This document shows, in pieces, positions 1 to 64,000 of a stretch of 64,000 nt of DNA. The stretch spans positions 193,084 through 257,083 of the forward strand of contig JBAZSE010000001.1 in NCBI GenBank assembly GCA_041662565.1. Reading direction: 5' to 3'. The notes below the pieces were generated by a model. It had not been told where the DNA came from. It did no database searches and saw only the letters and a list, made by a program, of their open reading frames with translations. Source of the DNA: Patescibacteria group bacterium. GTDB taxonomy: Bacteria; Patescibacteriota; Patescibacteriia; UBA1558; UBA10009. How positions within the stretch are numbered: the first letter of the stretch is position 1; the number at the start of each line of letters is the position of its first letter. A program made the translations under genes and the position numbers.

Positions 1-29
1 CCAAATTTTTTGCTGCCAGCTCTCTTAAC

Positions 30-473
30 TTGCCTGCATTTAACGTTAACAGCATAAATCCGGCGGATTTAAATAAACAATATCAAGAAGATGTTCTTAA
101 TCCTTTAAATGACAATCAACCATCGGATAACAATGCCAATGCTAATGCAGATAACGGCAATGTTAATGATCAGGCGATTTTACCCGAAGTTCCTGGGCAA
201 GTTGAAACTGATTTAAACAACAATGTTAATGCGCCGGCTATTTTGGATTCCGATAAGGATGGTTTAGATGATGAAGAAGAGGCAACTTTAAGCACTAATC
301 CTAATGAACCGGATTCCGATGGCGACGGTTTATTTGACCGTGAAGAAGTTAAAGTGTACTTAACCGATCCGTTAAATCCTGATTCCGATGGCGATGGCTA
401 TTTGGACGGTGCCGAAGTCAAGGGCGGTTATAATCCCAAGGGAGCTGGTAAACTTTTAGATACTAATTTTTAA
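30..473 (+). CDS. Secreted or surface protein fragment with thrombospondin type-3-like Ca-binding repeats (DxDxDGxxDxxE, three or more copies); probably continues upstream of the window
   Basis: Repeats DSDKDGLDDEEE, DSDGDGLFDREE and DSDGDGYLDGAE read directly from the translation; N-rich low-complexity linker. Confidence 0.5.
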   Translation: MPAFNVNSINPADLNKQYQEDVLNPLNDNQPSDNNANANADNGNVNDQAILPEVPGQVETDLNNNVNAPAILDSDKDGLDDEEEATLSTNPNEPDSDGDGLFDREEVKVYLTDPLNPDSDGDGYLDGAEVKGGYNPKGAGKLLDTNF

Positions 474-481
474 TTTATTTC

Positions 482-1804
482 ATGTTTACTCCCACCAATA
501 ACCAAGAACAATTTTCCGCCAATTCGGGCCAAGGTAAAGAACCTGTGCAGGATAATGCCGACGAACAATTGGATGTTCATACCATGCCCGAAAAGTTTTT
601 CCAGTCAACTATGACCCCTCCCGAGCATAAGCAGTTGAACTGGGTAATTTTAGGCGTAATTGTTTTTTTGGTTTTAGGCGGAATTATTGCCGGAGTTTTG
701 TATTTTATCAATCAACAGGCAGTACCTACGGTGACAGAATTGCCTCAACAGCCGGCAAATAATAATGCCAATCAACTTTTGGAAAATGAAAACGCCAATC
801 TTAATGCCAATGATAACCAAAATCAAAATGTTAATTCGGGCGATATTTTGGCTACGCCCTCAGCTAGAGATGCACAGCGTTTAACGGATATTAGCGCCTT
901 AAGGAGCGCCTTGGCTTTATCTGCCGGTACCCTGCAAATTTACCCTAATTCTTTAGCTAGTTTGGTAGGTCCAATTTTAAAGGAGCTACCTTTAAATCCC
1001 AGTGCTGTTGGCGAAAGCGTGCCTTATATTTATCTGGTGAGCGAGGATAAAGCAGATTATGAAATAAGTTTTTCTTTAGAACAAGGCGGCGAGTGGGGTA
1101 TTGTTAAATTGCCTCAAGGCGATTATTTAGCCACTGCTTCAGGTATTATTCCGGCAAGTTCTGGCAATAATTCCGAGCAAGGCAATGGCAATGAAAATAC
1201 CAATTCCGGTTTGCCGGAAGTTCCTTCAACTCCGGTGGTGCCCAGCAAGGGCTTGGATAGCGATGGCGATCAGTTAACCGATATTGAAGAAAATCTTTAT
1301 CAAACAAATCCTGCCTTGGCCGATACGGATGCCGATGACTTTACCGATGCGGCGGAAATTTTAAGTTTATATGATCCCATTAAATCCAAAGCCCGATTGG
1401 TTGATTCCGGCTTAGTTGGTATTTACCAAAATCCCACTTATGGTTCCTCGGTTTTTTATCCCAAGTCGTGGTCTGTTCGGTCTTTAAACCCTACTAATAG
1501 CGAGGTTATTTTTACTTCCAATACCGGAGAATTTATTGAAACCATTGTTCAACCCAACGCCTTGGGAGTTTCGGCCCGCAATTGGTATTTGGATAAAAAT
1601 AAAACTGCGGATCCGGCATCGCTAAAAAATGTGGTAGTGGGCGGTTTGCCGGCAATTCAAACTGCCGACGGTTTAACAACCTATTTGGCCGTTGGCTCCA
1701 ATGTTTACATTTTGTCTTATGATATCGGCAACCAACAACAGATGAATTTTTACGCCACCTATGAATTATTTTTAAAGAGCTTTATTTTTCTCCAAGGTGT
1801 TTAG
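482..1804 (+). CDS. Membrane-anchored N-rich hypothetical protein with two TSP3-like Asp repeats
   Basis: Single N-terminal TM helix (LNWVILGVIVFLVLGGIIAGVLYF); DSDGDQLTDIEE and DTDADDFTDAAE repeats; no recognisable catalytic motif. Confidence 0.45.
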   Translation: MFTPTNNQEQFSANSGQGKEPVQDNADEQLDVHTMPEKFFQSTMTPPEHKQLNWVILGVIVFLVLGGIIAGVLYFINQQAVPTVTELPQQPANNNANQLLENENANLNANDNQNQNVNSGDILATPSARDAQRLTDISALRSALALSAGTLQIYPNSLASLVGPILKELPLNPSAVGESVPYIYLVSEDKADYEISFSLEQGGEWGIVKLPQGDYLATASGIIPASSGNNSEQGNGNENTNSGLPEVPSTPVVPSKGLDSDGDQLTDIEENLYQTNPALADTDADDFTDAAEILSLYDPIKSKARLVDSGLVGIYQNPTYGSSVFYPKSWSVRSLNPTNSEVIFTSNTGEFIETIVQPNALGVSARNWYLDKNKTADPASLKNVVVGGLPAIQTADGLTTYLAVGSNVYILSYDIGNQQQMNFYATYELFLKSFIFLQGV

Positions 1805-1820
1805 CCTACATTAATAATTT

Positions 1821-2222
1821 ATGTTCAGTTTGGAATTTAACAATCTTATTAAAGCGCCTCAAAATTACGGGGCTCTTTTTAATAAGTTAGGACAGCAAAC
1901 AATCAAGAATTTGGGCATTAAAAACCTGGCTGTTTCGGCCGCTTTAATCAGCCCTCAGGAAATTCAGGAATTTAATAAAATTTATCGCCATAAAAACAAG
2001 GTCACCGATGTTTTATCTTTTGAGGAAGTTAATGAAGTGGTGATTTGTTACGCCAAAGCCAAAGAGCAAGCCAAAGAACATGGTCATTCTCTTAAAAAAG
2101 AGCTAGCGATTTTATTTGTCCACGGTCTTTTGCATGTTTTGGGCTACGAAGATAAAACCCTACGGGGAGCTAGAGAAATGGATGAGTTGGGAGCCCGAAT
2201 AATCAGCAAGTATCGTTTATAA
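1821..2222 (+). CDS. ybeY: rRNA maturation endoribonuclease YbeY
   Basis: HGLLHVLGYEDKT matches the YbeY HxxxHxxGxxH zinc motif; size about 130 aa. Confidence 0.75.
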   Translation: MFSLEFNNLIKAPQNYGALFNKLGQQTIKNLGIKNLAVSAALISPQEIQEFNKIYRHKNKVTDVLSFEEVNEVVICYAKAKEQAKEHGHSLKKELAILFVHGLLHVLGYEDKTLRGAREMDELGARIISKYRL

Positions 2223-2288
2223 GGAGTGAACATCTTTTTTGTTCAAATGTGGAAAAGTTTTTTAGTTGCCTTAATTGCCTTTTTTTAT

Positions 2289-2294
2289 TATAAT
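2289..2294 (+). promoter_or_regulatory. TATAAT -10 box of a candidate ftsA-ftsZ promoter
   Basis: ttattaTAATtag just upstream of the 44-bp palindrome; no SD before ftsA. Confidence 0.35.
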
Positions 2295-2307
2295 TAGTAG
2301 TGAGGAA

Positions 2308-2351
2308 GAAATGTTGTAGTGACAATTCATGAATTGTCACTACAACATTTC
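2308..2351 (+). promoter_or_regulatory. 44-bp perfect palindrome (22-bp arms, no spacer) in the ftsA leader
   Basis: gaaatgttgtagtgacaattca / tgaattgtcactacaacatttc are exact reverse complements. Confidence 0.7.
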
Positions 2352-2447
2352 GACCGAACGCCCTAATTACACACAGTATAATTAGTACTGATAGACAGAA
2401 AAAGTTATATCGCTTTTATTCAATTTTACTAACATAAATCATCAGTC

Positions 2448-3695
2448 ATGACTCAAGCTCAAATTATTACCGGTTTGGATATTGGTTCCAGCAACATTAG
2501 GGCCGTTGTTTTGCAGCAAACCCACGAAGGCGGTTGGCAAATTATTGGTGCCAGCGAACGCTTGGCCGAAGGCGTGGCCAAAGGCATGGTTACCAATATT
2601 GAAGATCTGGTTTCATCCATTTCCGAATGTTTGGAGCAGGCCGAAAGAATGACCGGATTACCAATCGAAAGAGCGGTCGTGGGCATGAATGGCACGCATA
2701 TTAAAACTTTGGAATCAACCGGCGTAGTGGCGGTGGCTAAAGCGGATAAAGAAATAACCGAAGAAGATGTCGAACGGGCGATTGAAGCGGCTCAAGCCGT
2801 GGCCACGCCGGCCAATTACGAAATTCTCCACGTTATTCCCAAGGACTTTACCATAGATGGCCAATCGGGCGTTAAAGATCCGGTAGGCATGACCGGCATT
2901 CGGCTGGAAGTGGCAACCCAAATTATTATGGGTTTATCTTCGCAGGTTAAAAATTTAACCAAATGTATCTACCGCACAGGGGTAGATATCAATGATGTGG
3001 TTTTTGGCGTATTGGCGGCAAGTGAAAGTACTTTGGTTAAAAAACAAAAAGAATTGGGCGTGGCTTTAGTTAATTTAGGCGCCCAAACAACAAGCTTGAT
3101 TGTTTATGAAGAAGGAGATGTTTTACATACTGCCGTACTGCCCATTGGCAGTAACCATATTACTGCCGATATTGCCATCGGTTTAAGGATTTCTATGGAA
3201 ACCGCCGAGGCCTTAAAACTAGAAATTGCCCAGGCCGATAGCTCCAAGGTTAATAAAAGAGATGAAATTGATTTGGCCAGATTTTCGGTCAACGAAAAAG
3301 AAAGAACAATGGTTTACGTTAAACAGATTGCCGAAATCGTTCAGGCCAGGGTAGAAGAAATTTTCAGTTTGATTGATAAGGAATTAAAAAAAATCAACCG
3401 TTCCGGTTTATTGCCCTCGGGCGTTGTTTTAACCGGGGGCGGGGCCAAGCTTCCCGGAATTTTAGAGCTAGGCAAAGAAAAATTAAAGTTGCCGGTGTTT
3501 GCCGGTTTTCCCTTGGGTTTGGAAAATAATGCCATTGATAAAGTTAATGATCCCAGTTATGCCACGGCTTTGGGCTTGGCTATTTGGGGAACTCAAGGGG
3601 CAGCTGCCAAACACGGTCTGCATTTGCCCTCTTTTTCTTCGGTTGATCAGGTTGTAGGAAAAATGAAAGATTGGTTTAAATCATTATTGCCTTAA
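2448..3695 (+). CDS. ftsA: Cell division protein FtsA
   Basis: ITGLDIGSSNIRAVV actin-fold N-terminus; 415 aa; immediately upstream of ftsZ. Confidence 0.9.
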   Translation: MTQAQIITGLDIGSSNIRAVVLQQTHEGGWQIIGASERLAEGVAKGMVTNIEDLVSSISECLEQAERMTGLPIERAVVGMNGTHIKTLESTGVVAVAKADKEITEEDVERAIEAAQAVATPANYEILHVIPKDFTIDGQSGVKDPVGMTGIRLEVATQIIMGLSSQVKNLTKCIYRTGVDINDVVFGVLAASESTLVKKQKELGVALVNLGAQTTSLIVYEEGDVLHTAVLPIGSNHITADIAIGLRISMETAEALKLEIAQADSSKVNKRDEIDLARFSVNEKERTMVYVKQIAEIVQARVEEIFSLIDKELKKINRSGLLPSGVVLTGGGAKLPGILELGKEKLKLPVFAGFPLGLENNAIDKVNDPSYATALGLAIWGTQGAAAKHGLHLPSFSSVDQVVGKMKDWFKSLLP

Positions 3696-3731
3696 CTCAT
3701 TAAATTTACCAAATTTTAATATCACAATATC

Positions 3732-4934
3732 ATGTCTATAAATGTCAAAGTCAAACCGATGGAAGTTAAGCCGGAAATGGAAACTTTCGCCAAAATTAAA
3801 GTTTTTGGCGTAGGTGGGTCCGGCGGTTCGGCCATTAATCGAATGATAAAATCCAAAATCAGAGGTGTGGATTTTATTGCGGTTAATACCGATGCCCAGG
3901 CCTTAAACAGTAATGCGGCGCCAAAAAAAGTCCATATCGGCAAAGGCACAACACGGGGTTTGGGCGCAGGCATGGATCCGGAAACCGGGGCTCAAGCGGC
4001 CGAAGAAGATGAAGATGAAATCAGATCGGCCATTCAGGGCGCTGATATGGTTTTTATCACTTGCGGTCTTGGTGGAGGCACTGGCACCGGTGCGGCGCCG
4101 ATTATTGCGGCCGCGGCCAGAGAGCTTGGTGCTTTAACCATTGCGGTAGTTACCAGGCCTTTTAGTTTTGAAGGCGCCCAGCGCCGGAGCATTGCCGAAA
4201 GGGGTTTGGATAAGTTAATTGATAAAGTTGATACCATTATTACCATTCCCAATGACCGTTTATTGCAAGTGATTGATAAAAAAACTTCCTTATTGGATGC
4301 GTTTGCCATTGTGGATGAGGTTTTAAAACAGGGCGTGCAGGGCATTTCGGAAATTATCACCATTCCGGGTTTAGTTAATGTGGATTTTGCCGATGTTAAA
4401 GCAATTATGAAAGATGCCGGCAGCGCTTTAATGGGCATTGGTCGCTCCAGCGGTGAAAATCGGGCAGTAGAAGCGGCCAGAGCCGCTATTGAAAGTCCGC
4501 TTTTGGAACTTTCCATCAAAGGCGCTAAAGGAGTATTGTTTACCATTACCGGCGGAACGGATCTAACCATGCATGAAGTAAACGAAGCGGCCGAAGTTAT
4601 AACATCTTCCATCGATTCCAATGCCAAAGTAATTTTTGGCGCCGTGATTGATGAATCTTTGAATTCGGAAGTGAAAATTACGGTTATTGCCACCGGCTTT
4701 AGTCCAAGCAACAGGGGAGAATCCGAAGTGGAAAGAATGCAAAAAGAAGATCGGCCTTTTACCGTTGTCCAGCCCGTTAACCAGCAATTGGAAGAAAGGC
4801 AGAATTTAGCGGCCAAAAATATTTTTTCCAAAAAGGGCAAAACCATAGAGCATAAACTGGAAGTGCCGGTTAAATCCAAAGAAGAAGAAGAATTGGAAGT
4901 TCCGGCTTTTATCAGAAGAAAGATGGGTAAATAA
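3732..4934 (+). CDS. ftsZ: Cell division GTPase FtsZ
   Basis: GGGTGTGAAPIIA tubulin signature; NTDAQAL; 400 aa. Confidence 0.95.
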   Translation: MSINVKVKPMEVKPEMETFAKIKVFGVGGSGGSAINRMIKSKIRGVDFIAVNTDAQALNSNAAPKKVHIGKGTTRGLGAGMDPETGAQAAEEDEDEIRSAIQGADMVFITCGLGGGTGTGAAPIIAAAARELGALTIAVVTRPFSFEGAQRRSIAERGLDKLIDKVDTIITIPNDRLLQVIDKKTSLLDAFAIVDEVLKQGVQGISEIITIPGLVNVDFADVKAIMKDAGSALMGIGRSSGENRAVEAARAAIESPLLELSIKGAKGVLFTITGGTDLTMHEVNEAAEVITSSIDSNAKVIFGAVIDESLNSEVKITVIATGFSPSNRGESEVERMQKEDRPFTVVQPVNQQLEERQNLAAKNIFSKKGKTIEHKLEVPVKSKEEEELEVPAFIRRKMGK

Positions 4935-4942
4935 TTTAACCT

Positions 4943-5422
4943 ATGCGTTGCCCGGTTTGTTTAACTCAAGATACTAAGGTAACCGATTCCCGGTTGGCGG
5001 AAGAAGCTTTTGTTATTAAAAGGCGTCGGGAATGTTATAGATGTGGCTTTAGATTTTCCACCTATGAACAGATGGAAATCCTTAACTTAACGGTAGTTAA
5101 AAGAACGGGCAACAAAGAGCCCTACTTGCGTGAAAAATTGGAATCAGGTTTAAAAAAATCTTTGGAAAAAAGGCCCTACACCCAGGATAATTTTAAAAAA
5201 TTAGTTAGCACCATTGAGCGCGATATCCAAAAAAGAAAGCAAGATGAAATTACCACTTCGGAAATCGGCGAAATAGTCATGAAACGGCTGAAACTTTTCG
5301 ATAAAGTGGCTTACATCAGGTTTGCTTCCGTTTACCGAGCCTTTGAGGATGTAAAAACTTTTCAAAAGGAATTAAACAGCTTACTAAAATCTCCAGCGGC
5401 TTTAAAAAGCAAGAAAAGATAA
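4943..5422 (+). CDS. nrdR: Transcriptional repressor NrdR (zinc ribbon plus ATP-cone)
   Basis: MRCPVCLTQDTKVTDSR...CYRCGFRF zinc ribbon followed by an ATP-cone; 159 aa. Confidence 0.9.
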   Translation: MRCPVCLTQDTKVTDSRLAEEAFVIKRRRECYRCGFRFSTYEQMEILNLTVVKRTGNKEPYLREKLESGLKKSLEKRPYTQDNFKKLVSTIERDIQKRKQDEITTSEIGEIVMKRLKLFDKVAYIRFASVYRAFEDVKTFQKELNSLLKSPAALKSKKR

Positions 5423-5428
5423 TTTGCC

Positions 5429-5911
5429 ATGTTAGAACGTTTTAATACAACTACCAGATTGATTATTGCCGTTTCTTTGGCAGTGGTTATTTGGATTGCC
5501 GGCGTTTTAGTTGGCCAGGAACAAACCGTGACCATTTTAAATCCGCAAGGCGGTTTGAACCAGATTATTAACCGCCAAGTAAATATTAAAGTCAGTTTAA
5601 TGTTGGATTTTGGCGAAGGTAAAATAATTGTTTATCCCGAAACTCAAGTTAAGTATGGCCAAACAGTTTTAAACTTATTGCAAAAAATCAGCCAAGAAGA
5701 TAAAAGCGGGCTAAAGCTGGTATATGATTTGGATGCTAAAACAGGTGAATTGAAAAAGTTTTCTTTGCAGGGTATATCCGGCAATTTAACCGGCCGACAA
5801 TGGTTGGTTTGGCTTAATAACCAATTGCAAACCCAGCCCATAAATTCCATTAAACTCAAGAGCAAGGATATTATTGAGTTAAAATACGTAAAATTAATTT
5901 CCAACCCATGA
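5429..5911 (+). CDS. Hypothetical signal-anchored protein
   Basis: N-terminal TM helix; no motif recognised. Confidence 0.35.
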   Translation: MLERFNTTTRLIIAVSLAVVIWIAGVLVGQEQTVTILNPQGGLNQIINRQVNIKVSLMLDFGEGKIIVYPETQVKYGQTVLNLLQKISQEDKSGLKLVYDLDAKTGELKKFSLQGISGNLTGRQWLVWLNNQLQTQPINSIKLKSKDIIELKYVKLISNP

Positions 5912-6282
5912 CCAACTTTAACGCTGCTCCCATCGAAGAACAGGTTAAAAATTTATTGGAACAGAATCTGGCTTATTCCAAGCAGATTTATTTAATCTCC
6001 AAAAAACTCAAGGCCTATATGCTTTTGGGTAGGATTATGAGCACCATCAGCATTTTGTTTGTGGTCGGACCTTTAATTTTAGGCCTGGTTTATTGGCAGG
6101 ATATCATGGGTTATGTTACCAGCGCCGTAATGCCGGTGGGTTTAGGGCAGGAGCAGGGGGCCTTGAATAATTTATTACCTGGCGGTAAAATTAATCAGCA
6201 GGATCTTTTAAAAGCCATTAATGATCAGGGAGGAATTTTTAACGCTTATAAAAATATCTTGGATTTAAACAATCAGCAGTAA
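5908..6282 (+). CDS. Hypothetical small membrane protein
   Basis: Start overlaps the upstream stop (ATGA); one TM helix. Confidence 0.3.
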   Translation: MTNFNAAPIEEQVKNLLEQNLAYSKQIYLISKKLKAYMLLGRIMSTISILFVVGPLILGLVYWQDIMGYVTSAVMPVGLGQEQGALNNLLPGGKINQQDLLKAINDQGGIFNAYKNILDLNNQQ

Positions 6283-6341
6283 ATAATTAACGACTAAACC
6301 AAACGGAGCCTAAAAAACTTTGTTTTTTAGTCAGCAAAATT

Positions 6342-7691
6342 ATGCCAATATTAGAACCAAAAAACAAAAAGTTCTCTTTTTGGCCGAAATTTTGGCCAGA
6401 ACATTTAATGCCGGTAATTTTAACCAGCTTGATCGTGGGAATTTTATCCGGCGGAGCGGCGGGGTTTTTTACCGCCACCCTTTTTTCCGGGTCTTTCAGC
6501 CAATGGTTGAGTAATCCTTTGGGTTTTAAAATCAATAATTCCAAACCCACAGGTGTTAATGAAAATAAACCGCTTGATTTTAAAATTGCCCAAAGCGAAG
6601 ATAAAAGCGAAAATGAAGAATCATCCAGCACCCAGGCCGTAGCCAAGGTTTCTCCGGCTGTGGTCAGTATTGTTATCAGTAAAGAACTTCGGCAGTATAA
6701 CAATAATTTTGGCTCGGGCCTACCTTTTCCCGATATATTTAATTTTCCGTTTGATCAGTTTTTTAACATGCCTAATATTCAGCCAGCGCCGCAGGCGCCA
6801 ACTCAACCGTCTTCCCCTTCACAAAAACAAAAAATTGGCGGAGGCACGGGTTTTATTATTACAACTAACGGTTTGATTGCAACTAACAAACACGTGGTAG
6901 AAGATGCCGAGGCTGATTATTCGGTAGTTATGTCGGACGGTAAAACCTATGATGCCAAGGTTGTGGCCAGGGATCCGCTAAATGATGTGGCTTTTATTAA
7001 GATTGAAGCAGATAATTTGCCGATTGTTACCTTGGGTGATTCTGCTAAATTAAAAATCGGTCAAACTGTTTTGGCTATCGGTTTTTCTTTGGGAGAATAC
7101 TCTAACTCAGTTACCAAAGGTATTATTTCGGGTATTAATCGGGATATAGTGGCAGGCGGTATGGGTACCAGTGAAAATTTGCAGGGCGTTATTCAAACCG
7201 ATGCCGCTATTAATCCCGGCAATTCTGGCGGCCCGCTGATTAATTTGGCGGGCGAGGTAATTGGTATTAATACGGCCATTAATCAATCAGGTCAGTTGGT
7301 GGGTTTTGCTTTGCCCATAAATAATGTTAAGCAGGTAATAGAAACGGTTAAAGCCAAGGGTAAAATTGTTAGGCCTTATTTGGGCGTAAGATATGTGCCT
7401 ATTACCGCGGACTTGGCAACAAAAAATAAATTGCCATATAAAACCGGTGTTTTAATTGTTCGCGGTCAAAATAATACCGAATTGGCAGTTGTTCCGGGTT
7501 CCCCGGCCAATAAAGCGGGTTTAGTGGAGAATGATATAATTTTGGAGATCAACGGCATTATTTTGGATCAAAACCATTTGCTGGCCGAAGAAATTACCAA
7601 ACATCAACCAGGCGATTTAATTAATCTCAAGGTGTTTCATCAAGGCAGTGAAAAAACCATTAATCTGGAATTGGCCCAATATCCCGAATAA
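6342..7691 (+). CDS. htrA: HtrA/DegP-family periplasmic serine protease with C-terminal PDZ domain
   Basis: TNKHVV catalytic His region, GNSGGPLINLAGEVIGINTA serine motif, PDZ-like C-terminus. Confidence 0.85.
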   Translation: MPILEPKNKKFSFWPKFWPEHLMPVILTSLIVGILSGGAAGFFTATLFSGSFSQWLSNPLGFKINNSKPTGVNENKPLDFKIAQSEDKSENEESSSTQAVAKVSPAVVSIVISKELRQYNNNFGSGLPFPDIFNFPFDQFFNMPNIQPAPQAPTQPSSPSQKQKIGGGTGFIITTNGLIATNKHVVEDAEADYSVVMSDGKTYDAKVVARDPLNDVAFIKIEADNLPIVTLGDSAKLKIGQTVLAIGFSLGEYSNSVTKGIISGINRDIVAGGMGTSENLQGVIQTDAAINPGNSGGPLINLAGEVIGINTAINQSGQLVGFALPINNVKQVIETVKAKGKIVRPYLGVRYVPITADLATKNKLPYKTGVLIVRGQNNTELAVVPGSPANKAGLVENDIILEINGIILDQNHLLAEEITKHQPGDLINLKVFHQGSEKTINLELAQYPE

Positions 7692-7696
7692 GCTAT

Positions 7697-9016
7697 TTAC
7701 AGATATTTGGCAATTTCCCAGGGTGTAACTTCCAATCGCGCTTCTTGGATGTCCTGTTTTGATGCGGTTATAATGGCTTTAAGGGCATGTTCTCCTAAAA
7801 GTTTGGTTAACACTTCATCACGCTCCAACTCTGCCAGGGCCTCGGTTAAAGAGCCGGGCATGGTAGTTACGCCTTTGGTTTGCCTGGCTTGATCCGTTAA
7901 TAAGTAAACATTTTCTTCAATTGGTTCCGGTACGGTTAAATTATTTTTAATGCCATCCAAACCGGCTGCCAGCATGGCCGCAAAAGCCAAATACGGATTG
8001 GTTAAAGCATCCGGGCATCTAAGCTCAATTCTAGTTGATTGCGGCCTATTGGGGCTGATTTGTGGAATTCTGATTAAGGCCGAACGGTTAATAGTGCCCC
8101 AGCAAATATTAACAGGCGCTTCATAGCCTGGCACTAAGCGTTTGTAGGAATTAACCGTAGGATTAACAATGGCTGCCAAGGCGCGGGCATGCTTAAGTTG
8201 GCCCGCTAAAAAGTTATAAGCCAAAGGCGAAAGATGATAACGGTCAGTTGGGCTGTAAAACGCGTTAGTTGAACCATTAAACAAACTTTGATGAATATGC
8301 ATGCCCGAACCGTTAATGCCCATAATGGGTTTGGGCATAAAAGTAACTTTTAAAGTTTCTTCATTGGCATAGGCCTTAAGTGCCGCTTTAACGGTTAAAA
8401 CATTATCGGCGCTTTTTAAGGCGTTATCATACATCACGTCAATTTCGTGCTGGCCCTCAGCTACTTCATGATGATATGTTTCACCTCTAATGCCGAAATT
8501 TTTTAAGGAATCCATAACCCGTCGGCAAATGCGCGAGGCCCTGCTGGTGGGCGTGTAATCAAAGTAACCTTTATGGTCATGGGGCACTAATTCGGGCAAT
8601 TTATTTTTTTCAAATAAAAAGAATTCCAATTCGGCGGCCGTATAATAATCAAAGCCCAGAGTTGTTTTGGCTTCATTTAAGATTTTTTTTAATATATACC
8701 TGGGGTCTCCGGTAAAGGGCTGGCCATCGGGCAGATAAATATCGCAAATTACCCTGGCCGCTTTAAATTCGGTATTGGTCCAAGGCAAAATGGCAAAGGT
8801 GGAAAGATCCGGCTTTAACAGCATATCGCTTTCAAAAATACGGGCGTGGCCTGTTACCGAAGATCCATCGTACCAAGCGCCGTGAGCGCAGATATCCGCA
8901 AAGCGGTAGGCCTCGGTTTCCACTACTTTAATTTTACCCATCAAATCCGAAAATTGCAGCAAAATGGTTTTAACTTCTTGGTTTTTTATCAAGTCCTGAA
9001 TTTCTTCAAGATTCAT
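7697..9016 (-). CDS. glnA: Glutamine synthetase type I
   Basis: 439 aa; N-terminal beta-grasp region, YFDYTP, NGSGMHIHQS and NPY motifs typical of GS. Confidence 0.9.
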   Translation of the reverse strand: MNLEEIQDLIKNQEVKTILLQFSDLMGKIKVVETEAYRFADICAHGAWYDGSSVTGHARIFESDMLLKPDLSTFAILPWTNTEFKAARVICDIYLPDGQPFTGDPRYILKKILNEAKTTLGFDYYTAAELEFFLFEKNKLPELVPHDHKGYFDYTPTSRASRICRRVMDSLKNFGIRGETYHHEVAEGQHEIDVMYDNALKSADNVLTVKAALKAYANEETLKVTFMPKPIMGINGSGMHIHQSLFNGSTNAFYSPTDRYHLSPLAYNFLAGQLKHARALAAIVNPTVNSYKRLVPGYEAPVNICWGTINRSALIRIPQISPNRPQSTRIELRCPDALTNPYLAFAAMLAAGLDGIKNNLTVPEPIEENVYLLTDQARQTKGVTTMPGSLTEALAELERDEVLTKLLGEHALKAIITASKQDIQEARLEVTPWEIAKYL

Positions 9017-9316
9017 ATATTTGGCCTGTTGTAATTTATTAAATCCAACGGGCGATTAATGGTTAATTGATATTTTTTTATAGTGAAAAGCTCCTCTTGT
9101 GGAGGGGCTTGAATTTTTGAGGTTTTTTATTTTTTAGACAGTAAAAAAACTCAAGCCCCTCTTGAGTTTATTATTATTTTGATTACGGAAAATTTCTTGT
9201 TTCATAAATCAATAGTATAATTTTAATCCAACTGTTTTTATCTGGCAAGCACGTGAGTTGGGGATAAATCCTTTCTAATTGCTAAAGATAGGGGTTTTTG
9301 CTACAATTTCAATATT

Positions 9317-10408
9317 ATGAATGAAATTTTATCAAAAGTTAATGATCTTAAATTAAAGATTGAAGCTCTTAAAGCCAGGGTTGATTTGGCTTCCAAACAA
9401 GGGAATATTGATAGTTTAGCAGGAGAAATGAATGAACCGTCTTTTTGGCAAAATCCAGAGAGAGCCCGGTTGGTTTCCCAGCAAGTTGCCAATCTAAAAG
9501 CCGAAATAGAATCCTGGCAACAGTTGGAACAGCAGATTAATGATTTATTAATTTTATCACAAGAAGATGAAAGCGATGATTCAGTTAGTTTAGATAAAGA
9601 AATTTCCGACCAGTTTTATATCTTGGAAAAACAATTCAAGCAATTGGAAGTTAAAACGGTTTTAAATGGTAAATACGATGTTGATAATGCCGTCTTAACA
9701 ATTTATGCCGGCGCTGGCGGAACAGAGGCGCAGGATTGGGCGGAAATGCTTAAACGGATGTACTTAAGATTTTGTGAAGGCAAAAAGTGGCCAATTAAAA
9801 TTATTGATGAATCGCGGGGCAATGAAGCGGGCATTAAAAGTGTTATGATGGAAATTTCCGGCAACTTTGCTTACGGATTTTTACGGGCAGAATCAGGCGT
9901 GCATCGCTTGGTGCGCCTCTCGCCATTTGATGCCGATCATGCGCGGCACACCTCTTTTGCTATGGTGGAAGTAACGCCGGAAATTGAGCAAGAGGATTTT
10001 TTGCTTAAAGATGAAGATTTAAAAATTGAAGCCAACACGGCTACGGGTCATGGCGGCCAATCGGTTAATACCACTTATTCCGCTATACGCTTAACTCATT
10101 TACCAACGGGCATTAAGGTCTCGTGCCAAAATGAAAGAAGCCAACTGCAAAACAGAGAAACTGCCTTAAAGATTTTAAAAGGCAAGTTGGCTAAATATTA
10201 CGAGGCGCAAGCGGAAGAAGAGCGGATGCGGATTAGGGGTGAACTAACCGAAGCGGCTTGGGGCAACCAAATTCGCTCTTATGTGCTGCATCCTTATAAA
10301 ATGGTTAAAGATCACCGCACCGATTATGAAGAGCATGAACCGGATAAGGTATTGGATGGCGAGTTGGATGGTTTTATAGAACAGTATTTGAGGAGCCAGA
10401 TAAAGTAA
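9317..10408 (+). CDS. prfB: Peptide chain release factor 2, encoded as one uninterrupted frame
   Basis: SPF tripeptide (RF2-specific) and GGQ motif (GGQSVNTTYSAIRLTHLPTG); 363 aa with no internal frameshift site. Confidence 0.85.
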   Translation: MNEILSKVNDLKLKIEALKARVDLASKQGNIDSLAGEMNEPSFWQNPERARLVSQQVANLKAEIESWQQLEQQINDLLILSQEDESDDSVSLDKEISDQFYILEKQFKQLEVKTVLNGKYDVDNAVLTIYAGAGGTEAQDWAEMLKRMYLRFCEGKKWPIKIIDESRGNEAGIKSVMMEISGNFAYGFLRAESGVHRLVRLSPFDADHARHTSFAMVEVTPEIEQEDFLLKDEDLKIEANTATGHGGQSVNTTYSAIRLTHLPTGIKVSCQNERSQLQNRETALKILKGKLAKYYEAQAEEERMRIRGELTEAAWGNQIRSYVLHPYKMVKDHRTDYEEHEPDKVLDGELDGFIEQYLRSQIK

Positions 10409-10451
10409 ATTTGACTAAATTTTCCTCATCATTTAAGATATAAATAGGGTC

Positions 10452-10475
10452 ACCTAAGAACTAAGAAGCTTAGGT
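10452..10475 (+). promoter_or_regulatory. Inverted repeat ACCTAAG-N10-CTTAGGT abutting a TATAAT -10; candidate operator
   Basis: cACCTAAGaactaagaagCTTAGGTATAAT read directly. Confidence 0.4.
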
Positions 10476-10501
10476 ATAATTAATAAGAAAAGCGAAAATA
10501 T

Positions 10502-10726
10502 ATGCAAGATAGTGAATTAAGGGGTTATTTTACCTCAATTAAGCAAGATGCTAACCGTGTCGAAGAACGGTTAGATAAGCAAGACCAGATCCTTGAGCAA
10601 ATCGCCAGAACCGTCGCTTTGATTTTGGATATGCTATCCGCTCATGAGACAACTATGAATTATCACGGCAATATGTTGGGTAATCACGAAAGAAGAATTG
10701 GCAAGTTGGAGCGCCAAATATCCTAA
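10502..10726 (+). CDS. Hypothetical small coiled-coil protein
   Basis: 74 aa; heptad-like charged pattern; downstream of the operator-like IR. Confidence 0.3.
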   Translation: MQDSELRGYFTSIKQDANRVEERLDKQDQILEQIARTVALILDMLSAHETTMNYHGNMLGNHERRIGKLERQIS

Positions 10727-10883
10727 TTTGACAAGTTGTAAAACATCAGTTAAGTTTAAATTAATATGAATTATATCTTAAAGAGCCAAGTTTGTTGTTC
10801 TACTTGTTCCTCCCAAACCATGGGTGGCTTCTTTGGATATACAAACTTTGCTTAAACTTTTGTAAATTATATCTCTTAAGAAT

Positions 10884-10912
10884 CCTCTCAAATGGTTTGA
10901 GGGGATTTTTTT
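10884..10912 (+). terminator. Rho-independent terminator
   Basis: CCTCTCAAA-TGG-TTTGAGGGG stem followed by a T7 run. Confidence 0.6.
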
Positions 10913-10935
10913 GTACCTTATAAAAAGGAGGTTGC

Positions 10936-11262
10936 ATGAAGATTCATTTACCTAATGGTTGGCCACAGAAGACCATTCGGCTACAAGTGAATGTGTTGGC
11001 TTTGCAGGAAAAGGATATTCAGGAGGTTTATCCTTGTCCTACGGATTCTCAGCAGATTGGGCTGGAAATCAAAGGTGTCTTTCATCGGTTCGGCTTACAG
11101 CCGGAATGGGCGGAGCAGCTACAGGCGCTAGATGAAAAACCATTTGGGAATGCCGTGTTTCATGGACACCCAGGGGTTTTAATCCTTAAAGCTCAATCAA
11201 CAGGCGAACTGGTGTTGGAACTTAAACCAGCTCACTACGATGTAGTGTTTATCGGTTGCTGA
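10936..11262 (+). CDS. Hypothetical protein (strong AAGGAGG RBS)
   Basis: 108 aa; aaaggaggttgcATG; GC higher than neighbours. Confidence 0.35.
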   Translation: MKIHLPNGWPQKTIRLQVNVLALQEKDIQEVYPCPTDSQQIGLEIKGVFHRFGLQPEWAEQLQALDEKPFGNAVFHGHPGVLILKAQSTGELVLELKPAHYDVVFIGC

Positions 11263-11343
11263 TAAGCCAATGAGGGGAGGAGGCACCAGCTTCTTTCCCT
11301 CAATTTTTTTGCCAAAACCCCATTAAAAGAGTAAAATATCATT

Positions 11344-12717
11344 ATGGATAAATTATTTTTGTACAACACATTAACCCGCCAAAAGCAGGAATTTATCCCT
11401 TTAAAAAAGGGTAAAGTTGGTTTATACACTTGCGGGCCCACAGTTTATAATTTTGCCCATATCGGCAATTTGCGTACTTATATTTTTGAAGATATTTTGC
11501 GTCGGGTTTTGGAATACAATAAATACAAAGTTAAGCAGGTTATGAACATTACCGATGTTGGCCATTTAACTTCCGATTCCGATACCGGTGAGGATAAACT
11601 GGAAAAAGGTTCTGCCAGAGAAGGAAAATCCGTTTGGGAAATTGCCGAGTTTTATACCAAGGCCTTTCGTCAGGATTTGAAAAATTTGAATATCCAGGAA
11701 CCTGATAAATGGATTAAGGCAACCGAGACGATTAAAGAGCAAATTGATTTTGTTAAAAAGTTGGAGAAAAAAGGTTTAACTTATAAAACTTCCGACGGAA
11801 TTTATTTTGATACTGCCAGGTATATTGATTACCCTCATCTTGCCAAACTTAATTTAGCCGGACAACAAGAAGGCAGTCGGGTGGAAATAAATAATGAAAA
11901 AAAGAATCCGACCGATTTTGCGCTGTGGAAATTTTCGCCAAAAGATTCTACAAGACAGATGGAATGGAAATCGCCGTGGGGCGTTGGTTGGCCGGGCTGG
12001 CATTTGGAATGTTCGGCTATTAGCATTAAAGCACTGGGCAAGGAATTTGATATTCATACAGGAGGCATTGATCATATTCCCGTGCATCATACCAATGAGC
12101 GCGCGCAAAATTGGGGTTTGTTGGGCCAAGAAGCTGTTAGATATTGGTTGCATGGCGAATTTTTGGTAATCAACCAAGAAAAAATGGCAAAATCAGAAGG
12201 TAATTTTATTACTATCCAGTCCCTTAAAGATAAAGGCATTAATCCTTTGGCTTACAGATACTTTTGTTTGCAAGCGCATTACCGATCCAAACTGAATTTT
12301 AACTGGGAAGCGTTGCAGGCCGCGCAAAATGGTTATAATAATTTAATTAAAGAAATTTCAACTTTGGAAAAACCAAAAGGGGATTGTTTTGAATTTGAAG
12401 CCAAATTTACTCAAGCTATTAATGATGATTTAAATATGCCCGAGGCCCTGGCGATTGTTCAAAAATTATTAAAGTCGGATAATCCTTCATCGGCTAAAAG
12501 GGCTTCAATTATCAAATTTGACAAAGTTTTGGGCTTGGGGTTAAATACTTATAAAGTTGCCACTAAGATCAGTCCGGAAATTCAGCTATTAATAAATGCC
12601 AGACAAGAGGCCAGAAAAAATCAAGATTGGCACAAGTCGGATGAGTTAAGAAAAAAAATTGAAGATCAGGGGATTAAAATTCAGGATTTGTCTGATGGCG
12701 GGTATGAAATAGAGTAG
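11344..12717 (+). CDS. cysS: Cysteinyl-tRNA synthetase
   Basis: HIGNLRTY (HIGH motif), KMAKSEGN (KMSKS motif), CGPTVYN zinc site; 457 aa. Confidence 0.9.
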   Translation: MDKLFLYNTLTRQKQEFIPLKKGKVGLYTCGPTVYNFAHIGNLRTYIFEDILRRVLEYNKYKVKQVMNITDVGHLTSDSDTGEDKLEKGSAREGKSVWEIAEFYTKAFRQDLKNLNIQEPDKWIKATETIKEQIDFVKKLEKKGLTYKTSDGIYFDTARYIDYPHLAKLNLAGQQEGSRVEINNEKKNPTDFALWKFSPKDSTRQMEWKSPWGVGWPGWHLECSAISIKALGKEFDIHTGGIDHIPVHHTNERAQNWGLLGQEAVRYWLHGEFLVINQEKMAKSEGNFITIQSLKDKGINPLAYRYFCLQAHYRSKLNFNWEALQAAQNGYNNLIKEISTLEKPKGDCFEFEAKFTQAINDDLNMPEALAIVQKLLKSDNPSSAKRASIIKFDKVLGLGLNTYKVATKISPEIQLLINARQEARKNQDWHKSDELRKKIEDQGIKIQDLSDGGYEIE

Positions 12718-12734
12718 ATTTAATAAAATTTAGC

Positions 12735-12770
12735 AAACAGGGTCAAAGATTTTTGACCTTGTTTTTATTT
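12735..12770 (+). repeat. AAACAGGGTCAA element copy A: hairpin terminator after cysS
   Basis: aaacagggtcaaag-atttt-tgaccttgttttt, a 12-bp stem plus T run; core 12-mer shared with copies at 36148, 42554 and 51731. Confidence 0.6.
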
Positions 12771-12773
12771 GTT

Positions 12774-14168
12774 ATGAAATTCAGAAAATCACAATTTGTT
12801 TTTTATGCTTGCATGAGCTTTATTATCGGAGTTGGTTTAGCTTCATTTTTTACCATTTCATGGACTGTTATTTATTTTGCCGGACTAGTCAGCATTATTA
12901 TGATAATTTTTAGTAAAGCCAAATCATCGTGGCAACTGGCTTTTCTTTGTTTTTTGTTTTTTGTTCTGGGTTATGGGCGTTACCAATTATCAATTCCTAT
13001 CATAAATGAAAACCAGATAGCATTTTATAATAATCAAAAAGTCGTTTTTCAAGGTGTGATAGCAGATGAGCCCGATGCAAGATTGGATCAGGTTAAATTA
13101 ACAATTAAAAGTTGGAAGCTTAAAGCAAAAACCGGTTGGCAAGATATCCAAGGTAATGTTTTGGTTAATACCAATTTATATCCTCAATATAATTATAATG
13201 ATATTGTGGAAATTTCCTGTAAGCTGGCCGCGCCGGAGCCAATAGAAGATTTTCAGTACGATAAATATCTGGCCAAATCCGATATTTATTCTGTTTGCTA
13301 CCGTGGTCAGATTAAATTAATCGGCCATTTTCAAGGCAACTTTGTTAAATCTTTCATTTTAAAAATTAAAAACAAAGTGGTTTGGCTTGCAGGCCAGATT
13401 TTACCCGAACCCCAGGCCTCGTTTTTGGGGGGATTGTTGTGGGGCGCTAAAAAGGGTCTACCGCCCGAAATTTTAAATGATTTTACCGCTGCCGGTGTAA
13501 CTCATATTATTGCTGTTTCCGGCTATAATATTACGATTATTGCTGTGGCGTTAACCAGCATATTTGTAGCTTTAGGTTTTGGCAAAAAAACCGTTTTTTG
13601 GCTGATTGTTTTATGTATTGCTTTTTTTGTGGCAATTACCGGTTTTCCCGCTTCTATTATCAGGGCGGGTATTATGGGCATTATTGTTTTAATGTCACAA
13701 ACTTTGGGCCGGGTTTCTAACATAAAAAATACTTTAGCCCTAACGGCTTTGGTTATGCTGCTAGTTAATCCTAAAATCTTAATCTGGGATGCTGGTTTTC
13801 AATTATCTTTTTTATCTACCATCGGTTTGGTTTATTTGTCGCCACTTATGGTCAAATGGTTAAAGTGGCTGCCGAATTTTTTAGGCATTCAGGATTCATT
13901 AAGTACAACTCTTTCGGCAATTGTTTTTACCACCCCGTTAATATTATGGCAATTCGGCAGATTTTCTGTTGTGGCGCCGCTGGCAAATTTGCTTATTTTA
14001 CCGGCCATTCCTTTGATGATGTTGTTGGGTTTTATAGCCATTGCTCTGGGTTTAATTTGGTTGCCAGCGGGCAGTGTGGCTGCCTGGCCCTTGTGGCTGG
14101 GCTTAACTTATATTTTAAACACGGCACATTGGTTAGCCGCTCTGTCGTGGTCAAATATTAATTTATGA
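12774..14168 (+). CDS. comEC: DNA internalisation competence protein ComEC/Rec2 (membrane domains only)
   Basis: FLGGLLWGAKKGLPPEILNDFTAAGVTHIIAVSGYNITII competence domain; polytopic; the track ORF began at an upstream TTG inside the hairpin, ATG at 12774 preferred. Confidence 0.8.
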   Translation: MKFRKSQFVFYACMSFIIGVGLASFFTISWTVIYFAGLVSIIMIIFSKAKSSWQLAFLCFLFFVLGYGRYQLSIPIINENQIAFYNNQKVVFQGVIADEPDARLDQVKLTIKSWKLKAKTGWQDIQGNVLVNTNLYPQYNYNDIVEISCKLAAPEPIEDFQYDKYLAKSDIYSVCYRGQIKLIGHFQGNFVKSFILKIKNKVVWLAGQILPEPQASFLGGLLWGAKKGLPPEILNDFTAAGVTHIIAVSGYNITIIAVALTSIFVALGFGKKTVFWLIVLCIAFFVAITGFPASIIRAGIMGIIVLMSQTLGRVSNIKNTLALTALVMLLVNPKILIWDAGFQLSFLSTIGLVYLSPLMVKWLKWLPNFLGIQDSLSTTLSAIVFTTPLILWQFGRFSVVAPLANLLILPAIPLMMLLGFIAIALGLIWLPAGSVAAWPLWLGLTYILNTAHWLAALSWSNINL

Positions 14169-15067
14169 AAAAAAAATTTAAAATTCTGATTTGGTTTTTT
14201 TCGGCAGTTTTATCATTATCAGTAATTGCCTGGCAAGCAAGTAGCGATAATGATTTAAAGGTCTATTTTTTTAATATTGGCCAAGGTGATGGTATATTAA
14301 TCAGAACTCCCGATAGGCAAAATATCGTTATTGACGGCGGACCTGATAATTCGTTTATTACTAAACTCGGGGCAACTTTGCCTTTTTACGACCGTACGAT
14401 TGATTTAATGATTTTAACTCATCCCCATGCCGATCATGTCACCGGTTTAATTACGGTTTTGGAAAGGTATCAAGTTAAACAGGTTTTATCTGCTGGCGTA
14501 ATTTATCAAAGCGCTCCGTATTATGGATGGTTAAAACTAATTCAAGAAAAAAATATTCCGATTGTGTTTGCTCAAGCAGGCCAAGAGTTTATTTTTGGTG
14601 AAGTAGATTTAAAAGTAATTTATCCTTGGCAAAATTTTGCTAACAAGGAAATCGTGGAAAAAGGCGATGAAGCCGCAACAAGCGGGTCAATTGATAATTT
14701 AAATAACACCTCGGTGGTTTTAAAAATGGTTTACCGGCAAAATTGCGTTATTTTTACCGGTGATTTGGAAATACCCGGCGAAGAGTTGATTTTAAAAAGT
14801 AAACAAAATATTACGGCCGACATATTAAAAGTGGGCCATCATGGCAGTGATACGGCCACAAGTGAAAAATTTTTAGCCCAAGTTAACCCTAAATACGCCG
14901 TCATCCAGGTTGGCCAGGATAATAAGTTCGGTTTGCCGGATTTGCGGGTTATCAAAAGATTAGCCAAAAAACAGATAAAAATCTACCGGACAGACCAAAA
15001 CAATGATGTGCTTTTCCGTTTAACCGGGCAAAGCATTACAGTTGATTATCCACCGCCCAAACCTTGA
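14165..15067 (+). CDS. Metallo-beta-lactamase fold hydrolase, equivalent to the ComEC C-terminal domain, encoded as a separate overlapping gene
   Basis: LTHPHADHVTGL HxHxDH motif; ATGA overlap with the comEC stop; signal-anchor N-terminus. Confidence 0.8.
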   Translation: MKKKFKILIWFFSAVLSLSVIAWQASSDNDLKVYFFNIGQGDGILIRTPDRQNIVIDGGPDNSFITKLGATLPFYDRTIDLMILTHPHADHVTGLITVLERYQVKQVLSAGVIYQSAPYYGWLKLIQEKNIPIVFAQAGQEFIFGEVDLKVIYPWQNFANKEIVEKGDEAATSGSIDNLNNTSVVLKMVYRQNCVIFTGDLEIPGEELILKSKQNITADILKVGHHGSDTATSEKFLAQVNPKYAVIQVGQDNKFGLPDLRVIKRLAKKQIKIYRTDQNNDVLFRLTGQSITVDYPPPKP

Positions 15068-15112
15068 TTTTCTTTAAAATGTTGGTATAATAGGTATAGT
15101 TTTAACTAATAT

Positions 15113-15508
15113 TTGACCATAATAAAAAATATGCCCGATAAGCAATACAACGTCCTTTTAATTGAAGATGAAGAAATGCTGGCCAGCATGTACGAAACCA
15201 AGTTTAAAAATGAGGGTTATAACATCCGCAAGGCCTTGGATGGTGAAACCGGCCTTAAGTTAGCCCAAGAAGAAAAGCCAGATATTATTTTGTTGGATAT
15301 TATTATGCCTAAACTGGATGGCTTTTCGGTTTTAAAAAAAATCAGGGAAATTGAAAAATTCAGTAAAGTGCCGGTTATTTTATTAACCAATTTGGGCCAG
15401 GATGAAGATGTTAAAAAGGGCACGGCTTTAGGCGCTAACGGCTATTTGGTTAAGGCCAACATGACGCCGACCGAGGTAGTGGATAAAGTTAAAGAGTATT
15501 TAAAGTAA
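15113..15508 (+). CDS. Stand-alone CheY-like response-regulator receiver domain
   Basis: VLLIEDEE...DIILLDIIMPKLDG...K; 131 aa, no output domain. Confidence 0.8.
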   Translation: MTIIKNMPDKQYNVLLIEDEEMLASMYETKFKNEGYNIRKALDGETGLKLAQEEKPDIILLDIIMPKLDGFSVLKKIREIEKFSKVPVILLTNLGQDEDVKKGTALGANGYLVKANMTPTEVVDKVKEYLK

Positions 15509-15538
15509 GTAATTAGGAAAATTATTAAATAAATATAT

Positions 15539-16003
15539 ATGGAAAGAACATTAATTATCATGAAGCCCGATGCTTTGCAAAGAAGCTTGGTGGGCGAGAT
15601 AGTGGGGCGGTTTGAAAAAAAAGGCCTTAAAATCGTGGGCATGAAAATGATGGAACTGGATGATCTTAAGTTGGATGATCATTATGCTCATCATAAGGAT
15701 AAGCCATTTTTTGGCAACTTAAAAAAATTCATGAAAAGTTCGCCGGTTTTACTGATGGTTTTGGAAGGCATAGAAGTGGTTAAAGCCGTGCGTATTATTG
15801 TGGGTTCAACCAAACCGATTGAAGCCGATAGCGGAACAATTAGAGGCGATTTGGCCATGACCAATTGGAATTTGGTCCACGCTTCCGATTCATTGGAAAC
15901 CGCCGAAACCGAAATCAAGCGTTTCTTTAATCAGGATGAATTATTTAATTACAATAAGGTTGGTTCCGAGATGGTTTACGAATCAGAATTCATCGCTAAT
16001 TAG
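15539..16003 (+). CDS. ndk: Nucleoside diphosphate kinase
   Basis: ERTLIIMKPDALQRSLVGEIVGRFEKKGLKIVGMK; NxxHASD active-site His region. Confidence 0.9.
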   Translation: MERTLIIMKPDALQRSLVGEIVGRFEKKGLKIVGMKMMELDDLKLDDHYAHHKDKPFFGNLKKFMKSSPVLLMVLEGIEVVKAVRIIVGSTKPIEADSGTIRGDLAMTNWNLVHASDSLETAETEIKRFFNQDELFNYNKVGSEMVYESEFIAN

Positions 16004-16009
16004 TTGAAT

Positions 16010-16037
16010 TTGACAGATTTTTCGTCTTTGCTATACT
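16010..16037 (+). promoter_or_regulatory. Sigma70-like promoter TTGACA-N16-TATACT
   Basis: Read directly; overlaps the ndk stop. Confidence 0.45.
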
Positions 16038-16050
16038 TATATTAACCATT

Positions 16051-16131
16051 ATGTCCAAGCAAGAAACCATTAGAAATTCCAGTATTTTCAGCCAAACAGT
16101 AAATTTTGGTTTCTTTTTTACTTTTATCTAG
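16051..16131 (+). CDS. Candidate micro-ORF (26 aa, MSKQETIRNSSIFSQTVNFGFFFTFI) between promoter and terminator
   Basis: ATG 20 nt after the -10; hydrophobic C-terminus; no SD; could instead be a small RNA. Confidence 0.2.
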   Translation: MSKQETIRNSSIFSQTVNFGFFFTFI

Positions 16132-16182
16132 CTTGCCTGATGGGTTAGTTGATTTAACATAAATCATCGAGCTGAGCTCGAC

Positions 16183-16211
16183 AAAACTAGTCCATCGGTG
16201 GCTAGTTTTTT
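16183..16211 (+). terminator. Hairpin terminator AAAACTAG-N11-CTAGTTTT plus T run
   Basis: Preceded by the 15-nt palindrome TCGAGCTGAGCTCGA at 16167-16181. Confidence 0.5.
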
Positions 16212-16329
16212 GTTATAACCGGATTTGTTGTTCTAAAATTCCAGTTTTCAATCATTGATTGGCAATTAGAATTTTTGAACAATAAACAAAGCAAATTGGA
16301 CTATTTGTCCACATCAAGGAGAATGCAGA

Positions 16330-16563
16330 ATGAAGTGTTCGTGCCAGCGGAAAATAACCCGCATCATTGCCAGGCAATACTATAACACTGCTTTAATCGG
16401 CGGTGGCATTGCTACAGATGTCGTGGGTTGGGAATTGACCCTCCAGGGCCATTGCTCAAACGGCTGCGGGCCTGTTAACTTGGGCTCCGCCCGATCAATT
16501 CAGGAAGTGCAAACAAGGTACCCCAACATAAGCATTGAGGAGAAGGCCAATGCCGCTTATTAA
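16330..16563 (+). CDS. Hypothetical Cys-containing small protein (GC-rich islet, gene 1)
   Basis: 77 aa, MKCSCQRK...HCSNGCGP; aaggagaatgcagaATG RBS; local GC about 50% against roughly 38% background. Confidence 0.3.
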   Translation: MKCSCQRKITRIIARQYYNTALIGGGIATDVVGWELTLQGHCSNGCGPVNLGSARSIQEVQTRYPNISIEEKANAAY

Positions 16564-16798
16564 TGACAAGAGCTGTGTCTGCGGCCGACCAATCAGCGTG
16601 ATTACCATCAGGGCTGGCGATCAGCCAGATGCTGATGCAGTTTCGCTCAACGTCCAGCATGGCTTTCACGCTTATGGCAGCTGTCATAACAACAACTGCA
16701 ATAAGGTCTATCTGGGCTTTGGCCTTGATGAGCGTAAGTTGGCCGATGACATGCAGCTTACATTTGTGGCCACCTGGCGCTGCACAAACTTTACTTGA
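16550..16798 (+). CDS. Hypothetical Cys/His-rich small protein (GC-rich islet, gene 2)
   Basis: 82 aa, MPLINDKSCVCGRP...GSCHNNNC; gaggagaagg SD; overlaps gene 1; followed by terminator AAGGGGGTTT..AAACCCCCTCTTTTTTT. Confidence 0.3.
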   Translation: MPLINDKSCVCGRPISVITIRAGDQPDADAVSLNVQHGFHAYGSCHNNNCNKVYLGFGLDERKLADDMQLTFVATWRCTNFT

Positions 16799-16865
16799 AT
16801 CCGATCAACGATTCAGCCAAGGGGGTTTATTGCCAAAACCCCCTCTTTTTTTCCACAAATTTTAT

Positions 16866-16893
16866 TTGACAAATATTTTTGATTTGCTATGAT
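16866..16893 (+). promoter_or_regulatory. Sigma70-like promoter TTGACA-N16-TATGAT
   Basis: Read directly. Confidence 0.45.
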
Positions 16894-16904
16894 ATCCATA
16901 AGTT

Positions 16905-16973
16905 ATGAAAAATTCACTTAAAAACCAGAATTTGTTAAATATTATTATTACGCTGATTAAGGTAGTCAGGTAA
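16905..16973 (+). CDS. Candidate micro-ORF (22 aa, MKNSLKNQNLLNIIITLIKVVR)
   Basis: Sits between the promoter and a perfect hairpin terminator; hydrophobic core; no SD. Confidence 0.2.
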   Translation: MKNSLKNQNLLNIIITLIKVVR

Positions 16974-16995
16974 TTTTTTAGTAAATTTAAAAAAT

Positions 16996-17025
16996 AACGC
17001 TGACTGCCAAGGTCAGCGTTTTTTG
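16996..17025 (+). terminator. Rho-independent terminator AACGCTGAC-N8-GTCAGCGTT plus T5
   Basis: Perfect 9-bp stem. Confidence 0.65.
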
Positions 17026-17116
17026 TTAAGCAGAAAATTTCTTCTCAAAAGTATTAAAGCCTTGGGCAGAAGATTTTTGCTGAACATTTCACAATCAAAT
17101 ATTTTGGAGTTCCAAA

Positions 17117-17407
17117 ATGCTGACCGCAGAAGAAAAGGCGAAATTCGCCGAAGGGTTTTATCATGATTTATTTGGGCGCTACGCAGTGCCCGGTGTTCAT
17201 GTCAATCCCGATGTTGTTTCAATTTCGGCCTTAAATAACGGAGGCGTGCCTCATAACCATGCAGGTTGCGCCGCCAAATTGGAGTGGGAAATTCTTTCCC
17301 ACGATCCAATAACAGGCAATATTCCTGTTCTGGTTTGCCCGGTTTGCAAGCAAAGCGGGCAAGAATCCAAGATCGCCAAAATCGATAGTTTGTGGCAATT
17401 AGCTTGA
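17117..17407 (+). CDS. Hypothetical small protein with HNHAGC and CPVCKQ motifs (possible zinc ribbon)
   Basis: 96 aa; ggag SD. Confidence 0.3.
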   Translation: MLTAEEKAKFAEGFYHDLFGRYAVPGVHVNPDVVSISALNNGGVPHNHAGCAAKLEWEILSHDPITGNIPVLVCPVCKQSGQESKIAKIDSLWQLA

Positions 17408-17571
17408 CTAATAGCTGTAAGGATTGCTACAATCTAACTCCGGTATTTTCCGGAAAACAATTCCAAGGGGGCCAAAGTTGACCCACGATAGAGATAACTC
17501 TTCTAATGTCAGCGGTTTACCGCCTGAAGAAGAGCAGTTCGATCCACCTAAACCAATTCTGGAGGATCACG

Positions 17572-17760
17572 ATGTCTGAGTCCGATCATTCGGACGCTGA
17601 TTTTGCTACCATCACTGCAACCCAATCGTCAACGAATACAGATACAGAAGTTCAGCCATTGTTTCTGCTGCCGCCTAATCTAACTGGAATTGCTCGTGAT
17701 AAGCAGATCCAGAGAGATGCTATCAGAGCAGCTAGGACCAAAAATTCAAGTCGTCATTAG
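17572..17760 (+). CDS. Hypothetical acidic Ser/Thr-rich small protein
   Basis: ggaggatcacgATG; 62 aa. Confidence 0.3.
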   Translation: MSESDHSDADFATITATQSSTNTDTEVQPLFLLPPNLTGIARDKQIQRDAIRAARTKNSSRH

Positions 17761-17783
17761 GACGATGTTATGGAGGATAGCAT

Positions 17784-17966
17784 ATGTCCCTTGCCAGCCT
17801 AGAGCAGATGGGGCTCGTGGATAACGAAGTGATTTATGATGTCTGGTCTCGTCGAGGATCCTTTGAAGGGGTAGTTACTTCCAAGATACAAGAGGTAACT
17901 AATCCAACAAACCAGTCTTCATCTGCCAGTCAGGCAGAGCCCTCTCATAGAGGGGCGAGGAAATGA
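17784..17966 (+). CDS. Hypothetical small protein
   Basis: ggaggatagcatATG; 60 aa; followed by a hairpin plus T7 at about 18003-18040. Confidence 0.3.
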   Translation: MSLASLEQMGLVDNEVIYDVWSRRGSFEGVVTSKIQEVTNPTNQSSSASQAEPSHRGARK

Positions 17967-18042
17967 TCTTCGTTTCTAAGAGCGTCTCAATGACGTTTCT
18001 AACCGCTTACCACATCAATGGTCAGCGGTCTTTTTTTACCCA

Positions 18043-18651
18043 TTAATCAATGGGTAAATCAATCGGAGTTTTATCTTCCGTTTTATTTTTAACAAGCGGC
18101 TGATAAATTTCGTAATTGTTATTTTGATCTGGAGTTGCGCCAAAGGGATTAAGCAAAGCATCGGGCCCCTTATCATGTTCATGATTTACAGGCAGAGGTG
18201 TTTCGGCAAAAGCCGGACGAATATATGTTGGTGTGGCTGCTTTAATTGTTGGTTCCGTAACTGGTTTTTTATTGTCGGCCATAATTTCATCCATTCTTCT
18301 TTGGGCTTTAATTCTTTTGGTTTTGGCCTCCTCTCCGATTTTTAATTTGTCTTTTTCTTGGGCTTGGTTTTTAACAAAACTATTAACCTTGCCCAAAACA
18401 TTTTTTGGAGTATGCTTAAAAATTCCGGCCTTGCCCCAAGCTTTAACAGCGGCTACGGCTTCTTTTTTTGAAAGTGCTTTAGGATCATAGCCGCCCTTTA
18501 ATCCTTTGGCGATTTTTTTTGCCCTAACAGAATCAAAGCCGGCATCAATCAGGGCTTTTTCATTCAAGGCCTTAAGCTTTAATGATTTGGGGGTTAGGCC
18601 TAAAGCCAAGTTACCCATTTTTTTCATTAATGGATTGTAGGCAATTTTCAT
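18043..18651 (-). CDS. Hypothetical Lys/Ala-rich protein
   Basis: 202 aa, no TM helix; KAxGKxG repeats. Confidence 0.35.
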   Translation of the reverse strand: MKIAYNPLMKKMGNLALGLTPKSLKLKALNEKALIDAGFDSVRAKKIAKGLKGGYDPKALSKKEAVAAVKAWGKAGIFKHTPKNVLGKVNSFVKNQAQEKDKLKIGEEAKTKRIKAQRRMDEIMADNKKPVTEPTIKAATPTYIRPAFAETPLPVNHEHDKGPDALLNPFGATPDQNNNYEIYQPLVKNKTEDKTPIDLPID

Positions 18652-18971
18652 ACTTGTATTTTATCATATGCCGGCGTATTTGCCCATTTTTAACCAAAGA
18701 GCTATACTTAAAGTGCCCTATTTGATGAAGGCAGATTGGAACTTTACAAAAACATGACTTGGGAGTTTTATATTAGGCCTGGCCGTGGCTAGTCCTTGCA
18801 AACACCCTGCAGCCGTAACTGTCTTTCCACCGGTTATTGAGGTTCACTTTAATGACTTGCGGATGATAAGTGGCTCGCTTGGTATTATCGTAACTTCCAA
18901 TCATGCTCTTTTACAGATAGGGCTTTTAGTTTTGCCTTATTTTGTAACAAAAGCCCGGCTTTTCCGTCTTA

Positions 18972-19003
18972 TTAAGTATAGGCCCGATGCTTGAAGGGCC
19001 TGT
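18972..19003 (+). terminator. Hairpin AGGCCC-N10-GGGCCT plus T7 immediately before the ABC transporter start
   Basis: Read directly; indicates the ABC gene starts at ATG 19017 rather than 18987. Confidence 0.5.
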
Positions 19004-19016
19004 TTTTTCATCCAGT

Positions 19017-20780
19017 ATGCATAATAACTACACAAAACAGACATTTAAGATTTTTTGGCAACATGTTGTGCCTCACCGCGGCCTTGGTTTAATAATGATG
19101 GCCGGGGTGGTTTTGGCGTCGGTGGCGCATCTTATCGTGCCTCTTTTTTATAAAGATTTTTTTGATATTATCGCTACCGCTCCCAATCCCGGCGTAGTTG
19201 TTCCCAATTTGATTGCCATTTTGGTTAAAGTGTTTATTTTTTACCTCATCATGTGGGCGTTTTGGCGCGTGGCCACTTTTTCTTTAAGCTACTTTCAAAA
19301 CATGATTATGGTGGATTTGGCCAACACTTGTTTTGCCTATATCCATAAACATTCCATTTCTTTTTTTAACAACACTTTTGTCGGTTCGCTGGTTAAAAAG
19401 ATTAATCGTTTTTCGCGTTCTTTTGAAATGATTGTGGATACCATTGTTTTTGAATTTTTGCCGATTTTGGTTGATGTGGTATTTGTTACGGTTGTTTTAT
19501 ACAGCAGGAACCGTTGGTTAGGTTTAATAGTTTTGGCCTGGGTAATTGTTTACATAGTAGTTAATTATTTTTTCAGCTTGTATAAATTAAAGTTTGATTT
19601 TAAAAAAAGCGAAGCTGATTCCCGAGTTACGGGGGTGCTGGCCGATTCCATTACCAACCACCAAAACATTAAATTTTTTAACGGTTATGAACGGGAAAAA
19701 AGTTTTTTTACCAACGTTAATAATGAGTTAAAAAAGATCCGCCAGTATTGCTGGGATTTGGCCAATATTTTTGAAGCTGTTCAGGGCTTACTAATGTTTT
19801 GTTTGGAAGTGGGAATTTTTTATCTGGCCGTTAAATTGTGGCAAAAAGGTTTGGCCACCATCGGCGATTTTGTGCTCATTCAGGCCTATTTGATTACCAT
19901 CTTTAACAGGATGTGGACCTTTGGCCGGATTATCAGGCACTATTACGAGCATTTGGCCGATGCCAATGAAATGACTGAGATTTTGGAAACCTCTCATGAA
20001 ATTCAAGATATTAAAGGCGCTGCTGATCTTAAGGTAACTAAGGGCGAAATTGAATTTAAGGAAGTCAGCTTTAGTTATCATCAAACCAGGCGGGTAATTA
20101 CCGACTTTAATTTGGCTATTAAATCCAAAGAAAGGGTGGCTTTAATCGGTCCATCCGGCGGAGGCAAATCAACTTTGGTTAATTTGCTACTCAGGAATTA
20201 CGATTTGGAAAAAGGCAAGATTTTAATTGATAATCAAAAAATCTCCGCTATAACTCAAGCAAGTTTGTGGCAAAACATTAGCGTTGTTTCGCAGGATCCG
20301 ATTTTATTTCACCGGACAATTTTGGAAAATATCCGCTATGGCCGGCCAAATTCCAGCGAAGCAGAGGTGATTAAGGCGGCCAAACTGGCTAACGCCCATG
20401 ATTTTATTTCAAATTTTTCCGCAAATTACCAAACCATGACGGGCGAGCGCGGTGTTAAACTTTCGGGGGGAGAAAGGCAACGCGTGGCTATTGCTAGGGC
20501 GATATTAAAAAACGCGCCGATTTTAATTTTGGATGAAGCAACTAGCAGTTTGGATAGCGAATCCGAACGGCTGATTCAAGAGGCCTTGCAAACTTTGATG
20601 AAAAATAAAACGGTTATTGTTATTGCCCACCGGCTATCCACCATTATGAAAATGGATAGAATTATTGTTTTAAAGGATGGCCAATTGTTTGAACAAGGCA
20701 CACATCAAACCTTGATAAACAAAAAAACCGGCCTTTACAAAATGCTGTGGGAACGGCAAGTGGGTGGATTCATTCAATAA
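19017..20780 (+). CDS. ABC exporter, fused permease and ATPase (MsbA/multidrug-like)
   Basis: Six-TM N-terminal half; Walker A GPSGGGKST, signature LSGGERQRVAIARA, Walker B ILILDEATS. Confidence 0.85.
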   Translation: MHNNYTKQTFKIFWQHVVPHRGLGLIMMAGVVLASVAHLIVPLFYKDFFDIIATAPNPGVVVPNLIAILVKVFIFYLIMWAFWRVATFSLSYFQNMIMVDLANTCFAYIHKHSISFFNNTFVGSLVKKINRFSRSFEMIVDTIVFEFLPILVDVVFVTVVLYSRNRWLGLIVLAWVIVYIVVNYFFSLYKLKFDFKKSEADSRVTGVLADSITNHQNIKFFNGYEREKSFFTNVNNELKKIRQYCWDLANIFEAVQGLLMFCLEVGIFYLAVKLWQKGLATIGDFVLIQAYLITIFNRMWTFGRIIRHYYEHLADANEMTEILETSHEIQDIKGAADLKVTKGEIEFKEVSFSYHQTRRVITDFNLAIKSKERVALIGPSGGGKSTLVNLLLRNYDLEKGKILIDNQKISAITQASLWQNISVVSQDPILFHRTILENIRYGRPNSSEAEVIKAAKLANAHDFISNFSANYQTMTGERGVKLSGGERQRVAIARAILKNAPILILDEATSSLDSESERLIQEALQTLMKNKTVIVIAHRLSTIMKMDRIIVLKDGQLFEQGTHQTLINKKTGLYKMLWERQVGGFIQ

Positions 20781-20826
20781 AAATAGGCCTTGCCTTTACT
20801 GGTCAAGGCCTATTTTATTTTTTCGC
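20781..20826. terminator. Bidirectional terminator between convergent genes
   Basis: AGGCCTTG-N10-CAAGGCCT flanked by A and T runs. Confidence 0.7.
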
Positions 20827-21284
20827 GTATTCACAAAATAAACCAGCCAAGCCCAAATTAAAGCAACTAAAAAAATAGTTGAACCGATAAAACAAGGGGT
20901 TGTAAAAGGATTGGTGGTAATTTGGCCGGAACAACCAATTGTTGGCTGGCCGTTATTTTTTAAAAATTTAAATAGAACAAAGCTAAAGTTGCTCCAGGCA
21001 AAAATTGTGCCGGCAATTAAAAAAATGCCCAAATGTTTTAATGATTTAAGCTTAGTTAAAATTTCCTTTTTATTTAGGTTGAGCGACCAAATTAAAGCGA
21101 TTAAAAAAGCCCAAGATCCCCAAAAACAAGGGGTGGTAACGGGGTTGGGAATCTGGCAATCTTGGATTTTAAAAAACGTCCATTCTATGGCGTAAAATTT
21201 GTTAAAATCCTGGGCTACCGTGTAAAAAGCAAAAACCGTTCCACCAAATAAAATAAGATTTAAAATATAGTAAAGTTTTTTCAT
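20796..21284 (-). CDS. Four-TM membrane protein with an internal duplication (NPVTTPCFWGSWAFL / NPFTTPCFIGSTIFL)
   Basis: Two homologous halves each with NPxTTPCF before a TM helix; no family recognised. Confidence 0.4.
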   Translation of the reverse strand: MKKLYYILNLILFGGTVFAFYTVAQDFNKFYAIEWTFFKIQDCQIPNPVTTPCFWGSWAFLIALIWSLNLNKKEILTKLKSLKHLGIFLIAGTIFAWSNFSFVLFKFLKNNGQPTIGCSGQITTNPFTTPCFIGSTIFLVALIWAWLVYFVNTRKNKIGLDQ

Positions 21285-21299
21285 GAGTTTAATGTATTT

Positions 21300-21407
21300 G
21301 GCCTCTCGACCTTGCTCGAGGCCATTCGACTCATTTTTATGGTTGAAGCTACGACTTTATGTCGTAGCGAAAACCATGAGCGACTCCGCTTCGGCGGAGG
21401 AGTCGAA
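21300..21407 (-). other. Highly structured roughly 110-nt leader 5' of the membrane-protein gene (nested hairpins, UUCG loop)
   Basis: 10-bp long-range pairing cattcgactc/gagtcgaatg enclosing hairpins ctacgac/gtcgtag, atggtt/aaccat and ctccgc-ttcg-gcggag; plus ggcctc..gaggcc. Confidence 0.4.
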
Positions 21408-21440
21408 TGGTCGGGGTGACCCGATTTGAACGGGCGACCT
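21408..21440 (-). ncRNA. tRNA 3'-half-like fragment (T-arm GCCCG-TTCAAAT-CGGGT, acceptor CACCCCG, A, CCA) with no matching 5' half adjacent
   Basis: The reverse complement of 21408-21479 lacks a D-arm and anticodon arm; its acceptor strand is complementary to the CGGGGTG at 21654-21660. Confidence 0.45.
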
Positions 21441-21490
21441 TCCGCCTTCGCGTTCCGCTACGGCGGACAGGCATGCACCTAAAAATAAAT

Positions 21491-21567
21491 TGGTCGGGGT
21501 AGCGGGATTTGAACCCACGACCTCACGCACCCCATGCGTGCGCGCTAGCCAACTGCGCTATACCCCG
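21491..21567 (-). tRNA. tRNA-Pro (anticodon GGG) with encoded CCA
   Basis: Manual cloverleaf: CGGGGTA-TA-GCGC-AGTTGGCTA-GCGC-G-CACGC-ATGGGGT-GCGTG-AGGTC-GTGGG-TTCAAAT-CCCGC-TACCCCG-A-CCA. Confidence 0.8.
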
Positions 21568-21622
21568 TTGTGAATATTAAATTTAAGCACCTTTACCCGC
21601 CATAGCCGAAGGCGTCGGCGGG

Positions 21623-21660
21623 CCATGCGTGCGCGGCACAGCCAACTGCGCCACACCCCG
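21623..21660 (-). ncRNA. tRNA 5'-half-like fragment (acceptor strand CGGGGTG, D-arm, anticodon stem, ATGG) homologous to tRNA-Pro, then diverging into a GC hairpin
   Basis: CGGGGTGTGGCGCAGTTGGCTGTGCCGCGCACGCATGG followed by CCCGCC..GGCGGG; no T-arm or 3' acceptor follows. Confidence 0.45.
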
Positions 21661-21669
21661 ATTACTGGC

Positions 21670-21697
21670 ATTATAGTTGAAAATTTATATTTTACAA
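21670..21697 (-). promoter_or_regulatory. Minus-strand promoter TTGTAA-N16-TATAAT with predicted start at the 5' tRNA-like fragment
   Basis: Reverse complement of + 21670-21697; predicted TSS near 21663. Confidence 0.45.
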
Positions 21698-21757
21698 GCC
21701 CTAGCTGGCTAATGCGATTTTTTCCATTTTGATATATACTTATAATAGATTAAACTT

Positions 21758-22516
21758 ATGCCCAAAAAATATTGGATTATTATTTGCTTTGTTTTGGCCG
21801 TTGGTATTTATTTAAACCGGTCTTATGCTTATATTTATCAAAGAATAGATAAAGCCGGCTTAAATCCGCCTGTTCAAAATCAGCTTTATTCATTTGGCTA
21901 CACCAATGATGTTCCAAGTTACGAAGATTACGCGCTCTATGTGGCTTTAGGCGATAGCTTAACCGCCGGAGTTGGGGTTGATCAATATGAACAATCTTTT
22001 CCTTATCTGCTAGCAAAAAAAATAGCCGATGCCAAACAACCAAAAGTAATAACCTTAAAAACCTTGGCTGTGCCCGGAGCCAAAACCGCGGATGTTTTAA
22101 CTCTTCTTCCCACGGTTATTGCCAACAAACCACAGGCAGTAATTTTATTGATAGGCGTTAACGATATTCATGGTAACGTTTCTAAAGATGATTTTAAAAA
22201 AAATTATGAACAAATTGTAAGCGAGTTAACTAAAAAAACGTCAGCTAAAGTTTATTTAATCAATCTGCCGGCTATTGGCGCTAATAATTTATTGTTATTG
22301 CCCTATAATTATTACTTCAGGGCATTAACTAAAAATTTTAATAAAGTTATTAAAGAGTTGGCCGAGCAATACAATCTTACTTATATTGATTTGCATACGC
22401 CCACGGCCGATGTTTTAAAACATAACGGCAATTATTATTCAGTTGATTTTTTTCACCCCTCGGCTATTGGTTATCAGCATTGGGCCGAAATAATTTATGC
22501 AGATTTACATAAATAA
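21758..22516 (+). CDS. SGNH/GDSL-family hydrolase
   Basis: ALGDSLTAGVG block I Ser, GVNDI block III, DFFHPS catalytic Asp/His; signal-anchor N-terminus. Confidence 0.75.
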   Translation: MPKKYWIIICFVLAVGIYLNRSYAYIYQRIDKAGLNPPVQNQLYSFGYTNDVPSYEDYALYVALGDSLTAGVGVDQYEQSFPYLLAKKIADAKQPKVITLKTLAVPGAKTADVLTLLPTVIANKPQAVILLIGVNDIHGNVSKDDFKKNYEQIVSELTKKTSAKVYLINLPAIGANNLLLLPYNYYFRALTKNFNKVIKELAEQYNLTYIDLHTPTADVLKHNGNYYSVDFFHPSAIGYQHWAEIIYADLHK

Positions 22517-23603
22517 TCCCACTTCAGCAACTTGGATTTTTGGTCTGATTTTAATAATCGGTTTGATCGTATCCTCTCGTTGGAAAAAAAATCAAGATCT
22601 GTTTCCGGTTTCATTAACCCAGGAATTAAAAGGCCTGGCTATTTTAGCGGTTATTTTTTCACATATCGGCTATATTTTGGCTACTGATAATCGTTTTTTG
22701 TTTCCTTTATCGATTTTTGCCGGCATTGGGGTAAATTTATTTTTGTTTTTATCCGGCTATGGCCTGACTGCCAGCGCTTTAAAAAAAAATTCCTCAATAA
22801 TTAAATTTTATAAATCAGGATTGATTAAATTATTTACGCCGCTTTGGGCCAGCTTGATTTTATTTTTTTTGTTGGATTTTTTTATTCTTAAATTAAATTA
22901 CAGTTGGCAAACTATTTGGCAATCGTTTGTAGGATTTTTTCCAAACGCCGATGTTAACAGCCAATTAAATTCTCCTCTCTGGTATTTTACATTGATTCTT
23001 TTTTACTACTTAATTTTTCCCATTGTATGGTTTAAAAAGTATCCTTGGGTTTCCGCCCTTATTTTATATGGCTTGGGTTATTGGTTTATCCGGTTTAATC
23101 CCTTTTGGCTGGTGAATGTTAAACATTTATATGAAGTTCATGTTGTTGCTTTTCCTTTGGGAGTGGCAGTGGCCTGGTTATTTTCTTGGCCGGTTTTTTT
23201 GGCAAAATTAAACTTATTAAAAATCGATAAAATTTGGCTTAAAAAAATCGGGCATTATATTTTATTGGCAACATTAATCATTATTATTTGTTATACCGCT
23301 TATTATTCGGGTGTGGGCAAGGGGCCCGTTTTAGAACAAAGGTTAAGTTTAATTACCATGTCGGCAATCGTGCTGCTTTTTTTGGTTAAAAAAATCGAAT
23401 TTAAATTGCTGTATTGGCTGGGTTTTTATTCTTTCGAAATATATTTATTACATTGGCCTATTTTATTCCGTTATGATTTTTTATATCGCTATTTGCCCAC
23501 CTACCCTTGGCTGGCAACCGCTTTTTATGTAATTGTTTTTTTGTTTTTAGGCATAGGTTTAAGAAAACTTTCCAATGTTGTAAGTAAAAAAATTAATTGC
23601 TAA
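22497..23603 (+). CDS. Acyltransferase-3 family membrane O-acyltransferase (OatA-like AT3 domain)
   Basis: Polytopic; LKGLAILAVIFSHIGY region; overlaps the SGNH gene by 20 nt. Confidence 0.6.
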   Translation: MQIYINNPTSATWIFGLILIIGLIVSSRWKKNQDLFPVSLTQELKGLAILAVIFSHIGYILATDNRFLFPLSIFAGIGVNLFLFLSGYGLTASALKKNSSIIKFYKSGLIKLFTPLWASLILFFLLDFFILKLNYSWQTIWQSFVGFFPNADVNSQLNSPLWYFTLILFYYLIFPIVWFKKYPWVSALILYGLGYWFIRFNPFWLVNVKHLYEVHVVAFPLGVAVAWLFSWPVFLAKLNLLKIDKIWLKKIGHYILLATLIIIICYTAYYSGVGKGPVLEQRLSLITMSAIVLLFLVKKIEFKLLYWLGFYSFEIYLLHWPILFRYDFLYRYLPTYPWLATAFYVIVFLFLGIGLRKLSNVVSKKINC

Positions 23604-23631
23604 GTCGGTTTTATTCAGTTATAATATCTTC

Positions 23632-24267
23632 ATGATTTTAAATTTATTGTTTCAAGATCCGTTAATGTTTGTGGCCTGGCTCATGGCTATTGTTTACGGC
23701 ATTACGGTTCATGAATTTTCGCATGCTTGGGCGGCAACCTGGCAAGGGGATGATACGGCTCGTTTATCCGGCCGGTTAACTTTAAATCCTTTGGCTCATT
23801 TGGATATGGTGGGCATGCTAATGCTGGTGTTGGCTGGTTTTGGCTGGGGCAAACCGGTGCCGGTTAATCCTTATAATTTAAAGCGCGGCAAACTAAGCGA
23901 TAATTTGGTTTCTTTGGCAGGCATTATTGTTAACTTGGTTAGCGTTTTTATTTTTGGTTTTTTATTGAAGTTTTTTCTAACTCAAACCAATTTGGGAGGA
24001 GATAATCTACTGATCAATTTTTTATACATGTTGGTGATGGTTAATTTGATTTTGGCGGTTTTTAACCTTATTCCTATTCCGCCGCTTGATGGCTCACATA
24101 TATTAATGAATGTTTTACCGGAAAGGTTTGATAATTTTAAAGCCAGATTAACCGCCCAAGGCCCCTTTGTTTTATTGATTTTTATCTTAGCCGATAATTT
24201 TTTAAACTTGGGTATTTTTTCTTCTTTATTCCAGTTTTTCTTTAATTTGGTAGGCAGATTGTTTTAA
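23632..24267 (+). CDS. Site-2 protease family (M50-like) membrane metalloprotease
   Basis: HEFSHAWAA HExxH in a TM helix; LNPLAHLD; 211 aa. Confidence 0.7.
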   Translation: MILNLLFQDPLMFVAWLMAIVYGITVHEFSHAWAATWQGDDTARLSGRLTLNPLAHLDMVGMLMLVLAGFGWGKPVPVNPYNLKRGKLSDNLVSLAGIIVNLVSVFIFGFLLKFFLTQTNLGGDNLLINFLYMLVMVNLILAVFNLIPIPPLDGSHILMNVLPERFDNFKARLTAQGPFVLLIFILADNFLNLGIFSSLFQFFFNLVGRLF

Positions 24268-24327
24268 GTGTTGACTTTTAATTAGGGGGGGGTAATATTA
24301 ATTTATCAAAGGGTTAATAATAAAAAT

Positions 24328-25548
24328 ATGGAAACTATATATATTATATTAGGCGCACTCCTTATTTTTGTTTGGGTTATACAAATAGATAAAATGAGTT
24401 CCGAGGTAATCCCTGAACAACATCCAAGAAGGTTTTTGTTTTATTCAATTACTTTGGCTACTGTTTTTTTCTTTTTTGTTGTACCATTTTTTACTACTTT
24501 TCCTTTCATAGGGCCGCTTGTTCCTACAATTTTGAGTTTTCGATTTTTTGAAGTTTGGATGGAAAAACATTCAATCTTTTCAATTTTAGGCGTTTTTGTT
24601 TTTATTTTTATTGGCGGATATGAACTTAGCTGGTATTTATCTAAAAATTACAATATCAAAAAAATGCTTTTTGGCTGGTTGCCATTGTTAATGGTTATTT
24701 TGGTAACGCCTCTTTGGCTTTATTATCAGTATGACCGTTTAGCTGACCTCGGCATTTATCAATATAGACAAACGGAGCATAGCATCTCTTCGGCTTTAAG
24801 AGAAAAAAAAGCTGAAAAAATAAAAGAAGAACTTATTCAAAAGGCTATTCAGCAAAAAAATTTAAATATTTGTAAAACAGATGCCATTGATCCAAACAGG
24901 CAAGATCAATGCTATGTTGAAGTAGTTAAGCATTTAACCAATCCTAGCCCCGATTTATGTAACGCCATAAGTGAAGATAGTTACAACGGGACGGATAAAG
25001 ATGGATCTCTAATTTATCTTAGAAAAACATGCTACTATAATGTAGCTATTGCTACTGGATATATAGAGTTATGTAATAACGGCGCTCTAGCTAGTACCTC
25101 TCTTTCACAAGATGAAAAAAATCAATTTTGTTTTAATCAATTTTTGACAAATTTAGCTCTCACTACTCGGGATATCACATTATGTAATTATGCCGATCAG
25201 CCAGCTAATAGAATGTTTCGTTATGAAAAAAAACACCCATCTTGTTTGAGTGAATTTATATCAAAATATAAAAATAAAAGTTTATGTTACCAATATAGTA
25301 GTTACGAGGACTGCCTTGTCTTATACGCGGGGATCACAGGCGATATTTCTGCCTGTAAAGAATTTCCAGATGGTAATAGTGGTAATAGATTTTGGTGCTA
25401 TACAAATATTGCTATTTTTCATAGGGATAGTAATATTTGTGAACAAAATCTTGGTGGAACTGATTTGGAGGCATGTCTTTCGGGTGTTAAGGATAGAATA
25501 AGTTGCGACAATAAAGATTCGGAAGTAAATTACGATGGGTGCTATTAG
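24328..25548 (+). CDS. Hypothetical membrane protein with a large Cys-rich extracytoplasmic domain
   Basis: Four N-terminal TM helices then about 20 Cys in a 230-aa tail; AT-rich codon usage. Confidence 0.3.
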   Translation: METIYIILGALLIFVWVIQIDKMSSEVIPEQHPRRFLFYSITLATVFFFFVVPFFTTFPFIGPLVPTILSFRFFEVWMEKHSIFSILGVFVFIFIGGYELSWYLSKNYNIKKMLFGWLPLLMVILVTPLWLYYQYDRLADLGIYQYRQTEHSISSALREKKAEKIKEELIQKAIQQKNLNICKTDAIDPNRQDQCYVEVVKHLTNPSPDLCNAISEDSYNGTDKDGSLIYLRKTCYYNVAIATGYIELCNNGALASTSLSQDEKNQFCFNQFLTNLALTTRDITLCNYADQPANRMFRYEKKHPSCLSEFISKYKNKSLCYQYSSYEDCLVLYAGITGDISACKEFPDGNSGNRFWCYTNIAIFHRDSNICEQNLGGTDLEACLSGVKDRISCDNKDSEVNYDGCY

Positions 25549-25575
25549 GTAAGTTTAATATTTAAAATTTTAATT

Positions 25576-26025
25576 ATGGAGTATAAAGTAACAAAAACAA
25601 TTGAATATTTTACCGTTGTTAATTTTTGTTTGACTATATTTTTTTTAGTTCAAATGTTTAGGCGTCCATTTTCTAGTTCCGGAAGCGGTACGCTTTCTCT
25701 GTATATGAGTTATACAGTATATTATTCTTTCTTTTTAGTTATTTTTTTGATATTTTCAATCCATCTGAAAAATAAAAAGGCATTCCTTATAAATTTTATT
25801 TTTTCAGTCGCATTACTGTTGATAGTTGGATATGTAGCTCTTCCTTTAACAAAGTATTATGCCCGAAAACAATGGCAAAAAATAATGTTTAACGCTATTA
25901 AACAAGGAGATGTTGGCGCTTGTGATGGTATACAAAAGGGTTTATCGGGATTTTATATGGGCGGTAATATATCGGAATGTCAACGTCGCGTATTACATGA
26001 AAACGACTATAACACATCTGAATAA
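25576..26025 (+). CDS. Hypothetical membrane protein
   Basis: Three to four TM helices; AT-rich. Confidence 0.3.
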   Translation: MEYKVTKTIEYFTVVNFCLTIFFLVQMFRRPFSSSGSGTLSLYMSYTVYYSFFLVIFLIFSIHLKNKKAFLINFIFSVALLLIVGYVALPLTKYYARKQWQKIMFNAIKQGDVGACDGIQKGLSGFYMGGNISECQRRVLHENDYNTSE

Positions 26026-26224
26026 AACCTCATATTGACTTATTTTAATCACTCTGATATAATCGTTTTAAGTGTAAAAGTGAATATCATCAGTAGGGGA
26101 ATAATAGTACTCTATATGACTACGGCCGGTAATTGGTCAAATTTCACTTTGTGTTATCCGAAATCTTGACTAGTTACCTTTTTTATTAAATTAAGAAAGC
26201 AAATAATCAAATTATTAATTAATT

Positions 26225-26270
26225 TTCGAAATTCTGAATTCAATCGAAATTCAAAATTCGAAATTCATAA
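26225..26270 (+). repeat. Five or more copies of GAAATTC/GAATTC upstream of rpsL
   Basis: cgaaattctgaattcaatcgaaattcaaaattcgaaattcataattc. Confidence 0.5.
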
Positions 26271-26278
26271 TTCAACAT

Positions 26279-26704
26279 ATGCCTACAATTAATCAGTTGG
26301 TTAGACATTCCAGGAGCAAAAGCAAAAAAAAGTCCAAGACACCGGCTTTATTGCTTAGACAGAATACTTTAAGGAGAAACAAAAAAGAAGAAGCCAAGGG
26401 CTCGCCTTTTAAACGCGGTGTTTGCGTTAAAGTAACCACCACCACTCCTAAAAAACCAAACTCGGCTTTGCGTAAAATTGCCCGTGTCCGCCTTTCAAAC
26501 GGCATGGAAGTTACCGCTTATATTCCGGGTATTGGGCACAATTTGCAGGAACACTCTATCGTGATGATCCGCGGCGGTAGGGTAAAAGATTTACCTGGTG
26601 TTCGTTATCATATTGTTAGAGGCCGTTATGATTCCCGCGGTGTTGAAGGTAGAAAACAAGGTCGTTCATTATACGGAGCTAAGAAAGAAAAAGCTAAGAA
26701 ATAA
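26279..26704 (+). CDS. rpsL: 30S ribosomal protein S12
   Basis: MPTINQLVR...[10 protein letters not shown]. Confidence 0.95.
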
Positions 26705-26716
26705 TCTATATAATAT

Positions 26717-27181
26717 ATGAGAGGAAAACAAGCACCAAAAAGAAAAATCGCCCCGGAATCAAGATTCAGGAGCGTTAAGATAGCCAAGTTTATTAATTAC
26801 ATCATGCGTGACGGCAAAAAATCCACCGCCCAAAGGGTTGTTTATCAGGCCTTTGATATTGTGGCCGAAGTAACCAAAACGGATCCTTTGCAAATTTTTG
26901 AAGAGGCCTTAAAGCATGTTTCGCCATCCGTGGAAGTAAAAGGTAAAAGAATCGGTGGCGCTAACTATCAGATTCCTATGGTGGTAGCCGGCGATCGCAA
27001 ACTTTCTTTGGCTTTCCGTTGGCTGATTACTGCCGCCCAAAAGAGAAAAGGCAAACCAATGTCCGAAAAGTTAGCCGGTGAACTTATGTCTGCTGCTAAA
27101 GGTGAAGGTGAAGCAGTTAAAAAGAGAGAAGACACCTATCGCATGGCCGAAGCCAACAAGGCCTTTGCCCATTTTGCATAA
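26717..27181 (+). CDS. rpsG: 30S ribosomal protein S7
   Basis: Conserved S7 blocks; 154 aa. Confidence 0.95.
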   Translation: MRGKQAPKRKIAPESRFRSVKIAKFINYIMRDGKKSTAQRVVYQAFDIVAEVTKTDPLQIFEEALKHVSPSVEVKGKRIGGANYQIPMVVAGDRKLSLAFRWLITAAQKRKGKPMSEKLAGELMSAAKGEGEAVKKREDTYRMAEANKAFAHFA

Positions 27182-27372
27182 GATTGCTCCCGAGGCTAAA
27201 AAAATTTTTCGTCCTCGGCTCCCTCCTTCGTCTCGCCGCACTCTCGCTTCGGCCAGTTAAACTGGCCTTCGCTCGGTACGGCTCGCTCGGGGGACCCGCC
27301 TCGGACAGAGAAAAATTTTACTTACCCTCGCTCGCTTGATTATAAATAAAACTCATTAAAAATAAACTTACT

Positions 27373-29454
27373 ATGGCTCGTAAATATCCATTGGAAAAAT
27401 ATCGCAACATTGGCATTATTGCCCACATTGACGCCGGCAAAACCACCGTTTCCGAACGTATTTTGTTTTACACCGGCAAAAAACATAAAATTGGCGAGGT
27501 GCACGAAGGCGCCGCCGAAATGGACTGGATGGAACAAGAAAAAGAGCGCGGCATTACTATTACTTCAGCCGCTACTACCTGTTTTTGGCAGGATTGCCAA
27601 ATTAACATTATTGATACTCCGGGCCATATTGATTTTACCGTTGAAGTCCAACGCTCTTTAAGGGTGTTGGACGGCGGTGTGGTGGTATTTGACGGCGTGG
27701 CCGGCGTGGAACCACAATCCGAAACAGTTTGGCATCAGGCCGAAAAATTTAAAGTTCCTCGTATTTGTTTTATCAATAAAATGGACCGCATGGGCGCGGA
27801 TTTTTATAAAGATGTGGCCTCCATTCACAATCGCTTAACCAAAGCGGCTTATCCCGTGCAATTGCCAATCGGCGCTGCCGAAACATTTAAAGGCATTGTG
27901 GATTTACTTGGACGTAAGGCCTATTATTACCGCGATGATTTAGGTAAGGATGTGGAAGAAACCGAAGTGCCGGAAGATATGAAAGAGTTGGTGGAAAAAT
28001 ACCGCGAACAGTTGTTTGAGGCCGTGGCTTCAACCGACGAGGTTTTGATGAATAAATTTTTGGAAGGCCAGGAAATTTCCATTGCCGAATTTAAAAAGGC
28101 CGCCAGGCAAGCGGTTATTACCAATCAATTAGTTTTGATTTTTTGCGGCAGTGCTTTAAAAAACAAAGGCGTTCAGTTTTTGTTGGACGCGGTTTGTGAT
28201 TATCTGCCTTCACCCTTGGATATTCCACCCTTGGAATGTTACGAGCCGGGCGATAAAGAGCATAAAATTATTCGCAAGCCCGAAGATACCGAACCGTTTA
28301 CGGCCTTGGCTTTTAAAATTGCCACCGACCCTTACGTGGGTAAATTATGCTTTTTTAGGGTATACGCCGGAACATTAAAAGCCGGTTCCTATATATACAA
28401 TACTTCAACCGGTGAAAAAGAAAGAGTTGGCCGTATTTTAATCATGCACGCCAATCACCGCGAAGAAGTGGACGAAGTTAACTCGGGCGATATTGCCGCC
28501 TTGATCGGCTTAAAGGCCACCTATACCGGCAATACTTTATGTGATGAAGATCATCAGGTTGTTTTGGAATCCATTACTTTCCCCGAGCCGGTTATTTCCA
28601 TTGCCATTGAGCCCAAAACCAAACAAGACCAGGAAAAAATGGGCAATGCCATGCAGAAACTTATGGAAGAAGATCCAACTTTCCGCGTTAAAACCGATGA
28701 AGAAACTTTGCAAACCATTATTTCCGGCATGGGTGAACTTCATTTGGATATTATTGTTGATAGAATGAAGCGTGAATTTAAAGTTGAATGCAATGTGGGT
28801 AAGCCCCAGGTTGCTTATCGCGAAACAATTAGAGGCGAAGCCGAAGCCGAAGGTAAATACATTAGGCAGTCGGGCGGACGCGGACAATACGGCCATTGTT
28901 GGATTAAGATTGAACCTCAAGAAAGAGGCAAGGGCTTTGAATTCGTGGATCAGATTAAAGGCGGTAGCATTCCCAAGGAATTTATCGCTCCGATCCAAAA
29001 AGGTATTAAAGAGGCCTCTGATAACGGCGTGTTGGCCGGTTACCCATTTGTTGATTTTAGAGCCACGGTGTTTGATGGTTCTTACCACGATGTTGACTCT
29101 TCCGAAGCGGCCTTTAAAATTGCCGGTTCTATGGCTTTTCAATCAGCCGCCCGTAAAGCCGGTTTGGTTTTGCTGGAGCCGATGATGAAAATTGAAATTG
29201 TGACTCCGGAAGAATTTATGGGCGATGTGATTGGCGATCTTAGCTCCAAGCGAGGCCAAATCAATGAAATGACCGAGCGCTCTCAAATGAAAGTCATTGA
29301 CGGTTCCGTACCGTTGGCTTCAATGTTTGGCTATGCCACTTCGCTTAGATCCTTAACTCAAGGTAGGGCTTCGTACTCCATGGAATTTGACCATTACGCC
29401 GAAGTGCCTAAAAACGTGGAAGCGGAAATCGTGGAAGCCAGAGGCAAAAAATAA
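27373..29454 (+). CDS. fusA: Elongation factor G
   Basis: [10 protein letters not shown]1 motif, [12 protein letters not shown]; 693 aa. Confidence 0.95.
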
Positions 29455-29483
29455 TAGATAAAGATAACAAATTGAATTTTAGC

Positions 29484-29520
29484 AGGCCGATGCCTTAAGG
29501 CATCGGCCTGTTTGTTTTTT
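29484..29520 (+). terminator. Strong rho-independent terminator after fusA
   Basis: AGGCCGATGCC-TTAA-GGCATCGGCCT plus a T-rich tail. Confidence 0.8.
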
Positions 29521-29547
29521 ATAATGTTTGTGTTATAATATCATTCT

Positions 29548-29940
29548 ATGATAATCCAAAAACATCTGTACTTGATCTCTTTGTTGTTTTTGTTTTCGGT
29601 TATTTTAATGCCTTTGTCATTATCCAACTGTGGCCTTCAGGGTTTTTATATTGCTTTGGGTTGCCCCACACTGCACGCCAATTCGTGCGGAGGTATGAAT
29701 TTGGATCATTTCGGTTTTATGCTGGGCATGCTGACTTTTGGGCTGGCGGCCATTTTTTACTTTTTTTGCCCGCAAATTTTAAGGAAAAAACTTTTTTCTT
29801 TAATAGATTTGATTAAAAAACAATTTTTTATTCAAGCTAAATTTTTTGCCAATCAAGGTAATTTAATCGGCAATCTTAAGCCGTTTGATAATTTATTATT
29901 AGCTTATTCAAGCGGCATAATTCAACCAAAAACTTTTTAA
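29548..29940 (+). CDS. Hypothetical small membrane protein
   Basis: Two to three TM helices; Cys pairs. Confidence 0.3.
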   Translation: MIIQKHLYLISLLFLFSVILMPLSLSNCGLQGFYIALGCPTLHANSCGGMNLDHFGFMLGMLTFGLAAIFYFFCPQILRKKLFSLIDLIKKQFFIQAKFFANQGNLIGNLKPFDNLLLAYSSGIIQPKTF

Positions 29941-30017
29941 ATAAAATTTTCAGGTTTCTTTATCCGCCAAAGCCCTAAGCAAAGGCGGAAATCATTAATC
30001 TTTAATTTTGAACCATT

Positions 30018-30773
30018 ATGTTTGATGAAAAAAAAGACGGCATTTTTGCCAATCAGAATCCCAAAACAACCTTTATCTTTGGTTTAATCGGCGGATTGTT
30101 GGTTGTTTGCACCATTGGTTTTTTTATTTTATTGGCTAATGTTTTAGCCAATAATGATGATAGTGAAAAAGCTCCGGTGGCAAAAGGCAATGCGGTAGTT
30201 AACGATCCCTCTAACAACGCGCCGGTGGCTCCAACCGTAGGCGGAAAAGTGGAAATTAAACTTTCGGGCACCGAATATATCAGAGGCAATAAAAATGCCA
30301 AAGTTAAAATCGTAGAATTTTCCGATTATCAATGTCCTTTCTGTTCCAGATTCCATCCTACTATGCAACAGGTTATGGCCGATTACGGCGATAAAGTTGC
30401 TTGGATTTACAAGCATTTTCCTTTGGATTCTCTCCATCCTAATGCCCGTCCGGCTGCCGAAGCCAGTGAATGCGTTGGCGAACAAAAAGGCAATGACGGT
30501 TTTTGGCAGTTTACCGATGGCCTTTACGGCGAACAAGATAAAATAGGGCCCGATTTTTTTAAAGAATTGGCTCAAAAGATCGGGGTTAATATGTCTGAAT
30601 TCAACAATTGCGTTTCTTCCCGTAAATATCAGCAAAAGGTAGAAGCCGATTATCAAGAGGGCTTATCTTACGGTGTAGATGGTACTCCCGGAAGTTTTGT
30701 TAACGGCGTGCCGGTTAAAGGCGCTTTGCCTTACGCTTCCGTTAAACAGATTATCGATTCTGAACTTAATTAA
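30018..30773 (+). CDS. DsbA-like thioredoxin-fold thiol:disulfide oxidoreductase
   Basis: Signal anchor; CPFC active site in DYQCPFCSRFHP. Confidence 0.7.
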   Translation: MFDEKKDGIFANQNPKTTFIFGLIGGLLVVCTIGFFILLANVLANNDDSEKAPVAKGNAVVNDPSNNAPVAPTVGGKVEIKLSGTEYIRGNKNAKVKIVEFSDYQCPFCSRFHPTMQQVMADYGDKVAWIYKHFPLDSLHPNARPAAEASECVGEQKGNDGFWQFTDGLYGEQDKIGPDFFKELAQKIGVNMSEFNNCVSSRKYQQKVEADYQEGLSYGVDGTPGSFVNGVPVKGALPYASVKQIIDSELN

Positions 30774-30805
30774 ACAACCAAACAAATATAAATTGGATTA
30801 ATTTT

Positions 30806-30890
30806 CGAGCTATGTCGAGCTATTTTGAGCTAAGTCGAGCTAAGCTCGATAAGCTCGATAAGCTCGATAAGCTCGATAAACTCGATTTGG
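30806..30890 (+). repeat. Tandem decamer/nonamer repeats: four copies of TCGAGCTAnn then five copies of CTCGATAAG; the two blocks are mutually reverse-complementary
   Basis: tcgagctatg tcgagctatt ttgagctaag tcgagctaag ctcgataag (x3) ctcgataaa ctcgatttg. Confidence 0.7.
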
Positions 30891-30923
30891 TTCAGTTATT
30901 TTTGTTGTGGTTAAACGATCATT

Positions 30924-32300
30924 ATGCTTAATCAAGAAAATAATCTTTATCAATGTAAAATTTCCGGCATGCACTGCGAGGCCTGTGAAATTTTATTGGA
31001 ACGAAAATTAAAAGAAGCATCGGGCGTTATTTCGGTTAAGGTAAACCATGCCAATGGCAAAGCCAAATTAATTTGCACTTCTGAGCCCGATTGGAAAAAT
31101 CTACAAGCCATTGTGAAGCATGAGGGCTACGATTTAACTTATTCGACTGATGGTCAGGCAAAGCAGGCAAATAATCTTGAAAAAGTTAATCATTGGCAGA
31201 TTGCCGGATTTTTTCTGGTGGTAATTGTTGGGCTTTGGCTGTTAAATAAACTGCAATTATTGCCGGAAGGTTTTGGGGTAAGTAATAACATGAGTTACGG
31301 GTTAATTTTTGGCATTGGTTTGGTAGCGGCCGTTTCCAGTTGTTTGGCAGTCACCGGCGGTTTACTATTGGCATTAGCTGCCAAAGAACAAACGCTTAGG
31401 CCAAACTTAACCGGCTGGCGCAAATTTAGGCCCTATTGGCATTTTAATTTAGGTCGGCTGGTTGGCTATACTGTTTTTGGTGGTTTAATTGGCGCGTTAG
31501 GTTCGGGCTTAAGTTTATCGGTCAGTGTTAGCAATTTAGTTACAATTATCGCCAGCATAGTGATGATTTTATTGGGCTTTAATTTGCTACAGCTTTTTCC
31601 ACAATTAAGGGTTTTGCATCCCAGGATGCCAAAATTTTTAGGCCATAAAATCCATGACTTGGTTCAGCAAGAAAATTCGGTTGGACCGTTTATTTTAGGC
31701 GGTTTGACTTTTTTCCTGCCCTGCGGTTTTACCGTTGCTTTGCAGTTGTATGTTTTATCCCAAGGCGGAATTTTAACCGGTGCCTTAACCATGCTGGTTT
31801 TTGCGCTTGGAACTTTGCCGGCTTTGCTTTTTATCAGCATTTTATCCAGTTTTATCAAAACTTCTTGGCGAAATTATTTTATAAAGTTTGCAGGAGTTTT
31901 GGTGGTGGTTATCGGTTTGCTGGGTTTAAAAAGCGGTTTGGCTTTTTTAAGGGGCACTCAAACGGGATCTGTTAAACAAGGGGTTTCAAGCCAAAATTCC
32001 AGTAGTGTTTATTTGCCTTTGGTTGATGGTAAGCAAATTGCTCAAATGGAAATTAACGGTTTGGGTTATTATCCTTCAATCTTTAAAGTTAAAGCGGGTA
32101 TTCCGGTGGAATGGCAGATTGATGGCACCAAGGCCTCGGGTTGCGCCCAAGTAGTTGTTTCGCGCGGGCTTGGTATTCAGGAAATCATTCCACGAACAGG
32201 TATTAAAACCATTACTTTTACCCCAACTCAAACAGGCAAGATAGCTTTTAGTTGCCCCATGGGTATGACAACTCCGGGCTCGGCTTTTATTGTTGAATAA
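30924..32300 (+). CDS. Heavy-metal-associated (HMA) domain fused to a polytopic permease (TauE/SafE- or CcdA-like) and a C-terminal beta-rich domain
   Basis: GMHCEACE HMA motif; about eight TM helices with Gly-rich helices; C-terminal FSCPMGM. Confidence 0.5.
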   Translation: MLNQENNLYQCKISGMHCEACEILLERKLKEASGVISVKVNHANGKAKLICTSEPDWKNLQAIVKHEGYDLTYSTDGQAKQANNLEKVNHWQIAGFFLVVIVGLWLLNKLQLLPEGFGVSNNMSYGLIFGIGLVAAVSSCLAVTGGLLLALAAKEQTLRPNLTGWRKFRPYWHFNLGRLVGYTVFGGLIGALGSGLSLSVSVSNLVTIIASIVMILLGFNLLQLFPQLRVLHPRMPKFLGHKIHDLVQQENSVGPFILGGLTFFLPCGFTVALQLYVLSQGGILTGALTMLVFALGTLPALLFISILSSFIKTSWRNYFIKFAGVLVVVIGLLGLKSGLAFLRGTQTGSVKQGVSSQNSSSVYLPLVDGKQIAQMEINGLGYYPSIFKVKAGIPVEWQIDGTKASGCAQVVVSRGLGIQEIIPRTGIKTITFTPTQTGKIAFSCPMGMTTPGSAFIVE

Positions 32301-32312
32301 TATTGAACATTA

Positions 32313-32435
32313 GGGGCAGGCAGAATTAAATTATTTTTTCGCTCGCATAACTCGCTTGCCCGACTACGCCTTCGGCTTGTCGGTCTTAGCTCAAACAGAT
32401 CCTCGCTTCAAAAATAATTTAATTCTGCCTGCCCC
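32313..32435 (+). repeat. 26-bp perfect inverted repeat flanking a 70-nt spacer, immediately upstream of copA
   Basis: ggggcaggcagaattaaattatttttt ... aaaaataatttaattctgcctgcccc; spacer contains CCGAC..GTCGG. Confidence 0.7.
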
Positions 32436-32460
32436 CACACTGATATTAATAATTTATTAT

Positions 32461-34635
32461 ATGAAAGAAATAAATTTTAACATAGCCGGCATGCATTGTG
32501 CTTCGTGTTCTACTCGCAATGAAACCAGCTTAAAAAAATTGAGGGGCGTTAAAGAGGCCGTTGTTAATTATGCTTTGGGTACGGCTAGGGTAAACTACGA
32601 TGAACAGTCGGTTTCGGTTAAGGCCATGCATCAGGCAGTAGAAGCCAACGGTTACAAAGTGGTTGATCAAACAGGCGAGGGCCATATGCATCATGATAAT
32701 TCCGTTCAAGAATTACAGCAGGCAAAAAATAAAGCCCTACTTGCTTTAGGCTTGGCTTTACCGGCTTTAATTATGGCCATGTTTAAAATTAATTTTCCTC
32801 TGGAATTTTGGGGATTTAATTTAAGCGTTTGGCTGCAAGCCGGCTTAAGTTTAGCGATTATTTTGGGCTTGGGTTTTGAATTTCATGTTGGCATGCTTAA
32901 GCAACTTAGGCATTTTACCGCTAACATGGATAGTTTGATTTCTATTGGCACGCTTGCTGCCTTGGTTTACAGTTTTTGGGCTATGACAAACGGTTTAGAG
33001 GATTTTTACTTTGAAACCGGCGCGGTGATTACGGCTTTAATTTTGCTAGGTAAATATTTTGAAGCCCGCAGTCGTGGCCAAGCCAGCCAAGCCATTAGTA
33101 AATTAATGCAATTGGGCGCCAAAGAAGCCACAATTTTAATCAACAATCAGCAAAAGCTTGTGCCTATTGATCAGGTTAAAACAGGGGATCGTTTACTGGT
33201 TAAACCGGGTGAAAAAATTCCGGTTGACGGCAGGGTGGTTAAAGGCAAAAGTAATGTTGATGAAGCCATGTTAACCGGAGAAAGTTTGCCGGTTGGTAAA
33301 AAAATCGATGATGAAGTTTTTGGCGCGACCGTAAATATTGACGGTTCATTAGAAATTATCGCCACTAAAGTTGGGGCCGAAACCGTTTTGGCACAAATTG
33401 TTAAATTAGTGGCCGACGCGCAAAATACCAAAGCCCCAATTCAAAAATTAGCCGATAAAATTTCGGGAATTTTTGTGCCGATTGTTATGTTGCTGGCCAC
33501 TATTACGGCGCTGGCTTGGTATTTTTTTACCGGCGATTTAACCAGTGGGTTGATTTCGGCTGTGGCGGTTTTAGTTATTGCTTGCCCTTGCGCGCTGGGC
33601 TTGGCCACGCCAACAGCCATTATGGTGGGTACTGGTTTAGGCGCCAAAAGGGGAATACTTATTAAAAACGGCCAATCATTGGAAAGGGCGGAAAAAATAG
33701 ATGTGATGATCTTTGATAAAACCGGCACGTTAACCCAAGGCAAGCCAAAAGTTACTGATATTATTAATTTGTCCGAAAAATTATCTTTGGATGAAGTGTT
33801 GGCTTTAGCTGCCGGAGCAGAAATTTTATCCGAACATCCTTTGGCCAGGGCCGTGGTTCAAGCGGCTTTGGATAAAAAATTGGTTTTGCCGGAAGTTGAT
33901 GATTTTGAAAATTTAGCCGGCCAAGGAGTTAAGGCCAAAATTAAAAACAGTTTGTTGCTGGTGGGCAGTTTGCGCTTGCTGGAGCAGTTAAATATTCCCA
34001 CTAAGCAATTAGAACAAAAATTAAATCAATTAGCCAATGAAGCCAAAACGGTAATTGTTGTAGCTTACGAAAATCAAGCTGTTGGCTTATTGGCAATTGC
34101 CGATACAATTAAAGCGGAAGCCGTTCAAGCCATTATTCAATTAAAACAATTGGGCGTTAAAACCATCATGATTACCGGTGATAATAGGCAAACCGCCCAA
34201 GCTATTGCCAGCCAATTAAATATAACCGAGGTGTTGGCGGAAATTTTGCCTCAAGGCAAAGCCAGCGAGGTTAAAAAATTACAAAGCCAGGGTTTTAAAG
34301 TGGCTTTTGTAGGCGATGGCATTAATGACGCGCCTGCCTTGGCCCAAGCGGATTTGGGTTTGGCTATGGGAACGGGAACAGATATTGCTATGGAAGCCGG
34401 CAACATTGTTTTGGTTAAAGGCAATCCGGTTAAAGCAGTGGAGTCGCTTAAACTGGCTCAAGCCACTTTGCGGGCGATTAAGCAAAATTTATTTTGGGCT
34501 TTCTTTTATAATGTTGTGGCTTTGCCTTTAGCGGCTTTTGGCTTACTTAATCCTATGATAGCCGCCGCAGCCATGTCATTCAGTTCCGTTTCGGTAGTTC
34601 TTAATTCTTTACGTCTCAAAAAGATTAAATTATAA
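32461..34635 (+). CDS. copA: Copper-translocating P1B-type ATPase
   Basis: N-terminal [11 protein letters not shown]; CPC ([11 protein letters not shown]); DKTGTLT; GDGINDAP; start taken at 32461 because the upstream extension overlaps the IR. Confidence 0.9.
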
Positions 34636-34639
34636 ACAT

Positions 34640-35206
34640 ATGGATATATTTATCTATTACTTTAAGGAATTTCTTAATTATTTAACGTTAATTGGAACGG
34701 GGATTGCGGTGATATTATTACTGAATATAATTTATCTAAAAGCGACATCCAAAAGTTCTAATTGGCTGGCTCAATTGATTCAAAATAAGGCGCTGTTATG
34801 GGTATTTATTGTTTCTTTAATTGCCACTTTGGGTAGTTTGTTTTATTCCGAAATTGCCGGTTATCAGCCCTGCAAATTATGCTGGTTTCAGCGGATCTTT
34901 ATGTATCCCTTGCCTTTATTAATCTTAATGGCTCTGATTAGAAAAGAAATTTGGATTAAGCCCTATGCTTTAGCAATGTCGGTAATTGGGCAGGTAATCT
35001 CTTTGTACCATTATTTTTTGCAAGTTGGAACATTATACAATATTCCGGTTAATAGTTTGGCTCCTTGTTCGGATGTTGGTGTTAGTATTTCCTGCACTTC
35101 TTTTTCTTTTATCCGCTTTGGCTATATTACGATTCCCATGATGTCGTTTATCGCGTTTTCTTTAATAACCATTATTTTGCTGACAAAAACAGATAAGAGA
35201 AATTAA
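34640..35206 (+). CDS. DsbB/BdbC-family disulfide bond formation protein
   Basis: CKLCWFQRIFMYPL resembles BdbC CxxCWYQRI; four TM helices; second Cys pair near the C-terminus. Confidence 0.7.
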   Translation: MDIFIYYFKEFLNYLTLIGTGIAVILLLNIIYLKATSKSSNWLAQLIQNKALLWVFIVSLIATLGSLFYSEIAGYQPCKLCWFQRIFMYPLPLLILMALIRKEIWIKPYALAMSVIGQVISLYHYFLQVGTLYNIPVNSLAPCSDVGVSISCTSFSFIRFGYITIPMMSFIAFSLITIILLTKTDKRN

Positions 35207-35289
35207 CAAAAGTTTGTACTTGAGTAATTGCGGATTCCGCGGATTTAAGGTCTGTGGAATCCGTTTTGAATTCGTGATATCATAAATAC

Positions 35290-36102
35290 ATGCTTATCAC
35301 CAAGGCCTCGGGCGAGCAGGTTCAATTCAGCCGCCCAAAATACGAAGAATCTTTGCGTAAGGTTGGCTTAACCGTGGCCGAAGCCAAAGAAATTTCCGCC
35401 CAAATTTATCAGGATTTGTATCCTTCTATTAATTCAGCAGAAATTTATTCTAAAACCCAAATTGTTTTAAAGCAAAAAAACCGTATGTTTGCCGCCAAGT
35501 ATTCTCTTAAAAGAGCTATTATGAGCTTGGGGCCAACAGGTTTCTTTTTTGAACGCTATATGGCGGCGGTGTTAAGCGCTTACGGTTATCAAACCAAGTA
35601 CAATCAATTTTTGCGAGGCAAATGCGTGGAGCACGAAGTTGATATTGTGGCCGAACGATCAGGCAAAAAATACATGATTGAATGCAAGTATCATAACCAG
35701 CCCGGCGTTAAATCGGATGTTAAAGTGGCTTTATATATTTACGCGCGTTTTTTGGATTTGCGTGAGGCGCAAAAATTTGATGAGCCGGTGTTGATTACCA
35801 ATACATTATGCACTACCGAGGCCATTAAGTACGCCCGTTGTTCGGGCTTAAAAATTATTGGTTGGCATTATCCTTTGGGCAACCAAAGTTTGGAGCATTA
35901 TATTGAAGCCAAAAAACTTTATCCCGTTACCGTTTTAACTTCTTTAACCGCTTATTTAAACGCCGCTTTTAGAGAAGCCAACATAGTTTTAGCGAGCGAC
36001 TTGTTAAAATTTAGCGTTACGGCTTTAGCCAAGAGGTTTAAAATCAAAGAAACCTTGGCGCAAAAATTAATTTCTGAAGCAAAAGAACTAACGGAAGTTT
36101 AA
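35290..36102 (+). CDS. ATP-cone domain fused to an Mrr-like PD-(D/E)xK restriction-endonuclease-fold domain
   Basis: ATP-cone N-terminus (ITKASGEQVQFSRPKYEESL); HEVDIVAE..MIECKYH PD-ExK motif. Confidence 0.55.
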   Translation: MLITKASGEQVQFSRPKYEESLRKVGLTVAEAKEISAQIYQDLYPSINSAEIYSKTQIVLKQKNRMFAAKYSLKRAIMSLGPTGFFFERYMAAVLSAYGYQTKYNQFLRGKCVEHEVDIVAERSGKKYMIECKYHNQPGVKSDVKVALYIYARFLDLREAQKFDEPVLITNTLCTTEAIKYARCSGLKIIGWHYPLGNQSLEHYIEAKKLYPVTVLTSLTAYLNAAFREANIVLASDLLKFSVTALAKRFKIKETLAQKLISEAKELTEV

Positions 36103-36147
36103 AGTATTGACATAAAAATCAAAAAGTTATAAGCTGGAAAAAATAAT

Positions 36148-36192
36148 AAAACAGGGTCAAATGCCTTTATCAGGCCGGCCCTGTTTTATTTT
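36148..36192 (+). repeat. AAACAGGGTCAA element copy B, preceded by TTGACA-N15-TATAAG
   Basis: aaaacagggtcaaatgcctttatcaggccggccctgttttatttt. Confidence 0.55.
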
Positions 36193-36282
36193 GATTGAAA
36201 TTTCTATTTTTCAACAATCTTGCAATTAACCAAATCATTTGTCATTTAAAGATAAATAATGATTAATTAACATGTCAACTCT

Positions 36283-36774
36283 ATGGAAAATTTAAAGAAT
36301 AATTATGCCTTTATTGACAGTCAGAATTTAAATTTGGGCATAAGAAGCCAGGGATGGCTTTTGGATTTTAGTCGCTTTAGAGTTTATTTAAAAGATAAAT
36401 ATCATATTAGTAAGGCGTTTTTATTTATCGGCTATGTTGCCGGTAATGAAGTCAGATATGCTGATTTACAACAAGCCGGATATATTATTATTTTTAAACC
36501 CACCTTGGAACAAAAAATTGGTAACAAGGTGGTGGTTAAGGGTAATGTTGACGCTGATTTGGTTTTACATACCATGATTCAATATGGTAATTACAGCCAA
36601 GCCGTTATTGTTTCTGGCGATGGGGACTTTTATTGTTTAGTTGAATATTTAACAGAAAAAGAAAAATTATTGAAAATTATTGTACCTAATAAAAAATACT
36701 CCTCTTTATTAAGAAGATTTAGTTATTTTATTGTTAATATTAGTTTATTCCGGAGTAAACTTGAGAGAAAATAA
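36283..36774 (+). CDS. NYN/LabA-like (PIN-fold) domain protein
   Basis: YAFIDSQNL..NVDADLV..VIVSGDGDF conserved acidic residues. Confidence 0.65.
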   Translation: MENLKNNYAFIDSQNLNLGIRSQGWLLDFSRFRVYLKDKYHISKAFLFIGYVAGNEVRYADLQQAGYIIIFKPTLEQKIGNKVVVKGNVDADLVLHTMIQYGNYSQAVIVSGDGDFYCLVEYLTEKEKLLKIIVPNKKYSSLLRRFSYFIVNISLFRSKLERK

Positions 36775-36930
36775 AAGAGAGGCATTCCCTCGGGACAAAA
36801 CCCTTTGGTAGTCCTCTCATCGTGATAAAGTTATTTTACCAAATTGGTTTTATTTGTAAATATTGACATAATTCATAAAAGATGGTATCTTAATATATTA
36901 AGCTATTGTTCATTAAATTTTACCTAATAT

Positions 36931-36979
36931 TAGCCACGGTTTTTAGCTTGTTTAAAAAATAGGTTGAAAACCGCGGCTA
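36931..36979 (+). promoter_or_regulatory. 13-bp near-perfect inverted repeat TAGCCACGGTTTT/AAAACCGCGGCTA upstream of ORF 37046
   Basis: Read directly; one mismatch. Confidence 0.4.
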
Positions 36980-37045
36980 ATGGCAGCTAGCGGCATAAAC
37001 CAGGCATATCCTATAGAGGGTGCGCCACAAATTTAGGAGTACACC

Positions 37046-37627
37046 ATGCAGGTGAATTCTAAAACGTCCGAATTAGATGAAGTATTCGGAAAAGAACTCG
37101 GATTGGTCCACAAGGCCATTGTTAGAGGCCGCAATTTAGGCGCTAACAAGGCATTTTGGACAGCACTCGCCGATGACTCAATTTTTTTCGGCGAAGTTAT
37201 GGATCTTTATAAGAACAGGTCATATTTTGATAACGACCAAAGGAAGTTTGGTTGGAAGCTATTGAAAGACAATAGCGATCTTGCTGAATTTTCGATTGAT
37301 CTTTTTAAGGAGGTTGTACTTCTCCAACAGGGGGAAAGTTCAATCAATGGCCTCGAGATGATTCAGCGAGCTGTAAAACTTAAGGCCAATCTTGGCCAGC
37401 GGCAGGCTGAATGGTTGTTGAAAAACGGAGACAAGATCCCGATCGGGTTGCGCAACAAAATTTTGGTTTTTCCCGAAACCATTTGGCAGGACATCGATGG
37501 TTTCTTCTGGGTAAGTATCATCTACCATAACGGGATGATCTGGAAAATGAATGGTAGATGTCTAAATCAAAATTTCGATGACATCTTTTATCTGGTTCGT
37601 TTGCGCGATCTACCCTTGGCCGCCTAG
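37046..37627 (+). CDS. Hypothetical protein (GC-richer than surroundings)
   Basis: 193 aa; aggag SD. Confidence 0.3.
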   Translation: MQVNSKTSELDEVFGKELGLVHKAIVRGRNLGANKAFWTALADDSIFFGEVMDLYKNRSYFDNDQRKFGWKLLKDNSDLAEFSIDLFKEVVLLQQGESSINGLEMIQRAVKLKANLGQRQAEWLLKNGDKIPIGLRNKILVFPETIWQDIDGFFWVSIIYHNGMIWKMNGRCLNQNFDDIFYLVRLRDLPLAA

Positions 37628-37676
37628 GCACCCTGTCCTTTATCTAGGATATCTGATCCTTGGATTCTTGACACTT

Positions 37677-37738
37677 CGACCGACTGGACTAAATATGTGT
37701 TCAACAACACCTCTATTTAGTCCAGCGGTCGGTTTTTT
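37677..37738 (+). terminator. Long hairpin terminator (about 18-bp stem) plus T6
   Basis: cgaccgactggactaaata ... tatttagtccagcggtcgg tttttt. Confidence 0.75.
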
Positions 37739-37816
37739 ATTTTGCCTAAATTGTGGTATAATTTTGGGGAAAAGAGGGCGAGGAAGCCCTTTGGTTTTTT
37801 ATTAATTTCAAGCTTT

Positions 37817-38266
37817 ATGGCTAAAAATAGAAAAATTTACATTGGCTCGGATCATGCCGGCTTTAAGCTTAAGGAAGAATTAAAGAAATATTTAAAAACC
37901 CTTGGTTTTGCATGCCAGGATCTGGGCAATACCAAGTTTGAGCCCCTGGACGATTATCCCGATTACGCTACCAAAGTGGCTCGCCAGGTGGTTAAAAATA
38001 AAGGCGCCAACGGCATTTTAATTTGTGGCAGCGGGGTGGGCATGTGCATGGCCGCTAATAAGGTTAGGGGAGCCAGAGCCGTAAACGCCTCTGATGAAAA
38101 AATTGCCCAGGCCTCGCGTGAACACAATCAGGCCAATATTTTATGTTTTGGCCAAAGCTATATTAAACCGGCCTTAGCTAAAAAAATTACCAAAGTTTGG
38201 CTAAATACTCCTTACAGTACCGAAGATAGGCATGTGAGGCGAGTAATAAAAATGAATAAATTATGA
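37817..38266 (+). CDS. rpiB: Ribose-5-phosphate isomerase B
   Basis: IYIGSDHAGFKLKE, ILICGSGVGMCMAANK; start ATG at 37817 preferred over 37742. Confidence 0.85.
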   Translation: MAKNRKIYIGSDHAGFKLKEELKKYLKTLGFACQDLGNTKFEPLDDYPDYATKVARQVVKNKGANGILICGSGVGMCMAANKVRGARAVNASDEKIAQASREHNQANILCFGQSYIKPALAKKITKVWLNTPYSTEDRHVRRVIKMNKL

Positions 38267-38895
38267 AAAAAATCATTCCCGCCATTTTAACCAACGATGT
38301 AGAAGATTTAAAAACCAAACTGGTTCAGCTTAAAGGTTTGGTTGACTGGGTGCAAATAGATATTATGGATAATATTTTTGTGCCCAACCAATCTATAGGC
38401 GTGGCTGAATTAAAAAGCATCAGCCATGCTTTTAATTTAGAAGCCCATTTAATGGTAGAACAGCCGGAAAAATATTTTCATGATTGTTTGGAAGCCGGTT
38501 TTAAAAGGGTGATTTTCCACGTGGAATGTTGCCACGATTTGGCCATGGTTTTTAACGAAGCCAAAAATTACGGTTTTGAAATAGGCATAGCTTTAAACCC
38601 CGAAACTCCTATTGAACACGTTTTGCCTTTTTTGGATAAAGTCAAATTAGTTTTGTTTTTAACCGTGCATCCCGGTTTTCAGGGGCAAGAATTTATTCCG
38701 GAAGTTATGCTTAAAATTAAAAAACTCAAAGAAATGCATCCAGAAATTTTATTGGCCATTGATGGGGGCTTAAAATTGGAAAATATTCAACTGGCCGCCA
38801 GTTCGGGGGCTGATTATTTGTGCGTGGGTAGCGGGGTTTTTAAAAACGGCGATCCTATTCAAAATCTTAAACAATTAAATGAAGCGGTAAGTTAA
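38263..38895 (+). CDS. rpe: Ribulose-phosphate 3-epimerase
   Basis: VQIDIMDNIFVPNQSIG matches the Rpe HxDxMDGxFVPN pattern; TIM barrel size. Confidence 0.75.
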   Translation: MKKIIPAILTNDVEDLKTKLVQLKGLVDWVQIDIMDNIFVPNQSIGVAELKSISHAFNLEAHLMVEQPEKYFHDCLEAGFKRVIFHVECCHDLAMVFNEAKNYGFEIGIALNPETPIEHVLPFLDKVKLVLFLTVHPGFQGQEFIPEVMLKIKKLKEMHPEILLAIDGGLKLENIQLAASSGADYLCVGSGVFKNGDPIQNLKQLNEAVS

Positions 38896-38900
38896 AAAAT

Positions 38901-40901
38901 ATGTCCGATCAACAACTGGATAATTTGTGCGTTAATACTTTAAGAATTTTATCCGCTGAAATGGTAGAAAAAGCCAAAAGCGGGCATCCTGGTTTGCCTT
39001 TGGGCGCCTCTCCTATGGCTTATGTTTTATGGACCAAGTTTTTACGCCATAATCCGGGTAATCCAAAATGGCAAAATCGCGACAGGTTTATTTTATCAGC
39101 TGGGCATGGTAGCGCACTCTTATACAGTTTATTGCATTTAACGGGCTACAATTTACCACTGGAAGAATTAAAAAATTTCCGCCAATGGGAAAGTAAGTGC
39201 CCGGGCCATCCGGAATACGGTTTAACGCCCGGCGTAGAAACCACCACCGGCCCGCTAGGCCAAGGGTTTGCCAATGGCATTGGCATGGCTTTAGGGCAAA
39301 GTATTTTAGCCGCCAGATATAATAAAGAGGGATATAAGCTTTTTGATTACACTATTTACGGTTTGGTTTCGGATGGCGATTTAATGGAAGGCATAAGTTC
39401 CGAAGCCGCTTCATTTGCCGGCAGTACTTTTTTGGGCAAATTGATCTATTTTTACGACAGCAATAAAATTTCCATTGAAGGTTCTACCGATTTAAGCTTT
39501 AAAGAAAACGTTAGTGAGCGTTTTAAGGCCTATAATTGGCAGGTGCTAGAAGTAGCTGATGGAAATAATTTGGCAGAAATAGCCAAAGCCGTTAATGAAG
39601 CTAAAACTGATGTTCGCCCGACCTTAATTAATGTTAAAACCCATATTGGTTTTGGCAGCCCTAAACAGGATAGCGCCGAAGCCCATGGCGAACCATTGGG
39701 GAGCGAGGCCTTAAAACAAACAAAAATTAATTTGAACTGGCCGCTAGAGCAGGAATTTTATCTGCCTCAAGAAGCAGTTGATTATTTTAGGCAGGCAATA
39801 ACGGAAGGAGAAAAACAAGAAAATTCTTGGCAAGAACTTTTTAAAAATTACCAAAATGCTTTTCCGGATTTAGCCAAAGAATTAACCAATGAAAATTTAC
39901 CTGTTGGTTGGGATGCTGATTTGCCTGTTTTTGATCCTGCTAAGGATGCCAGTATGGCCACTCGAGCTGCTTCGGGCAAGGCCTTAAACGCTTTGGCTAA
40001 AAAATTACCATTGCTCTTGGGCGGTTCAGCCGATTTAGCGCCTTCGAATAAAACCTATTTAACGGGTTTTGCCGATTTTACCGATCAAAAGGCAACCACC
40101 GAAGCACGCAATATTCATTTTGGGGTACGCGAACATGCCATGGGCGCAATTTTAAACGGTTTAGCTTTAACCAGCCCCATTATTCCTTATGGCGGAACCT
40201 TTTTTATTTTTACAGATTACTTTAAGCCGGCCATCCGTTTGGCCGCATTAATGAATTTGCGGGTGATATATGTTTTAACTCATGATTCCATTGGCGTAGG
40301 CGAAGACGGACCAACGCATCAACCCATAGAACATTTAATGGCCTTGCGAGCTGTGCCAAATTTATTAGTCATTAGGCCAGCGGATGCCAATGAAACGGCC
40401 ATAGCTTGGCAAACGGCCATAAACAATACCACAGGCCCTACCGCGTTGGTTTTAACCAGGCAGAATTTAGCCACTATTGACCGAACAAAATTCGCTTCAG
40501 CCCAAAATTTAACTAAGGGCGCTTATGTTTTAAATCCGCAAGTTGCCAATCCTGATTTGATTATCATAGCTACCGGATCGGAAGTGGAATTAGCCCTGGC
40601 TTCAGCCGTTGTTTTGCAAGAAAAAAATATCCAAACCAGAGTAGTTAGCATGCCTTCTTGGAGATTATTTGAAGCACAATCGGCAGAATATAAAGAACAG
40701 GTTTTACCGGCCAATATCACGGCTCGTTTAAGTATTGAGGCAGGGTCTACACAGGGCTGGCAAAAATATATTGGTTTAAACGGCATGGCCATTGGCCTGG
40801 ATCGTTTTGGCGCTTCCGCTCCGGCAAAAGTTAATTTTGAAAAATTCGGTTTTACGGTAGAAAATGTTGTGGCACGCGCCCTTAAACTTTTAAATAAATA
40901 A
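38901..40901 (+). CDS. tkt: Transketolase
   Basis: SGHPGLPLGASPMAYVLW TPP-binding region; 666 aa. Confidence 0.9.
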   Translation: MSDQQLDNLCVNTLRILSAEMVEKAKSGHPGLPLGASPMAYVLWTKFLRHNPGNPKWQNRDRFILSAGHGSALLYSLLHLTGYNLPLEELKNFRQWESKCPGHPEYGLTPGVETTTGPLGQGFANGIGMALGQSILAARYNKEGYKLFDYTIYGLVSDGDLMEGISSEAASFAGSTFLGKLIYFYDSNKISIEGSTDLSFKENVSERFKAYNWQVLEVADGNNLAEIAKAVNEAKTDVRPTLINVKTHIGFGSPKQDSAEAHGEPLGSEALKQTKINLNWPLEQEFYLPQEAVDYFRQAITEGEKQENSWQELFKNYQNAFPDLAKELTNENLPVGWDADLPVFDPAKDASMATRAASGKALNALAKKLPLLLGGSADLAPSNKTYLTGFADFTDQKATTEARNIHFGVREHAMGAILNGLALTSPIIPYGGTFFIFTDYFKPAIRLAALMNLRVIYVLTHDSIGVGEDGPTHQPIEHLMALRAVPNLLVIRPADANETAIAWQTAINNTTGPTALVLTRQNLATIDRTKFASAQNLTKGAYVLNPQVANPDLIIIATGSEVELALASAVVLQEKNIQTRVVSMPSWRLFEAQSAEYKEQVLPANITARLSIEAGSTQGWQKYIGLNGMAIGLDRFGASAPAKVNFEKFGFTVENVVARALKLLNK

Positions 40902-40937
40902 TCAATTATTGTTATACTCAAATAATTAAATAATTTT

Positions 40938-41657
40938 ATGGCTACCAAAAACAAACAAAAAGGCAAAAAAGTTGTGGAGTACCAGGGCTATAGGCCCGAT
41001 ACGGCTTTAAAGGTCAGTGATAATGAAATAGAAACCTGGCGGATTTTTAAAATCATGGCCGAATTTATTTCCGGCTTTGAATTTATTAGCAAGTATGAAA
41101 AAGAAGTCACTTTTTTTGGTTCAGCCAGAGCCGGTTTTGATAAAGGTATTTATCAAGAAGCCACCAAACTGGCTTACCGCCTTTCCAAAGAAGGTTACGC
41201 CATTATGACGGGCGGCGGGCCCGGCATTATGGAAGCGGCTAATAAAGGCGCATACGAAGCCGGCGGACCATCATTGGGCGCCAACATTAAATTGCCGGAT
41301 ACTTCCATGGGCACCGAAAGGCGCAACGCTTACGTTAAAGAATCCTGCGTGTTTGATTATTTTTTCGTGCGTAAAGTTATATTATCCATTACTTCGCAGG
41401 CCTACATTTTCTTTCCCGGAGGTTACGGCACTTTGGATGAATTATTCGATATGATCACTTCCATTCAAACCAAAAAAATAAAAAGAGTGCCGATTATTTT
41501 GGTTAACACCGAATTTTGGACACCGCTTTTGGCTTGGATAGATGAATATGTTTGCACGCGCAATAACGCCATTAATAAAGAAGATATGCAAATTTATCAA
41601 CTTGTAAATAATGCCGACGACGCCTTTAAATTAATCAAAAAGCTTTTAAAGAATTAA
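40938..41657 (+). CDS. LOG-family protein (TIGR00730 Rossmann-fold nucleotide-binding, cytokinin riboside 5'-monophosphate phosphoribohydrolase-like)
   Basis: GGGPGIMEAANKGA and PGGYGTLDELFD motifs. Confidence 0.8.
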   Translation: MATKNKQKGKKVVEYQGYRPDTALKVSDNEIETWRIFKIMAEFISGFEFISKYEKEVTFFGSARAGFDKGIYQEATKLAYRLSKEGYAIMTGGGPGIMEAANKGAYEAGGPSLGANIKLPDTSMGTERRNAYVKESCVFDYFFVRKVILSITSQAYIFFPGGYGTLDELFDMITSIQTKKIKRVPIILVNTEFWTPLLAWIDEYVCTRNNAINKEDMQIYQLVNNADDAFKLIKKLLKN

Positions 41658-41661
41658 AATA

Positions 41662-42510
41662 ATGAAAACCAAAATATTTTTGGATAGCGGAGATCCGGCG
41701 GAAACAAAAATTGCGCATGAGTTGTTGGGTTATTTGGATGGGCAAACCACCAATCCCAGTTTGATTGTTAAACATCCGGAGGCGCAAGCCAGGGCGCAAG
41801 CAGGAAAAAAATTCTCTCAAGAAGAAATTTTTGATTTTTACCAAAAAGTTATTACCGAAATTTCAGCTTTAATTCCTGTTGGTTCAGTTTCGGTAGAAGT
41901 TTATGCGGATAAAGATACGAAGGCCGAAACAATGATCGAGCAGGGCTTAAAAATGAACAGTTGGATACCTAACGCTTGGATTAAGTTGCCAATTACCCCC
42001 GAGGGTTTAAAAGCGGCCACGGAATTGGTTAAGCAAAAAGTCCGCTTAAATTTAACTTTATGTTTTTCGCAATCCCAAGCGGCCGCAGTTTATGCCGCAA
42101 CTTTGGGTGCCGGTAAAGGCGAAGTTTTTGTTTCACCTTTTGTGGGTCGGTTGGATGATAGGGGAGAAAACGGTATGGATTTAATTGCCAATATCGTTAA
42201 AATGTATTCATCGGGCGATGGGCATGTGGAGGTTTTATCAGCCAGTGTGCGTAATCAAGAACATTTTAATGAATCCTTGCGTTTGCAGGCCGATATTATT
42301 ACTGCTCCCTTAAAAGCGATTCAACCTTGGGCCCAAGCCGGGCAAATAGTTCCGGGTGATGAATACGTTTATCCTAAGGGCAATTTAACGGCTATACCGT
42401 ATCAAGAAATTTCTTTAACTAAACCTTGGCAAGAATACAACATCCAGCACGATTTAACCGATAAAGGTTTGGAAAAGTTTGCTACCGATTGGAATGCGTT
42501 GATTGGTTGA
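41662..42510 (+). CDS. tal: Transaldolase / fructose-6-phosphate aldolase family
   Basis: IFLDSGDPAETK N-terminus; Schiff-base Lys context in a TIM barrel. Confidence 0.65.
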   Translation: MKTKIFLDSGDPAETKIAHELLGYLDGQTTNPSLIVKHPEAQARAQAGKKFSQEEIFDFYQKVITEISALIPVGSVSVEVYADKDTKAETMIEQGLKMNSWIPNAWIKLPITPEGLKAATELVKQKVRLNLTLCFSQSQAAAVYAATLGAGKGEVFVSPFVGRLDDRGENGMDLIANIVKMYSSGDGHVEVLSASVRNQEHFNESLRLQADIITAPLKAIQPWAQAGQIVPGDEYVYPKGNLTAIPYQEISLTKPWQEYNIQHDLTDKGLEKFATDWNALIG

Positions 42511-42553
42511 TAATTGACAAATTTTAAGGGTTTTGTAAAATAGAATAAATACA

Positions 42554-42600
42554 AACAGGGTCAAACAGCTATTATTAATGGCTTTGGCCTTTTTTTATTA
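42554..42600 (+). repeat. AAACAGGGTCAA element copy C (left copy of a 45-bp direct repeat), preceded by TTGACA-N16-TAAAAT
   Basis: aaacagggtcaaacagctattattaatggctttggcctttttttatta. Confidence 0.7.
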
Positions 42601-42670
42601 ACGACGTAGAGCGAGAGAAGCGAAAAGGTAATCTTTTCGCTTCCGAGCCGAGGAGTTAATATGTAATCAT

Positions 42671-42976
42671 ATGAAAATACAGATTTTGCCAGCAGTCAAT
42701 CAATTTGTATTTTCTTTAGACGAATCAATTATAGCCAAAGTTTTAAGAACTATTGATTTATTGGAAAGATTCGGCAATCAATTACAATTACCTCACAGTA
42801 AATCAGTTGGCCACCGCCTGTTTGAGTTAAGAATTCACGGCCGTCAAGAAATCCGTATTTTTTATGGTTATTATGAAAACAGAGCAATTTTGCTTCATGG
42901 TTTAATTAAAAAATCCAATAAAATTCCAAAACATGAATTAAGTACAGCTTATAGTCGTTTTAAAGATTTGACATAG
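42671..42976 (+). CDS. HigB/RelE-like (Gp49 family) type II toxin
   Basis: LFELRI..RIFYGYY..ILLHGLIKKSNKIPKHE pattern; toxin precedes an XRE antitoxin. Confidence 0.65.
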   Translation: MKIQILPAVNQFVFSLDESIIAKVLRTIDLLERFGNQLQLPHSKSVGHRLFELRIHGRQEIRIFYGYYENRAILLHGLIKKSNKIPKHELSTAYSRFKDLT

Positions 42977-43039
42977 TATAACATATACGTTATAATTGGC
43001 AATGAGTGAGGAGAGAAAATTTATTTTCTCTCCAAACGA

Positions 43040-43345
43040 ATGAACCAATTATATAAAATATACTTATTTTATATGGAATCCTATAAAAATTTTAAAAACA
43101 AGCTGTTAAAGAATCCAAATATTAAAAAGGCCTATGATGAATTAGGGCCTGAATTTGCCGTTATTCGGATGATTATAGCTAAAAGGCTCGCCGCTGGGCT
43201 TACCCAAACTCAGTTGGCTAAAAAATTGGGCACCAAGCAATCGGCTATTTCACGTCTGGAACAGGGATCGGCTAATCCATCCCTGGCTTTATTGGTTAAA
43301 CTTTCCAAAGCCCTTAATGCCAAGCTGGAAATTTCCATTTCTTAA
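43040..43345 (+). CDS. HigA-like XRE-family HTH antitoxin
   Basis: LTQTQLAKKLGTKQSAISRLEQG helix-turn-helix. Confidence 0.7.
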   Translation: MNQLYKIYLFYMESYKNFKNKLLKNPNIKKAYDELGPEFAVIRMIIAKRLAAGLTQTQLAKKLGTKQSAISRLEQGSANPSLALLVKLSKALNAKLEISIS

Positions 43346-43375
43346 AAGTATTAAGTTAAGGTGTGAAATTAAATT

Positions 43376-43573
43376 ATGATAAAAAATTTAAAAAATAAGA
43401 AAAATATTTGTAAACACGATTATAAAAATGCAGTACAGGTTGGCAATATTGATTATCAATGTCGTTTGTGTGGAAAATTACTCGATCCATGCGAGTGGTT
43501 TTTGATGAATAGTTTTGAATTTATTGATGTTGATGTAGTGAATAAAAAAATAACAAAAAAACGCCCTAGTTAA
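43376..43573 (+). CDS. Small zinc-ribbon-like protein
   Basis: CKHDY...CRLCGKLLDPC; 65 aa. Confidence 0.3.
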   Translation: MIKNLKNKKNICKHDYKNAVQVGNIDYQCRLCGKLLDPCEWFLMNSFEFIDVDVVNKKITKKRPS

Positions 43574-43688
43574 AGGGCCTTTTCAACCACGTTCCTATGC
43601 CGGTTGTCCCAGCCACGCCACCATCCGGTGACAGTTCGGAATACAGGTTTTTGTTTTTTTACGATATAATAACTTATTAACAGTGTCA

Positions 43689-43714
43689 AACCGCCCTCTC
43701 TGGGCGGTTTTTTG
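43689..43714 (+). terminator. Hairpin AACCGCCC-TCTCT-GGGCGGTT plus T6 in a GC-rich 220-nt spacer
   Basis: Read directly. Confidence 0.6.
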
Positions 43715-43797
43715 CACCCCAATCCACCACCGCCTGGTCCGCCTAGACGTAGTGCTGGCGGATTGCCAAACCAATATGAAAGTGGTACATTTTATAA

Positions 43798-44154
43798 ATG
43801 AATAATGATCAAAATACCAAACTCATTGAGCTTAAGGATTTCATTGATCAGTTTAGACAAGTCAGGGATTGGCAAAAATTCCATAACCCCAAGGATTTAG
43901 CCGAGGCCATAAGTGTGGAAGCGTCTGAGCTAATGGAATTGTTTTTATGGGGCGATAAACAGGAGTTTACCGATAAGGTTAATAACGATCCTGAATTTAA
44001 AACCAAGGTCAGTGATGAACTAGCTGATGTTTTAATCTACTGTATTGAATTTTCGCTTACCACGGGCATTGATCTATCAACTGCCATTATGGAAAAAATG
44101 ACCAAAAATGCTATTAAGTATCCGGTGGAGAAGGGTAAAAGGGAAGTTGGATAA
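43798..44154 (+). CDS. MazG-like nucleoside triphosphate pyrophosphohydrolase (all-alpha NTP-PPase)
   Basis: EASELMELF...DELADVLIYCIEFS EExxE/DxxxD motifs; 118 aa. Confidence 0.7.
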   Translation: MNNDQNTKLIELKDFIDQFRQVRDWQKFHNPKDLAEAISVEASELMELFLWGDKQEFTDKVNNDPEFKTKVSDELADVLIYCIEFSLTTGIDLSTAIMEKMTKNAIKYPVEKGKREVG

Positions 44155-44159
44155 GTATA

Positions 44160-44924
44160 ATGGGTTATGAAATTATGGCAAATTTAACCACGCTTGAAAA
44201 ACAGGTACTTGAAAAATTATTCCAAATGAATGGTGGTTATGTTTTGAATTTTTCAGATCGGACAATGAGAGAGTTTTTTAGAGACGATATAGGAATTGAT
44301 ATTTACAATCAAAAATATAACTATTTAAGCGGTTCAAAAGCTAATCGTATGCGTGGTTTGTGGTTAGAGGCAGATGAGAAAACTGTAGGTAAAAGTTTGT
44401 TGAAACTTATTGAATACATTGAAAATGAAATTTTGCTTGATAATTTAAAGCGAGTAGATTTTCCGAACGATAGAATGACCACTGTAAAAAATATTGGGGA
44501 AAAACTTCTTGGAACAAAAATAAAAATGGAAAATAAATCGCAAGCTACTTTTAAAAATGGCAACATAAATATAACCTTACAAAAAGAAGTTTTTGATCAT
44601 GTGCAAAAATTGTTGAATAGCGGGCATTATTTTAATGCCGTAGAAGAAGCTTATAAAATTGTTAGAAAAAAATTAAAAGACATTTCAGGAAAAGAGAAAG
44701 CTACAGATGCTTTTAGTTATGAAAATTGCGAAAAGATTTTTGGACATCCGCCTGTCGATGATGCAGAAAATGATTTTTTTGAAGGTATAAAATTTTTGCA
44801 TATGGCAATCCAGTTTTTAAGAAACGAAAAGGCGCACACGCCAGCTCGTGATCTCGATAAAAATTTAGCCATTCACTACATTTCGCTTGCTAGTTTGGCG
44901 TATGATCTAATAACCAGAAAATAA
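44160..44924 (+). CDS. HEPN-domain protein (Rx4H motif; TIGR02391-like)
   Basis: C-terminal FLRNEKAHTP matches HEPN Rx4-6H; alpha-helical; 254 aa; 5 nt after mazG-like. Confidence 0.5.
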   Translation: MGYEIMANLTTLEKQVLEKLFQMNGGYVLNFSDRTMREFFRDDIGIDIYNQKYNYLSGSKANRMRGLWLEADEKTVGKSLLKLIEYIENEILLDNLKRVDFPNDRMTTVKNIGEKLLGTKIKMENKSQATFKNGNINITLQKEVFDHVQKLLNSGHYFNAVEEAYKIVRKKLKDISGKEKATDAFSYENCEKIFGHPPVDDAENDFFEGIKFLHMAIQFLRNEKAHTPARDLDKNLAIHYISLASLAYDLITRK

Positions 44925-44926
44925 TC

Positions 44927-45910
44927 ATGACGAATAAATCATCAAATAAAAACTTGCGTAAGGCAAGCCAAGCAAAGAAAGACGAGTTTTATACCCAACT
45001 TTCTGATATTGAAAATGAGCTTAAGCATTATAAAGATCAATTTCGTGGCAAAGTGGTATTTTGTAATTGTGATGACCCCAAAGAAAGCAATTTTGTCAAA
45101 TATTTCAGCATGAATTTTGAGCATTTAGGATTGAAGAAATTAATCGCCACGCACTATAAAGATGCGAATTTGTTTACTAAAGAAGCGCCATATAAATTGG
45201 AATACACCGGCGATAAAAACGGTAATCGCACACCCGATCCGAGTGAATTCATGAAAAAGATGATTGGTACGGGCGACTTCCGTAGCGAAGAATGTATCAA
45301 ACTGCTTAAAGAAGCCGATATAGTGGTGACCAACCCGCCATTTTCTCTATTCCGTGAATACGTTGCGCAGCTTATCGAATACAGGAAGAAATTTTTGATT
45401 ATGGGTAATCAAAATGCGATTACTTATAAAGAAATTTTTAAATTAATTAAAGAGAATAAGATGTGGCTCGGGCAAAGTCTAAATGGTAAAAATATCTTAT
45501 TTGAAATTCCAGATTATTATGAAAGTTACTACAAAATTATAGGCGGTAAAAAATATGCATTTCCAAAAGGTGTAGTATGGTTTACTAACCTTGATGTGCC
45601 AAAACGAAGTGAAGAAATGGTATTGTACAAGAAGTATATTAAAAAAGATTATCCTACATATGATAATTATGATGCGATAAATATCGACAGGACAGAACAG
45701 ATTCCTCTAGATTATGCTGGAGGCATGGGCGTGCCGATTACTTTTTTACATAAATACAATCCTAAGCAATTTGAGATTTTAGATGGGCTTAATCGTTATA
45801 GTATTTTATTTGGACCCACTAAGGAAACTAGAGGTAAATATTTAGCACAAATAAATGGTAAGCCTATTTATGTTCGAATTGTAATTAAAAACAAGAAAGT
45901 AAAAAAATAA
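44927..45910 (+). CDS. N6-adenine DNA methyltransferase-like protein (NPPF motif IV)
   Basis: VVTNPPFSLF catalytic motif; EFYTQ N-terminus; 327 aa; 2 nt after the HEPN gene. Confidence 0.6.
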   Translation: MTNKSSNKNLRKASQAKKDEFYTQLSDIENELKHYKDQFRGKVVFCNCDDPKESNFVKYFSMNFEHLGLKKLIATHYKDANLFTKEAPYKLEYTGDKNGNRTPDPSEFMKKMIGTGDFRSEECIKLLKEADIVVTNPPFSLFREYVAQLIEYRKKFLIMGNQNAITYKEIFKLIKENKMWLGQSLNGKNILFEIPDYYESYYKIIGGKKYAFPKGVVWFTNLDVPKRSEEMVLYKKYIKKDYPTYDNYDAINIDRTEQIPLDYAGGMGVPITFLHKYNPKQFEILDGLNRYSILFGPTKETRGKYLAQINGKPIYVRIVIKNKKVKK

Positions 45911-45911
45911 T

Positions 45912-47003
45912 ATGAAAATTGAATTACATAAAATTCCAGTATATAAGGTGATTGCCGGTTACAGGGATAGCGCCGAGGAGGGCGTGGTGGCTTATAGCGG
46001 TAAACTTGATATTCGTCCGAAGTATCAGCGTGAGTTTGTCTACAAGGGTCACCAGCGTGACGCCGTTATAAAGACAATCAAAAACGGTTTTCCTCTTAAC
46101 GTGATGTATTGGGTTAAAACTGACGAGGGTAACTTTGAGGTTTTAGACGGCCAACAGCGTACTATTAGCGTAGGCCAATATGTAAACGGAGATTTTTCAC
46201 TTAATGATCGTTTTTTTCATAACTTGACTAATGAGGAACAAAGGCAGATTTTGGATTATGAACTCATGATTTATTTTTGCGAGGGCACGGACAAAGAACG
46301 GCTAGACTGGTTCAGGATAATTAATATTGCTGGAGAAAAATTGACTGACCAGGAATTGCGCAATGCAGTGTACACCGGCTCATGGTTGAGTGATGCTAAA
46401 TTGAAATTTAGCAAATCAAACTGTGCGGCATATCATCTAGCAAATGATGGCGGACAATTAGTAAGTGGATCACCAATACGACAAGAGTATTTGGAAACGG
46501 CACTTTCGTGGATTAACGATGGCAAGATAGAGGACTACATGGCTAAGCATCAGCATAATAAGAACGCTGACGAGCTGTGGGAATATTTTCAGAGTGTAAT
46601 TGCATGGGTACGAAAGACTTTTACAAATTATCGTCGAGAAATGAGCGGTGTACAATGGGGCGAACTGCATAACAAATTCAAAGACAAGAAACTGAACGCT
46701 GGCAAATTAGAAGCCGAAATCAAAGATTTAATGCAAGATGAAGATGTAACGAAAAAATCCGGTATTTATCCGTATGTTTTAACTCAAAATGAAAAATTTC
46801 TAAACATCCGTGCTTTTACCGATAAACAAAAGAGAGAGGCCTACGAAAGACGGAAAGGCGTTTGTGCAAAGTGTAAAAAATCTTTTGAAATTGGAGAAAT
46901 GGAAGCTGATCATATAAAACCTTGGCATGAGGGCGGTAAAACTGTTTCAGAAAATTGCCAGATGTTATGTAAGCAAGATAACAGAACTAAGTCTGGAAAA
47001 TAA
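45912..47003 (+). CDS. DUF262 (ParB-like, DGQQR motif) fused to a C-terminal HNH endonuclease
   Basis: IRPKYQREFVY and VLDGQQRTISVG DUF262 signatures; CAKCKK..EADHIKPWHEGGKTVSENCQMLCKQDNRTK HNH motif; start 1 nt after the MTase stop. Confidence 0.7.
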   Translation: MKIELHKIPVYKVIAGYRDSAEEGVVAYSGKLDIRPKYQREFVYKGHQRDAVIKTIKNGFPLNVMYWVKTDEGNFEVLDGQQRTISVGQYVNGDFSLNDRFFHNLTNEEQRQILDYELMIYFCEGTDKERLDWFRIINIAGEKLTDQELRNAVYTGSWLSDAKLKFSKSNCAAYHLANDGGQLVSGSPIRQEYLETALSWINDGKIEDYMAKHQHNKNADELWEYFQSVIAWVRKTFTNYRREMSGVQWGELHNKFKDKKLNAGKLEAEIKDLMQDEDVTKKSGIYPYVLTQNEKFLNIRAFTDKQKREAYERRKGVCAKCKKSFEIGEMEADHIKPWHEGGKTVSENCQMLCKQDNRTKSGK

Positions 47004-47094
47004 AAACGGCAGTATTAAGATTTAATAGATTGTATGTATTTATTGCAAAATTTTAAGAAAAGTGATAAAGTCATGGTGAATTATCTATAAAAAT

Positions 47095-48120
47095 ATGGAC
47101 AAAAAAGCATTTATTCAACAAATTGAAAAATTAAGGAATTCTAAGGTTATTACCTATTTAACTAGTGATAGGCAGGGTCCTGTTAACGCTAGAATTGCCA
47201 TGGATATAGTGCCTATTATAAGCAAGCAGTTAATGGCTATTGGTAAAACTGAAAATATCGATCTATTTTTGTATAGTTCGGGTGGCGACACCATGGTGCC
47301 ATGGAGATTGGTTTCCATGATCCGCGAATACTGCGAAAAATTTTCAGTTATCATTCCATATAAAGCTCATAGTTCCGCAACTATGATTTCTTTAGGCGCT
47401 GATGAAATTGTTATGAGTAATCTTTCAGAGCTTTCGCCAATTGATCCATCAACAGCTAATGTTTTTAATCCTAGTGATCCACAGAATCCTCAAAATAAAA
47501 TTCCTATCTCTGTAGAAGATGTGATGGCTTATTTTGATCTAGCAAAGAATAAGTTTGGCATTAAAAATGACGAAGATCTGGCTAAGATTTTTAATAAATT
47601 TGTGGAAGCCAATCCTCAAATTCATCCTTTGGCCCTAGGTAATATTAATAGGACTCATAATTTAATACGTAACCTCGCTAAGCGTTTACTAAAAAGTCAT
47701 AAAACGCCAATGAGGGAAGAAGAAATTGGTAAAATTGTTGATGATTTTACGGAAAAACTATATTCCCACCAATATTTTATTGGTCGTAAAGAAGCTAAGG
47801 AGGATTTAGGTTTAAAAAATGTTGTTTTTGCTGATGAAAGTTTAGCTAAAGCAATGACCGATTTATACGAAGAATATGCTAGGGAAATGGAATTTGGGAT
47901 TATGTGGAGTCCGGAAAATGAACTTGGTCTTAATGTTATGCAAAACACGAAAGATTATAAGATTGCTTTTATTGAGAGTGATAGTATTATTAATTGTTTT
48001 GAGTTAAAAATTGAATATAGGAAACAACAGATTAATATTATTCAACAAACTCCTCAGGGTCCAATCCAGGTGCCTCAAGAGCAGGTTGGATTTAAGATCG
48101 TTGAGCAGGGTTGGAAATAA
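47095..48120 (+). CDS. SDH-family (S49/ClpP-fold) serine protease
   Basis: LYSSGGDTMVPWRLVSMIRE..AHSSATMISLGADEIVM matches the SDH/ClpP-fold Ser nucleophile region; 341 aa. Confidence 0.55.
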   Translation: MDKKAFIQQIEKLRNSKVITYLTSDRQGPVNARIAMDIVPIISKQLMAIGKTENIDLFLYSSGGDTMVPWRLVSMIREYCEKFSVIIPYKAHSSATMISLGADEIVMSNLSELSPIDPSTANVFNPSDPQNPQNKIPISVEDVMAYFDLAKNKFGIKNDEDLAKIFNKFVEANPQIHPLALGNINRTHNLIRNLAKRLLKSHKTPMREEEIGKIVDDFTEKLYSHQYFIGRKEAKEDLGLKNVVFADESLAKAMTDLYEEYAREMEFGIMWSPENELGLNVMQNTKDYKIAFIESDSIINCFELKIEYRKQQINIIQQTPQGPIQVPQEQVGFKIVEQGWK

Positions 48121-48147
48121 ACTTTAATTAACATAAAAAATTTAACT

Positions 48148-48537
48148 ATGTCAAAACCAGTATTAAATTATATTATAATTTGTGAATCAGTGATAGTATC
48201 AGAGGATGGAAAATTTTCTATATTAAATATTTTTAGTGAAATTAATGCTAAACAATTTCCCGCAGCCCATCCAAAATTTGTTATTGTTAGTAATACCAAG
48301 GGGGAGCCTGGTAATTATAAACAAAAAATAGAAATCGTTAATTTACAAGATAATTCAGTAGCGGCTAAGGTTGAGTCAAGTTTTGGAATTAAAGAGGGCG
48401 GTATTAATGTTTTTTTTGGCAATTTTGTTAACACCATTTTTAATAATTCTGGCAAATATTGGATAAAAGTTACTTATGATGATAAAGATGTGGTCACTAA
48501 TGAAAATGATAACTTTTTCTTTGTTAAGCAGTTATAG
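48148..48537 (+). CDS. Hypothetical beta-rich small protein
   Basis: 129 aa, no motif. Confidence 0.3.
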   Translation: MSKPVLNYIIICESVIVSEDGKFSILNIFSEINAKQFPAAHPKFVIVSNTKGEPGNYKQKIEIVNLQDNSVAAKVESSFGIKEGGINVFFGNFVNTIFNNSGKYWIKVTYDDKDVVTNENDNFFFVKQL

Positions 48538-48539
48538 TT

Positions 48540-49082
48540 GTGTATATGAAAAATTTTGAGTTTAAAACAAATGATGATACTTCTACTACGACCAAGTCTG
48601 ATACATTAATCAGCGAAAGCGAGATAGGGGGAACTTTAAAATTTTTAAATGATCAAATTGTCAAGTTACAAGATAAGGCTAATGAGACAGCTGAAGATTT
48701 TAATCGTTTGGAAGGGCGTACTAACGTATTTAGTAATTTTATAATGGGATTAACATCTTTAGTAGCCGGAGTATTTTTTATTAGTGGAATATTTATTTTT
48801 TTAGATTATTGGAAATATAACCCGGAAAGGTTTGAAAAATTTATGGATAAAACAGAAGAAATTAAAGATAATTTTTATACAAAACAAGAAATGGATAAAA
48901 ATATCAATAATCATTATTTAACTATTAAAGATCAGTTAAATAAGGCTTTTGGCTTTGAAGTGGATTTAGATAATCAAAGTCAAGAGCTTGGGGAATTACG
49001 CAAGAGCAATGAATATTTATTAAAAGTAATTAATTGCCAAAAGGATAAGAGATATTGGCAATTTGAACAATGTTATAAATAA
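48540..49082 (+). CDS. Hypothetical single-TM protein with flanking coiled coils
   Basis: TM LTSLVAGVFFISGIFIFL; 3-nt gap after the previous gene. Confidence 0.3.
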   Translation: MYMKNFEFKTNDDTSTTTKSDTLISESEIGGTLKFLNDQIVKLQDKANETAEDFNRLEGRTNVFSNFIMGLTSLVAGVFFISGIFIFLDYWKYNPERFEKFMDKTEEIKDNFYTKQEMDKNINNHYLTIKDQLNKAFGFEVDLDNQSQELGELRKSNEYLLKVINCQKDKRYWQFEQCYK

Positions 49083-49227
49083 TAAATATTTTTTATTTTA
49101 TAAAATTTTTCCCTTTCTGTGGGATTTTTTATTTTCTTGATCCCCCTCTAAAATCATGCTATAATTCCTAAACAATTTAAATAAATTTGGCCTAAACTCT
49201 AGCTATTGCTGGGGCATGGTATAAAAT

Positions 49228-49325
49228 CGTTGAACACATCCAACCCGTCATTCAGGGCGTGTTCAACGTTGCGTAGGGAAACTTACGTAAGGCCCGCAAG
49301 GGCCTCCTGGTGGCGGGTTTTGTGT
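49228..49325 (+). other. GC-rich structured element (10-bp IR, GNRA hairpin GGCCC-GCAA-GGGCC, terminator-like CCCGC..GCGGGTTTT) in the leader of ORF 49370
   Basis: cgttgaacac..gtgttcaacg; ggcccgcaagggcc; gcgggtttt read directly. Confidence 0.4.
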
Positions 49326-49369
49326 TTCCGACATTTTAAGTCAGTCATTATTAACTAACTTTTTGTTTT

Positions 49370-49831
49370 ATGCAAACAACAAAAAATAAGGAAGAAATAA
49401 TCAACAAAATTTTAAATATTATTGAAACAGCCAAGCGTGAACAAATAGCTTATGATGTGCCAGATTGCGAGGGAGCGTTATGCTTTGATCTGGATTTTAG
49501 TGATATTACCCAGGCGGAAAAGTATAAAATTGGAGGTATTGCCCTGCATGTTTTTGGCGATTACGTAAAAAAGAGGGTCACTAAAGTGGAACAATCAGCT
49601 ATGTTAAAAATCGGCCAAGATGTGATGCTTGGTTCTTTTTTGGCGGCTAGGTTAGGGCATAAGGAGCTCTCGGACGAAATAACCAGGCGTTTGCTGGAAG
49701 CCCGATTGGGTTTACTAAAAGAAAACAAGGAGTTTAATTTTTATGAGCTTTTAGATCAGCAGTTTACGGAATATTTGGAGTTTTGCCAGCAGTATGACAG
49801 TCAAATTGCTTTGGAAAGAGGGGTTGTTTAA
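49370..49831 (+). CDS. Hypothetical protein
   Basis: 153 aa. Confidence 0.3.
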   Translation: MQTTKNKEEIINKILNIIETAKREQIAYDVPDCEGALCFDLDFSDITQAEKYKIGGIALHVFGDYVKKRVTKVEQSAMLKIGQDVMLGSFLAARLGHKELSDEITRRLLEARLGLLKENKEFNFYELLDQQFTEYLEFCQQYDSQIALERGVV

Positions 49832-49874
49832 GATATCTAAGTTGAGCAAAACTTTTTAAAATGGTAGTATTTAT

Positions 49875-50447
49875 ATGATGATAAAAAATCAAATAAAGCT
49901 ACATCAAAAGAATATTAAATATACTCTTCGAGTTAGCGCACGGGCACGGCAAATGAGGTTGGCGATATACTGTGACGGTAATTTTGTAGTTACGGTTCCG
50001 CAAAATGTGAGTGCTAATATTATAGAACAATTTATTATTACCAAGGCGCAGTGGATACTTAATAAATTGGAATATTTTAAAAGTATTGCTGGGCGGGTAT
50101 TTCCGGGCGGAAATAAAAAAGAGTATTTACAATATAAAGATAAGGCGCAGGTGCTGGCGCAAGAAAGGATAGGGTATTTTAATCAAACCTATAATTTTAA
50201 ATTCCATAAAATCAATATTAAAAATCAAAAGTCCCGCTGGGGCAGTTGTTCTAAAAAAGGCAATTTAAATTTTAATTATAAAATAGCTTTGCTTTCAGCG
50301 CGTTTGGCTGATTATATTATTGTCCACGAATTGTGTCATTTAGGGGAATTTAATCATTCCCGCAAGTTTTGGAATTTGGTGGCCTGCGTGATACCTGATT
50401 ATTTGGCCAGAAGAAATGAATTAAAGAAAAATAGAATTAAAAAATAA
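49875..50447 (+). CDS. YgjP-like (DUF45/M48-like, WLM-type) metal-dependent hydrolase
   Basis: C-terminal VHELCHLGEFNHSRKFW HExxH..H motif. Confidence 0.65.
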   Translation: MMIKNQIKLHQKNIKYTLRVSARARQMRLAIYCDGNFVVTVPQNVSANIIEQFIITKAQWILNKLEYFKSIAGRVFPGGNKKEYLQYKDKAQVLAQERIGYFNQTYNFKFHKINIKNQKSRWGSCSKKGNLNFNYKIALLSARLADYIIVHELCHLGEFNHSRKFWNLVACVIPDYLARRNELKKNRIKK

Positions 50448-50450
50448 AAT

Positions 50451-51674
50451 ATGAAAATAAATAATTATCTCAAATTAGTTATCACCGTTTTAGTTTCTTT
50501 ATCAGCCGGTTATCTTGGTTCATTTTTTACTACCCCGGCTATTCCCACTTGGTATGCCAATCTTGTTAAACCGGCTTTAAATCCGCCCTCATGGGTGTTT
50601 GCGCCCGTGTGGACCATTTTGTTTATTTTAATGGGTATTGCCGCGTATTTAGTGTGGCAAAAAGGTTTTAAACGGCAAGAAGTTAAATACGCTTTGGTTA
50701 TTTTTGCGGGCCAACTGATTTTAAATATTGTTTGGTCGGGTATTTTTTTTGGCTGGCAAAACCCGGGTGTTGCCTTTTTGGAATTAATTGTTTTATGGCT
50801 GGCGATTTTATCAACCATCAAGGTTTTTGCCAAAGTTTCTAAAACCGCGGCTTGGCTGTTAGTGCCATATATTTTATGGGTCAGTTTTGCCGGCTATTTA
50901 AATTTTTCCATCTGGCAGCTTAATAATTCGCCTGCGGTGGTAAAAAACAATTCTATTTTTGATCCCCAAAATTGTGCTTATGTTATAGAAGATCAGCCCG
51001 TTGTTTTAACTAATGGCTTAAGCGTGCAGGATGTTGTTGATGCCAACGCCAAAATTACCACCAAATATTTTGGCAATCAAGTTAATGCCGATTTTAATGC
51101 TGATGGTTTGGTTGATGTTGCTTTTTTGGCAACGCAAACTTCGGGCGGAAGTGGAACATTTTATTATACGCTGGTGGCTTTAAATACTTCTACTGGTTGC
51201 CAGGGTTTGGCAGCAGATTTTATCGGGGATAGAATTGCTCCGCAAACTACCGAATTTAAAGATGAGATGATTATCGTAAATTACGCCGATCGTAAAGCTA
51301 CTGAAAGTTTTGATGTGGCGCCATCAATTGGTTTAAGTAAATACTACAAAATTATTGATGGGCAGTTAAGAGCGGTTGTGCCGCCAATGTTGGATTACCG
51401 TAACGATCCAACCGTATTGGCTATTCAAAAAATGCTGATTGCCAAATATCCCAAGTATGCCAAAACCTTAGCCGTTAACCTTAGGCAGCAAACCGATATT
51501 TACGCTGTGGGTGCCATTAGTTTTGAGCCCGGTGAAGCCGGTGGCCAGTATTTAGCCGTAAAAGAAGGGGATAGCTGGCAATTGGTTTACGAAGGCAATG
51601 GCAGTGTTGATTGCGTTGCCATTAAGCAAAATTATCAATTTCCAACCGAAATGCTAGCCGGCTTTTGTGATTAA
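50451..51674 (+). CDS. TspO/MBR (tryptophan-rich sensory protein) domain fused to a roughly 250-aa C-terminal beta-rich domain
   Basis: Five TM helices with Trp-rich loops (PSWVFAPVWTILFILMG); long soluble C-terminus. Confidence 0.6.
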   Translation: MKINNYLKLVITVLVSLSAGYLGSFFTTPAIPTWYANLVKPALNPPSWVFAPVWTILFILMGIAAYLVWQKGFKRQEVKYALVIFAGQLILNIVWSGIFFGWQNPGVAFLELIVLWLAILSTIKVFAKVSKTAAWLLVPYILWVSFAGYLNFSIWQLNNSPAVVKNNSIFDPQNCAYVIEDQPVVLTNGLSVQDVVDANAKITTKYFGNQVNADFNADGLVDVAFLATQTSGGSGTFYYTLVALNTSTGCQGLAADFIGDRIAPQTTEFKDEMIIVNYADRKATESFDVAPSIGLSKYYKIIDGQLRAVVPPMLDYRNDPTVLAIQKMLIAKYPKYAKTLAVNLRQQTDIYAVGAISFEPGEAGGQYLAVKEGDSWQLVYEGNGSVDCVAIKQNYQFPTEMLAGFCD

Positions 51675-51730
51675 AAATAATGTATCAAATTTGACAAAGG
51701 TAGTTATTTTTCTTAAGATATTAATATAAT

Positions 51731-51776
51731 AAACAGGGTCAAGTAGCTATTATTAATGGCTTTGGCCTTTTTTATT
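51731..51776 (+). repeat. AAACAGGGTCAA element copy D (right copy of the 45-bp direct repeat), preceded by TTGACA-N17-TAAGAT
   Basis: aaacagggtcaagtagctattattaatggctttggccttttttattt; about 95% identical to copy C. Confidence 0.7.
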
Positions 51777-51779
51777 TCC

Positions 51780-52172
51780 ATGGATAAAGAATTTCAAAAA
51801 TGGCATTCTAAAAAAGAAAAATTACATAATGAAGCGTTAAGGTTGTTTTTTCATGAAAGAGAAGTTTGGTGGTGTTCTTTGGGGGTGAATATAGGTTTTG
51901 AACAAGATGGTAAGGGGGTTATTTTTTCTAGACCTATCCTGGTCCTAAAAAAATTTAACAACGAGGTATTTTGGGCATTATCCTTAACTACTAAGATAAA
52001 ACAGGGCAAGTTTTATGCCCCAGTTATTCTAAATGATAATGTACCCAGGTGTGTGATTGTTTCTCAGCTTCGTTTGATTGATGCTAAGCGGCTCATTGAT
52101 AAAATCGGCACAATCGGCAAAGAAAATTATAATCAAATTAAAAAAACAACCATAAATCTTTTTGATTCATAG
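51780..52172 (+). CDS. MazF/PemK-like toxin-fold protein
   Basis: G.EQDGKGVIFSRPILVL...ALSLTTK resembles the PemK GxEQxGxRPxLVxS..PxTS pattern; start taken after the repeat. Confidence 0.5.
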   Translation: MDKEFQKWHSKKEKLHNEALRLFFHEREVWWCSLGVNIGFEQDGKGVIFSRPILVLKKFNNEVFWALSLTTKIKQGKFYAPVILNDNVPRCVIVSQLRLIDAKRLIDKIGTIGKENYNQIKKTTINLFDS

Positions 52173-52316
52173 TCGTTCATTTCTGGGTAGCTTTTTTAGA
52201 GCCAACCCGAGGCCGAAGCCATTTATAAATATACTTTAACATATCAATAAAGCTTGTCAAGACGGTTATTTGACAAAACCCTTTATTTTCAATAAGATAA
52301 GCCGACAAAACACTAT

Positions 52317-52574
52317 ATGGAACGTCTTAAAGAAATTATTGAATTAATAGAAATAACCGGCGATAAATGCATTATTTTACAGCCGGATAAAGGGGCTTAT
52401 GTTGTCATGAAAATGTCGGATTATAGAGTTTTGGTGGAAAATGGCTTAAAAATAAGGCCAACTCCACAAATCAGCTCTTTTGCCAGGCCCGAAACAGATA
52501 TAAAACTGTACGAAATTCCCCAAATTGGCCAAAAAAACGCTGAAGCAGATATTTATTATCCCGAACCTGCTTAA
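52317..52574 (+). CDS. Phd/YefM-like antitoxin-fold protein
   Basis: ITGDKCIILQPDKGAYVVMKMSDYRVL pattern; preceded by the TTGTCAA-N10-TTGACAA operator-like IR. Confidence 0.5.
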   Translation: MERLKEIIELIEITGDKCIILQPDKGAYVVMKMSDYRVLVENGLKIRPTPQISSFARPETDIKLYEIPQIGQKNAEADIYYPEPA

Positions 52575-52765
52575 GCACACAAAAGGGCCTGCCCCGACTT
52601 CGCTTTAGCGAACTTCGTGGCTAATGTTAGTAAAGTGGGGATAGAGCAATTTTATTTAAGATATAAAATGGCTTGTCTTAAATCTTACAAAGTTCAATTT
52701 TATGGCTAATATTAGCCATAAATTAGTTTAAAAAGCAAAATTAAATCAATAGTGGTCAGGGGTAC

Positions 52766-52794
52766 TTGCATTTTTTTTTACAACTTGCTATAAT
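52766..52794 (+). promoter_or_regulatory. tuf promoter TTGCAT-N17-TGcTATAAT (extended -10)
   Basis: Read directly; 90-nt leader ending in aaggag SD. Confidence 0.6.
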
Positions 52795-52884
52795 CAACCC
52801 TGACTTTTAAATAATTAATTTAGACGGCTGGGTAAAACTGCTCTACTATCAGGGCAGGCCGTTATCAAAAAAGGAGTATTTCAT

Positions 52885-54072
52885 ATGGCTGAAGCATTTG
52901 ATCGCTCAAAGCCCCACGTCAATATCGGAACCATTGGTCACGTTGACCACGGCAAAACCACCTTAACCGCCTGTATTTTAAATTACATCGCGGCTACCGG
53001 CGGTAAAGCCCAAAAGAAAAACGTTGATCAGATTGATAACGCTCCGGAAGAAAAAGAGCGCGGTATTACTATTGCCACTGCTCACGTGGAATATGAAACA
53101 GCCAAAAGGCATTATGCCCACGTTGACTGTCCAGGACACGCCGACTACGTTAAAAACATGATTACCGGCGCAGCTCAGATGGACGGCGCAATTTTAGTCG
53201 TTAGCGCTGCTGACGGCCCTATGCCTCAAACCCGCGAGCACATTTTGTTGGCTCGTCAGGTTGGTGTACCTTATATTGTAGTTTTCTTAAACAAAGTAGA
53301 TCAAGTTACCGATCCTGAATTAATTGATTTGGTTGAAGAAGAAGTTAGGGATTTATTGAAGAAATATGAATTCCCTGGCGATGAAACCCCAATTATCAGA
53401 GGTTCGGCTTTAAAGGCCTTGGAAGATCCAAAAGGTGAATACGGCGCCGCTATTCAAAAACTGTTGGATGCCGTTGATAGCTACATTCCGGAACCTGTTA
53501 GAGATATTGCCAAACCTTTCTTAATGCCTGTTGAAGATATCTTTTCCATTGAAGGCCGCGGCACCGTTGTTACCGGTAGAATCGAAAGAGGCGTGGTTAA
53601 AATCAATGAAGAATTGGAAATTATCGGTTTGGGTGATACTAAAAAAACCGTTATTACCGGTATTGAAATGTTTAACAAGTCCTTGGACGAAGGCCGAGCT
53701 GGCGATAATGCCGGATTGCTTTTAAGAGGCACTAAAAAAGAAGAAATTCAAAGAGGTCAGGTTTTGGCTAAACCGGGTAGTGTTACCCCTCATGCCGAAT
53801 TTGAATCCGAAGTTTATATCTTAAGCAAGGATGAAGGCGGTAGACACACTCCTTTCTTTAAGGGCTATAAACCTCAATTCTACATTAGAACCACCGATGT
53901 TACCGGAGAAGTGGAATTGCCGGAAGGCGTGGAAATGGTTATGCCTGGGGATACCATTACCTTCAAAATTAAGTTAATTCAACCGGTTGCTTTGGAAGAA
54001 AAGCAGAGATTTGCCATTCGAGAAGGCGGTCATACTGTTGGCGCCGGCGTTGTAACCAAGTTTATTAAATAA
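52885..54072 (+). CDS. tuf: Elongation factor Tu
   Basis: [22 protein letters not shown]; 395 aa. Confidence 0.95.
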
Positions 54073-54142
54073 TTTTCAAATTCCCTCCCTCGCTTTTTTA
54101 AGCGGGGGAGGGTTTATAAAACATTAAACAGTTCTTTCAACA

Positions 54143-54517
54143 ATGACTACCACTAAAACAGCAGCTAAAACAGAAACAGGAGTAATCGCCGCTAAAACCG
54201 AAAGCCAGCCGATTCCCAAGGTCAGAATAAAGATCAGGGCTTATGATCATAAAATTATTGATCAATCAGCCAAGACCATTATTGAAACCGCCAAAAGGAC
54301 CGGCGCTGAAGTGTTGGGCCCGATTCCTTTACCGACCGAAAAGAGCAAGTACACTGTTTTAAAATCAACTTTTGTCCACAAAGATGCCCGTGACCAGTAT
54401 GAATTGCGCATCCACAAAAGATTGATCGATATTGTTAATTTAACGCCTAAAACCATTGATTCATTGATGAACTTAAGCTTACCGGCAGGCGTTGATGTGG
54501 AAATTAAGATGAGTTAA
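54143..54517 (+). CDS. rpsJ: 30S ribosomal protein S10
   Basis: [15 protein letters not shown]...PIPLPT. Confidence 0.9.
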
Positions 54518-54758
54518 ATTATTTCCCTAAGTTTGATTCAAGTAACCCCTATTTAAGGGAAGTGCTTAAAAAGAATTTCTGGGGAAGTGAAAGTTTGAAA
54601 ATCAGAGAAATTTACAATTGGCTTGTGCAACATCTAGCAAATTGATGTTAACAAAGGCCGCGATGTTACCTGGAATCACTCGGGTTTGCTACAAAGCAAC
54701 TTTCGAAGAAATGGGGTAGTATCACGGTTTTTGGTTTAAACACAGATGTATATCGTTT

Positions 54759-55535
54759 ATGAGATTTATCTTAGGAAAAAAAGTAGAAATGACCCAGATT
54801 TTTAAAGCAGACGGCAATGTTGTGCCTGTGACTGTTGTTCAGGCCGGCCCTTGCCAGATTACCCAGGTTAAAAATTTGGACACAGACGGTTACGTTGCCG
54901 CCCAAATTGGTTATGGCGAAAAAAACAAATTGTTAAAACCGCTTTTGGGGCATTTAAAAAACTTTCCTAAATACAGATATTTGCGCGAATTTCGTTTAGA
55001 GGATGGTCAAGAAGTTAAACAGGGCCAAACAATTACCGTTTTAGCATTTACCGAAGGTGAAAAAGTTAAATTAACCGGCATTTCCAAAGGTAAGGGTTTT
55101 CAGGGTGTTGTTAGAAGGCACGGTTTTAAAGGTAGCCCCGCTTCGCATGGTCATAAAGACCAATTAAGAATGCCTGGTTCCATCGGTTCCACCGGACCGG
55201 CCCACATTTACAAAGGCACCCGCATGGGCGGCCGCATGGGCAACGATTCTACTACTTACAATTTGGAAATAGTTAAAATTGATGAGGAAAAAAATTTATT
55301 ATACATTAAAGGCGCTTTGCCCGGAGCCCGTAACGGTTTGATTTTAATCCAGGCCAAGGGCGATTTAAAAGAAATTATTAAACAAGAAGCCAAAGTTGAA
55401 GAACCGATTGTTGAACAGGTTGCTCCTGTTGTAGAGGCACCGGTTATTGAAGAAGCAAAGATTTCTGCCGAAGGCGAAGTTGTTTCCAACACAGAAGAAA
55501 CTGCAGCAGTTTCGGAAACAGAAGTTAAAAGTTAA
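54759..55535 (+). CDS. rplC: 50S ribosomal protein L3 with an acidic C-terminal extension
   Basis: MRFILGKKVEMTQIF..; C-terminal EAPVIEEAK tail. Confidence 0.9.
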   Translation: MRFILGKKVEMTQIFKADGNVVPVTVVQAGPCQITQVKNLDTDGYVAAQIGYGEKNKLLKPLLGHLKNFPKYRYLREFRLEDGQEVKQGQTITVLAFTEGEKVKLTGISKGKGFQGVVRRHGFKGSPASHGHKDQLRMPGSIGSTGPAHIYKGTRMGGRMGNDSTTYNLEIVKIDEEKNLLYIKGALPGARNGLILIQAKGDLKEIIKQEAKVEEPIVEQVAPVVEAPVIEEAKISAEGEVVSNTEETAAVSETEVKS

Positions 55536-55538
55536 TTT

Positions 55539-56168
55539 ATGAAAGCAAAAGTTTACAATTTAGCAGGAGAAGTTTTAAGGGAACAGGAACTGGATGCCAA
55601 GTTTTTTGGCATTAAAGTCAAAGCCGAAGTTATCCAGCAATCCGTTACCGCTCAAGCTGCCAATGCCCGCGAAGTTTTGGCTCACGCCAAAGGCCGGGCC
55701 GAGGTAAGAGGCGGTGGTAAAAAACCTTGGAAACAAAAAGGTACCGGCCGAGCCAGACACGGTTCTACCCGTTCTCCTATTTGGGTTGGTGGCGGTGTAA
55801 CTTTTGGCCCAACCAAAGAACGTAATTTTTCCGTTTCGATCAATAAAAAAGCCAAAAAAAGAGCTTTGCAAATGGTTTTGGCCGATAAAGCCAATCATGA
55901 ACATTTGATTTTAATCGATGAATTAACGGTTGACGCCCCTAAAACCAAAAAGATGGCGCAAATTTTAAAGAAATTGCCGTTAAACAACAAATCCACTTTG
56001 ATTGTTTTGGACAAAAAAAATGATGCGGTTGTTAGAAGCTCCAGAAATATTGCTAAAGTTATTACCGCTTCAGCCGATAGTATAAATATTATAGATTTAT
56101 TAAAGTGCGAGTATTTATTGATGCCTGTTAAGGCCTTGCCCAAAGTTGTTAAGCACTATTCGTTTTAA
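55539..56168 (+). CDS. rplD: 50S ribosomal protein L4
   Basis: RGGGKKPWKQKGTGRARHGS. Confidence 0.9.
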   Translation: MKAKVYNLAGEVLREQELDAKFFGIKVKAEVIQQSVTAQAANAREVLAHAKGRAEVRGGGKKPWKQKGTGRARHGSTRSPIWVGGGVTFGPTKERNFSVSINKKAKKRALQMVLADKANHEHLILIDELTVDAPKTKKMAQILKKLPLNNKSTLIVLDKKNDAVVRSSRNIAKVITASADSINIIDLLKCEYLLMPVKALPKVVKHYSF

Positions 56169-56173
56169 AAAAT

Positions 56174-56647
56174 ATGGGATTATTTGATAAATTAAAAACC
56201 AAATCAGCTGCTTCCAGCCACAATGTTTCTCCCCGCAGCACCAAACAGCCGGTTAAGGCCGATTTAACCTTGGCCGAATTAAAGCAGGAAAAAGGTTTAG
56301 AGAGCGCCCCAACTTTAGCACAAGCGCAAAAAGCAACCAATAAGATTTCTAAAGATGATACCAAGGGCGCTTATAAAATTTTAATCAAACCGCTAGTAAC
56401 CGAAAAAGGCAGTTACTTTGCCGCCAGCGGAAAATATTTATTCGAAGTTTATCCCGGAGCCAATAAAGGGCAGATTAAAAAAGCCATCGAAGCGGTTTAC
56501 GGAGTTAAGCCGGTTAAAGTCAATATCGTGCGGTTGCCCGGTAAAAGCGTTCGGTACGGAAAAGTTACCGGTACTACTAAAGATCAAAAAAAAGCAATTG
56601 TAACTTTAAGAAAAGGTGAAACCATTGAGGTTTACGAAGGCGTTTAA
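56174..56647 (+). CDS. rplW: 50S ribosomal protein L23 with a roughly 55-aa N-terminal extension
   Basis: ILIKPLVTEK..FEVYPGANKGQIKKAIEAVYGVKPVKVN. Confidence 0.85.
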   Translation: MGLFDKLKTKSAASSHNVSPRSTKQPVKADLTLAELKQEKGLESAPTLAQAQKATNKISKDDTKGAYKILIKPLVTEKGSYFAASGKYLFEVYPGANKGQIKKAIEAVYGVKPVKVNIVRLPGKSVRYGKVTGTTKDQKKAIVTLRKGETIEVYEGV

Positions 56648-56653
56648 AATAAT

Positions 56654-57499
56654 ATGGCAATAAGAATTTACAGACCAACAACCCCCGGCCGCCGTAAAAC
56701 ATCAGTGATGATTACGAGGCATTTGGATAAGGTAAAGCCCTTAAAGAGTTTGGTTGTTTACAAAAAAAGATTTGCCGGCAGAGGTAATACCGGTAGAATT
56801 AACGTTAGACATCAGGGCGGCGGAGCCCGAAAAATCGTTCGCCAAATTGATTTTTTTAGAAACAAATGGGATATCCCCGGCAAAGTTGCTACACTGGAAT
56901 ACGATCCTAACCGCAACGCCAGCATTGCTTTAGTTAATTTTGTAGACGGTGAAAAAAGATATATTTTATGCCCCGAAGGTTTGGTTAAAGGTATGACGGT
57001 TGTTTCTTCGCAAAAAACCTTTACCCAACAAGTTGGTAATGCTTTTCCTTTGGATTTAATTCCGCCAGGAACTTTTATTCACAATGTAGAGCTGGAACCC
57101 GGTAAAGGCGGAAAAATGGCCAGAGCGGCCGGCAGCGGCATTATTTTACAGGTTATCGAAGGCCAGCACGCTCAGTTAAAAATGCCTTCAGGCGAAATAA
57201 GATTATTGCCAAAATCATGTTTGGCCACAGTTGGTACCGTTTCCAATGCCGATTTTAGACACATTAGATGGGGCAAAGCCGGCAGAATGAGACACAGAGG
57301 CATTAGGCCAACCGTTAGAGGTAAAGTTATGAACCCGGTTGATCATCCTCATGGCGGTGGTGAGGGCTCCAACTCCATTGGTTTAAAGAAAGGCCCGATG
57401 AACGTTTACGGTAAAAAAGCCATGGGTATTAAAACCCGCAAGCATCACTTAATTTCAGCCAAATTGATTTTAACCAGAAGAAAGAAAAAGAGCGCTTAA
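56654..57499 (+). CDS. rplB: 50S ribosomal protein L2
   Basis: MAIRIYRPTTPGRR..HPHGGGEG. Confidence 0.95.
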   Translation: MAIRIYRPTTPGRRKTSVMITRHLDKVKPLKSLVVYKKRFAGRGNTGRINVRHQGGGARKIVRQIDFFRNKWDIPGKVATLEYDPNRNASIALVNFVDGEKRYILCPEGLVKGMTVVSSQKTFTQQVGNAFPLDLIPPGTFIHNVELEPGKGGKMARAAGSGIILQVIEGQHAQLKMPSGEIRLLPKSCLATVGTVSNADFRHIRWGKAGRMRHRGIRPTVRGKVMNPVDHPHGGGEGSNSIGLKKGPMNVYGKKAMGIKTRKHHLISAKLILTRRKKKSA

Positions 57500-57512
57500 T
57501 TAAGAAATTACT

Positions 57513-57806
57513 ATGTCCAGAAGTTTAAAGAAAAATCCTTGGATTGATCCCAAGTTATTAAAAAAACTTTCCCGTTTAAAGCCCGGCGATAAAACCGTTA
57601 TCAAAACCTGGGCCAGGGCCTCAACCATTACTCCCGAAATGGTGGGTTTGACCATTGGCGTGCACAATGGCAAACAGCACTTACCGGTTTTTGTGGTAGA
57701 AAATATGGTAGGCCATAAACTGGGCGAGTTTTCACCCACCCGCAAGTTTATTTCCCACGGTGGTAAAATGGCCAAGGAGCAATCAAAAGACGCTGGTTCC
57801 AAATAA
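57513..57806 (+). CDS. rpsS: 30S ribosomal protein S19
   Basis: [25 protein letters not shown]. Confidence 0.95.
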
Positions 57807-57840
57807 AGATTAAAGCCAAGGAATTTTAAATCAATTTATT

Positions 57841-58398
57841 ATGAGCAAGTTAGCCAACAAAAAAACCAACCAACCAACCTCCAAAGAACAGGAGATTAAG
57901 GTTTTGGCGGCCGAATCCGTTAAAGAAACCCCTAAAGCCAAAGAAGGCGGCCAAGAAAAAAAAGCCGTTACTTCGGCCCGGGCTTTGTTGCGCTATTACA
58001 AAGTTTCCCCCCGCAAGGTTCGTTTGGTAATTAATGAAATCAAGGGTTTGCCGGTTATGGAGGCCTTAGCCAGATTACAGTTAATGCAAAAAATTTCCGC
58101 CCGCGATATTGCCAAGTTGTTAAAATCGGCTATTGCCAACGCGGAAAATAATTTTAAATTAAAAAAAGAAGATTTATTCGTTAAAAGCATAGTAGCCAAT
58201 CAGGGCCCTTCACTTCACCGTTTTATGCCTGCCGCCTTTGGTTCGGCCCATGATATTTTAAAACGCAGTTCACACGTGGATTTAACGATTGCCTTAAAAG
58301 AAGAAAATAAAAAAAAGAAAGAACAACCGGTTAAGAGCAAAAAAACGATTAAGCCGGAAATTAAGAAAGTAAAAAAACCAGTAACCAAAAAATCCTAA
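57841..58398 (+). CDS. rplV: 50S ribosomal protein L22 with Lys-rich N- and C-terminal extensions
   Basis: ARALLRYYKVSPRKVRLVINEIKGLPV core. Confidence 0.85.
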   Translation: MSKLANKKTNQPTSKEQEIKVLAAESVKETPKAKEGGQEKKAVTSARALLRYYKVSPRKVRLVINEIKGLPVMEALARLQLMQKISARDIAKLLKSAIANAENNFKLKKEDLFVKSIVANQGPSLHRFMPAAFGSAHDILKRSSHVDLTIALKEENKKKKEQPVKSKKTIKPEIKKVKKPVTKKS

Positions 58399-58422
58399 TT
58401 CCTAGTAACTAGCACCTAATCT

Positions 58423-59142
58423 ATGGGACACAAAGTAAATCCAAAAGTTTTCCGCCTCGGTCAAACCCTAGCTTGGTCTTCCAAGTGGTTTGCCAGAGAT
58501 AAAGATTATGCTGATTTGTTAAAGCAGGATGTTTTGATTAGGAAATTTTTAAAAACGAAGTTAAAAGAAGCTATTTTGGAAAAAGTGGAAATCGAAAGAT
58601 CCAATGCCCAGTTAACCCTTAATTTAACGGCATCTAGGCCCGGAACCATTATCGGCCGTGGGGGAGAAGGCATTGAAGGTCTTAAAAAAGAGTTGATGAA
58701 AAAGTTTTTTGCCAACAGCAGGCAAAATATTAAAATCAATATCCAAGAAGTGGCCAATCCCAATTTGTCACCCGAAGTTATGCTGCATTTCATGATTGCG
58801 GATATTGAAAAGCGTATGCCTTTTAGGCGCATTATGAAACAATCCATAGATCGGATTATGAAAGCCGGAGCGTTGGGAGTTAAGGTTATCATGGGCGGCC
58901 GCTTAAACGGAGCCGAAATCGCCAGAACCGAAAATTTATCCCAAGGCAAAATTCCTTTACATACCTTAAGAGCCAACATTGATTACGCCCGCGGCGTGGC
59001 CCGCACCACTTTTGGAGCCATCGGCATTAAGGTTTGGATTTATAAAGGCGATGTTTTTGAAAAATCAGCCGAAGAAAAAAACGAAGCCGCAGCTGCAAGC
59101 GCGGCCAAAGTCGAAAAACCTTTTAGTTTGATTAATAAATAA
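58423..59142 (+). CDS. rpsC: 30S ribosomal protein S3
   Basis: MGHKVNPKVFRLGQT; KH domain. Confidence 0.95.
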   Translation: MGHKVNPKVFRLGQTLAWSSKWFARDKDYADLLKQDVLIRKFLKTKLKEAILEKVEIERSNAQLTLNLTASRPGTIIGRGGEGIEGLKKELMKKFFANSRQNIKINIQEVANPNLSPEVMLHFMIADIEKRMPFRRIMKQSIDRIMKAGALGVKVIMGGRLNGAEIARTENLSQGKIPLHTLRANIDYARGVARTTFGAIGIKVWIYKGDVFEKSAEEKNEAAAASAAKVEKPFSLINK

Positions 59143-59189
59143 AGTATACGGATCAAGCGATCAACTACCAGTAAAGAATCAATAACATT

Positions 59190-59612
59190 ATGTTAGCGCC
59201 AAAAAAAGTAAAACACAGGAAGTGGCAAAAAACCGATCAGATTAAGGGTAAAGCCACCAGAATGAATAACATTGCTTTCGGACAGTTTGCCCTTAAGGCG
59301 ATTTCGGCTGGCTGGGTTAGTTCCAGGCAGATCGAATCCGCCAGAAGGGTTATGACCCGTTACGTAGCTAAAGGCGGCAAGATTTGGATTAGGATTTTCC
59401 CCGATAAGCCAATAACCGCCCACGGTTCCGAAATGCCTATGGGTAAAGGTAAAGGCGCGGTTGATCATTTTGTGGCCGTAGTTAAAGCCGGAACGATTTT
59501 GTTTGAAATTTCGGGCATTAGCCGAGATCAGGCACACGAAGCCATGACTTCCGCCAATTACAAATTACCGATCAGATCAAAATTTATTGAAAAGACATCG
59601 ATCAGCCATTAG
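59190..59612 (+). CDS. rplP: 50S ribosomal protein L16
   Basis: [14 protein letters not shown]. Confidence 0.95.
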
Positions 59613-59618
59613 GTTTTA

Positions 59619-59864
59619 ATGAATTATCATATGGATTTTAAAGAATTAAAAAAAGTATCCGTTGCCGAATTGGTAAAGCTGTTGGCCAAATACCGCGAGC
59701 AATTGCGCGATTTGCGTTTTTCCATTAGCGCCAAACAGCAAAAAAACATTAGGCAGATCAGAGAGCCCAAACAGATGATTGCCCGCATTTTAACTTTATT
59801 GAATAATCACAAAGCCGATGAATCTACCGATCAAACCGTAGCCGGCGACAATTTAAATAAATAA
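59619..59864 (+). CDS. rpmC: 50S ribosomal protein L29
   Basis: LKKVSVAELVKLLAKYREQLRDLRF. Confidence 0.8.
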   Translation: MNYHMDFKELKKVSVAELVKLLAKYREQLRDLRFSISAKQQKNIRQIREPKQMIARILTLLNNHKADESTDQTVAGDNLNK

Positions 59865-59872
59865 TCATCAAT

Positions 59873-60127
59873 ATGACCGAAGTTCAAAAAAAAGTTTTAA
59901 GAAAATTCGAAGGCCTGGTGGTTTCCGATAAAATGGCTAAAACCGTTGTGGTTAAGGTTGAGCGCAAAGTGGCGCATAAAAAGTACGGTAAAAAATTCGC
60001 CATCAGCCGCAATTTTAAATGTCATGATGAAAAGAACGAATATAAAACAGGCGATAAGGTGTTATTTGCCGCTTGCCGCCCGATTTCCAAAGATAAAAAA
60101 TGGCGGGTTATTAAAAAGCTTTCATAA
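59873..60127 (+). CDS. rpsQ: 30S ribosomal protein S17
   Basis: GLVVSDKMAKTVVVKVER. Confidence 0.9.
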   Translation: MTEVQKKVLRKFEGLVVSDKMAKTVVVKVERKVAHKKYGKKFAISRNFKCHDEKNEYKTGDKVLFAACRPISKDKKWRVIKKLS

Positions 60128-60153
60128 TATTATAGTTTAGATTCTGGAAACAT

Positions 60154-60525
60154 ATGATCCAATCACAAACAATTTTAAATTCAGCCGACAACAGCGGCGC
60201 CAAAAAATTATACTGCATTAAGGTTAATGGCGGTTACAAAAGGCGCTATGCCGGCATTGGCGATATTATTACGGTTAGCATTAGAGAGGCCCAGCCCCAC
60301 AGCGGAGTTAAAAAGGGTCAGGTTGCCAAAGCGGTTATTGTTAGGCAAAGAAAAGAAATCAGACGCGCTGATGGCACTTATATCAGATTTGACGATAATG
60401 CCGCGGTGTTGGTTGATCCCAAGAGTTATGATCCCAAAGGCACCAGAATTTTTGGGCCGGTGGCCAGAGAATTAAGGGCCAAGGGTTTTAATAAGATTAT
60501 TTCTTTAGCCGTTGAAGTTTTATAA
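60154..60525 (+). CDS. rplN: 50S ribosomal protein L14
   Basis: [18 protein letters not shown]. Confidence 0.95.
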
Positions 60526-60844
60526 AATCAGATATATGAAAATCAAAAAAGGCGACAACGTTATCATTATAGCCGGCAAAGATAAGGGCAAAACCGGTAA
60601 AATTACCCAGGTTTTTCCCGAGCTTTTAAAAGTGGTTGTAGAAGGCCTAAATACCCATTTTAAAAATATGCGCCCTAAGCGCCAAGGTGAAAAAGGCCAA
60701 AAGATTGAATTTTCTGCGCCTTTGGATGTTTCTAACGTTATGCTGGTAGATCCTAAAACCGGACGCGCTACCAGAATCGGTACCAAAACCCTAGCATCAG
60801 GTGAAAAAGTCAGAATTGCTAAAAAATCCAACGAAGTAGTTTAA
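60512..60844 (+). CDS. rplX: 50S ribosomal protein L24
   Basis: [24 protein letters not shown] motif. Confidence 0.9.
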
Positions 60845-60882
60845 ATTATGCGGTTTACGGCATTTGCCTCCAAGTTAGCTAA

Positions 60883-61451
60883 ATGAATAATATGAATTTA
60901 AAAGAACAATATCAAAAAGAAGTGGTTAATAAAATGAAAGCGGCTTTTGGCTTTAAAAATAATTTGGCTGTGCCAAAGATTTTAAAAGTGGTTTTAAACG
61001 TGGGCATTGGTCGCAGCAAGGATGATCCTAAACTGGCCGAAATAGCCGAGAGCAATTTAAAAAGAATTACCGCTCAAGCGCCCATTTACACTATTTCCAA
61101 AAAATCAATTTCCGCTTTTAAGGTTAGAGAAGGTATGAAAGTAGGTTTAAAGGTTACCTTAAGAGGCCAAAGAATGTGGGATTTTTTGGAGAAATTGGTT
61201 AAAATCACTTTGCCTCGCGTGAGAGATTTTAGAGGTTTGGATCCTAAATTGTTGATAAAACCGGCAATTTGAGCATTGGCTTTAAAGAGCATTTGGTTTT
61301 TCCCGAGATTAAATCCGATGAGGTTGATAAAATACACGGTTTGGAATTAGCCGTTAGCACCACTGCCAAAAATCACGCCGAAGGCCTGGCCTTATTTAAG
61401 AATCTGGGTTTTCCGTTTAAAGAAGAAGAAGGCAAAAAAGCCGCTAAATAA
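60883..61451 (+). CDS. rplE: 50S ribosomal protein L5, interrupted by an apparent 1-nt frameshift near 61250
   Basis: Frame 1 gives ..ITLPRVRDFRGLDPKLLIKPAI*; frame 0 from 61248 gives IVDKTGNLSIGFKEHLVFPEI..TTAKNHAEGLALFKNLGFPFKE, aligning with L5 ..[27 protein letters not shown].. Confidence 0.8.
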
Positions 61452-61481
61452 ATAAAGAAAATATTTTAATAACACAGTAAA

Positions 61482-61667
61482 ATGGCAATTCAATCACAAA
61501 TAGAAAAATCCAAAAGAGTTCCTAAATTTTCCAGCAGAATAGTCAGGCGCTGTTGGCGTTGTGGCCGCAATCACGGCTATATGCGCAAATTTAAAATCTG
61601 CCGGATTTGTTTTAGGGAGCTAGCCAACCAAGGCGCCATTCCTGGCATGAAAAAAGCCAGTTGGTAA
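61482..61667 (+). CDS. rpsN: 30S ribosomal protein S14 type Z (zinc-binding)
   Basis: 61 aa with CWRCGR...CRIC zinc knuckle. Confidence 0.9.
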
Positions 61668-61735
61668 ACCAAGCATGACCGCCTTTAAGGCAAGTTTAAA
61701 TAATTAACAAACTATTCAATTATCAAACAATCTGT

Positions 61736-62128
61736 ATGATGACCGATCCCATAGCCGACATGTTAACCAGAGTAAGGAACTCACTGGCTGTCCATAAGTC
61801 AGAGGTTATTTTGCCGTATTCCAAAATTAAATTTGAAATTGCCAAAATTTTAAAAAATGCCGGTTATTTGGTTGAAGCGGAAAAAGTGGAAGAAGATTTT
61901 ACCAAAATAAAACTGGTCTTGGCTTACAAAGAAAACAATCAGCCGGCCATTACCCATATAAAAAGAATCAGCAAGCCGGGTTTGCGGGTTTATGTTTCCC
62001 GCGATAAAATTCCCTATGTTTTAAATAATTTGGGTATAGCCATTTTGTCTACTTCCAGGGGCTTAATGACCAATAAGCAGGCCAGAAGGGCCAGAATCGG
62101 CGGAGAATTAATCTGTGAAGTTTGGTAA
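61736..62128 (+). CDS. rpsH: 30S ribosomal protein S8
   Basis: MMTDPIADMLTRVRN. Confidence 0.95.
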   Translation: MMTDPIADMLTRVRNSLAVHKSEVILPYSKIKFEIAKILKNAGYLVEAEKVEEDFTKIKLVLAYKENNQPAITHIKRISKPGLRVYVSRDKIPYVLNNLGIAILSTSRGLMTNKQARRARIGGELICEVW

Positions 62129-62171
62129 TTAAATTGAAAATTTTGCTTTTGAAATTTAAAATTCAGCATAT

Positions 62172-62720
62172 ATGTCAAGAATAGGAAAAAAACCAATCCC
62201 CATTACTGCAGGCGTCGAAGTCAAACTTGACGGCGGTTTAGTCGTGGTTAAAGGCTCCAAGGGCCAGCTGGAACAGCGTTTACATCCTTTAGTTAAGGCC
62301 GAAATCAAAGATAACGAAATCATTATCAGCATTCCGGATGAAAATGACAGAAGCCAGAAGGCGTTGTGGGGCTTATCCAGAACTTTGGTCAGCAATTTGG
62401 TGGAAGGTGTAACCAAAGGTTTTTCTAAAGAATTGGAAATCAACGGCATTGGTTTTAAAGCAGCCGTGAGCGGAGAAGTTTTGCTTTTAAACGTCGGTTT
62501 TTCGCACCAGGTTGAATTTAAATTTTCCAAAGATATCAAGATTACGGTGGAAAAAAATTTAATTACCGTTTCCGGCATTGATAAGCAAAAAGTCGGTCAG
62601 ATTGCCGCCGAAATCAGGGCCATTAAAAAACCAGAGCCCTACAAAGGCAAAGGTATTAAGTATAAAGAAGAAGTTATCAGACGCAAGGCCGGCAAGGTGG
62701 TTAAGGGTTCGGCCGGTTAA
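62172..62720 (+). CDS. rplF: 50S ribosomal protein L6
   Basis: MSRIGKKPIPI.. Confidence 0.95.
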   Translation: MSRIGKKPIPITAGVEVKLDGGLVVVKGSKGQLEQRLHPLVKAEIKDNEIIISIPDENDRSQKALWGLSRTLVSNLVEGVTKGFSKELEINGIGFKAAVSGEVLLLNVGFSHQVEFKFSKDIKITVEKNLITVSGIDKQKVGQIAAEIRAIKKPEPYKGKGIKYKEEVIRRKAGKVVKGSAG

Positions 62721-62759
62721 ATTTAAATTAATTTTCAGCTTGCCCTCTTAAAACATGTT

Positions 62760-63143
62760 TTGGGCAAGAGGCGAACAAGCAAGAATCATATGAAAGATTT
62801 AAATAAAATTAAAAAAGATTTAAGGCAAAGAAGGGTTAATCGGACCAGATCCAAAGTGTCTGGCAACGCATTAAAGCCCCGCTTAGCCGTGTTTAAGGGT
62901 TTAAGGCAGCTTTCTATCCAAGCGATTGATGATGTGGCAGGTAAAACCGTAGCCAGCGCTTATGATAAGGAAGTAACGGCCAAAACCAATATGGAAAAAG
63001 CCAAAGGCGTTGGTTTATTGATTGCCAAAAAATTGCAGGAGAAAAAAATTTCCCAAGCCGTTTTTGATAAAAGGCACTATAAATACCATGGTTTGGTTAA
63101 GGAAGTAGCCGATGGCGCCCGTGAAGGCGGTTTACAATTTTAA
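62760..63143 (+). CDS. rplR: 50S ribosomal protein L18
   Basis: RPRLAVFKGLRQLSIQAIDD. Confidence 0.9.
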   Translation: MGKRRTSKNHMKDLNKIKKDLRQRRVNRTRSKVSGNALKPRLAVFKGLRQLSIQAIDDVAGKTVASAYDKEVTAKTNMEKAKGVGLLIAKKLQEKKISQAVFDKRHYKYHGLVKEVADGAREGGLQF

Positions 63144-63169
63144 ATTTTTATTTAGGAATTCAATCAAGT

Positions 63170-63844
63170 ATGTCTAAACCAGTTAAAAATAACAGCCGTG
63201 GCGGTTTTAAAGAAAGGCCGCAAATGGAATACGAACAGAAGATTGTTGACTTAGCCAGAGTTACTAGGGTTATGGCTGGCGGCAAAAGGATGCGTTTTAG
63301 AGCAGCCGTTGTTTTGGGTGATAAGCGCGGTAAAGTCGGCTGGGGTTTGGCTAAAGGAGCTGATGTGGCTATTGCCGTTGGCAAAGCCGTGGCTCAGGCC
63401 CAAAAAAGCATGATTAAAATCCGTTTTGTTGAAGGAACAATTCCTCATCAGATCGAGGTTAAGTTTAAAGCGGCCAGAATCATGTTAAAACCGGCTGTTA
63501 AAGGCACGGGTATTATTGCCGGCGGAGCTGTTAGGAGCGTTTTGGAATTAGTCGGTATACCCAATATTTACAGTAAAATTTTAAGCAAGAGTAGTAATAA
63601 AATTAGCAATATTCAAGCAACTTTTAAGGCCTTACAATCATTGCAGTATCAAGCGGAAGATAAAGGCACCGAAATTGCTGTGGGCGAAGCTGTTGAACCG
63701 ATAGTGATTGAACGGGATTTGGATAAAGAAGAAGAATTGGATAAAGAACAAAAAAGATTGCTTAAAAAAGCCGGCCTAGATGCTGATTTGTCAAAATCGG
63801 CTTTAGCCAATTTAAAAACCGGCTCCAAGGGCAAAATCAGCTAG
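63170..63844 (+). CDS. rpsE: 30S ribosomal protein S5 with a C-terminal extension
   Basis: RVTRVMAGGKRMRFRAAVVLGDKRGKVGWGLAKGADV. Confidence 0.9.
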   Translation: MSKPVKNNSRGGFKERPQMEYEQKIVDLARVTRVMAGGKRMRFRAAVVLGDKRGKVGWGLAKGADVAIAVGKAVAQAQKSMIKIRFVEGTIPHQIEVKFKAARIMLKPAVKGTGIIAGGAVRSVLELVGIPNIYSKILSKSSNKISNIQATFKALQSLQYQAEDKGTEIAVGEAVEPIVIERDLDKEEELDKEQKRLLKKAGLDADLSKSALANLKTGSKGKIS

Positions 63845-63881
63845 GTATTAATATTTTAGAATTTCAATAATATGACCATGA

Positions 63882-64000
63882 TCGGTTTACATAATTTACA
63901 GGCCTCCAAGGGCAGTAATAAAAGAAAAATTCGCCGTGGCCGAGGTAATGCTTCGGGCAAGGGTAACTATTCCGGCTGAGGCGGTAACGGTCAAAGAGCC
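63882..64000 (+). CDS. rplO: 50S ribosomal protein L15 N-terminus (runs off the window); contains an in-frame TGA at 63947-63949
   Basis: ..LQASKGSNKRKIRRGRGNASGKGNYSG*GGNGQRA aligns with the L15 GxGSGxGKTxGRGxKGQ pattern; no L30 gene between S5 and L15. Confidence 0.6.

Follow-up and report, generated by a model that had tools for sequence, protein, structure and literature searches.

A complete tRNA-Pro(GGG) gene lying within an interrupted tRNA-Pro(GGG) gene in a Patescibacteria group bacterium

Introduction

How does a bacterial locus come to hold a complete tRNA gene between what look like the two halves of another one? The question was raised by a first-pass annotation of 64,000 nucleotides from a Patescibacteria group bacterium (the window, that is, the whole stretch of DNA that was analysed), in which a tRNA-Pro(GGG) was placed between a tRNA 5'-half-like and a tRNA 3'-half-like piece, upstream of a structured leader. 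As possible origins it named a second tRNA gene disrupted by an insertion containing the tRNA-Pro, an integration or att scar, and a split or intron-containing tRNA. All the elements that it listed were found again in place, on the minus strand. [quoted passage not shown]

Results

The outer tRNA-Pro(GGG) is encoded in three segments

Three colinear segments of the minus strand (21660-21623, 21479-21472 and 21440-21408) make up an outer tRNA-Pro(GGG), interrupted by two inserts. The features of the locus, in the direction of reading of the minus strand, are the following:

21670-21697, minus strand: sigma-70-like promoter TTGTAA-N16-TATAAT, with 10 of 12 matches
21623-21660, minus strand: outer tRNA-Pro(GGG) segment 1, positions 1-35 (acceptor 5' strand, D arm, anticodon-stem 5' strand, A32 U33 G34 G35)
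21480-21622, minus strand: insert 1, 143 nt, exactly between outer positions 35 and 36
21577-21620, minus strand: left arm of the long helix, from the predicted helix list and duplex energy
21491-21567, minus strand: inner intact tRNA-Pro(GGG), 77 nt with encoded CCA (ARAGORN; Rfam tRNA)
21443-21488, minus strand: right arm of the long helix, containing outer segment 2 and most of insert 2
21472-21479, minus strand: outer tRNA-Pro(GGG) segment 2, positions 36-43, GGTGCATG (G36, G37, U38 and the anticodon-stem 3' strand)
21441-21471, minus strand: insert 2 (GC hairpin H2), 31 nt, exactly between outer positions 43 and 44
21408-21440, minus strand: outer tRNA-Pro(GGG) segment 3, positions 44-76 (variable loop, T arm GCCCG/CGGGT, acceptor 3' strand CACCCCG, A73, CCA)
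21322-21410, minus strand: structured leader, with an 11-bp closing helix CCAUUCGACUC/GAGUCGAAUGG around two hairpins, in a three-way junction
20796-21284, minus strand: downstream ORF for a 162-aa membrane protein with a duplicated TTPCF-GS motif

The outer segments abut without gap, overlap, loss or duplication, and once joined they are called tRNA-Pro(GGG) by ARAGORN, a call that requires the manual removal of the 143-nt and 31-nt inserts. As encoded, the outer gene has no contiguous cloverleaf and was detected neither by ARAGORN, with or without its intron mode, nor by Rfam. The two partial pieces described in the first-pass annotation are thus both there, including acceptor strands (CGGGGTG and CACCCCG) that are exactly complementary and a 3' piece composed of variable loop, T arm, acceptor strand and ACCA, and what had seemed to be absent, positions 36-43, lies at 21479-21472. 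The 5' piece matches positions 1-35 of the inner tRNA, except for a 2-nt insertion and one substitution in the D loop. Its first 21 nucleotides are identical to those of an intact tRNA-Pro(GGG) gene of Buchananbacteria (locus L021), segment 2 is identical to positions 36-43 of the same gene, and the differences between this gene and the joined outer tRNA are confined to the D loop and position 29. The motif GGTGCRTG appeared by chance in the two flanks in only 265 of 200,000 shuffles (1.3e-3), and it occurs twice in the whole 64-kb window, one of the occurrences being segment 2 itself. As concatenation of the flanks restores the tRNA, the 143 nt are an insert at 35/36. The disruption of a second tRNA gene by a tRNA-Pro insertion, one of the origins initially proposed, is in this way borne out by an outer gene whose segments are all present and in order, with the cuts falling exactly at 35/36 and 43/44.

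Segment 3 is identical to the 3' halves of intact tRNA-Pro genes of other Patescibacteria, and in 27 of the 29 genomes that have this half it sits within an intact tRNA-Pro gene. Judged from the sequences, such identity to functional genes elsewhere would reflect either a recent event, gene conversion or selection.

Insert 1 opens with a GC hairpin (H1, 21622-21596), which a spacer separates from the inner tRNA, and ends in 11 nt of AT spacer; an Rfam search of it returned no family besides tRNA. Insert 2 holds the mini-hairpin TCCGCCGTAGCGGA and shares a direct repeat with 21398-21385 (1 of 1000 shuffles); the mini-hairpin TCCGCCGWAGCGGA was found after both 3' ends, that of the inner and that of the outer tRNA. 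Between the tRNA copies, whose spacings are 93 and 83 nt, three repeats were detected (D1, D3 and D6), of 38 nt at 76%, 21 nt at 90% and 13 nt at 100% identity.

The outer copy is under relaxed constraint, as deduced from its D-loop indel, its C29.A41 mismatch, its 31-nt insertion, a competing local hairpin of -21.3 kcal/mol formed by segment 1 when folded alone, and an acceptor stem whose predicted pairing probability is only 0.03-0.09 in the 394-nt full transcript. Because the nested tRNA has the same anticodon, the outer gene is also redundant.

The inner tRNA-Pro(GGG) has the features of a functional tRNA

The tRNA-Pro(GGG) reported in the first pass was called by ARAGORN and scored 62.2 bits with the Rfam tRNA model, against a gathering score of 29. 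The identity set of bacterial ProRS comprises G35, G36, A73 and G72 (as C1-G72), and the inner tRNA has it in full, as its sequence reads C1-G72, A73, anticodon GGG (G35, G36) and G37. The pairing probability predicted for its cloverleaf is 0.81-0.97. The inner gene is thus presumed to be the functional tRNA of the pair.

The two tRNAs share the anticodon and differ at about 10 places, with three T-stem pairs flipped. The inner one is of what we call the A type, with acceptor CGGGGTA/TACCCCG and T stem GTGGG/CCCGC, and the outer one is of the G type. This difference in sequence type supports that the insert is a redundant replacement copy and not a recent local duplicate.

A one- or two-piece tmRNA was also considered for the locus. 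Features of tmRNA are a tRNA-Ala-like acceptor with G3.U70, a tag reading frame and pseudoknots; the tmRNA mode of ARAGORN and Rfam returned nothing, and the acceptor has G3-C70 instead of G3.U70, so this candidate was rejected.

The flanks of the inner tRNA are predicted to pair in a long helix

The flanks of the inner tRNA are predicted to form an interrupted helix of around 35 bp, in blocks of 4+3+3+11+4+7+3 bp, with the inner tRNA at its tip. The duplex energy was -52.6 kcal/mol, compared with -28.0 +/- 4.3 in shuffled sequences, none of which (0 of 2000) was as good, and the predicted pairing probability of the helix core was 0.75-1.0 in all contexts. Between the 25-nt core of the right arm and the reverse-complemented left arm the identity is 80%, which 0 of 1000 shuffles equalled. 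The two GC hairpins of the first-pass annotation do exist, but they pair better with each other than with themselves. Both flanks together contribute the at least 20 or so bp of mostly continuous duplex that characterise RNase III-type stems, and on this structural model the flanking stem may act as a processing stem. Pairing between flanks was also seen at other Patescibacteria tRNAs, namely a tRNA-Phe (z = -8.5) and a tRNA-Ile (z = -4.3) of L021, and the flanks of the tRNA-Pro(GGG) of locus L041 form a 14-bp perfect inverted repeat (z = -5.0).

The helix arms resemble neither tRNA nor anything else in the window. Neither the arms nor the GC hairpins have a further copy in the 64 kb, and the arms have none in the comparison loci either. 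Several identities for these sequences were discarded on such grounds. The GC hairpins are not a dispersed repeat family, as there are no other copies in the window, and neither the arms nor the leader are inverted or decayed tRNA fragments, since no significant similarity was found. The 25-nt arms would provide the terminal inverted repeats of a MITE-like element, but this candidate was rejected too for want of a target-site duplication at the outer junctions and of further copies in the window or the comparison loci, AGGTGC being repeated only internally.

A single promoter probably serves the whole unit

The promoter TTGTAA-N16-TATAAT is present as first described, but the transcription start that had been assigned to the first nucleotide of the 5' piece was displaced: the -10 box ends 10 nt from the outer C1, so the start lies probably 1-5 nt upstream of that piece. 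In the region, three promoter-like sites were found against a chance expectation of 3.0, so that the scan by itself counts for little as evidence. The inner tRNA has no comparable promoter immediately upstream, only a TAATAT -10-like box at 21579-21574 without a -35 box. The full promoter belongs then to the outer gene only, and it probably serves the whole unit.

The leader noted in the first pass proved to be real, its fold having a z of -6.99. Its closing helix, a 100% inverted repeat (I3), includes the outer CCA. It has no Rfam match and is absent upstream of the homologous genes in relatives. The 162-aa membrane protein encoded downstream has at least 154 homologues in Patescibacteria and no Pfam or PHROG match; as no terminator is predicted between the tRNA unit and this ORF, both are probably co-transcribed.

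Related arrangements are found at other loci

Homologues of both neighbouring genes were located in relatives, the closest of which show around 60% amino-acid identity, and none of them has a tRNA or the leader at the matching position. For the GDSL lipase the nearest relatives are at most 64% identical, with an RRM protein or the contig end upstream and no tRNA, and the homologues of the 162-aa membrane protein lie 18-60 nt after protein genes, with no leader or tRNA. The idea that relatives would keep an intact tandem tRNA array that has simply decayed here was not sustained by these comparisons.

A metagenome scan did not recover this species, which is present in runs SRR18595301 and SRR6484324, and the loci that it provided are analogues, not orthologues. 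In three loci (L040, L041 and L042), intact tRNA-Pro genes are flanked by tRNA-Pro fragments. L041 contains the two sequence types of the present locus with inner and outer exchanged, and the outer fragments of L040 and L041 are heavily degraded. Partial direct and inverted tRNA copies appear in L032 and L006, with a partial tandem duplication of tRNA-Val demonstrable in L032. When viral contigs were scanned for nested tRNA-Pro, double matches to ACCCCGACCA were mostly coding repeats, and the only relevant cases were L050 and L065/68/70, with an intact tRNA-Pro and a nearby fragment. Another viral contig, L049, carries a tyrosine integrase (PF00589 Phage_integrase, E = 2e-21) 40 nt upstream of a 32-nt tRNA fragment identical to positions 43-74 of the inner tRNA. 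At permissive thresholds, Rfam detected only intact tRNAs in the region, the whole window and L040-L042, apart from chance-level hits such as twister-sister (15 bits, E = 3.4).

Discussion

We consider it reasonably probable that an ancestral tRNA-Pro(GGG), the outer one, was interrupted at the DNA level and replaced by the inner gene, its segments being left as a fossil. The outer gene, the older of the two, is most probably dead, a remnant of a DNA insertion. The insertion would have been guided by homology to the anticodon loop, and the best candidate for the inserter would be an integrase-type mobile element with its own copy of tRNA-Pro(GGG), the body of which could have been deleted later. 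The inner gene would now be the working tRNA, and the three outer segments the fossil. Transcription would run from the old promoter (21697-21670) through the 5' fossil, the inner tRNA, the 3' fossil and the leader, and probably into the gene of the 162-aa membrane protein. In the transcript, the inverted repeat is predicted to give the interrupted helix of some 35 bp that carries the inner cloverleaf at its end, and the mature tRNA-Pro(GGG) would be freed by RNase P and 3' trimming, possibly after cleavage of the stem by RNase III, leaving the outer halves as by-products.

Speaking for this explanation are an outer gene that is colinear, complete and cleanly cut, the damage in the copy, the lack of conservation in relatives and the similar debris elsewhere. 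Speaking against it, two clean insertions whose removal restores a perfect cloverleaf are an intron signature too, and the inverted-repeat arms are unlike tRNA or other sequence of the window.

Phages and islands with tyrosine integrases cross over in the anticodon loop or the T loop and leave duplicated tRNA fragments. The att scar of the first-pass annotation is a plausible origin on account of the breakpoints, of the integrase and fragment of L049 and of the similar clusters elsewhere, but there is no integrase in the window. As in such scars, partial tRNA copies adjoin an intact gene of the same identity, with direct repeats of tRNA segments (D1, D3, D6) beside it, and one breakpoint lies in the anticodon loop (35/36), the other where the variable loop begins (43/44). 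The likeness may extend to L049, with an integrase and an inner-type fragment, and it is also seen in the viral contigs with a fragment and an intact gene. By contrast, all that canonical integration displaces is a 3' fragment, left downstream of a gene that is reconstituted as a hybrid, whereas here a gene of foreign type lies between two fossils, in such a way that integration by itself does not account for the 5' fragment and the complete replacement gene. Moreover, only 55 and 11 nt of flank remain between the copies, the flanks form a 35-bp inverted repeat, and no integrase or element body is found nearby. There are no mobile-element genes in the window, nothing in it is similar to tyrosine recombinases, and the neighbouring small ORFs have no PHROG matches.

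The first-pass annotation had also raised a genuine split or intron-containing tRNA, in which the inserts would be removed, or the halves joined, to yield a second mature tRNA-Pro(GGG). Removal of both inserts does restore a cloverleaf recognised by ARAGORN as tRNA-Pro(GGG), and the pairing between the flanks recalls that between leader sequences in archaeal split tRNAs, but we hold this to be very unlikely. Group I introns need a U before the 5' splice site, which makes a U.G pair in P1, and here the would-be site is preceded by G35; Rfam gave no group I or II intron match at E <= 10 (over 21150-21800 for Intron_gpI), and the intron mode of ARAGORN found nothing. A group I intron was in fact discarded as a candidate, as there is no catalytic core and 77 of the 143 nt of the insert are tRNA. 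The predicted MFE junction, with 4 bp, a 3-nt bulge on the 3' strand, 4 bp and a 2x2 internal loop, is not a BHB (3-4-3), and cleavage there would not restore the anticodon arm, while RNase P, by cutting out the inner tRNA, would leave tails of 55 and 11 nt instead of a ligatable anticodon loop. The product would in addition duplicate the anticodon of the nested tRNA and carry a C.A mismatch in the anticodon stem and an indel in the D arm. The group I introns of Patescibacteria (PMC13011429) share with this locus the phylum, the unusual insertion position 35/36 and the precise interruption of the anticodon, and differ from it in having a group I core, in an insert that here is tRNA for 77 of its 143 nt, and in the G before the junction. 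Among archaeal split or multi-intron tRNAs, those cited, the halves of Nanoarchaeum equitans and the tri-split tRNA of Caldivirga (PMC2650326, as cited in PMC10714607), resemble it in their separated segments, in complementary extensions that would keep the halves together and in breakpoints in or near the anticodon loop, whereas the present case is that of a bacterium, with no BHB, one transcript of colinear pieces, a complete tRNA with the same anticodon in the interruption and a defective outer copy. A decayed tandem array, in which the first of three tRNA-Pro genes had lost its 3' half and the third its 5' half independently, would agree with spacings of 93 and 83 nt, near those of one tRNA plus a short spacer, with the partial tandem duplication of tRNA-Val in L032 and with the mini-hairpin after both 3' ends. 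Independent decay, nevertheless, would not yield segments that complement each other exactly (1-35, 36-43, 44-76), the stretches replaced have no residual tRNA similarity, no similarity stands out between the upstream flanks of two copies (a and b), 219 of 1000 shuffles having scored at least as high, and outer and inner tRNAs are of different sequence types, which makes this origin quite improbable in our opinion. Finally, that the assembly joined two alleles of one tRNA gene can hardly be believed. The source is a MEGAHIT metagenome contig, and breaks at 21436 and 21529 occur in Logan contigs of other runs, but the copies share no exact repeat of more than 13 nt, much shorter than any assembly k-mer, and the break at 21436 fits a 31-mer common to another tRNA-Pro gene with the same 3' half. 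Independent contigs from other sequencing runs (L002 and L004) are 100% identical across both outer junctions, confirming the passages from the 5' piece through H1 to the inner tRNA and from the leader to the 3' piece.

A different sort of alternative gives the remains a present function. The outer halves and the long stem might be kept by selection as the scaffold of a composite RNA, which on the modelled structures could clamp the precursor or direct the processing of the inner tRNA by RNase P, by RNase III or at its 3' end. By analogy with the tRNA-like 't-elements' of organelles, it could also mark the 5' end of the downstream mRNA, and after excision of the inner tRNA the outer pieces could persist as a two-piece tRNA-like RNA. 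We deem this rather unlikely. The pairing of the helix core in all contexts is in its favour, and so are the perfect preservation of the outer 3' segment, the participation of the outer CCA in the leader helix, the recurrence of flank stems at other Patescibacteria tRNAs and the similar architecture of L041, built from different sequences; when the inner tRNA was excised in silico, the two remaining pieces cofolded at -88.2 kcal/mol and kept the acceptor, the T arm and the helix. Yet the arrangement is not conserved at the matching positions of relatives, the outer fragments of L040 and L041 have degraded heavily, and the full transcript has an unstable outer acceptor stem. Improbable as well, taken as a pair, are a functional bacterial tRNA-in-tRNA precursor, whose halves would be held by the 35-bp stem after RNase P and 3' processing and be rejoined or trimmed to a second tRNA-Pro or a two-piece RNA, and a small mobile element, a tRNA-Pro(GGG) cassette, that would home into the anticodon of a resident tRNA-Pro(GGG) and replace it; such homing would explain the opposite nesting order of L041. 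If real, the precursor would give Bacteria their first split or non-group-I-interrupted tRNA, and with either novelty the range of split or interrupted tRNAs, or of a tRNA-borne homing element, would come to include this domain.

Two known arrangements offer partial parallels to this locus. As in the processing stems of rRNA, cut by RNase III, a long interrupted duplex is formed from both sides of a stable RNA in one transcript; the differences are that a single tRNA is enclosed, that the stem is set in a broken tRNA and that cleavage is here putative. The intron of archaeal tRNA-Trp houses a box C/D sRNA, likewise a functional RNA inside a tRNA interruption that is released from the same precursor. 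That host tRNA undergoes splicing and functions, with a guide RNA as its guest; in the present locus a tRNA takes the place of the guest, in a host that is probably dead.

If insertion and replacement is the true account, the locus would be a clean case of a tRNA gene destroyed and replaced in one step, and tRNA loci of Patescibacteria, the lineage to which the comparison loci mostly belong, would be places that collect partial, inverted and nested tRNA copies. Such fragments could be mistaken for split or missing tRNAs in annotation, and tRNA counts are used in scoring genome completeness (PMC13011429). The stems that flank several of these tRNAs hint, on predicted structures, at a stem-dependent maturation of tRNA in organisms with a reduced set of RNases.

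Structure of the tRNA-Pro locus

The only tRNA called by ARAGORN across the 64 kb window is a canonical tRNA-Pro(GGG) on the minus strand (21567-21491) with an encoded CCA, and its coordinates in the first-pass annotation were borne out by both ARAGORN and Rfam (62.2 bits). The 5' piece at 21660-21623 (minus strand), which had been noticed as resembling a tRNA-Pro 5' half, indeed repeats positions 1-35 of this inner tRNA, with two substitutions in the acceptor/position-9 region and, in the D loop, a 2-nt insertion plus one substitution. The 3' piece at 21440-21408 (minus strand) carries, as had been described, the variable loop, a perfect T arm, the acceptor 3' strand CACCCCG and ACCA. Neither piece had been considered a complete tRNA, which is true of each one alone, but the outer tRNA is complete once a third segment is added: positions 36-43, seemingly missing (GGTGCATG), were found at 21479-21472, 11 nt past the inner CCA, and the joined segments 21660-21623, 21479-21472 and 21440-21408 are recognized by ARAGORN as a tRNA-Pro(GGG). 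Two inserts thus interrupt the outer gene, one of 143 nt placed exactly at 35/36 and one of 31 nt placed exactly at 43/44, in such a way that no nucleotide was lost or duplicated. Matches to GGTGCRTG were present in 265 of 200,000 shuffled flanks, and there are two occurrences in the whole window.

A scan of the genome collection with the outer 3' half gave 29 loci, 27 of them with the match inside an intact tRNA-Pro gene. The tRNA-Pro(GGG) of a Buchananbacteria genome (L021) matches the outer pieces near-exactly; its sole differences from the joined outer tRNA are in the D loop and at position 29, where the outer C leaves the anticodon stem with a C.A mismatch. Both outer junctions were matched at 100% by two independent Logan contigs from other runs. 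An assembly artefact is very unlikely, as no exact repeat shared by the copies is longer than 13 nt. In two other runs, the Logan contigs (k = 31) of this species stop precisely at 21436 and 21529, which suggests that 31-mers from the 3' half of the outer tRNA and from the 5' half of the inner one recur elsewhere in those two samples; a tRNA-Pro(CGG) gene sharing the same 3' half would be an example.

The promoter TTGTAA-N16-TATAAT proposed for the 5' piece is present at 21697-21670 (minus strand), and a full promoter was found on the outer gene only. With the end of its -10 box 10 nt before C1, the probable transcription start lies a few nucleotides upstream of the 5' piece, and not exactly at its first nucleotide as had been proposed.

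Predicted folding

The segment after the 5' piece (21622-21568) pairs with that before the 3' piece (21490-21441) through helices of 4+3+3+11+4+7+3 bp, and in the predicted fold the inner tRNA is the tip of this long flank helix. The energy of the duplex is -52.6 kcal/mol versus -28.0 +/- 4.3 for shuffles, none of 2000 being as low. The two local GC hairpins noticed earlier next to both pieces are present, but they sum to only -35.4 kcal/mol, so their mutual pairing is stronger. In the DNA, the helix arms form an inverted repeat (25-nt core 80%, 0/1000 shuffles), and no direct repeat was found between them. The helix core and the inner cloverleaf are stable in every context (pairing probabilities of 0.75-1.0 and 0.81-0.97); pairing of the outer acceptor stem, 0.31-0.99 in minimal context, drops to 0.03-0.09 once the 394-nt transcript is folded, the mutated 5' piece there closing on itself in a hairpin (-21.3 kcal/mol). 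The mini-hairpin TCCGCCGWAGCGGA recurs after both tRNA 3' ends, and also beside the tRNA fragment of comparison locus L040.

Leader and downstream gene

Folding confirmed the structured leader (21410-21322, minus strand; z = -7), in which an 11-bp perfect closing helix including the outer CCA encloses two hairpins. It matches no Rfam family and is lineage-specific. No terminator was predicted between the tRNA unit and the following ORF:

20796-21284, minus strand: ORF for a membrane protein of 162 aa in which the motif TTPCF(W/I)GS is internally duplicated

This protein, which ENA did not annotate on the source contig, is real and widespread, with more than 150 homologues in Patescibacteria, and belongs to no Pfam or PHROG family. 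Two alternative pairings are seen at 21322-21410 and 21283-21334 (minus strand): GAGUCGAAUGG pairs perfectly with the segment holding the outer CCA, and AUGAGUCGAAUG, which overlaps it, could pair with the start-codon region CAUUAAACUCAU (83%). These pairings may be mutually exclusive, and may couple maturation of the tRNA 3' end to translation of the gene that follows.

The window, with a G+C content of about 40%, comes from an 809-kb metagenome contig and contains two further RNAs:

49189-49305, plus strand: LOOT RNA, full-length match, 79.4 bits (gathering score 46.4)
43581-43649, minus strand: DUF3800-IX RNA, full-length match, 54.2 bits (gathering score 36.8)

At 9099-9164, either strand of a palindromic hairpin matched mir-3047 weakly (27-29 bits, E = 0.1-0.3), which probably reflects no more than the strong inverted repeat.

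Related arrangements in other genomes

The nearest relative is a Komeilibacteria genome (64% identity), and the protein collection contained nothing between 100% and about 64% identity. The nested arrangement is not conserved: in relatives, homologues of the two genes that border the locus, the lipase and the membrane protein, have neither an adjacent tRNA nor the leader, and the intact second tRNA that the first-pass annotation envisaged at this locus was found beside neither.

Metagenomes were scanned for a tRNA-Pro 5' start and an outer-type 3' end 192-252 nt apart, and three contigs were found, each with an intact tRNA-Pro amid tRNA-Pro fragments. The most revealing case is locus L041 (Ga0214473_10226246, 1300-1870), where at least four partial tRNA-Pro copies surround one intact tRNA-Pro(GGG), which is of the window's outer type (24/24 nt identical, including 3 upstream nt) and enclosed by a perfect 14-bp inverted repeat. 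Inner-type fragments lie on either side (20-nt 5' and 19-nt 3', 95% identical), with additional decayed fragments in between, and the whole 477-nt cluster folds with z = -6.8. Judged from sequence, these are the same two types as in the window, with the nesting order reversed.

Partial direct and inverted tRNA copies were also detected at two unselected loci. In a Saccharibacteria contig (L032, CAYNWV010000001.1, 6709-6901), about 91 nt comprising the upstream flank and tRNA nt 2-25 precede the tRNA-Val(GAC) as a partial tandem duplicate, followed by an inverted D-arm copy. After the tRNA-Pro(UGG) of L006 (JGI Ga0376277_0013638, 5030-5321) comes a block that is GC-rich, highly structured and about 190 nt long, bounded by a direct repeat of about 21 nt of the tRNA 3' end and with an inverted T-arm copy inside, which looks like a miniature integration scar; L007, from the window's own ENA sample, shows the same arrangement. 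In the tRNA array of L021 (MHIM01000019.1, 6427-6652), tRNA-Phe and tRNA-Ile each lie within long AT-rich inverted repeats (TTAACAATTTTGTTAATAGTTAATTGT...), with flank duplex z of -8.5 and -4.3, respectively.

Among viral contigs, L050 (2029-2112, minus strand) has an intact tRNA-Pro(UGG) with a diverged 5' fragment (nt 1-44) 25 nt upstream, and in L065, L068 and L070 a 3' fragment (T arm and acceptor) lies 57 nt downstream of such a gene. In L049 (IMGVR_UViG_3300029145_000010, 3224-4260), the gene for a tyrosine integrase (PF00589, E = 2e-21) ends 40 nt ahead of a fragment of 32 nt that equals positions 43-74 of the inner tRNA and probably serves a temperate virus as attachment site.

Origin of the locus

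Two of the readings raised earlier are unlikely. A tandem array of three tRNA-Pro genes decayed to pseudogene fragments is disfavoured, as the outer segments abut exactly, the replaced stretches have no tRNA similarity and the flanks upstream of the copies are not related. A genuine split or intron-containing tRNA keeps a small probability, because precise removal of the two inserts would give back a cloverleaf, but we consider it very improbable: Rfam detected no group I core at the locus, the predicted helix has no bulge-helix-bulge motif, ARAGORN in intron mode gave no result, and excision of the guest by RNase P would leave long tails and no ligatable loop. Furthermore, the nucleotide before the junction is G, not U, and Patescibacteria group I introns at 35/36 come after U35 (PMC13011429).

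The best explanation is another of those first suggested, a second tRNA gene disrupted by a tRNA-Pro-bearing insertion, with the outer gene exactly interrupted. Target and cargo are identical in kind, which points to a homology-guided event and not to random transposition. The breakpoints (anticodon loop and start of the variable loop), together with the L049 fragment, point to integrase-type recombination, where an element with its own tRNA-Pro copy would likely have inserted and later been deleted down to its ends. The integration or att scar also proposed at first is plausible to this extent, but no integrase was found within the window, and canonical integration yields a different topology from this nested tRNA unit.

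Four observations favour reading the outer gene as a fossil and the inner tRNA as the gene in use. Host and guest share the anticodon, which makes the host redundant; they belong to different sequence types, so the guest is no fresh local duplicate; the outer copy has several defects, and the outer fragments in L040 and L041 are badly decayed; and a full promoter is present on the outer gene alone. A single transcript would begin at the promoter, its inverted repeat folding as a stem that displays the inner cloverleaf, and tRNA-Pro(GGG) would be freed by RNase P and 3' trimming, perhaps following RNase III cleavage; the transcript probably extends into the membrane-protein mRNA.

The nested tRNA structure is real and unusual, and no description of it was found in the literature. 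The favoured explanation is a fossil tRNA gene, interrupted and housing its own replacement, and thus a variation on the att scars and rearrangements already known for tRNA genes rather than a new RNA-processing system.

Follow-up and report, generated by a model that had tools for sequence, protein, structure and literature searches.

How fusA and tuf came to lie 23.4 kb apart in a member of the Patescibacteria, and whether one event or several filled the interval between them, is the question raised by this locus. The host is a tiny groundwater bacterium, and the window is the whole 64,000-nucleotide stretch of its DNA that was analysed. The interval holds 30 ORFs, all co-oriented, and had been described preliminarily as one accessory insertion of about 23 kb.

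Boundaries of the fusA-tuf interval

The conserved left flank consists of the translation genes rpsL (26279-26704), rpsG (26717-27181) and fusA (27373-29454), identified with Pfam and, like all protein-coding genes given below, located on the plus strand. DNA homology with L082, a relative with an empty site, extends along this flank to 29455. The strong terminator reported to close rpsL-rpsG-fusA was located at ~29481-29522 on the plus strand, as a hairpin (29481-29512) whose 14-bp stem has nine G-C pairs, followed by a T-run. Hairpin-plus-T counterparts lie 3' of fusA in L089, L084 and L002, and a G/C-rich palindrome occupies this position in L082.

On the other side, the translation gene tuf (52885-54072, Pfam; leader of ~90 nt) is followed by rpsJ (from 54143), rplC and rplD of the S10 operon. 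Its own extended -10 promoter, also claimed earlier, can be read from the sequence on the plus strand: a -35 element TTGCAT (52766-52771), a 17-nt spacer and TGcTATAAT (52786-52794). It was missed by a consensus scanner because the -35 element matches at only three of six positions. The DNA of L091 and L082 aligns with the window from ~52762-52789 onward on this promoter side.

Upstream of tuf lies an 85-aa ORF (52317-52574) whose N-terminus is Phd/YefM-like and whose C-terminus bears a YYPEP motif; it is preceded on the plus strand by a promoter conserved in relatives (TTGACA-17-TAAGAT, 52270-52298). DNA homology with L082, L083 and L091 alike restarts exactly at 52268, so the right boundary previously placed at 52884 has to be moved and the true insert is 29456-52267. 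Of 68 loci, 50 have a member of this small-ORF family, which comprises 184 representative clusters, 70-412 nt 5' of tuf, and sub-threshold PhdYeFM matches were obtained for 8 of 10 members. The ORF was considered as island cargo or as an antitoxin for PemK and rejected as either, being an ancestral gene just 5' of tuf across Patescibacteria.

Judged from these sequence comparisons, the ancestral order in Patescibacteria is rpsL-rpsG-fusA-[small Phd/YefM-like ORF]-tuf-rpsJ. The ancestral adjacency of fusA and tuf implies that the DNA now between them was inserted. Among 61 related species representatives with both genes the median gap is ~606 bp and the maximum 6.7 kb, so the separation of 23.4 kb is real and exceptional in size. 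Within a set of 80 species representatives, 19 of 68 (~28%) have an expanded or broken fusA-tuf junction, against only 0-2 at each of five neighbouring control junctions (of 53-74 representatives). The cargo varies by lineage, with APH, PD-(D/E)XK, Fic/Doc, HNH, TrmD, HEPN plus MNT, Bro-N and ADK found elsewhere. These counts bear out the description of the junction as a hotspot, and for the same reason its interruption cannot be called unusual within the phylum.

Content of the interval

Three blocks can be distinguished. Block A (29548-36102) is a clade-conserved copper/disulfide module plus an Mrr-like gene. As assigned with Pfam, it encodes a Cys-rich membrane protein (29548-29940), DsbA/Thioredoxin_4 (30018-30773), an HMA-DsbD_2-cupredoxin permease (30924-32300), the CopA P-type ATPase (ORF 32356-34635, with 32461 as the likely ATG), DsbB (34640-35206) and an Mrr_cat plus AF1548-like_C protein (35290-36102). 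Homologues (38-72% aa identity) occupy the fusA-tuf gap of L083, L084, L086, L087, L089, L002, L098 and L101, and almost every close relative (fusA 75-83%) has the block there. Its composition is native (GC 0.398, tetranucleotide z 0.76 against the window background), which together with the shared position indicates that block A is old and vertically inherited. From the sequences available, the gaps of close relatives form a nested series in size and content, running from 0.6 kb in L082 (empty) through 3.8 kb in L098/L132, 7.2 kb in L083, 8.2 kb in L089, 9.6 kb in L087 and >10 kb in L084 to 23.4 kb in the window. In a neighbour-joining tree of the single gene fusA, an eight-taxon clade was recovered in 200/200 bootstraps, while L082 (fusA 84%) was placed as outgroup to the occupied taxa in 0/200. 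Nested inside the occupied clade, L082 has therefore probably lost block A. Since the case for vertical descent draws on this single-gene tree, independent gains of block A in separate relatives may also have occurred.

Block B (36283-42510) carries NYN (36283-36774), a hypothetical gene (37046-37627), RpiB (37817-38266), Rpe (38263-38895), transketolase (Tkt, 38901-40901), LOG (40938-41657) and transaldolase (Tal, 41662-42510), the named families being assigned with Pfam. The two nearest relatives, L091 and L092, are represented by 8-10 kb contigs without fusA and were placed by tuf and Tkt identity. L092 has Mrr-NYN-hypothetical-RpiB-Rpe-Tkt in the order of the window (Tkt 77% aa), and L091 has Rpe-Tkt-LOG-Tal-small ORF-tuf (tuf 91% aa); on this sequence evidence block B is common to both. 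It is likewise native-like against the window background (GC 0.396, z -0.65). The pentose-phosphate genes had been listed as accessory cargo, which does not suit them: block B encodes core enzymes of the non-oxidative pentose-phosphate pathway.

Block C (42.5-52.3 kb, ~9.7 kb, plus strand) is mosaic accessory DNA, of which ~9.1 kb (42596-51690) lies between direct repeats. Families were assigned with Pfam, PADLOC, PHROGs and NCBIfam, and RNAs with Rfam. From the left it contains hairpin element T1 (42594-42662), a Gp49/HigB-like gene (42671-42976), hairpin element T2 (42991-43054), HTH_3 (43040-43345), a 65-aa ORF (43376-43573), a DUF3800-IX RNA on the minus strand (43581-43649), MazG-like (43798-44154) and TIGR02391/Ymh (44160-44924) genes, and an MTase (44927-45910) with a DUF262-HNH REase (45912-47003), which are a type II R-M pair. 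There follow an SDH Clp-like protease (47095-48120), DUF6941 (48148-48537), a hypothetical gene (48540-49082), a LOOT RNA (49189-49305), a further hypothetical gene (49370-49831), YgjP (49875-50447) and a TspO fusion (50451-51674). L091 lacks the block, its small ORF lying within ~90 bp 3' of tal. Block C deviates in both GC (0.346) and tetranucleotide usage (z 5.3, a value reached by 0/200 null segments). The deviation is uneven, with z 3.7 for 44151-49100, a native-like z of 0.45 for the right third (49.1-51.7 kb) and per-gene GC from 0.26 to 0.40. Fourteen IMG/VR contigs carry the R-M pair by itself, and the REase there is up to 83% aa identical. Only these ~9.7 kb have the look of accessory or defence DNA acquired recently.

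At the right end lies an intact PemK/MazF-like gene (51756-52172). The right copy of the direct repeat (51691-51773, plus strand) comprises its promoter (TTGACA-17-TAAGAT), leader and 5' codons and runs into pemK. The left copy (42514-42595, plus strand) has a pemK-type promoter (TTGACA-16-TAAAAT), the leader and the first six codons, ending as a stub that reads MALAFFY and then a stop codon. The repeat core (42553-42595 versus 51731-51773) is 95% identical. This bracketing suggests insertion into pemK with its 5' end restored, or a duplication-mediated insertion. No antitoxin was found adjoining PemK, which is thus an orphan, and the related fusA-tuf loci examined yielded no PemK homologue. 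Instead of the three TA modules counted earlier there is one canonical pair (Gp49/HigB-like plus HTH_3) and the orphan PemK. Most of the earlier gene list holds: DsbA-like, HMA permease, CopA, DsbB, Mrr, NYN, pentose-phosphate, LOG, Gp49/HTH and PemK genes were recovered with Pfam, PADLOC and NCBIfam.

Proposed history and competing readings

The gap was probably filled by layered successive insertions into a transcriptionally neutral slot of the translation-gene cluster rather than by a single island, and at least three build-up steps are needed for the 23 kb. Of the claim of one ~23 kb accessory insertion, the inserted nature of the DNA stands; the unity does not, given that blocks A and B, together ~13 kb, are compositionally native and occupy the same site in close relatives. 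Conserved content in related genomes, which the earlier description itself had named as evidence against an insertion, is present in part.

The slot would be permissive in this clade by virtue of the fusA terminator and the separate promoters of the small ORF and tuf, with which DNA inserted between disturbs neither flanking unit. By simple criteria the terminator was found 3' of fusA in 25 of 83 related loci and the extended -10 element 5' of tuf in 23 of 64, so this argument is firm for this clade only. Synteny and phylogeny indicate that block A, from the Cys-rich protein to the Mrr-like gene, entered in the ancestor of a Komeilibacteria-like clade, after which the copper/disulfide module was inherited vertically, with probable secondary loss in L082. 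Next, as synteny with L091 and L092 shows, the immediate ancestors of this genome came to have NYN and rpiB-rpe-tkt-LOG-tal 3' of the Mrr-like gene, probably by intragenomic relocation of core genes, although these genes may represent a gain instead. Lastly, ~9.7 kb of accessory DNA built up downstream of tal and upstream of the small ORF, bringing the HigB/HigA-like pair, MazG-like, Ymh, the type II R-M system, SDH-protease/DUF6941, YgjP, TspO and the orphan PemK; absence from L091, composition and the mobile R-M cassette show this step. No recombinase, transposase or tRNA target was found in or adjoining the region, which leaves the mechanism of every step hypothetical.

A single recent ~23 kb genomic island between fusA and tuf is very improbable and already largely refuted. 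Such an island would explain the co-orientation of all 30 ORFs with a terminator and promoter at the bounds, the empty site in so close a relative as L082, and the defence and TA genes. It is contradicted by the presence of blocks A and B at the same site in at least eight relatives, as nested subsets with amino acid identities typical of vertical descent, and by a composition of both blocks indistinguishable from the flanks. With tal directly 5' of the small ORF and tuf in L091, block C must be a separate, later event, and neither an integrase nor repeats bounding the whole segment are present. Equally hard to credit is the opposite reading, that the arrangement is the ancestral gene order of the lineage, without any former adjacency of fusA and tuf. 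Outside the clade, fusA-small ORF-tuf fits within ~0.6 kb in the sister lineages and in most of the 61 representatives, L082 is compact within the clade, and L091 lacks block C, although block A throughout the clade, block B in the nearest relatives and the native composition would all suit it.

Misassembly, with unrelated contigs joined at 29.5 kb, at 52.5 kb or at both, is unlikely in the extreme. The source is a metagenome assembly with a MEGAHIT-style k141 contig, but the locus lies on an 809 kb contig whose sole internal repeat, at 43-82 nt, falls short of the assembly k-mer. The fusA-Cys-rich ORF-DsbA junction recurs in seven independent assemblies of relatives, Mrr-NYN-pentose-phosphate in L092 and Tal-small ORF-tuf in L091. 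Two Logan assemblies from other runs are 100% identical over 50255-52959 (TspO-PemK-small ORF-tuf), a match that leaves the left block C junction (~42.5 kb) outside. A less remote, still rather doubtful proposal is that a single site-specific integrative element, corresponding to block C (42.5-51.8 kb), entered at the 5' end of pemK and supplied a replacement promoter and 5' end, its integrase having been lost or provided in trans. The 43-82 nt repeat would then represent attL/attR. The exact bracketing of 9.1 kb by the repeat, the truncated pemK stub at the left, the deviant composition, the absence from L091 and the selfish R-M and TA modules aboard all accord with this proposal, yet block C has no recombinase gene, its GC is heterogeneous with a native-like right third, and its R-M pair moves alone in other contigs. 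Moreover, pemK itself is absent from L091, so an empty attB was not observed.

Relation to known systems

In Rickettsia fusA and tuf are unlinked and tuf heads the S10 cluster, a split that Syvanen et al. in 1996 reportedly attributed to recombination between tuf copies and genome rearrangement. There, as here, rpsL-rpsG-fusA and tuf-rpsJ-... act as separate units, but in the present genome both halves are co-oriented and local, parted by inserted genes. Block C resembles defence and genomic islands at chromosomal integration hotspots in its presence/absence polymorphism, its deviant composition, the direct repeats at its flanks and its clustered R-M, TA and candidate defence genes. Unlike them, it has no integrase, tRNA/tmRNA target or mobility genes; it accounts for just 9-10 kb of the 23 kb, and its content is a mosaic and not a single element.

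For the translation supercluster, insertions of several genes between operons have been described as 'invasion-separation' in Gammaproteobacteria and Bacilli, with breaks between operons as defined in E. coli (PMC6735719, PMC8046335). The present break falls within an E. coli-type str operon (fusA|tufA), in Patescibacteria, with an own tuf promoter and a small gene between; the slot also gathers defence and TA cargo and is occupied in ~28% of related species representatives. Shared with those cases is the parting of ancestrally colinear, highly expressed translation genes by small multigene insertions able to grow, tolerated nowhere but in the stretch from the end of a transcription unit to the following promoter. 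The inserts are often ordinary metabolic genes without mobility functions (bfd-bfr, tusDCB, nrdHEF and ilv/leu in the published cases), a pattern that the copper/disulfide and pentose-phosphate blocks match. In kind, the event seen between fusA and tuf is already known.

The fusA-tuf junction

The DNA between fusA and tuf was confirmed as a real, layered series of insertions in a comparative hotspot, a result which supports the preliminary description of the region in part. The left flank (rpsL, rpsG and fusA) ends at 29454 and the right flank (tuf, rpsJ, rplC and rplD) begins at 52885, all on the forward strand, which carries every gene from 26 to 56 kb. The closest named relatives belong to Candidatus Komeilibacteria (fusA 80-84% amino acid identity). 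Homology to L082 (GCA_026396575.1), a relative with an empty site, breaks off at 29455 and is picked up again at 52268, and the inserted DNA was thus placed at 29456-52267.

The separation of the two genes, with a terminator after fusA and an extended -10 promoter for tuf alone, was borne out as first described. A predicted terminator with a 14-bp stem and a T-run is located at 29481-29512, and the predicted tuf promoter, which is visible in the sequence and whose -35 box falls below the scanner threshold, consists of TTGCAT (52766-52771), a 17-nt spacer and the extended -10 TGcTATAAT (52786-52794). A conserved promoter is also predicted for a small ORF upstream of tuf (TTGACA, 17 nt, TAAGAT; 52270-52298). 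On these predictions, the insert would fall after one transcription unit has ended and before the promoter of the next, leaving both units intact. Simple scans of the relatives recovered a post-fusA terminator in 25 of 83 loci and an extended -10 before tuf in 23 of 64; given this only partial conservation, the transcriptional split is not claimed phylum-wide.

The survey covered fusA loci from 80 genomes, each representing a species and all of them Patescibacteria-like (fusA 67-80% amino acid identity). Amongst the 61 related species representatives with both genes the median fusA-tuf gap is ~606 bp, with 44 gaps at or below 800 bp, 12 above 1.5 kb and the largest at 6.7 kb, while tuf was not found within 3-10 kb of fusA in seven further loci. 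The conserved gene order is rpsL-rpsG-fusA-(small ORF)-tuf-rpsJ-rplC-rplD. With expansion defined as >1.5 kb, fusA-tuf is expanded or broken in 19 of 68 loci, compared with 0-2 of 53-74 at each of five control junctions in the same loci (rpsL-rpsG, rpsG-fusA, tuf-rpsJ, rpsJ-rplC and rplC-rplD). The short median gap, the conserved order and the contrast with the control junctions together indicate that the fusA-tuf adjacency is ancestral and that the junction is preferred for insertion or breakage in the phylum. The junction had been proposed as a recombination hotspot marked by an unusual interruption; the preference stands, but interruption itself is not rare in the phylum. The cargo of the slot in other lineages is unrelated to that of the window and includes an APH kinase, PD-(D/E)XK, an HTH and Fic/Doc pair, an HNH homing-type endonuclease, TrmD, HEPN with a nucleotidyltransferase, Bro-N and adenylate kinase. 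Inteins or insertions within the relatives' fusA, suggested by 3-kb matches, proved to be fusA followed by the neighbouring tuf's homologous GTPase domain.

Independent assemblies support all junctions except that at ~42.5 kb. Those of relatives repeat the left junction, where fusA is followed by the Cys-rich ORF and DsbA, as well as the Mrr-NYN-pentose-phosphate order and the Tal-small ORF-tuf order. Logan assemblies of two other runs, SRR6484324 and SRR18595301, match 50255-52959, from TspO through PemK and the small ORF to tuf, at 100% identity. Both of these contigs are short and begin at exactly 50255, inside ygjP, and the shared start may point to a repeat or a strain-variable breakpoint there.

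Copper/disulfide and pentose-phosphate layers

The first layer (29.5-36.1 kb) encodes a Cys-rich membrane ORF (from 29548), CopA and, by domain and profile matches, DsbA/Thioredoxin_4 (from 30018), an HMA-DsbD_2-cupredoxin permease (from 30924), DsbB (from 34640) and an Mrr_cat protein with an AF1548-like_C domain (35290-36102). The long copA ORF starts with TTG at 32356 and runs through a perfect 26-bp inverted repeat (32313-32338 and 32410-32435, arms 71 nt apart) between the permease gene and copA, and the real start is therefore probably the ATG at 32461. In the spacer between dsbA and the permease gene (30841-30885), five tandem 9-mers TAAGCTCGA were noted, the last being TAAACTCGA; this array could be a candidate operator for a metal-responsive regulator.

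Subsets of these genes occupy the same slot in relatives. The slot of L082 (fusA 84%) holds the small ORF only (0.6 kb), that of the related locus L098/L132 (fusA 75%) holds Mrr-DsbA-HAD (3.8 kb), and that of L083 (GCA_040960315.1; fusA 83%) holds MerR, the Cys-rich ORF, DsbA, DsbB, the HMA permease, CopA and ACP (7.2 kb). The Cys-rich ORF, DsbA, CopA, Mrr and ProC are found in L089 (a contig in ERZ27245997; fusA 78%; 8.2 kb), the Cys-rich ORF, DsbA, DsbB, Mrr and Band_7 in L087 (fusA 80%; 9.6 kb), and DsbA, CopA and ATP-cone/Mrr in L084 (GCA_964588165.1; fusA 81%; >10 kb), while the slots of two further relatives, L086 and L002, open with the same genes. With the 23.4 kb of the window, the gaps form a nested series (0.6, 3.8, 7.2, 8.2, 9.6, >10 and 23.4 kb). 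Compared with the window, amino acid identity is 38-46% in the Cys-rich ORF, 53-63% in DsbA, 44-62% in CopA and 64-72% in Mrr. In a neighbour-joining tree of fusA, the window and these relatives form one clade in 200 of 200 bootstraps, and the seven occupied taxa group without the empty L082 in none of the 200. The simplest history would be one ancient gain of this layer followed by its loss in L082. Its composition lies inside the null range when the 64 kb window is taken as background (GC 0.398, tetranucleotide z 0.76).

The Mrr_cat/ATP-cone-like gene is found with those for CopA, DsbA or the HMA permease in lineages near and far, among them L095 and the more distant L105 (10001-15308) and L108 (7602-11465), in the latter two of which it neighbours CopA or the HMA permease. 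Judging by this linkage, its product probably serves the copper/disulfide module, as one of its parts or as its regulator, and would not be a restriction nuclease.

The second layer (36.2-42.5 kb) consists of NYN (from 36283), a hypothetical gene (from 37046) and RpiB, Rpe, Tkt, LOG and Tal (37817-42510), the named genes being assigned by domain and profile matches, and represents the non-oxidative pentose-phosphate pathway. This pathway is core metabolism in CPR genomes. The nearest relatives share the layer in part: L092 (Tkt 77%) has Mrr-NYN-hypothetical-RpiB-Rpe-Tkt in the order of the window, and L091 (Tkt 74%; tuf 91%, the top tuf identity seen) has Rpe-Tkt-LOG-Tal with the small ORF, tuf and rpsJ directly after it. 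The composition is native-like against the same 64 kb background (GC 0.396, tetranucleotide z -0.65). This sharing, the native composition and the core function indicate that the genes entered the slot before divergence from L091 and L092, most simply, it would seem, by relocation of resident genes.

Cross-phylum transfer was considered for the pentose-phosphate genes, since transketolase matches beyond the three close relatives reach only ~62% at best, in Deltaproteobacteria and others. Such a transfer is unsupported, as Tkt is uniformly conserved and the more distant L093, taken as a Patescibacteria relative, carries tkt-LOG-tal at 65%; there the order is Tkt-hypothetical-LOG-Tal at another site, beside GlmS and PGI. 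The LOG-family (Lysine_decarbox/SLOG) gene is kept between tkt and tal in three genomes (window 40938-41657, L091 2510-3268 and L093 8134-8856), a position which suggests a possible nucleotide-salvage step, the release of ribose-5-phosphate, feeding the non-oxidative pathway.

The accessory layer and the island question

In L091 the small ORF lies within ~90 bp of tal, and the window has 9.75 kb at this point. This third layer (42.5-52.3 kb) carries Gp49/HigB-like (from 42671; Pfam Gp49, 7.9e-20) and HTH_3 (43040-43345; 3.2e-16) genes, MazG-like (from 43798) and TIGR02391/Ymh (from 44160) genes recognized by domain and profile matches, a type II methyltransferase (from 44927; PADLOC MTase_II, 2.4e-122, full length; Pfam EcoRI_methylase), a DUF262-HNH type II restriction endonuclease (45912-47003; PADLOC REase_II, 1.2e-134, full length; Pfam GmrSD_N and HNH), an SDH Clp-like protease (from 47095), DUF6941 (from 48148), two hypotheticals, YgjP (from 49875), a TspO fusion (from 50451) and a PemK/MazF-like protein (from 51756). 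Its composition is deviant against the 64 kb window (GC 0.346; tetranucleotide z 5.3, a value as extreme as which was seen in 0 of 200 null segments), mainly at 44.15-49.1 kb, the right third (49.1-51.7 kb) being native-like. Gp49/HigB and HTH_3/HigA (42671-43345) are predicted to form a type II toxin-antitoxin pair, and the methyltransferase and endonuclease (44927-47003) a type II restriction-modification system. The latter pair is found again, apart from its present neighbours, in 14 IMG/VR contigs, where amino acid identity of the endonuclease reaches 83%; recurrence of the pair alone, at an identity matching that of fusA in the closest genomes, indicates a mobile two-gene cassette.

A direct repeat with a 43-nt core (95% identical; 82 nt extended) brackets 9.1 kb of this layer. 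The left copy (42514-42595), directly after tal, carries the promoter and leader of pemK and its first six codons and ends as a MALAFFY-stop stub, and the right copy (51691-51773) precedes the intact pemK; both are on the forward strand. The repeat would fit either insertion into pemK with a restored 5' end or duplication-mediated insertion, routes which are not separable as no recombinase gene is present. No empty attB was seen for the 9.1-kb segment. A prophage origin found no support: the SDH protease has no IMG/VR relative, the PHROG matches are to unknown-function families or to generic MazG/MazF, and the IMG/VR 'viral' contigs share only the restriction-modification pair with this layer.

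Two Rfam matches above the gathering threshold were recorded here, a LOOT RNA (49189-49305, forward strand, 79 bits) and a DUF3800-IX RNA (43581-43649, reverse strand, 54 bits); no DUF3800 gene was detected near the latter. Two types of hairpin element of ~65-70 nt, T1 (42594-42662) and T2 (42991-43054), were also observed, with further examples in L091 (6141-6210 and 4744-4815) and in the locus L048 (14462-14534), making three copies of T1 and two of T2. Their GA-rich flanks are conserved, their central stem is fully variable yet always complementary, and neither has an Rfam match even at E<=1. T2 has 9-bp terminal inverted repeats TATAATTGG and in L091 lies within the tuf promoter with a duplicated TATAAT on either side, and so looks like a MITE supplying a -10 box. 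Such palindromes may help to supply promoters for captured genes.

The whole gap had been read as one accessory insertion of ~23 kb. This was not borne out, given that ~13 of the 23 kb are lineage-conserved and native-like and include core metabolism. The synteny comparison upholds a real insertion series in the window, but the content of the copper/disulfide and pentose-phosphate layers is shared in nested subsets with close relatives; the GC and tetranucleotide profile likewise sets the accessory layer apart but leaves the other two native, foreign composition being confined to the former. No integrase, recombinase or transposase domain was found by Pfam in the 30 ORFs of the gap, the copper/disulfide and pentose-phosphate layers hold no mobility genes, and no repeats bounding the whole 22.8 kb were found. 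The sole tRNA of the window is tRNA-Pro at 21491-21567, and the insert does not adjoin a tRNA or tmRNA gene.

A second insertion, of ~1.8 kb (24278-26073; GC ~0.31), was observed between the M50 peptidase gene and rpsL, with hypothetical ORFs at 24328-25548 and 25576-26025. L082 lacks this insertion and has an M50-rpsL spacer of only ~200 bp; other relatives hold different genes there.

The small gene upstream of tuf and the place of the insert

The 85-aa small ORF (52317-52574) gives a weak Phd/YefM match and is located 145 bp downstream of pemK. DNA homology to L082, L083 and L091 restarts exactly at 52268, at the -35 box of its promoter, which places the small ORF outside the insert and argues against PemK as its partner. 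A type II toxin-antitoxin pair of PemK/MazF and Phd/YefM (51756-52574) was accordingly rejected, since in 50 of 68 loci the Phd-like ORF stands beside tuf and PemK homologues are lacking. Homologues between fusA and tuf were found in L082 (50%; 6118-6369), L083 (60%; 11300-11566), L087, L089 and L091 (62%; 4353-4604) and in distant representatives, and with an iterated profile a family member was recognized 70-412 nt upstream of tuf in those 50 loci. An exhaustive profile search yielded 184 representative clusters. The length of the family's members ranges from 75 to 323 aa (median ~107). The N-terminal Phd/YefM-like segment gave sub-threshold Pfam matches in 8 of 10 members, and it is followed by an acidic linker and a C-terminal aromatic-aromatic-x-E-P motif, the motif being present in 32 of 54. 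The AlphaFold2 model of the small ORF (pLDDT 61.5) is too low in confidence for a meaningful fold search, and a PDB sequence-profile search gave no match. The family may be previously undescribed. EF-Tu is the target of Doc, the canonical Phd partner; a Fic/Doc gene occupies the slot in one lineage (L046). The small protein could be dedicated to EF-Tu, as a regulator of its expression or function or as a partner. It appears unlikely that the fuller combination holds, in which the junction is a phylum-wide gene-capture slot defined by the tuf-attached small gene, the protein acts as an EF-Tu regulator or partner, and T1 and T2 supply promoters.

'Invasion-separation' of the translation/transcription operon cluster has been described in Gammaproteobacteria and Bacilli, where small non-mobile gene sets have entered between operons and the distance can increase afterwards (PMC6735719, PMC8046335). 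The fusA-tuf insert is a further example of this kind. As in those cases (Brandis 2019/2021), the flanking genes were ancestrally adjacent and are colinear; the present case differs in its phylum, in the fusA-tuf boundary, in an unusually clear stepwise record and in the added defence and toxin-antitoxin layer. The copper/disulfide and pentose-phosphate layers behave as a non-mobile, stepwise-growing insert, but the accessory layer departs from this by carrying selfish modules. A survey of aquifer Patescibacteria reported abundant genomic islands, including restriction-modification islands, and no mention of the fusA-tuf site was found in it (PMC12455944).

In streamlined CPR genomes, stretches that resemble islands within conserved ribosomal gene clusters can be layered composites, and calling the whole gap accessory or horizontally acquired would mislabel core pentose-phosphate and copper/disulfide genes, and an ancestral small gene as an antitoxin. 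Within the rpsL-to-rplD cluster of Patescibacteria, the fusA-tuf junction is the weak point, expanded ~10 times more often than neighbouring junctions. As an anchored locus it lends itself to surveys of strain-level gene flux and of the turnover of defence genes in uncultivated CPR bacteria. The conserved small protein upstream of tuf can be tested as a concrete candidate for a translation-associated factor specific to the lineage.

Follow-up and report, generated by a model that had tools for sequence, protein, structure and literature searches.

The arrangement described here calls to mind several known systems. Intrinsic-terminator attenuators in 5' leaders likewise have an A-tract, a stable stem-loop and a U-tract, placed between a promoter and an ORF and downstream of the preceding operon. 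Two direct repeats of roughly 45 bp, about 9 kb apart, with low-GC accessory and defence genes between them and a housekeeping neighbour, resemble the attL and attR of integrative islands. At the right-hand repeat, a short structured RNA with a promoter before it and a Rho-independent terminator after it stands immediately ahead of an endoribonuclease toxin that has no protein antitoxin, as in type III toxin–antitoxin systems (ToxIN, CptIN and TenpIN), and the predicted antisense RNA of that mazF-like gene, which runs convergently from promoter to terminator and overlaps the toxin ORF at its 3' end, is reminiscent of type I systems (txpA/RatA and bsrG/SR4). There is also a likeness to REP/BIME elements and to DUS/USS that double as terminators, in that short intergenic palindromes have a conserved arm and genome-specific dialects. 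We consider that the two repeats are probably paralogous, each being a promoter-proximal RNA leader element for the control of a toxin gene, and not recombination scars.

The window is the whole stretch of DNA analysed, 64,000 nucleotides from a Patescibacteria group bacterium. Its two repeats are the following.

42553-42596, + strand: left repeat, AAACAGGGTCAAACAGCTATTATTAATGGCTTTGGCC with T7, then ATT
51731-51773, + strand: right repeat, AAACAGGGTCAAGTAGCTATTATTAATGGCTTTGGCC with T6, then ATT

Both copies of the near-identical direct repeat that a preliminary description had placed around an accessory block were confirmed; the left one had been started one base late, its true start being 42553, which is otherwise immaterial. 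The copies are identical at 41 of 43 positions, differ in length by one T and have a perfect run of 29 bp in common. Their two mismatches are adjacent (AC vs GT), and in the predicted hairpin both lie inside an unpaired bulge of 2 nt. A search for the 23-nt core with up to three mismatches gives exactly two matches in the window, and none in 100 shuffles; neither IMG/VR nor 185,579 GTDB species genomes contain the exact 23-mer. The pair is not an assembly artefact, because independent Logan assemblies from two sequencing runs (L001, L042 and L043) span each copy and its unique flanks at 100% identity. The identical patch is exactly the functional hairpin, from A-tract to U-tract; the promoters to its left are unrelated to each other, as are the sequences to its right, and beyond these 45 nt the flanks do not align, except for the promoter hexamers. 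Near-consensus sigma-70 promoters end 11 nt before each repeat. The left copy folds with -14.7 kcal/mol (z -3.8) and the right with -17.1 kcal/mol (z -3.5), in each case as a hairpin with a U-run on the + strand only, the - strand being no better than shuffles.

The left copy would be the leader of a higBA toxin–antitoxin cassette, with a second, SD-sequestering element (leader2) between the repeat and the ATG. The features beyond the end of tal, at 42510, are listed here.

42514-42542, + strand: predicted higBA promoter, TTGACA-16-TAAAAT, whose spacer is conserved (11/12 in a consensus scan)
42553-42596, + strand: left repeat as part of the higB leader, a 5' hairpin (AAACAGGGTCAAAC... stem-loop) with U7, of intrinsic-terminator shape
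42597-42670, + strand: leader2, a second structured 5'-UTR element, ATTAACGACGTAGAGCGAGA-[hairpin]-CGAGCCGAGGAGTTAATATGTAATCAT
42671-42976, + strand: higB, Gp49/RelE-fold toxin (Pfam)
42968-42996, + strand: predicted internal higBA promoter, TTGACA-17-TATAAT (promoter scan)
43073-43345, + strand: higA, Xre HTH (Pfam)
43376-43573, + strand: 65-aa Zn-ribbon-like ORF (from the ORF list; PHROG matches weak only)
43649-43581, - strand: DUF3800-IX RNA (Rfam score 54.2 bits, gathering threshold 36.8)
43689-43661, - strand: predicted promoter of the DUF3800-IX RNA, TTGACA-17-TATCGT (promoter scan)

The higBA promoter begins 4 nt past the tal stop codon and is one mismatch away from a 29-nt consensus, TTGACAAATTTTAAGGGTTTTGTAAGATA, that is conserved in the same promoter–hairpin module upstream of HigB orthologues in three other genomes (L055, L056 and L057); the left copy is therefore part of the higBA cassette and not of the tal flank. 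Its 5' 14-mer and its 3' arm are homologous to a hairpin that L046 has upstream of a MazF-like orthologue. The blocks on either side of the leader2 hairpin also recur unchanged ahead of the MazF-like gene of L046; they enclose an entirely different inner hairpin there, and in the outer stem an A-U pair is replaced by G-C, a compensatory change. No match to leader2 was found in Rfam. A structured leader in which the SD (GAGGAG) is sequestered by pairing precedes higB, and an ATG-TAA mini-ORF is immediately ahead of the higB ATG. The L055 orthologues of HigB and HigA are 70% and 92% identical, and L055 also carries a promoter identical over 21 nt to that of the DUF3800-IX RNA; on the + strand, the 'AACAGTGTCAAA' element at 43679 is simply the -35 region of that RNA read in reverse complement.

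The right copy would be the leader of a solo MazF-like toxin, 6 nt upstream of its ATG and with no SD.

51691-51719, + strand: predicted promoter of the mazF-like cassette, TTGACA-17-TAAGAT (10/12 in a consensus scan)
51780-52172, + strand: gene for a solo 130-aa MazF/PemK-like toxin (Pfam and PHROG matches)
52225 to 52140, - strand: predicted convergent antisense sRNA, overlapping the mazF-like 3' end
52260-52233, - strand: predicted promoter of the antisense sRNA, TTGACA-16-TAAAGT
52267-52574, + strand: right flank, where homology to the genome L015 resumes, with a promoter at 52270-52298 and a conserved 85-aa gene at 52317-52574, upstream of tuf (start at 52885)

The toxin start is fixed at 51780, since nearly all of 1342 homologues are 129-131 aa long. 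No protein antitoxin gene adjoins mazF-like in five genomes. Promoter, AAACAGGGTC hairpin, U-run and ATG are arranged in the same way at the orthologous loci of L054 (77%) and L046 (73%). A conserved antisense sRNA is predicted to converge on the gene: in L046, L049, L054 and L055 its promoter, 5' GGC-UUCG-GCC hairpin, variable second hairpin and terminator are kept.

Both copies belong to a wider family. In six other Patescibacteria genomes, orthologues of HigB, MazF-like and NYN are likewise preceded by a promoter, a AAACAGGGTC hairpin, a U-run and an ATG, the interiors of the hairpins being different. In this architecture the hairpin follows the promoter by 8-14 nt and has an A-rich 5' arm with CAGGGTC and a variable interior; the start codon is 3-21 nt past the U-run, usually has no Shine–Dalgarno sequence, and opens a toxin or nuclease gene. 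Each of the 15 curated members folds (z -3.5 to -7.2), and their interiors are unrelated. The module lies in the Mrr|NYN spacer of both the window and L015, where the -35 box and the 5' arm are kept and the rest has diverged, and it also precedes comEC. In L055 the gene upstream is divergently transcribed, so the module belongs to the toxin gene that follows. The 5' arm (AAACAGGGTC) is conserved in sequence beyond the requirement for pairing, in genome-specific dialects (AACAGGGTCAAA in the window, AAAAGGGTCAAA in L015). Within the window, AACAG(G/T)GTCAA(A/G) with a hairpin and a T-run occurs five times, always intergenic and on the + strand, and no exact copy of the leader hairpin was seen in coding sequence. 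Thirteen strong + strand terminator-like hairpins are present, and only the three with AAACAGGGTC have a near-consensus promoter within 130 nt upstream; the composite pattern of promoter and 5' arm occurs three times in the window against 0.055 expected, and 11 times across seven genomes. The preliminary description had held that its island reading would suffer if the repeat were only a common terminator element and if relatives carried the same repeats around unvarying content: the former is essentially what was found, and the latter was not.

A promoter that is followed directly by a terminator is also the anatomy of an sRNA gene. The repeats might accordingly be two copies of a gene for a trans-acting sRNA, with the transcript of roughly 50 nt as the product (for example, an RNA antitoxin or a decoy for RNase toxins), and selection on sequence, not structure alone, would keep them identical. 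The lack of an adjoining antitoxin gene at mazF-like, the conservation of the arm and the position of both inter-copy differences in the bulge would all suit such a product. Nevertheless, we regard it as improbable. The interiors vary between genomes, and hairpins diverge from each other even within L055 and within L056, which leaves a 10-nt 5' arm as the only conserved trans-acting sequence; the module also precedes NYN, comEC and higB, the last of which comes with a protein antitoxin; the tandem array of type III antitoxins is missing; and mazF-like is already accompanied by a separate, better-conserved antisense sRNA.

For the leader element that we favour, consensus and conservation are the basis on which promoter activity and termination are predicted. 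RNA polymerase that initiates there would run into an intrinsic terminator after no more than about 50 nt. The majority of transcripts would then end as a short hairpin RNA, and toxin mRNA would come from read-through only and be poorly translated. The same hairpin may also stop transcription of the upstream operon, that of tal on the left and of tspO on the right.

Between the two cassettes lies the bulk of the accessory block.

43798-51674, + strand: mosaic of defence and accessory genes, namely MazG-like, Ymh/HEPN, M.EcoRI-like MTase, DUF262-HNH type II REase, SDH protease, DUF6941, two unknowns, YgjP and a TspO fusion
49189-49305: LOOT RNA, within this + strand block

The genes had been called correctly in the preliminary description, from tal through the block (HigBA to the TspO fusion) to the MazF-like gene after the right copy and tuf. 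Its remark that an integrase is absent also holds: Pfam, NCBIfam, PHROGs and PADLOC revealed no recombinase of any kind, integrases and transposases included, nor was any excisionase, replication or transfer gene, or any phage or plasmid hallmark gene, found. The closest genome found, L015 (Ca. Komeilibacteria), has a Tal 80% identical and is collinear with the window from 35.9 to 61.7 kb; it is the one collinear relative on which the empty-site comparison rests, and is fairly distant. Its interval between tal and the 85-aa gene (56% aa identity) is only 580 bp, with an ACP-like ORF, and its tal/tuf locus encodes none of the block's proteins. The block is thus accessory, as had been proposed; its GC content is uneven, down to 0.29-0.39. 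The segment missing from L015 is 42511-52266, roughly 9.75 kb, which is wider than the repeat-bounded block: it begins 42 nt before the left copy, including the left promoter, and ends about 490 nt past the right copy, including mazF-like, itself outside the block, and its antisense RNA. That the copies bracket the block would follow from the presence of a toxin cassette at each end of this lineage-specific mosaic insertion. The proposal that they are att-like boundaries is not supported, given these limits and the match of each copy to the leader hairpin that precedes orthologues of its toxin gene in other genomes.

In its strict form, a site-specific integrase element with attL and attR, its integrase lost or encoded elsewhere and the terminator after tal serving as attB, we think it very improbable. 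Near-identical direct repeats do flank low-GC accessory genes beside a housekeeping gene, and L044 (Tal 82% identical) has CAGGGTCAAA 45 nt past the tal stop, spaced as here, which means that a family hairpin at the tal site may be ancestral. Against this are the missing mobility and hallmark genes, the mismatch between repeat limits and presence/absence limits, the absence of the exact 23-mer from the databases above, and the nature of the copies, the right one being a conserved native mazF-like leader elsewhere and the left one lying behind a HigB-type promoter.

Alternatively, the 9.2-kb block may have entered, or may be able to leave, by recombination between leader hairpins, which would then be crossover points of a cassette-exchange hotspot. 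This could proceed by RecA-type homologous recombination through the 29-bp perfect run or by a single crossover of circular or transformed DNA with one copy; the window has a comEC gene. Evidence for this includes the near-identity of two hairpins in a family whose other interiors differ, and their position near both ends of the segment absent from L015. Deletion between them would restore a canonical promoter–hairpin–mazF cassette, as in L054. Moreover, higBA directly adjoins mazF-like in L055 and MazG-like in L056, so cassettes have been rearranged between genomes, and the association of leader2 with mazF-like in L046 and with higB here hints that leaders have recombined and been reshuffled among ORFs. 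We still find this unlikely: the variable segment reaches past both repeats, the HigB-type promoter makes the left junction look native and not hybrid, no recombinase was found, and the uneven, modular composition of the block suggests several events, not one. An empty site with a single copy, or an excision junction, had been suggested as a check; no such site with a single hybrid copy, no excision junction and no other alternative junction was seen in any assembly on record (at least two samples).

That copies of a small mobile hairpin (REP- or MITE-like) landed by chance at both ends of the block is the least credible explanation, despite the discrete, sharp identity borders and an intergenic family with a conserved arm. 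Only two near-identical copies exist in the 64 kb searched out of a genome of 809 kb, with no target-site duplication, no terminal inverted repeats beyond the stem and no Y1/RAYT transposase seen in the window; family members sit in fixed register between promoter and ATG, and at orthologous positions in the window and L015 their interiors have diverged.

For paralogous leaders, the near-identity calls for an explanation of its own. The left and right copies share a loop and inner stem in which all other members differ, and the best explanation is that the 45-nt patch was recently copied within the genome, either by short-patch gene conversion or because the two leaders recombined. As a counterpoint, near-identical copies, in contrast to the divergent hairpins within L055 and within L056, would also result if the block had been inserted by a crossover inside the hairpin.

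Compared with the known systems, these leaders depart from described attenuators in that no antiterminator fold, leader peptide, riboswitch aptamer or T-box-like sensor was recognised here, in that the sequence of the 5' arm and not the interior is conserved across genomes, and in that most members have their ATG only 3-9 nt past the U-run and lack an SD. Unlike attL and attR, the repeats come with no integrase and no one-copy empty site was found, their limits are off those of the insertion seen against L015, and each corresponds to a conserved functional part of its downstream gene in other genomes. Type III systems have tandem antitoxin repeats, which are lacking here, and toxins of the ToxN/AbiQ kind, whereas this toxin is of the MazF/PemK family and the module also precedes higBA. 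Type I toxins are small membrane peptides, in contrast to the 130-aa MazF fold, for which an RNA antitoxin role is putative. Finally, REP/BIME and DUS/USS differ from the present hairpins, which number about 5 per 64 kb and keep a strict orientation and register behind promoters.

Two near-identical direct repeats lie on either side of a 9.2-kb block of accessory and defence genes, as the preliminary description of this region had reported; they occupy 42553-42596 (the left copy) and 51731-51773 (the right copy), both on the + strand. The copies are identical at 41 of 43 aligned positions, with one extra T in the run of the left copy, and ATT follows directly 3′ of both. Even at a tolerance of three mismatches, their 23-nt core is found in the window at these two places only (and not at all in 100 dinucleotide-preserving shuffles), and a whole-window repeat search returned no third copy. 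Beyond the 45-nt patch the flanks cannot be aligned between the copies, the promoter hexamers excepted. The pair is not an assembly artefact, since both copies recur, joined to their own unique flanks and 100% identical, in independent Logan assemblies from two different runs (the left in L001, the right in L042 and L043).

A near-consensus σ70 promoter is predicted 11 nt upstream of each copy, and a toxin gene is found 3′ of each. On the left, higB starts 74 nt beyond the U-run; on the right, the ATG of a MazF/PemK-like gene of 130 aa, which directly follows the repeat and lies outside the block, is at 51780, only 6 nt past the U-run and without a Shine–Dalgarno (SD) sequence. This start is fixed by 1342 homologues, almost all of which are 129-131 aa long. 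A consensus scan gave the following promoters.

42514-42541, + strand: left promoter, TTGACA-16-TAAAAT
51691-51719, + strand: right promoter, TTGACA-17-TAAGAT

Each copy can form a hairpin, on the + strand only, that is closed by an A-tract/U-tract and followed by U7 (left) or U6 (right). The fold energies are -14.7 kcal/mol (z -3.8) for the left copy and -17.1 kcal/mol (z -3.5) for the right, and the minus-strand fold of both is no better than that of shuffles; the two mismatches between the copies (AC vs GT) make up a 2-nt bulge of the hairpin. The shape of each copy, as predicted from the fold, is that of an intrinsic terminator. Neither IMG/VR nor the GTDB species genomes gave an exact match to the 23-nt core, and the 13 matches of a stem-only pattern in JGI metagenome contigs were all attributed to chance, being in high-GC coding sequence. 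The explanation to which we incline, with some confidence, is that the twin copies are the conserved promoter-proximal leader hairpin of two toxin cassettes.

The hairpins belong to a family. When the window was screened for hairpin plus T-run elements, five were found to open with the 12-mer AACAGGGTCAAA or a one-mismatch variant of it, all of them intergenic and on the + strand.

12736, + strand: family element, cysS/comEC spacer
36150, + strand: family element, spacer of the Mrr-like gene and NYN
42554, + strand: family element, tal/higB spacer (the left copy)
43679, + strand: family element, AACAGTGTCAAA; reverse complement of the -35 region of the DUF3800-IX promoter
51732, + strand: family element, tspO/mazF-like spacer (the right copy)

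Only the elements at 42554 and 51732 have the loop and 3′ arm in common. Among the 13 strong + strand terminator-like hairpins of the window, a TTGACA...TAnnnT promoter is present no more than 130 nt upstream only at 36150, 42554 and 51732. A composite regular expression (promoter plus 5′ arm) finds three modules in the window, against 0.055 expected from shuffles, and 11 modules across seven genomes, with the promoter directly upstream and HigB, MazF-like, NYN or another ORF downstream. All 15 curated members fold well (z -3.5 to -7.2), with interiors that show no relation to one another in either sequence or length; what is conserved in the 5′ arm is the sequence, not merely the pairing. It comes in dialects that go by genome: AACAGGGTCAAA in the window (12736, 36150, 42554, 51732 and also 43679) and in the relative L044 (1220), and AAAAGGGTCAAA in L015 (255 and 5138), a genome of Ca. 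Komeilibacteria, even at the orthologous Mrr|NYN spacer. A minus-strand promoter (opposite-strand TTGACC) was considered as the cause of the 5′-arm conservation and rejected, as the GGGTC members have no consistent -10 box; the same idea does account for the separate AACAGTGTCAAA element at 43679. Resemblance to CtsR and CsrA motifs was dismissed on sequence.

The strongest argument for a leader comes from relatives, in which MazF-like and HigB orthologues have the same module; each repeat is therefore the native leader, conserved between genomes, of the gene on its right. Upstream of the MazF-like gene of locus L054 (77% identical) there is TTGACA-17-TAAAAT, 9 nt, a hairpin AAAACAGGGTC...ACCTTG, U5, 9 nt and the ATG; upstream of that of L046 (73% identical) there is TTGACA-17-TAAGAT, then AAACAGGGTCAAAC-hairpin-U7 and a second element. 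The HigB orthologues of L055, L056 and L057 (70-77% identical) are each preceded by the promoter TTGACA-RAT(T/C)YYAARGGTTTTG-TAAGATA, 3′ of which come 8-11 nt, the AAACAGGG(T)C hairpin, CCCTGTTTTT, 3-9 nt and the ATG. The left promoter of the window is one mismatch from the 29-nt consensus of these three HigB promoters. In L055 the module is downstream of a divergently transcribed gene, and therefore belongs to the toxin gene that follows and not to the gene upstream. By sequence comparison the left copy is thus assigned to the higBA cassette, not to the tal side of the junction. At the Mrr|NYN spacer of L015, the AAAAGGGTCAAA-dialect element has kept the TTGACA promoter in front of it and its hairpin interior has diverged. 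In L044 (Tal 82%, a short contig), CAGGGTCAAA is found 45 nt past the tal stop, a spacing as in the window, and the contig ends there. A full-text literature search found no description of a module of this kind in Patescibacteria toxin–antitoxin (TA) loci.

The preliminary description had proposed that the repeats are att-like boundaries of an accessory island. That the region is lineage-specific is borne out by comparison with L015, the closest genome by Tal (80% identical), which is collinear with 35.9-61.7 kb of the window; the limits, however, are wider than the repeats and are revised to 42511-52266. The order in L015 is tal, an ACP-like ORF, an 86-aa gene (56% identical to the product of window 52317-52574, with its promoter conserved) and tuf, and 580 bp stand where the window has 42511-52266. 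In the window, the last base of tal is 42510 and the start of tuf is 52885. What L015 lacks starts 42 nt before the left copy, at the tal stop codon, and thus takes in the left promoter; it extends approximately 490 nt beyond the right copy and takes in the MazF-like gene there as well. The statement that no integrase is present holds, in that no ORF of 42.6-52.6 kb has a recombinase or transposase match in Pfam, NCBIfam, PHROGs or PADLOC. With no recombinase, with repeat limits that are off the insertion limits relative to L015, and with copies that are native toxin leaders, the att-like reading is unsupported, and we class the pair as ordinary paralogy. Neither repeat lies at a tRNA or tmRNA gene (the sole tRNA of the window is at 21.5 kb). 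No single-copy empty site was found, L015 being without any copy and L044 having the 5′-arm motif only, at the end of its contig; in P0005 and P0006, more distant relatives by Tal, synteny downstream of tal is lost and they are unusable as empty sites. The assemblies on record contain no alternative (excision) junction.

The outer edges of the segment missing from L015 carry a 17-nt inverted repeat (42526-42542 and 52267-52283, 16 of 17 positions complementary), one arm of which is the HigB-type promoter spacer AAGGGTTTTGTAAAATA and the other the promoter of an 85-aa gene that is conserved, TATTTGACAAAACCCTT; either a shared operator or chance in AT-rich promoters could account for it. The 85-aa gene (52317-52574; L015 11443-11703) has a weak Phd/YefM-like match, and in both genomes the gene and its promoter are retained immediately before tuf. 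As L015 has no MazF-like gene at this locus, the 85-aa gene is part of the core and does not serve the neighbouring MazF-like toxin as antitoxin. The usual rpsL-rpsG-fusA-tuf order is broken in the window, where fusA (27373-29454) and tuf (52885-54072) are approximately 23 kb apart and the gap holds a P-type ATPase, DsbB, the Mrr-like gene, NYN, pentose-phosphate genes and the accessory block. L015 has an insertion of its own, of four genes, between tkt and a LOG-family gene (5196-9123), absent from the window. A second direct-repeat-flanked insertion was sought there, and a family hairpin (GGGTCAAAAAAA...TTTTTTGACCC) was found at the left edge only, with none at the right.

The gene list that had been given for the block is correct according to Pfam, NCBIfam, PHROGs and PADLOC. 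It comprises HigB/HigA, a Zn-ribbon ORF, MazG-like, Ymh/HEPN, an SDH-type protease, DUF6941, two unknowns, YgjP and a TspO fusion, together with the following.

44927-47003: restriction-modification genes, an M.EcoRI-like methylase and a DUF262-HNH type II restriction enzyme

The adenine methylase is matched in Pfam at 5.8e-128 and the DUF262(GmrSD_N)-HNH enzyme matches the PADLOC REase_II model end to end at 1.2e-134; from these matches, 44927-47003 is predicted to be a complete type II restriction-modification pair. GC is uneven within the block, from 0.29 to 0.39, two independent RNA genes interrupt it, DUF3800-IX (minus strand) and LOOT, and higBA directly adjoins the mazF-like gene in L055 and has the MazG-like gene as a neighbour in L056. 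The uneven GC, the RNA genes and the differing neighbours fit a mosaic built by several events. The DUF3800-IX RNA (Rfam RF02968, 54 bits) is at 43581-43649 on the minus strand, with its own minus-strand promoter at 43689-43661; no DUF3800 domain occurs among the Pfam-annotated genes of 38.9-54.5 kb. The LOOT RNA (Rfam RF03000, 79 bits) is at 49189-49305 on the plus strand, between unknown 180-aa and 153-aa ORFs, and near it there is a promoter-like site, TTGATC-17-TATAAT with an extended TG (49137-49165). Elsewhere in the window, at 243-421 in its first ORF, there are three tandem units of approximately 66-69 nt encoding Asp-rich ‘DSDGDG’ repeats that resemble the calcium-binding type-3 kind.

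Why the two copies should be so similar is a separate matter. The modules within L055, and those within L056, are not near-identical, unlike the window's pair. The patch of identity and the functional hairpin have exactly the same limits, and the promoters to the left of the patch differ in type; on these grounds we favour, from the sequences, a recent copying of the 45-nt patch through short-patch gene conversion. Near identity could also result from a crossover inside the hairpin at the time when the block was inserted or exchanged. The copies share a perfect run of 29 bp, and approximately 29 bp of perfect match is about the minimum length for RecA-type recombination; moreover, deletion between the copies would restore a canonical promoter-hairpin-mazF cassette like that of L054. 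We nevertheless regard such a crossover as unlikely.

A second conserved structure, in which the SD is paired, comes after the left copy. This element (leader2; 42597-42670, the 74 nt that separate the left copy from higB) is predicted to be a long hairpin in which the SD GAGGAG is paired. Its layout is ATTARCGACGTAGAGCGAGA, a variable hairpin and CGAGCCGAGGAGYTAATATGTAMTCAT, and the window copy has an ATG-TAA mini-ORF just before the toxin ATG. Its sequence blocks also occur in L046 (5940-6000), before the MazF-like gene, where the inner hairpin is wholly different and the outer pair is compensatory; leader2 is absent from the HigB orthologues of L055, L056 and L057. In IMG/VR, neither the leader2 pattern nor the 3′ motif nor the MazF-like protein gave useful matches, and Rfam, at gathering and permissive thresholds, has no family for the hairpin, for leader2 or for the mazF 3′ region. 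The solitary 130-aa MazF-like gene has at its 3′ end a predicted convergent antisense sRNA gene (52140-52260, minus strand), with counterparts in relatives.

52260-52233, - strand: promoter of the antisense sRNA, TTGACA-16-TAnnnT
52225 to 52140, - strand: antisense sRNA
6361-6476 of L046: antisense sRNA
6361-6483 of L049: antisense sRNA
450-567 of L054: antisense sRNA
2532-2633 of L055: antisense sRNA

The 5′ end of this RNA, UAAAYGGCUUCGGCCUCG, forms an invariant GGC-UUCG-GCC tetraloop hairpin; a covarying second hairpin follows, and then a terminator that overlaps the last codons of the toxin gene. The RNA, which has no Rfam match, is kept in five genomes, and 8 of 26 predicted pairs show compensatory changes when four are aligned. 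No protein antitoxin gene stands beside the MazF-like gene in any of the five, and the sRNA may be the RNA partner (type I-like) of a MazF-fold toxin.

A scheme for the leader hairpin can be proposed. Transcription would start approximately 5 nt before the A-tract, and the nascent hairpin with its U-run would end most transcripts at approximately 50 nt. Read-through would yield the toxin mRNA, with the AUG abutting the hairpin and without an SD; at the left copy, the AUG would instead stand behind the second, SD-pairing structure. Transcription from an upstream operon would presumably be stopped by the same hairpin, and the RNase toxins might thereby be kept very low and below the level of antitoxin. 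higA has a perfect-consensus promoter of its own, inside the 3′ end of higB (42968-42996). A broader proposal is that, throughout Patescibacteria, a portable module of promoter, AAACAGGGUC hairpin and U-run both gates toxin and defence cassettes by premature termination, constitutive or regulated, and supplies the short homology for swapping them, such that the twin copies are at once leaders and crossover points for the insertion or loss of the 9-kb block, and the solitary MazF-like gene with its antisense sRNA forms an RNA-controlled (type I/III-like) system of a MazF-fold toxin; taken as a whole this is quite improbable.

To our knowledge, nothing is known experimentally about gene regulation in Patescibacteria. 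The modules described here appear to be a recurrent cis-element, apparently undescribed and without an Rfam match, in which an intrinsic terminator comes after the promoter and before the start codon of an RNase toxin gene. If the element works in the way proposed, it would offer reduced genomes a simple means of holding toxin and defence genes nearly silent, and of shielding such genes from read-through where long arrays of genes run in one direction. Two features are candidates for RNA-based control of a MazF-fold toxin: the leader, common to different toxin genes, that sequesters the SD, and the conserved antisense sRNA on the solitary MazF-like gene. For island hunting, the lesson is that direct repeats flanking accessory genes can be regulatory elements that belong to the cassettes themselves and are related by paralogy, not integration scars.

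Several known classes of element can be compared with this pair. An integron cassette array (attC) was rejected because there is no integrase and only two copies bracket 13 ORFs, and a REP/MITE-like mobile hairpin because, within the window, there are two copies in 64 kb and no target-site duplication at their edges. A DNA uptake sequence was likewise rejected, as three exact and four one-mismatch 12-mers in 64 kb are not a high density; six of the seven are on the + strand, the 3′ arm of the 12736 hairpin accounts for the lone one on the minus strand, and five of the seven are in intergenic hairpins. The att sites of an integrated element resemble the pair in being near-identical direct repeats, here unique in the window, but they differ in the recombinase that is missing here and in that these repeats are off the limits of presence and absence. 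Type III TA loci share the promoter-RNA-terminator-toxin layout, but no tandem antitoxin array is found by TRF near 42.5 and 51.7 kb, and the module here also precedes a type II pair. From leader terminators and attenuators the module differs in that no sensor or alternative fold permitting regulated read-through was recognised for the hairpin itself, but it is like them in having a hairpin between promoter and start codon that is kept in orthologous loci.
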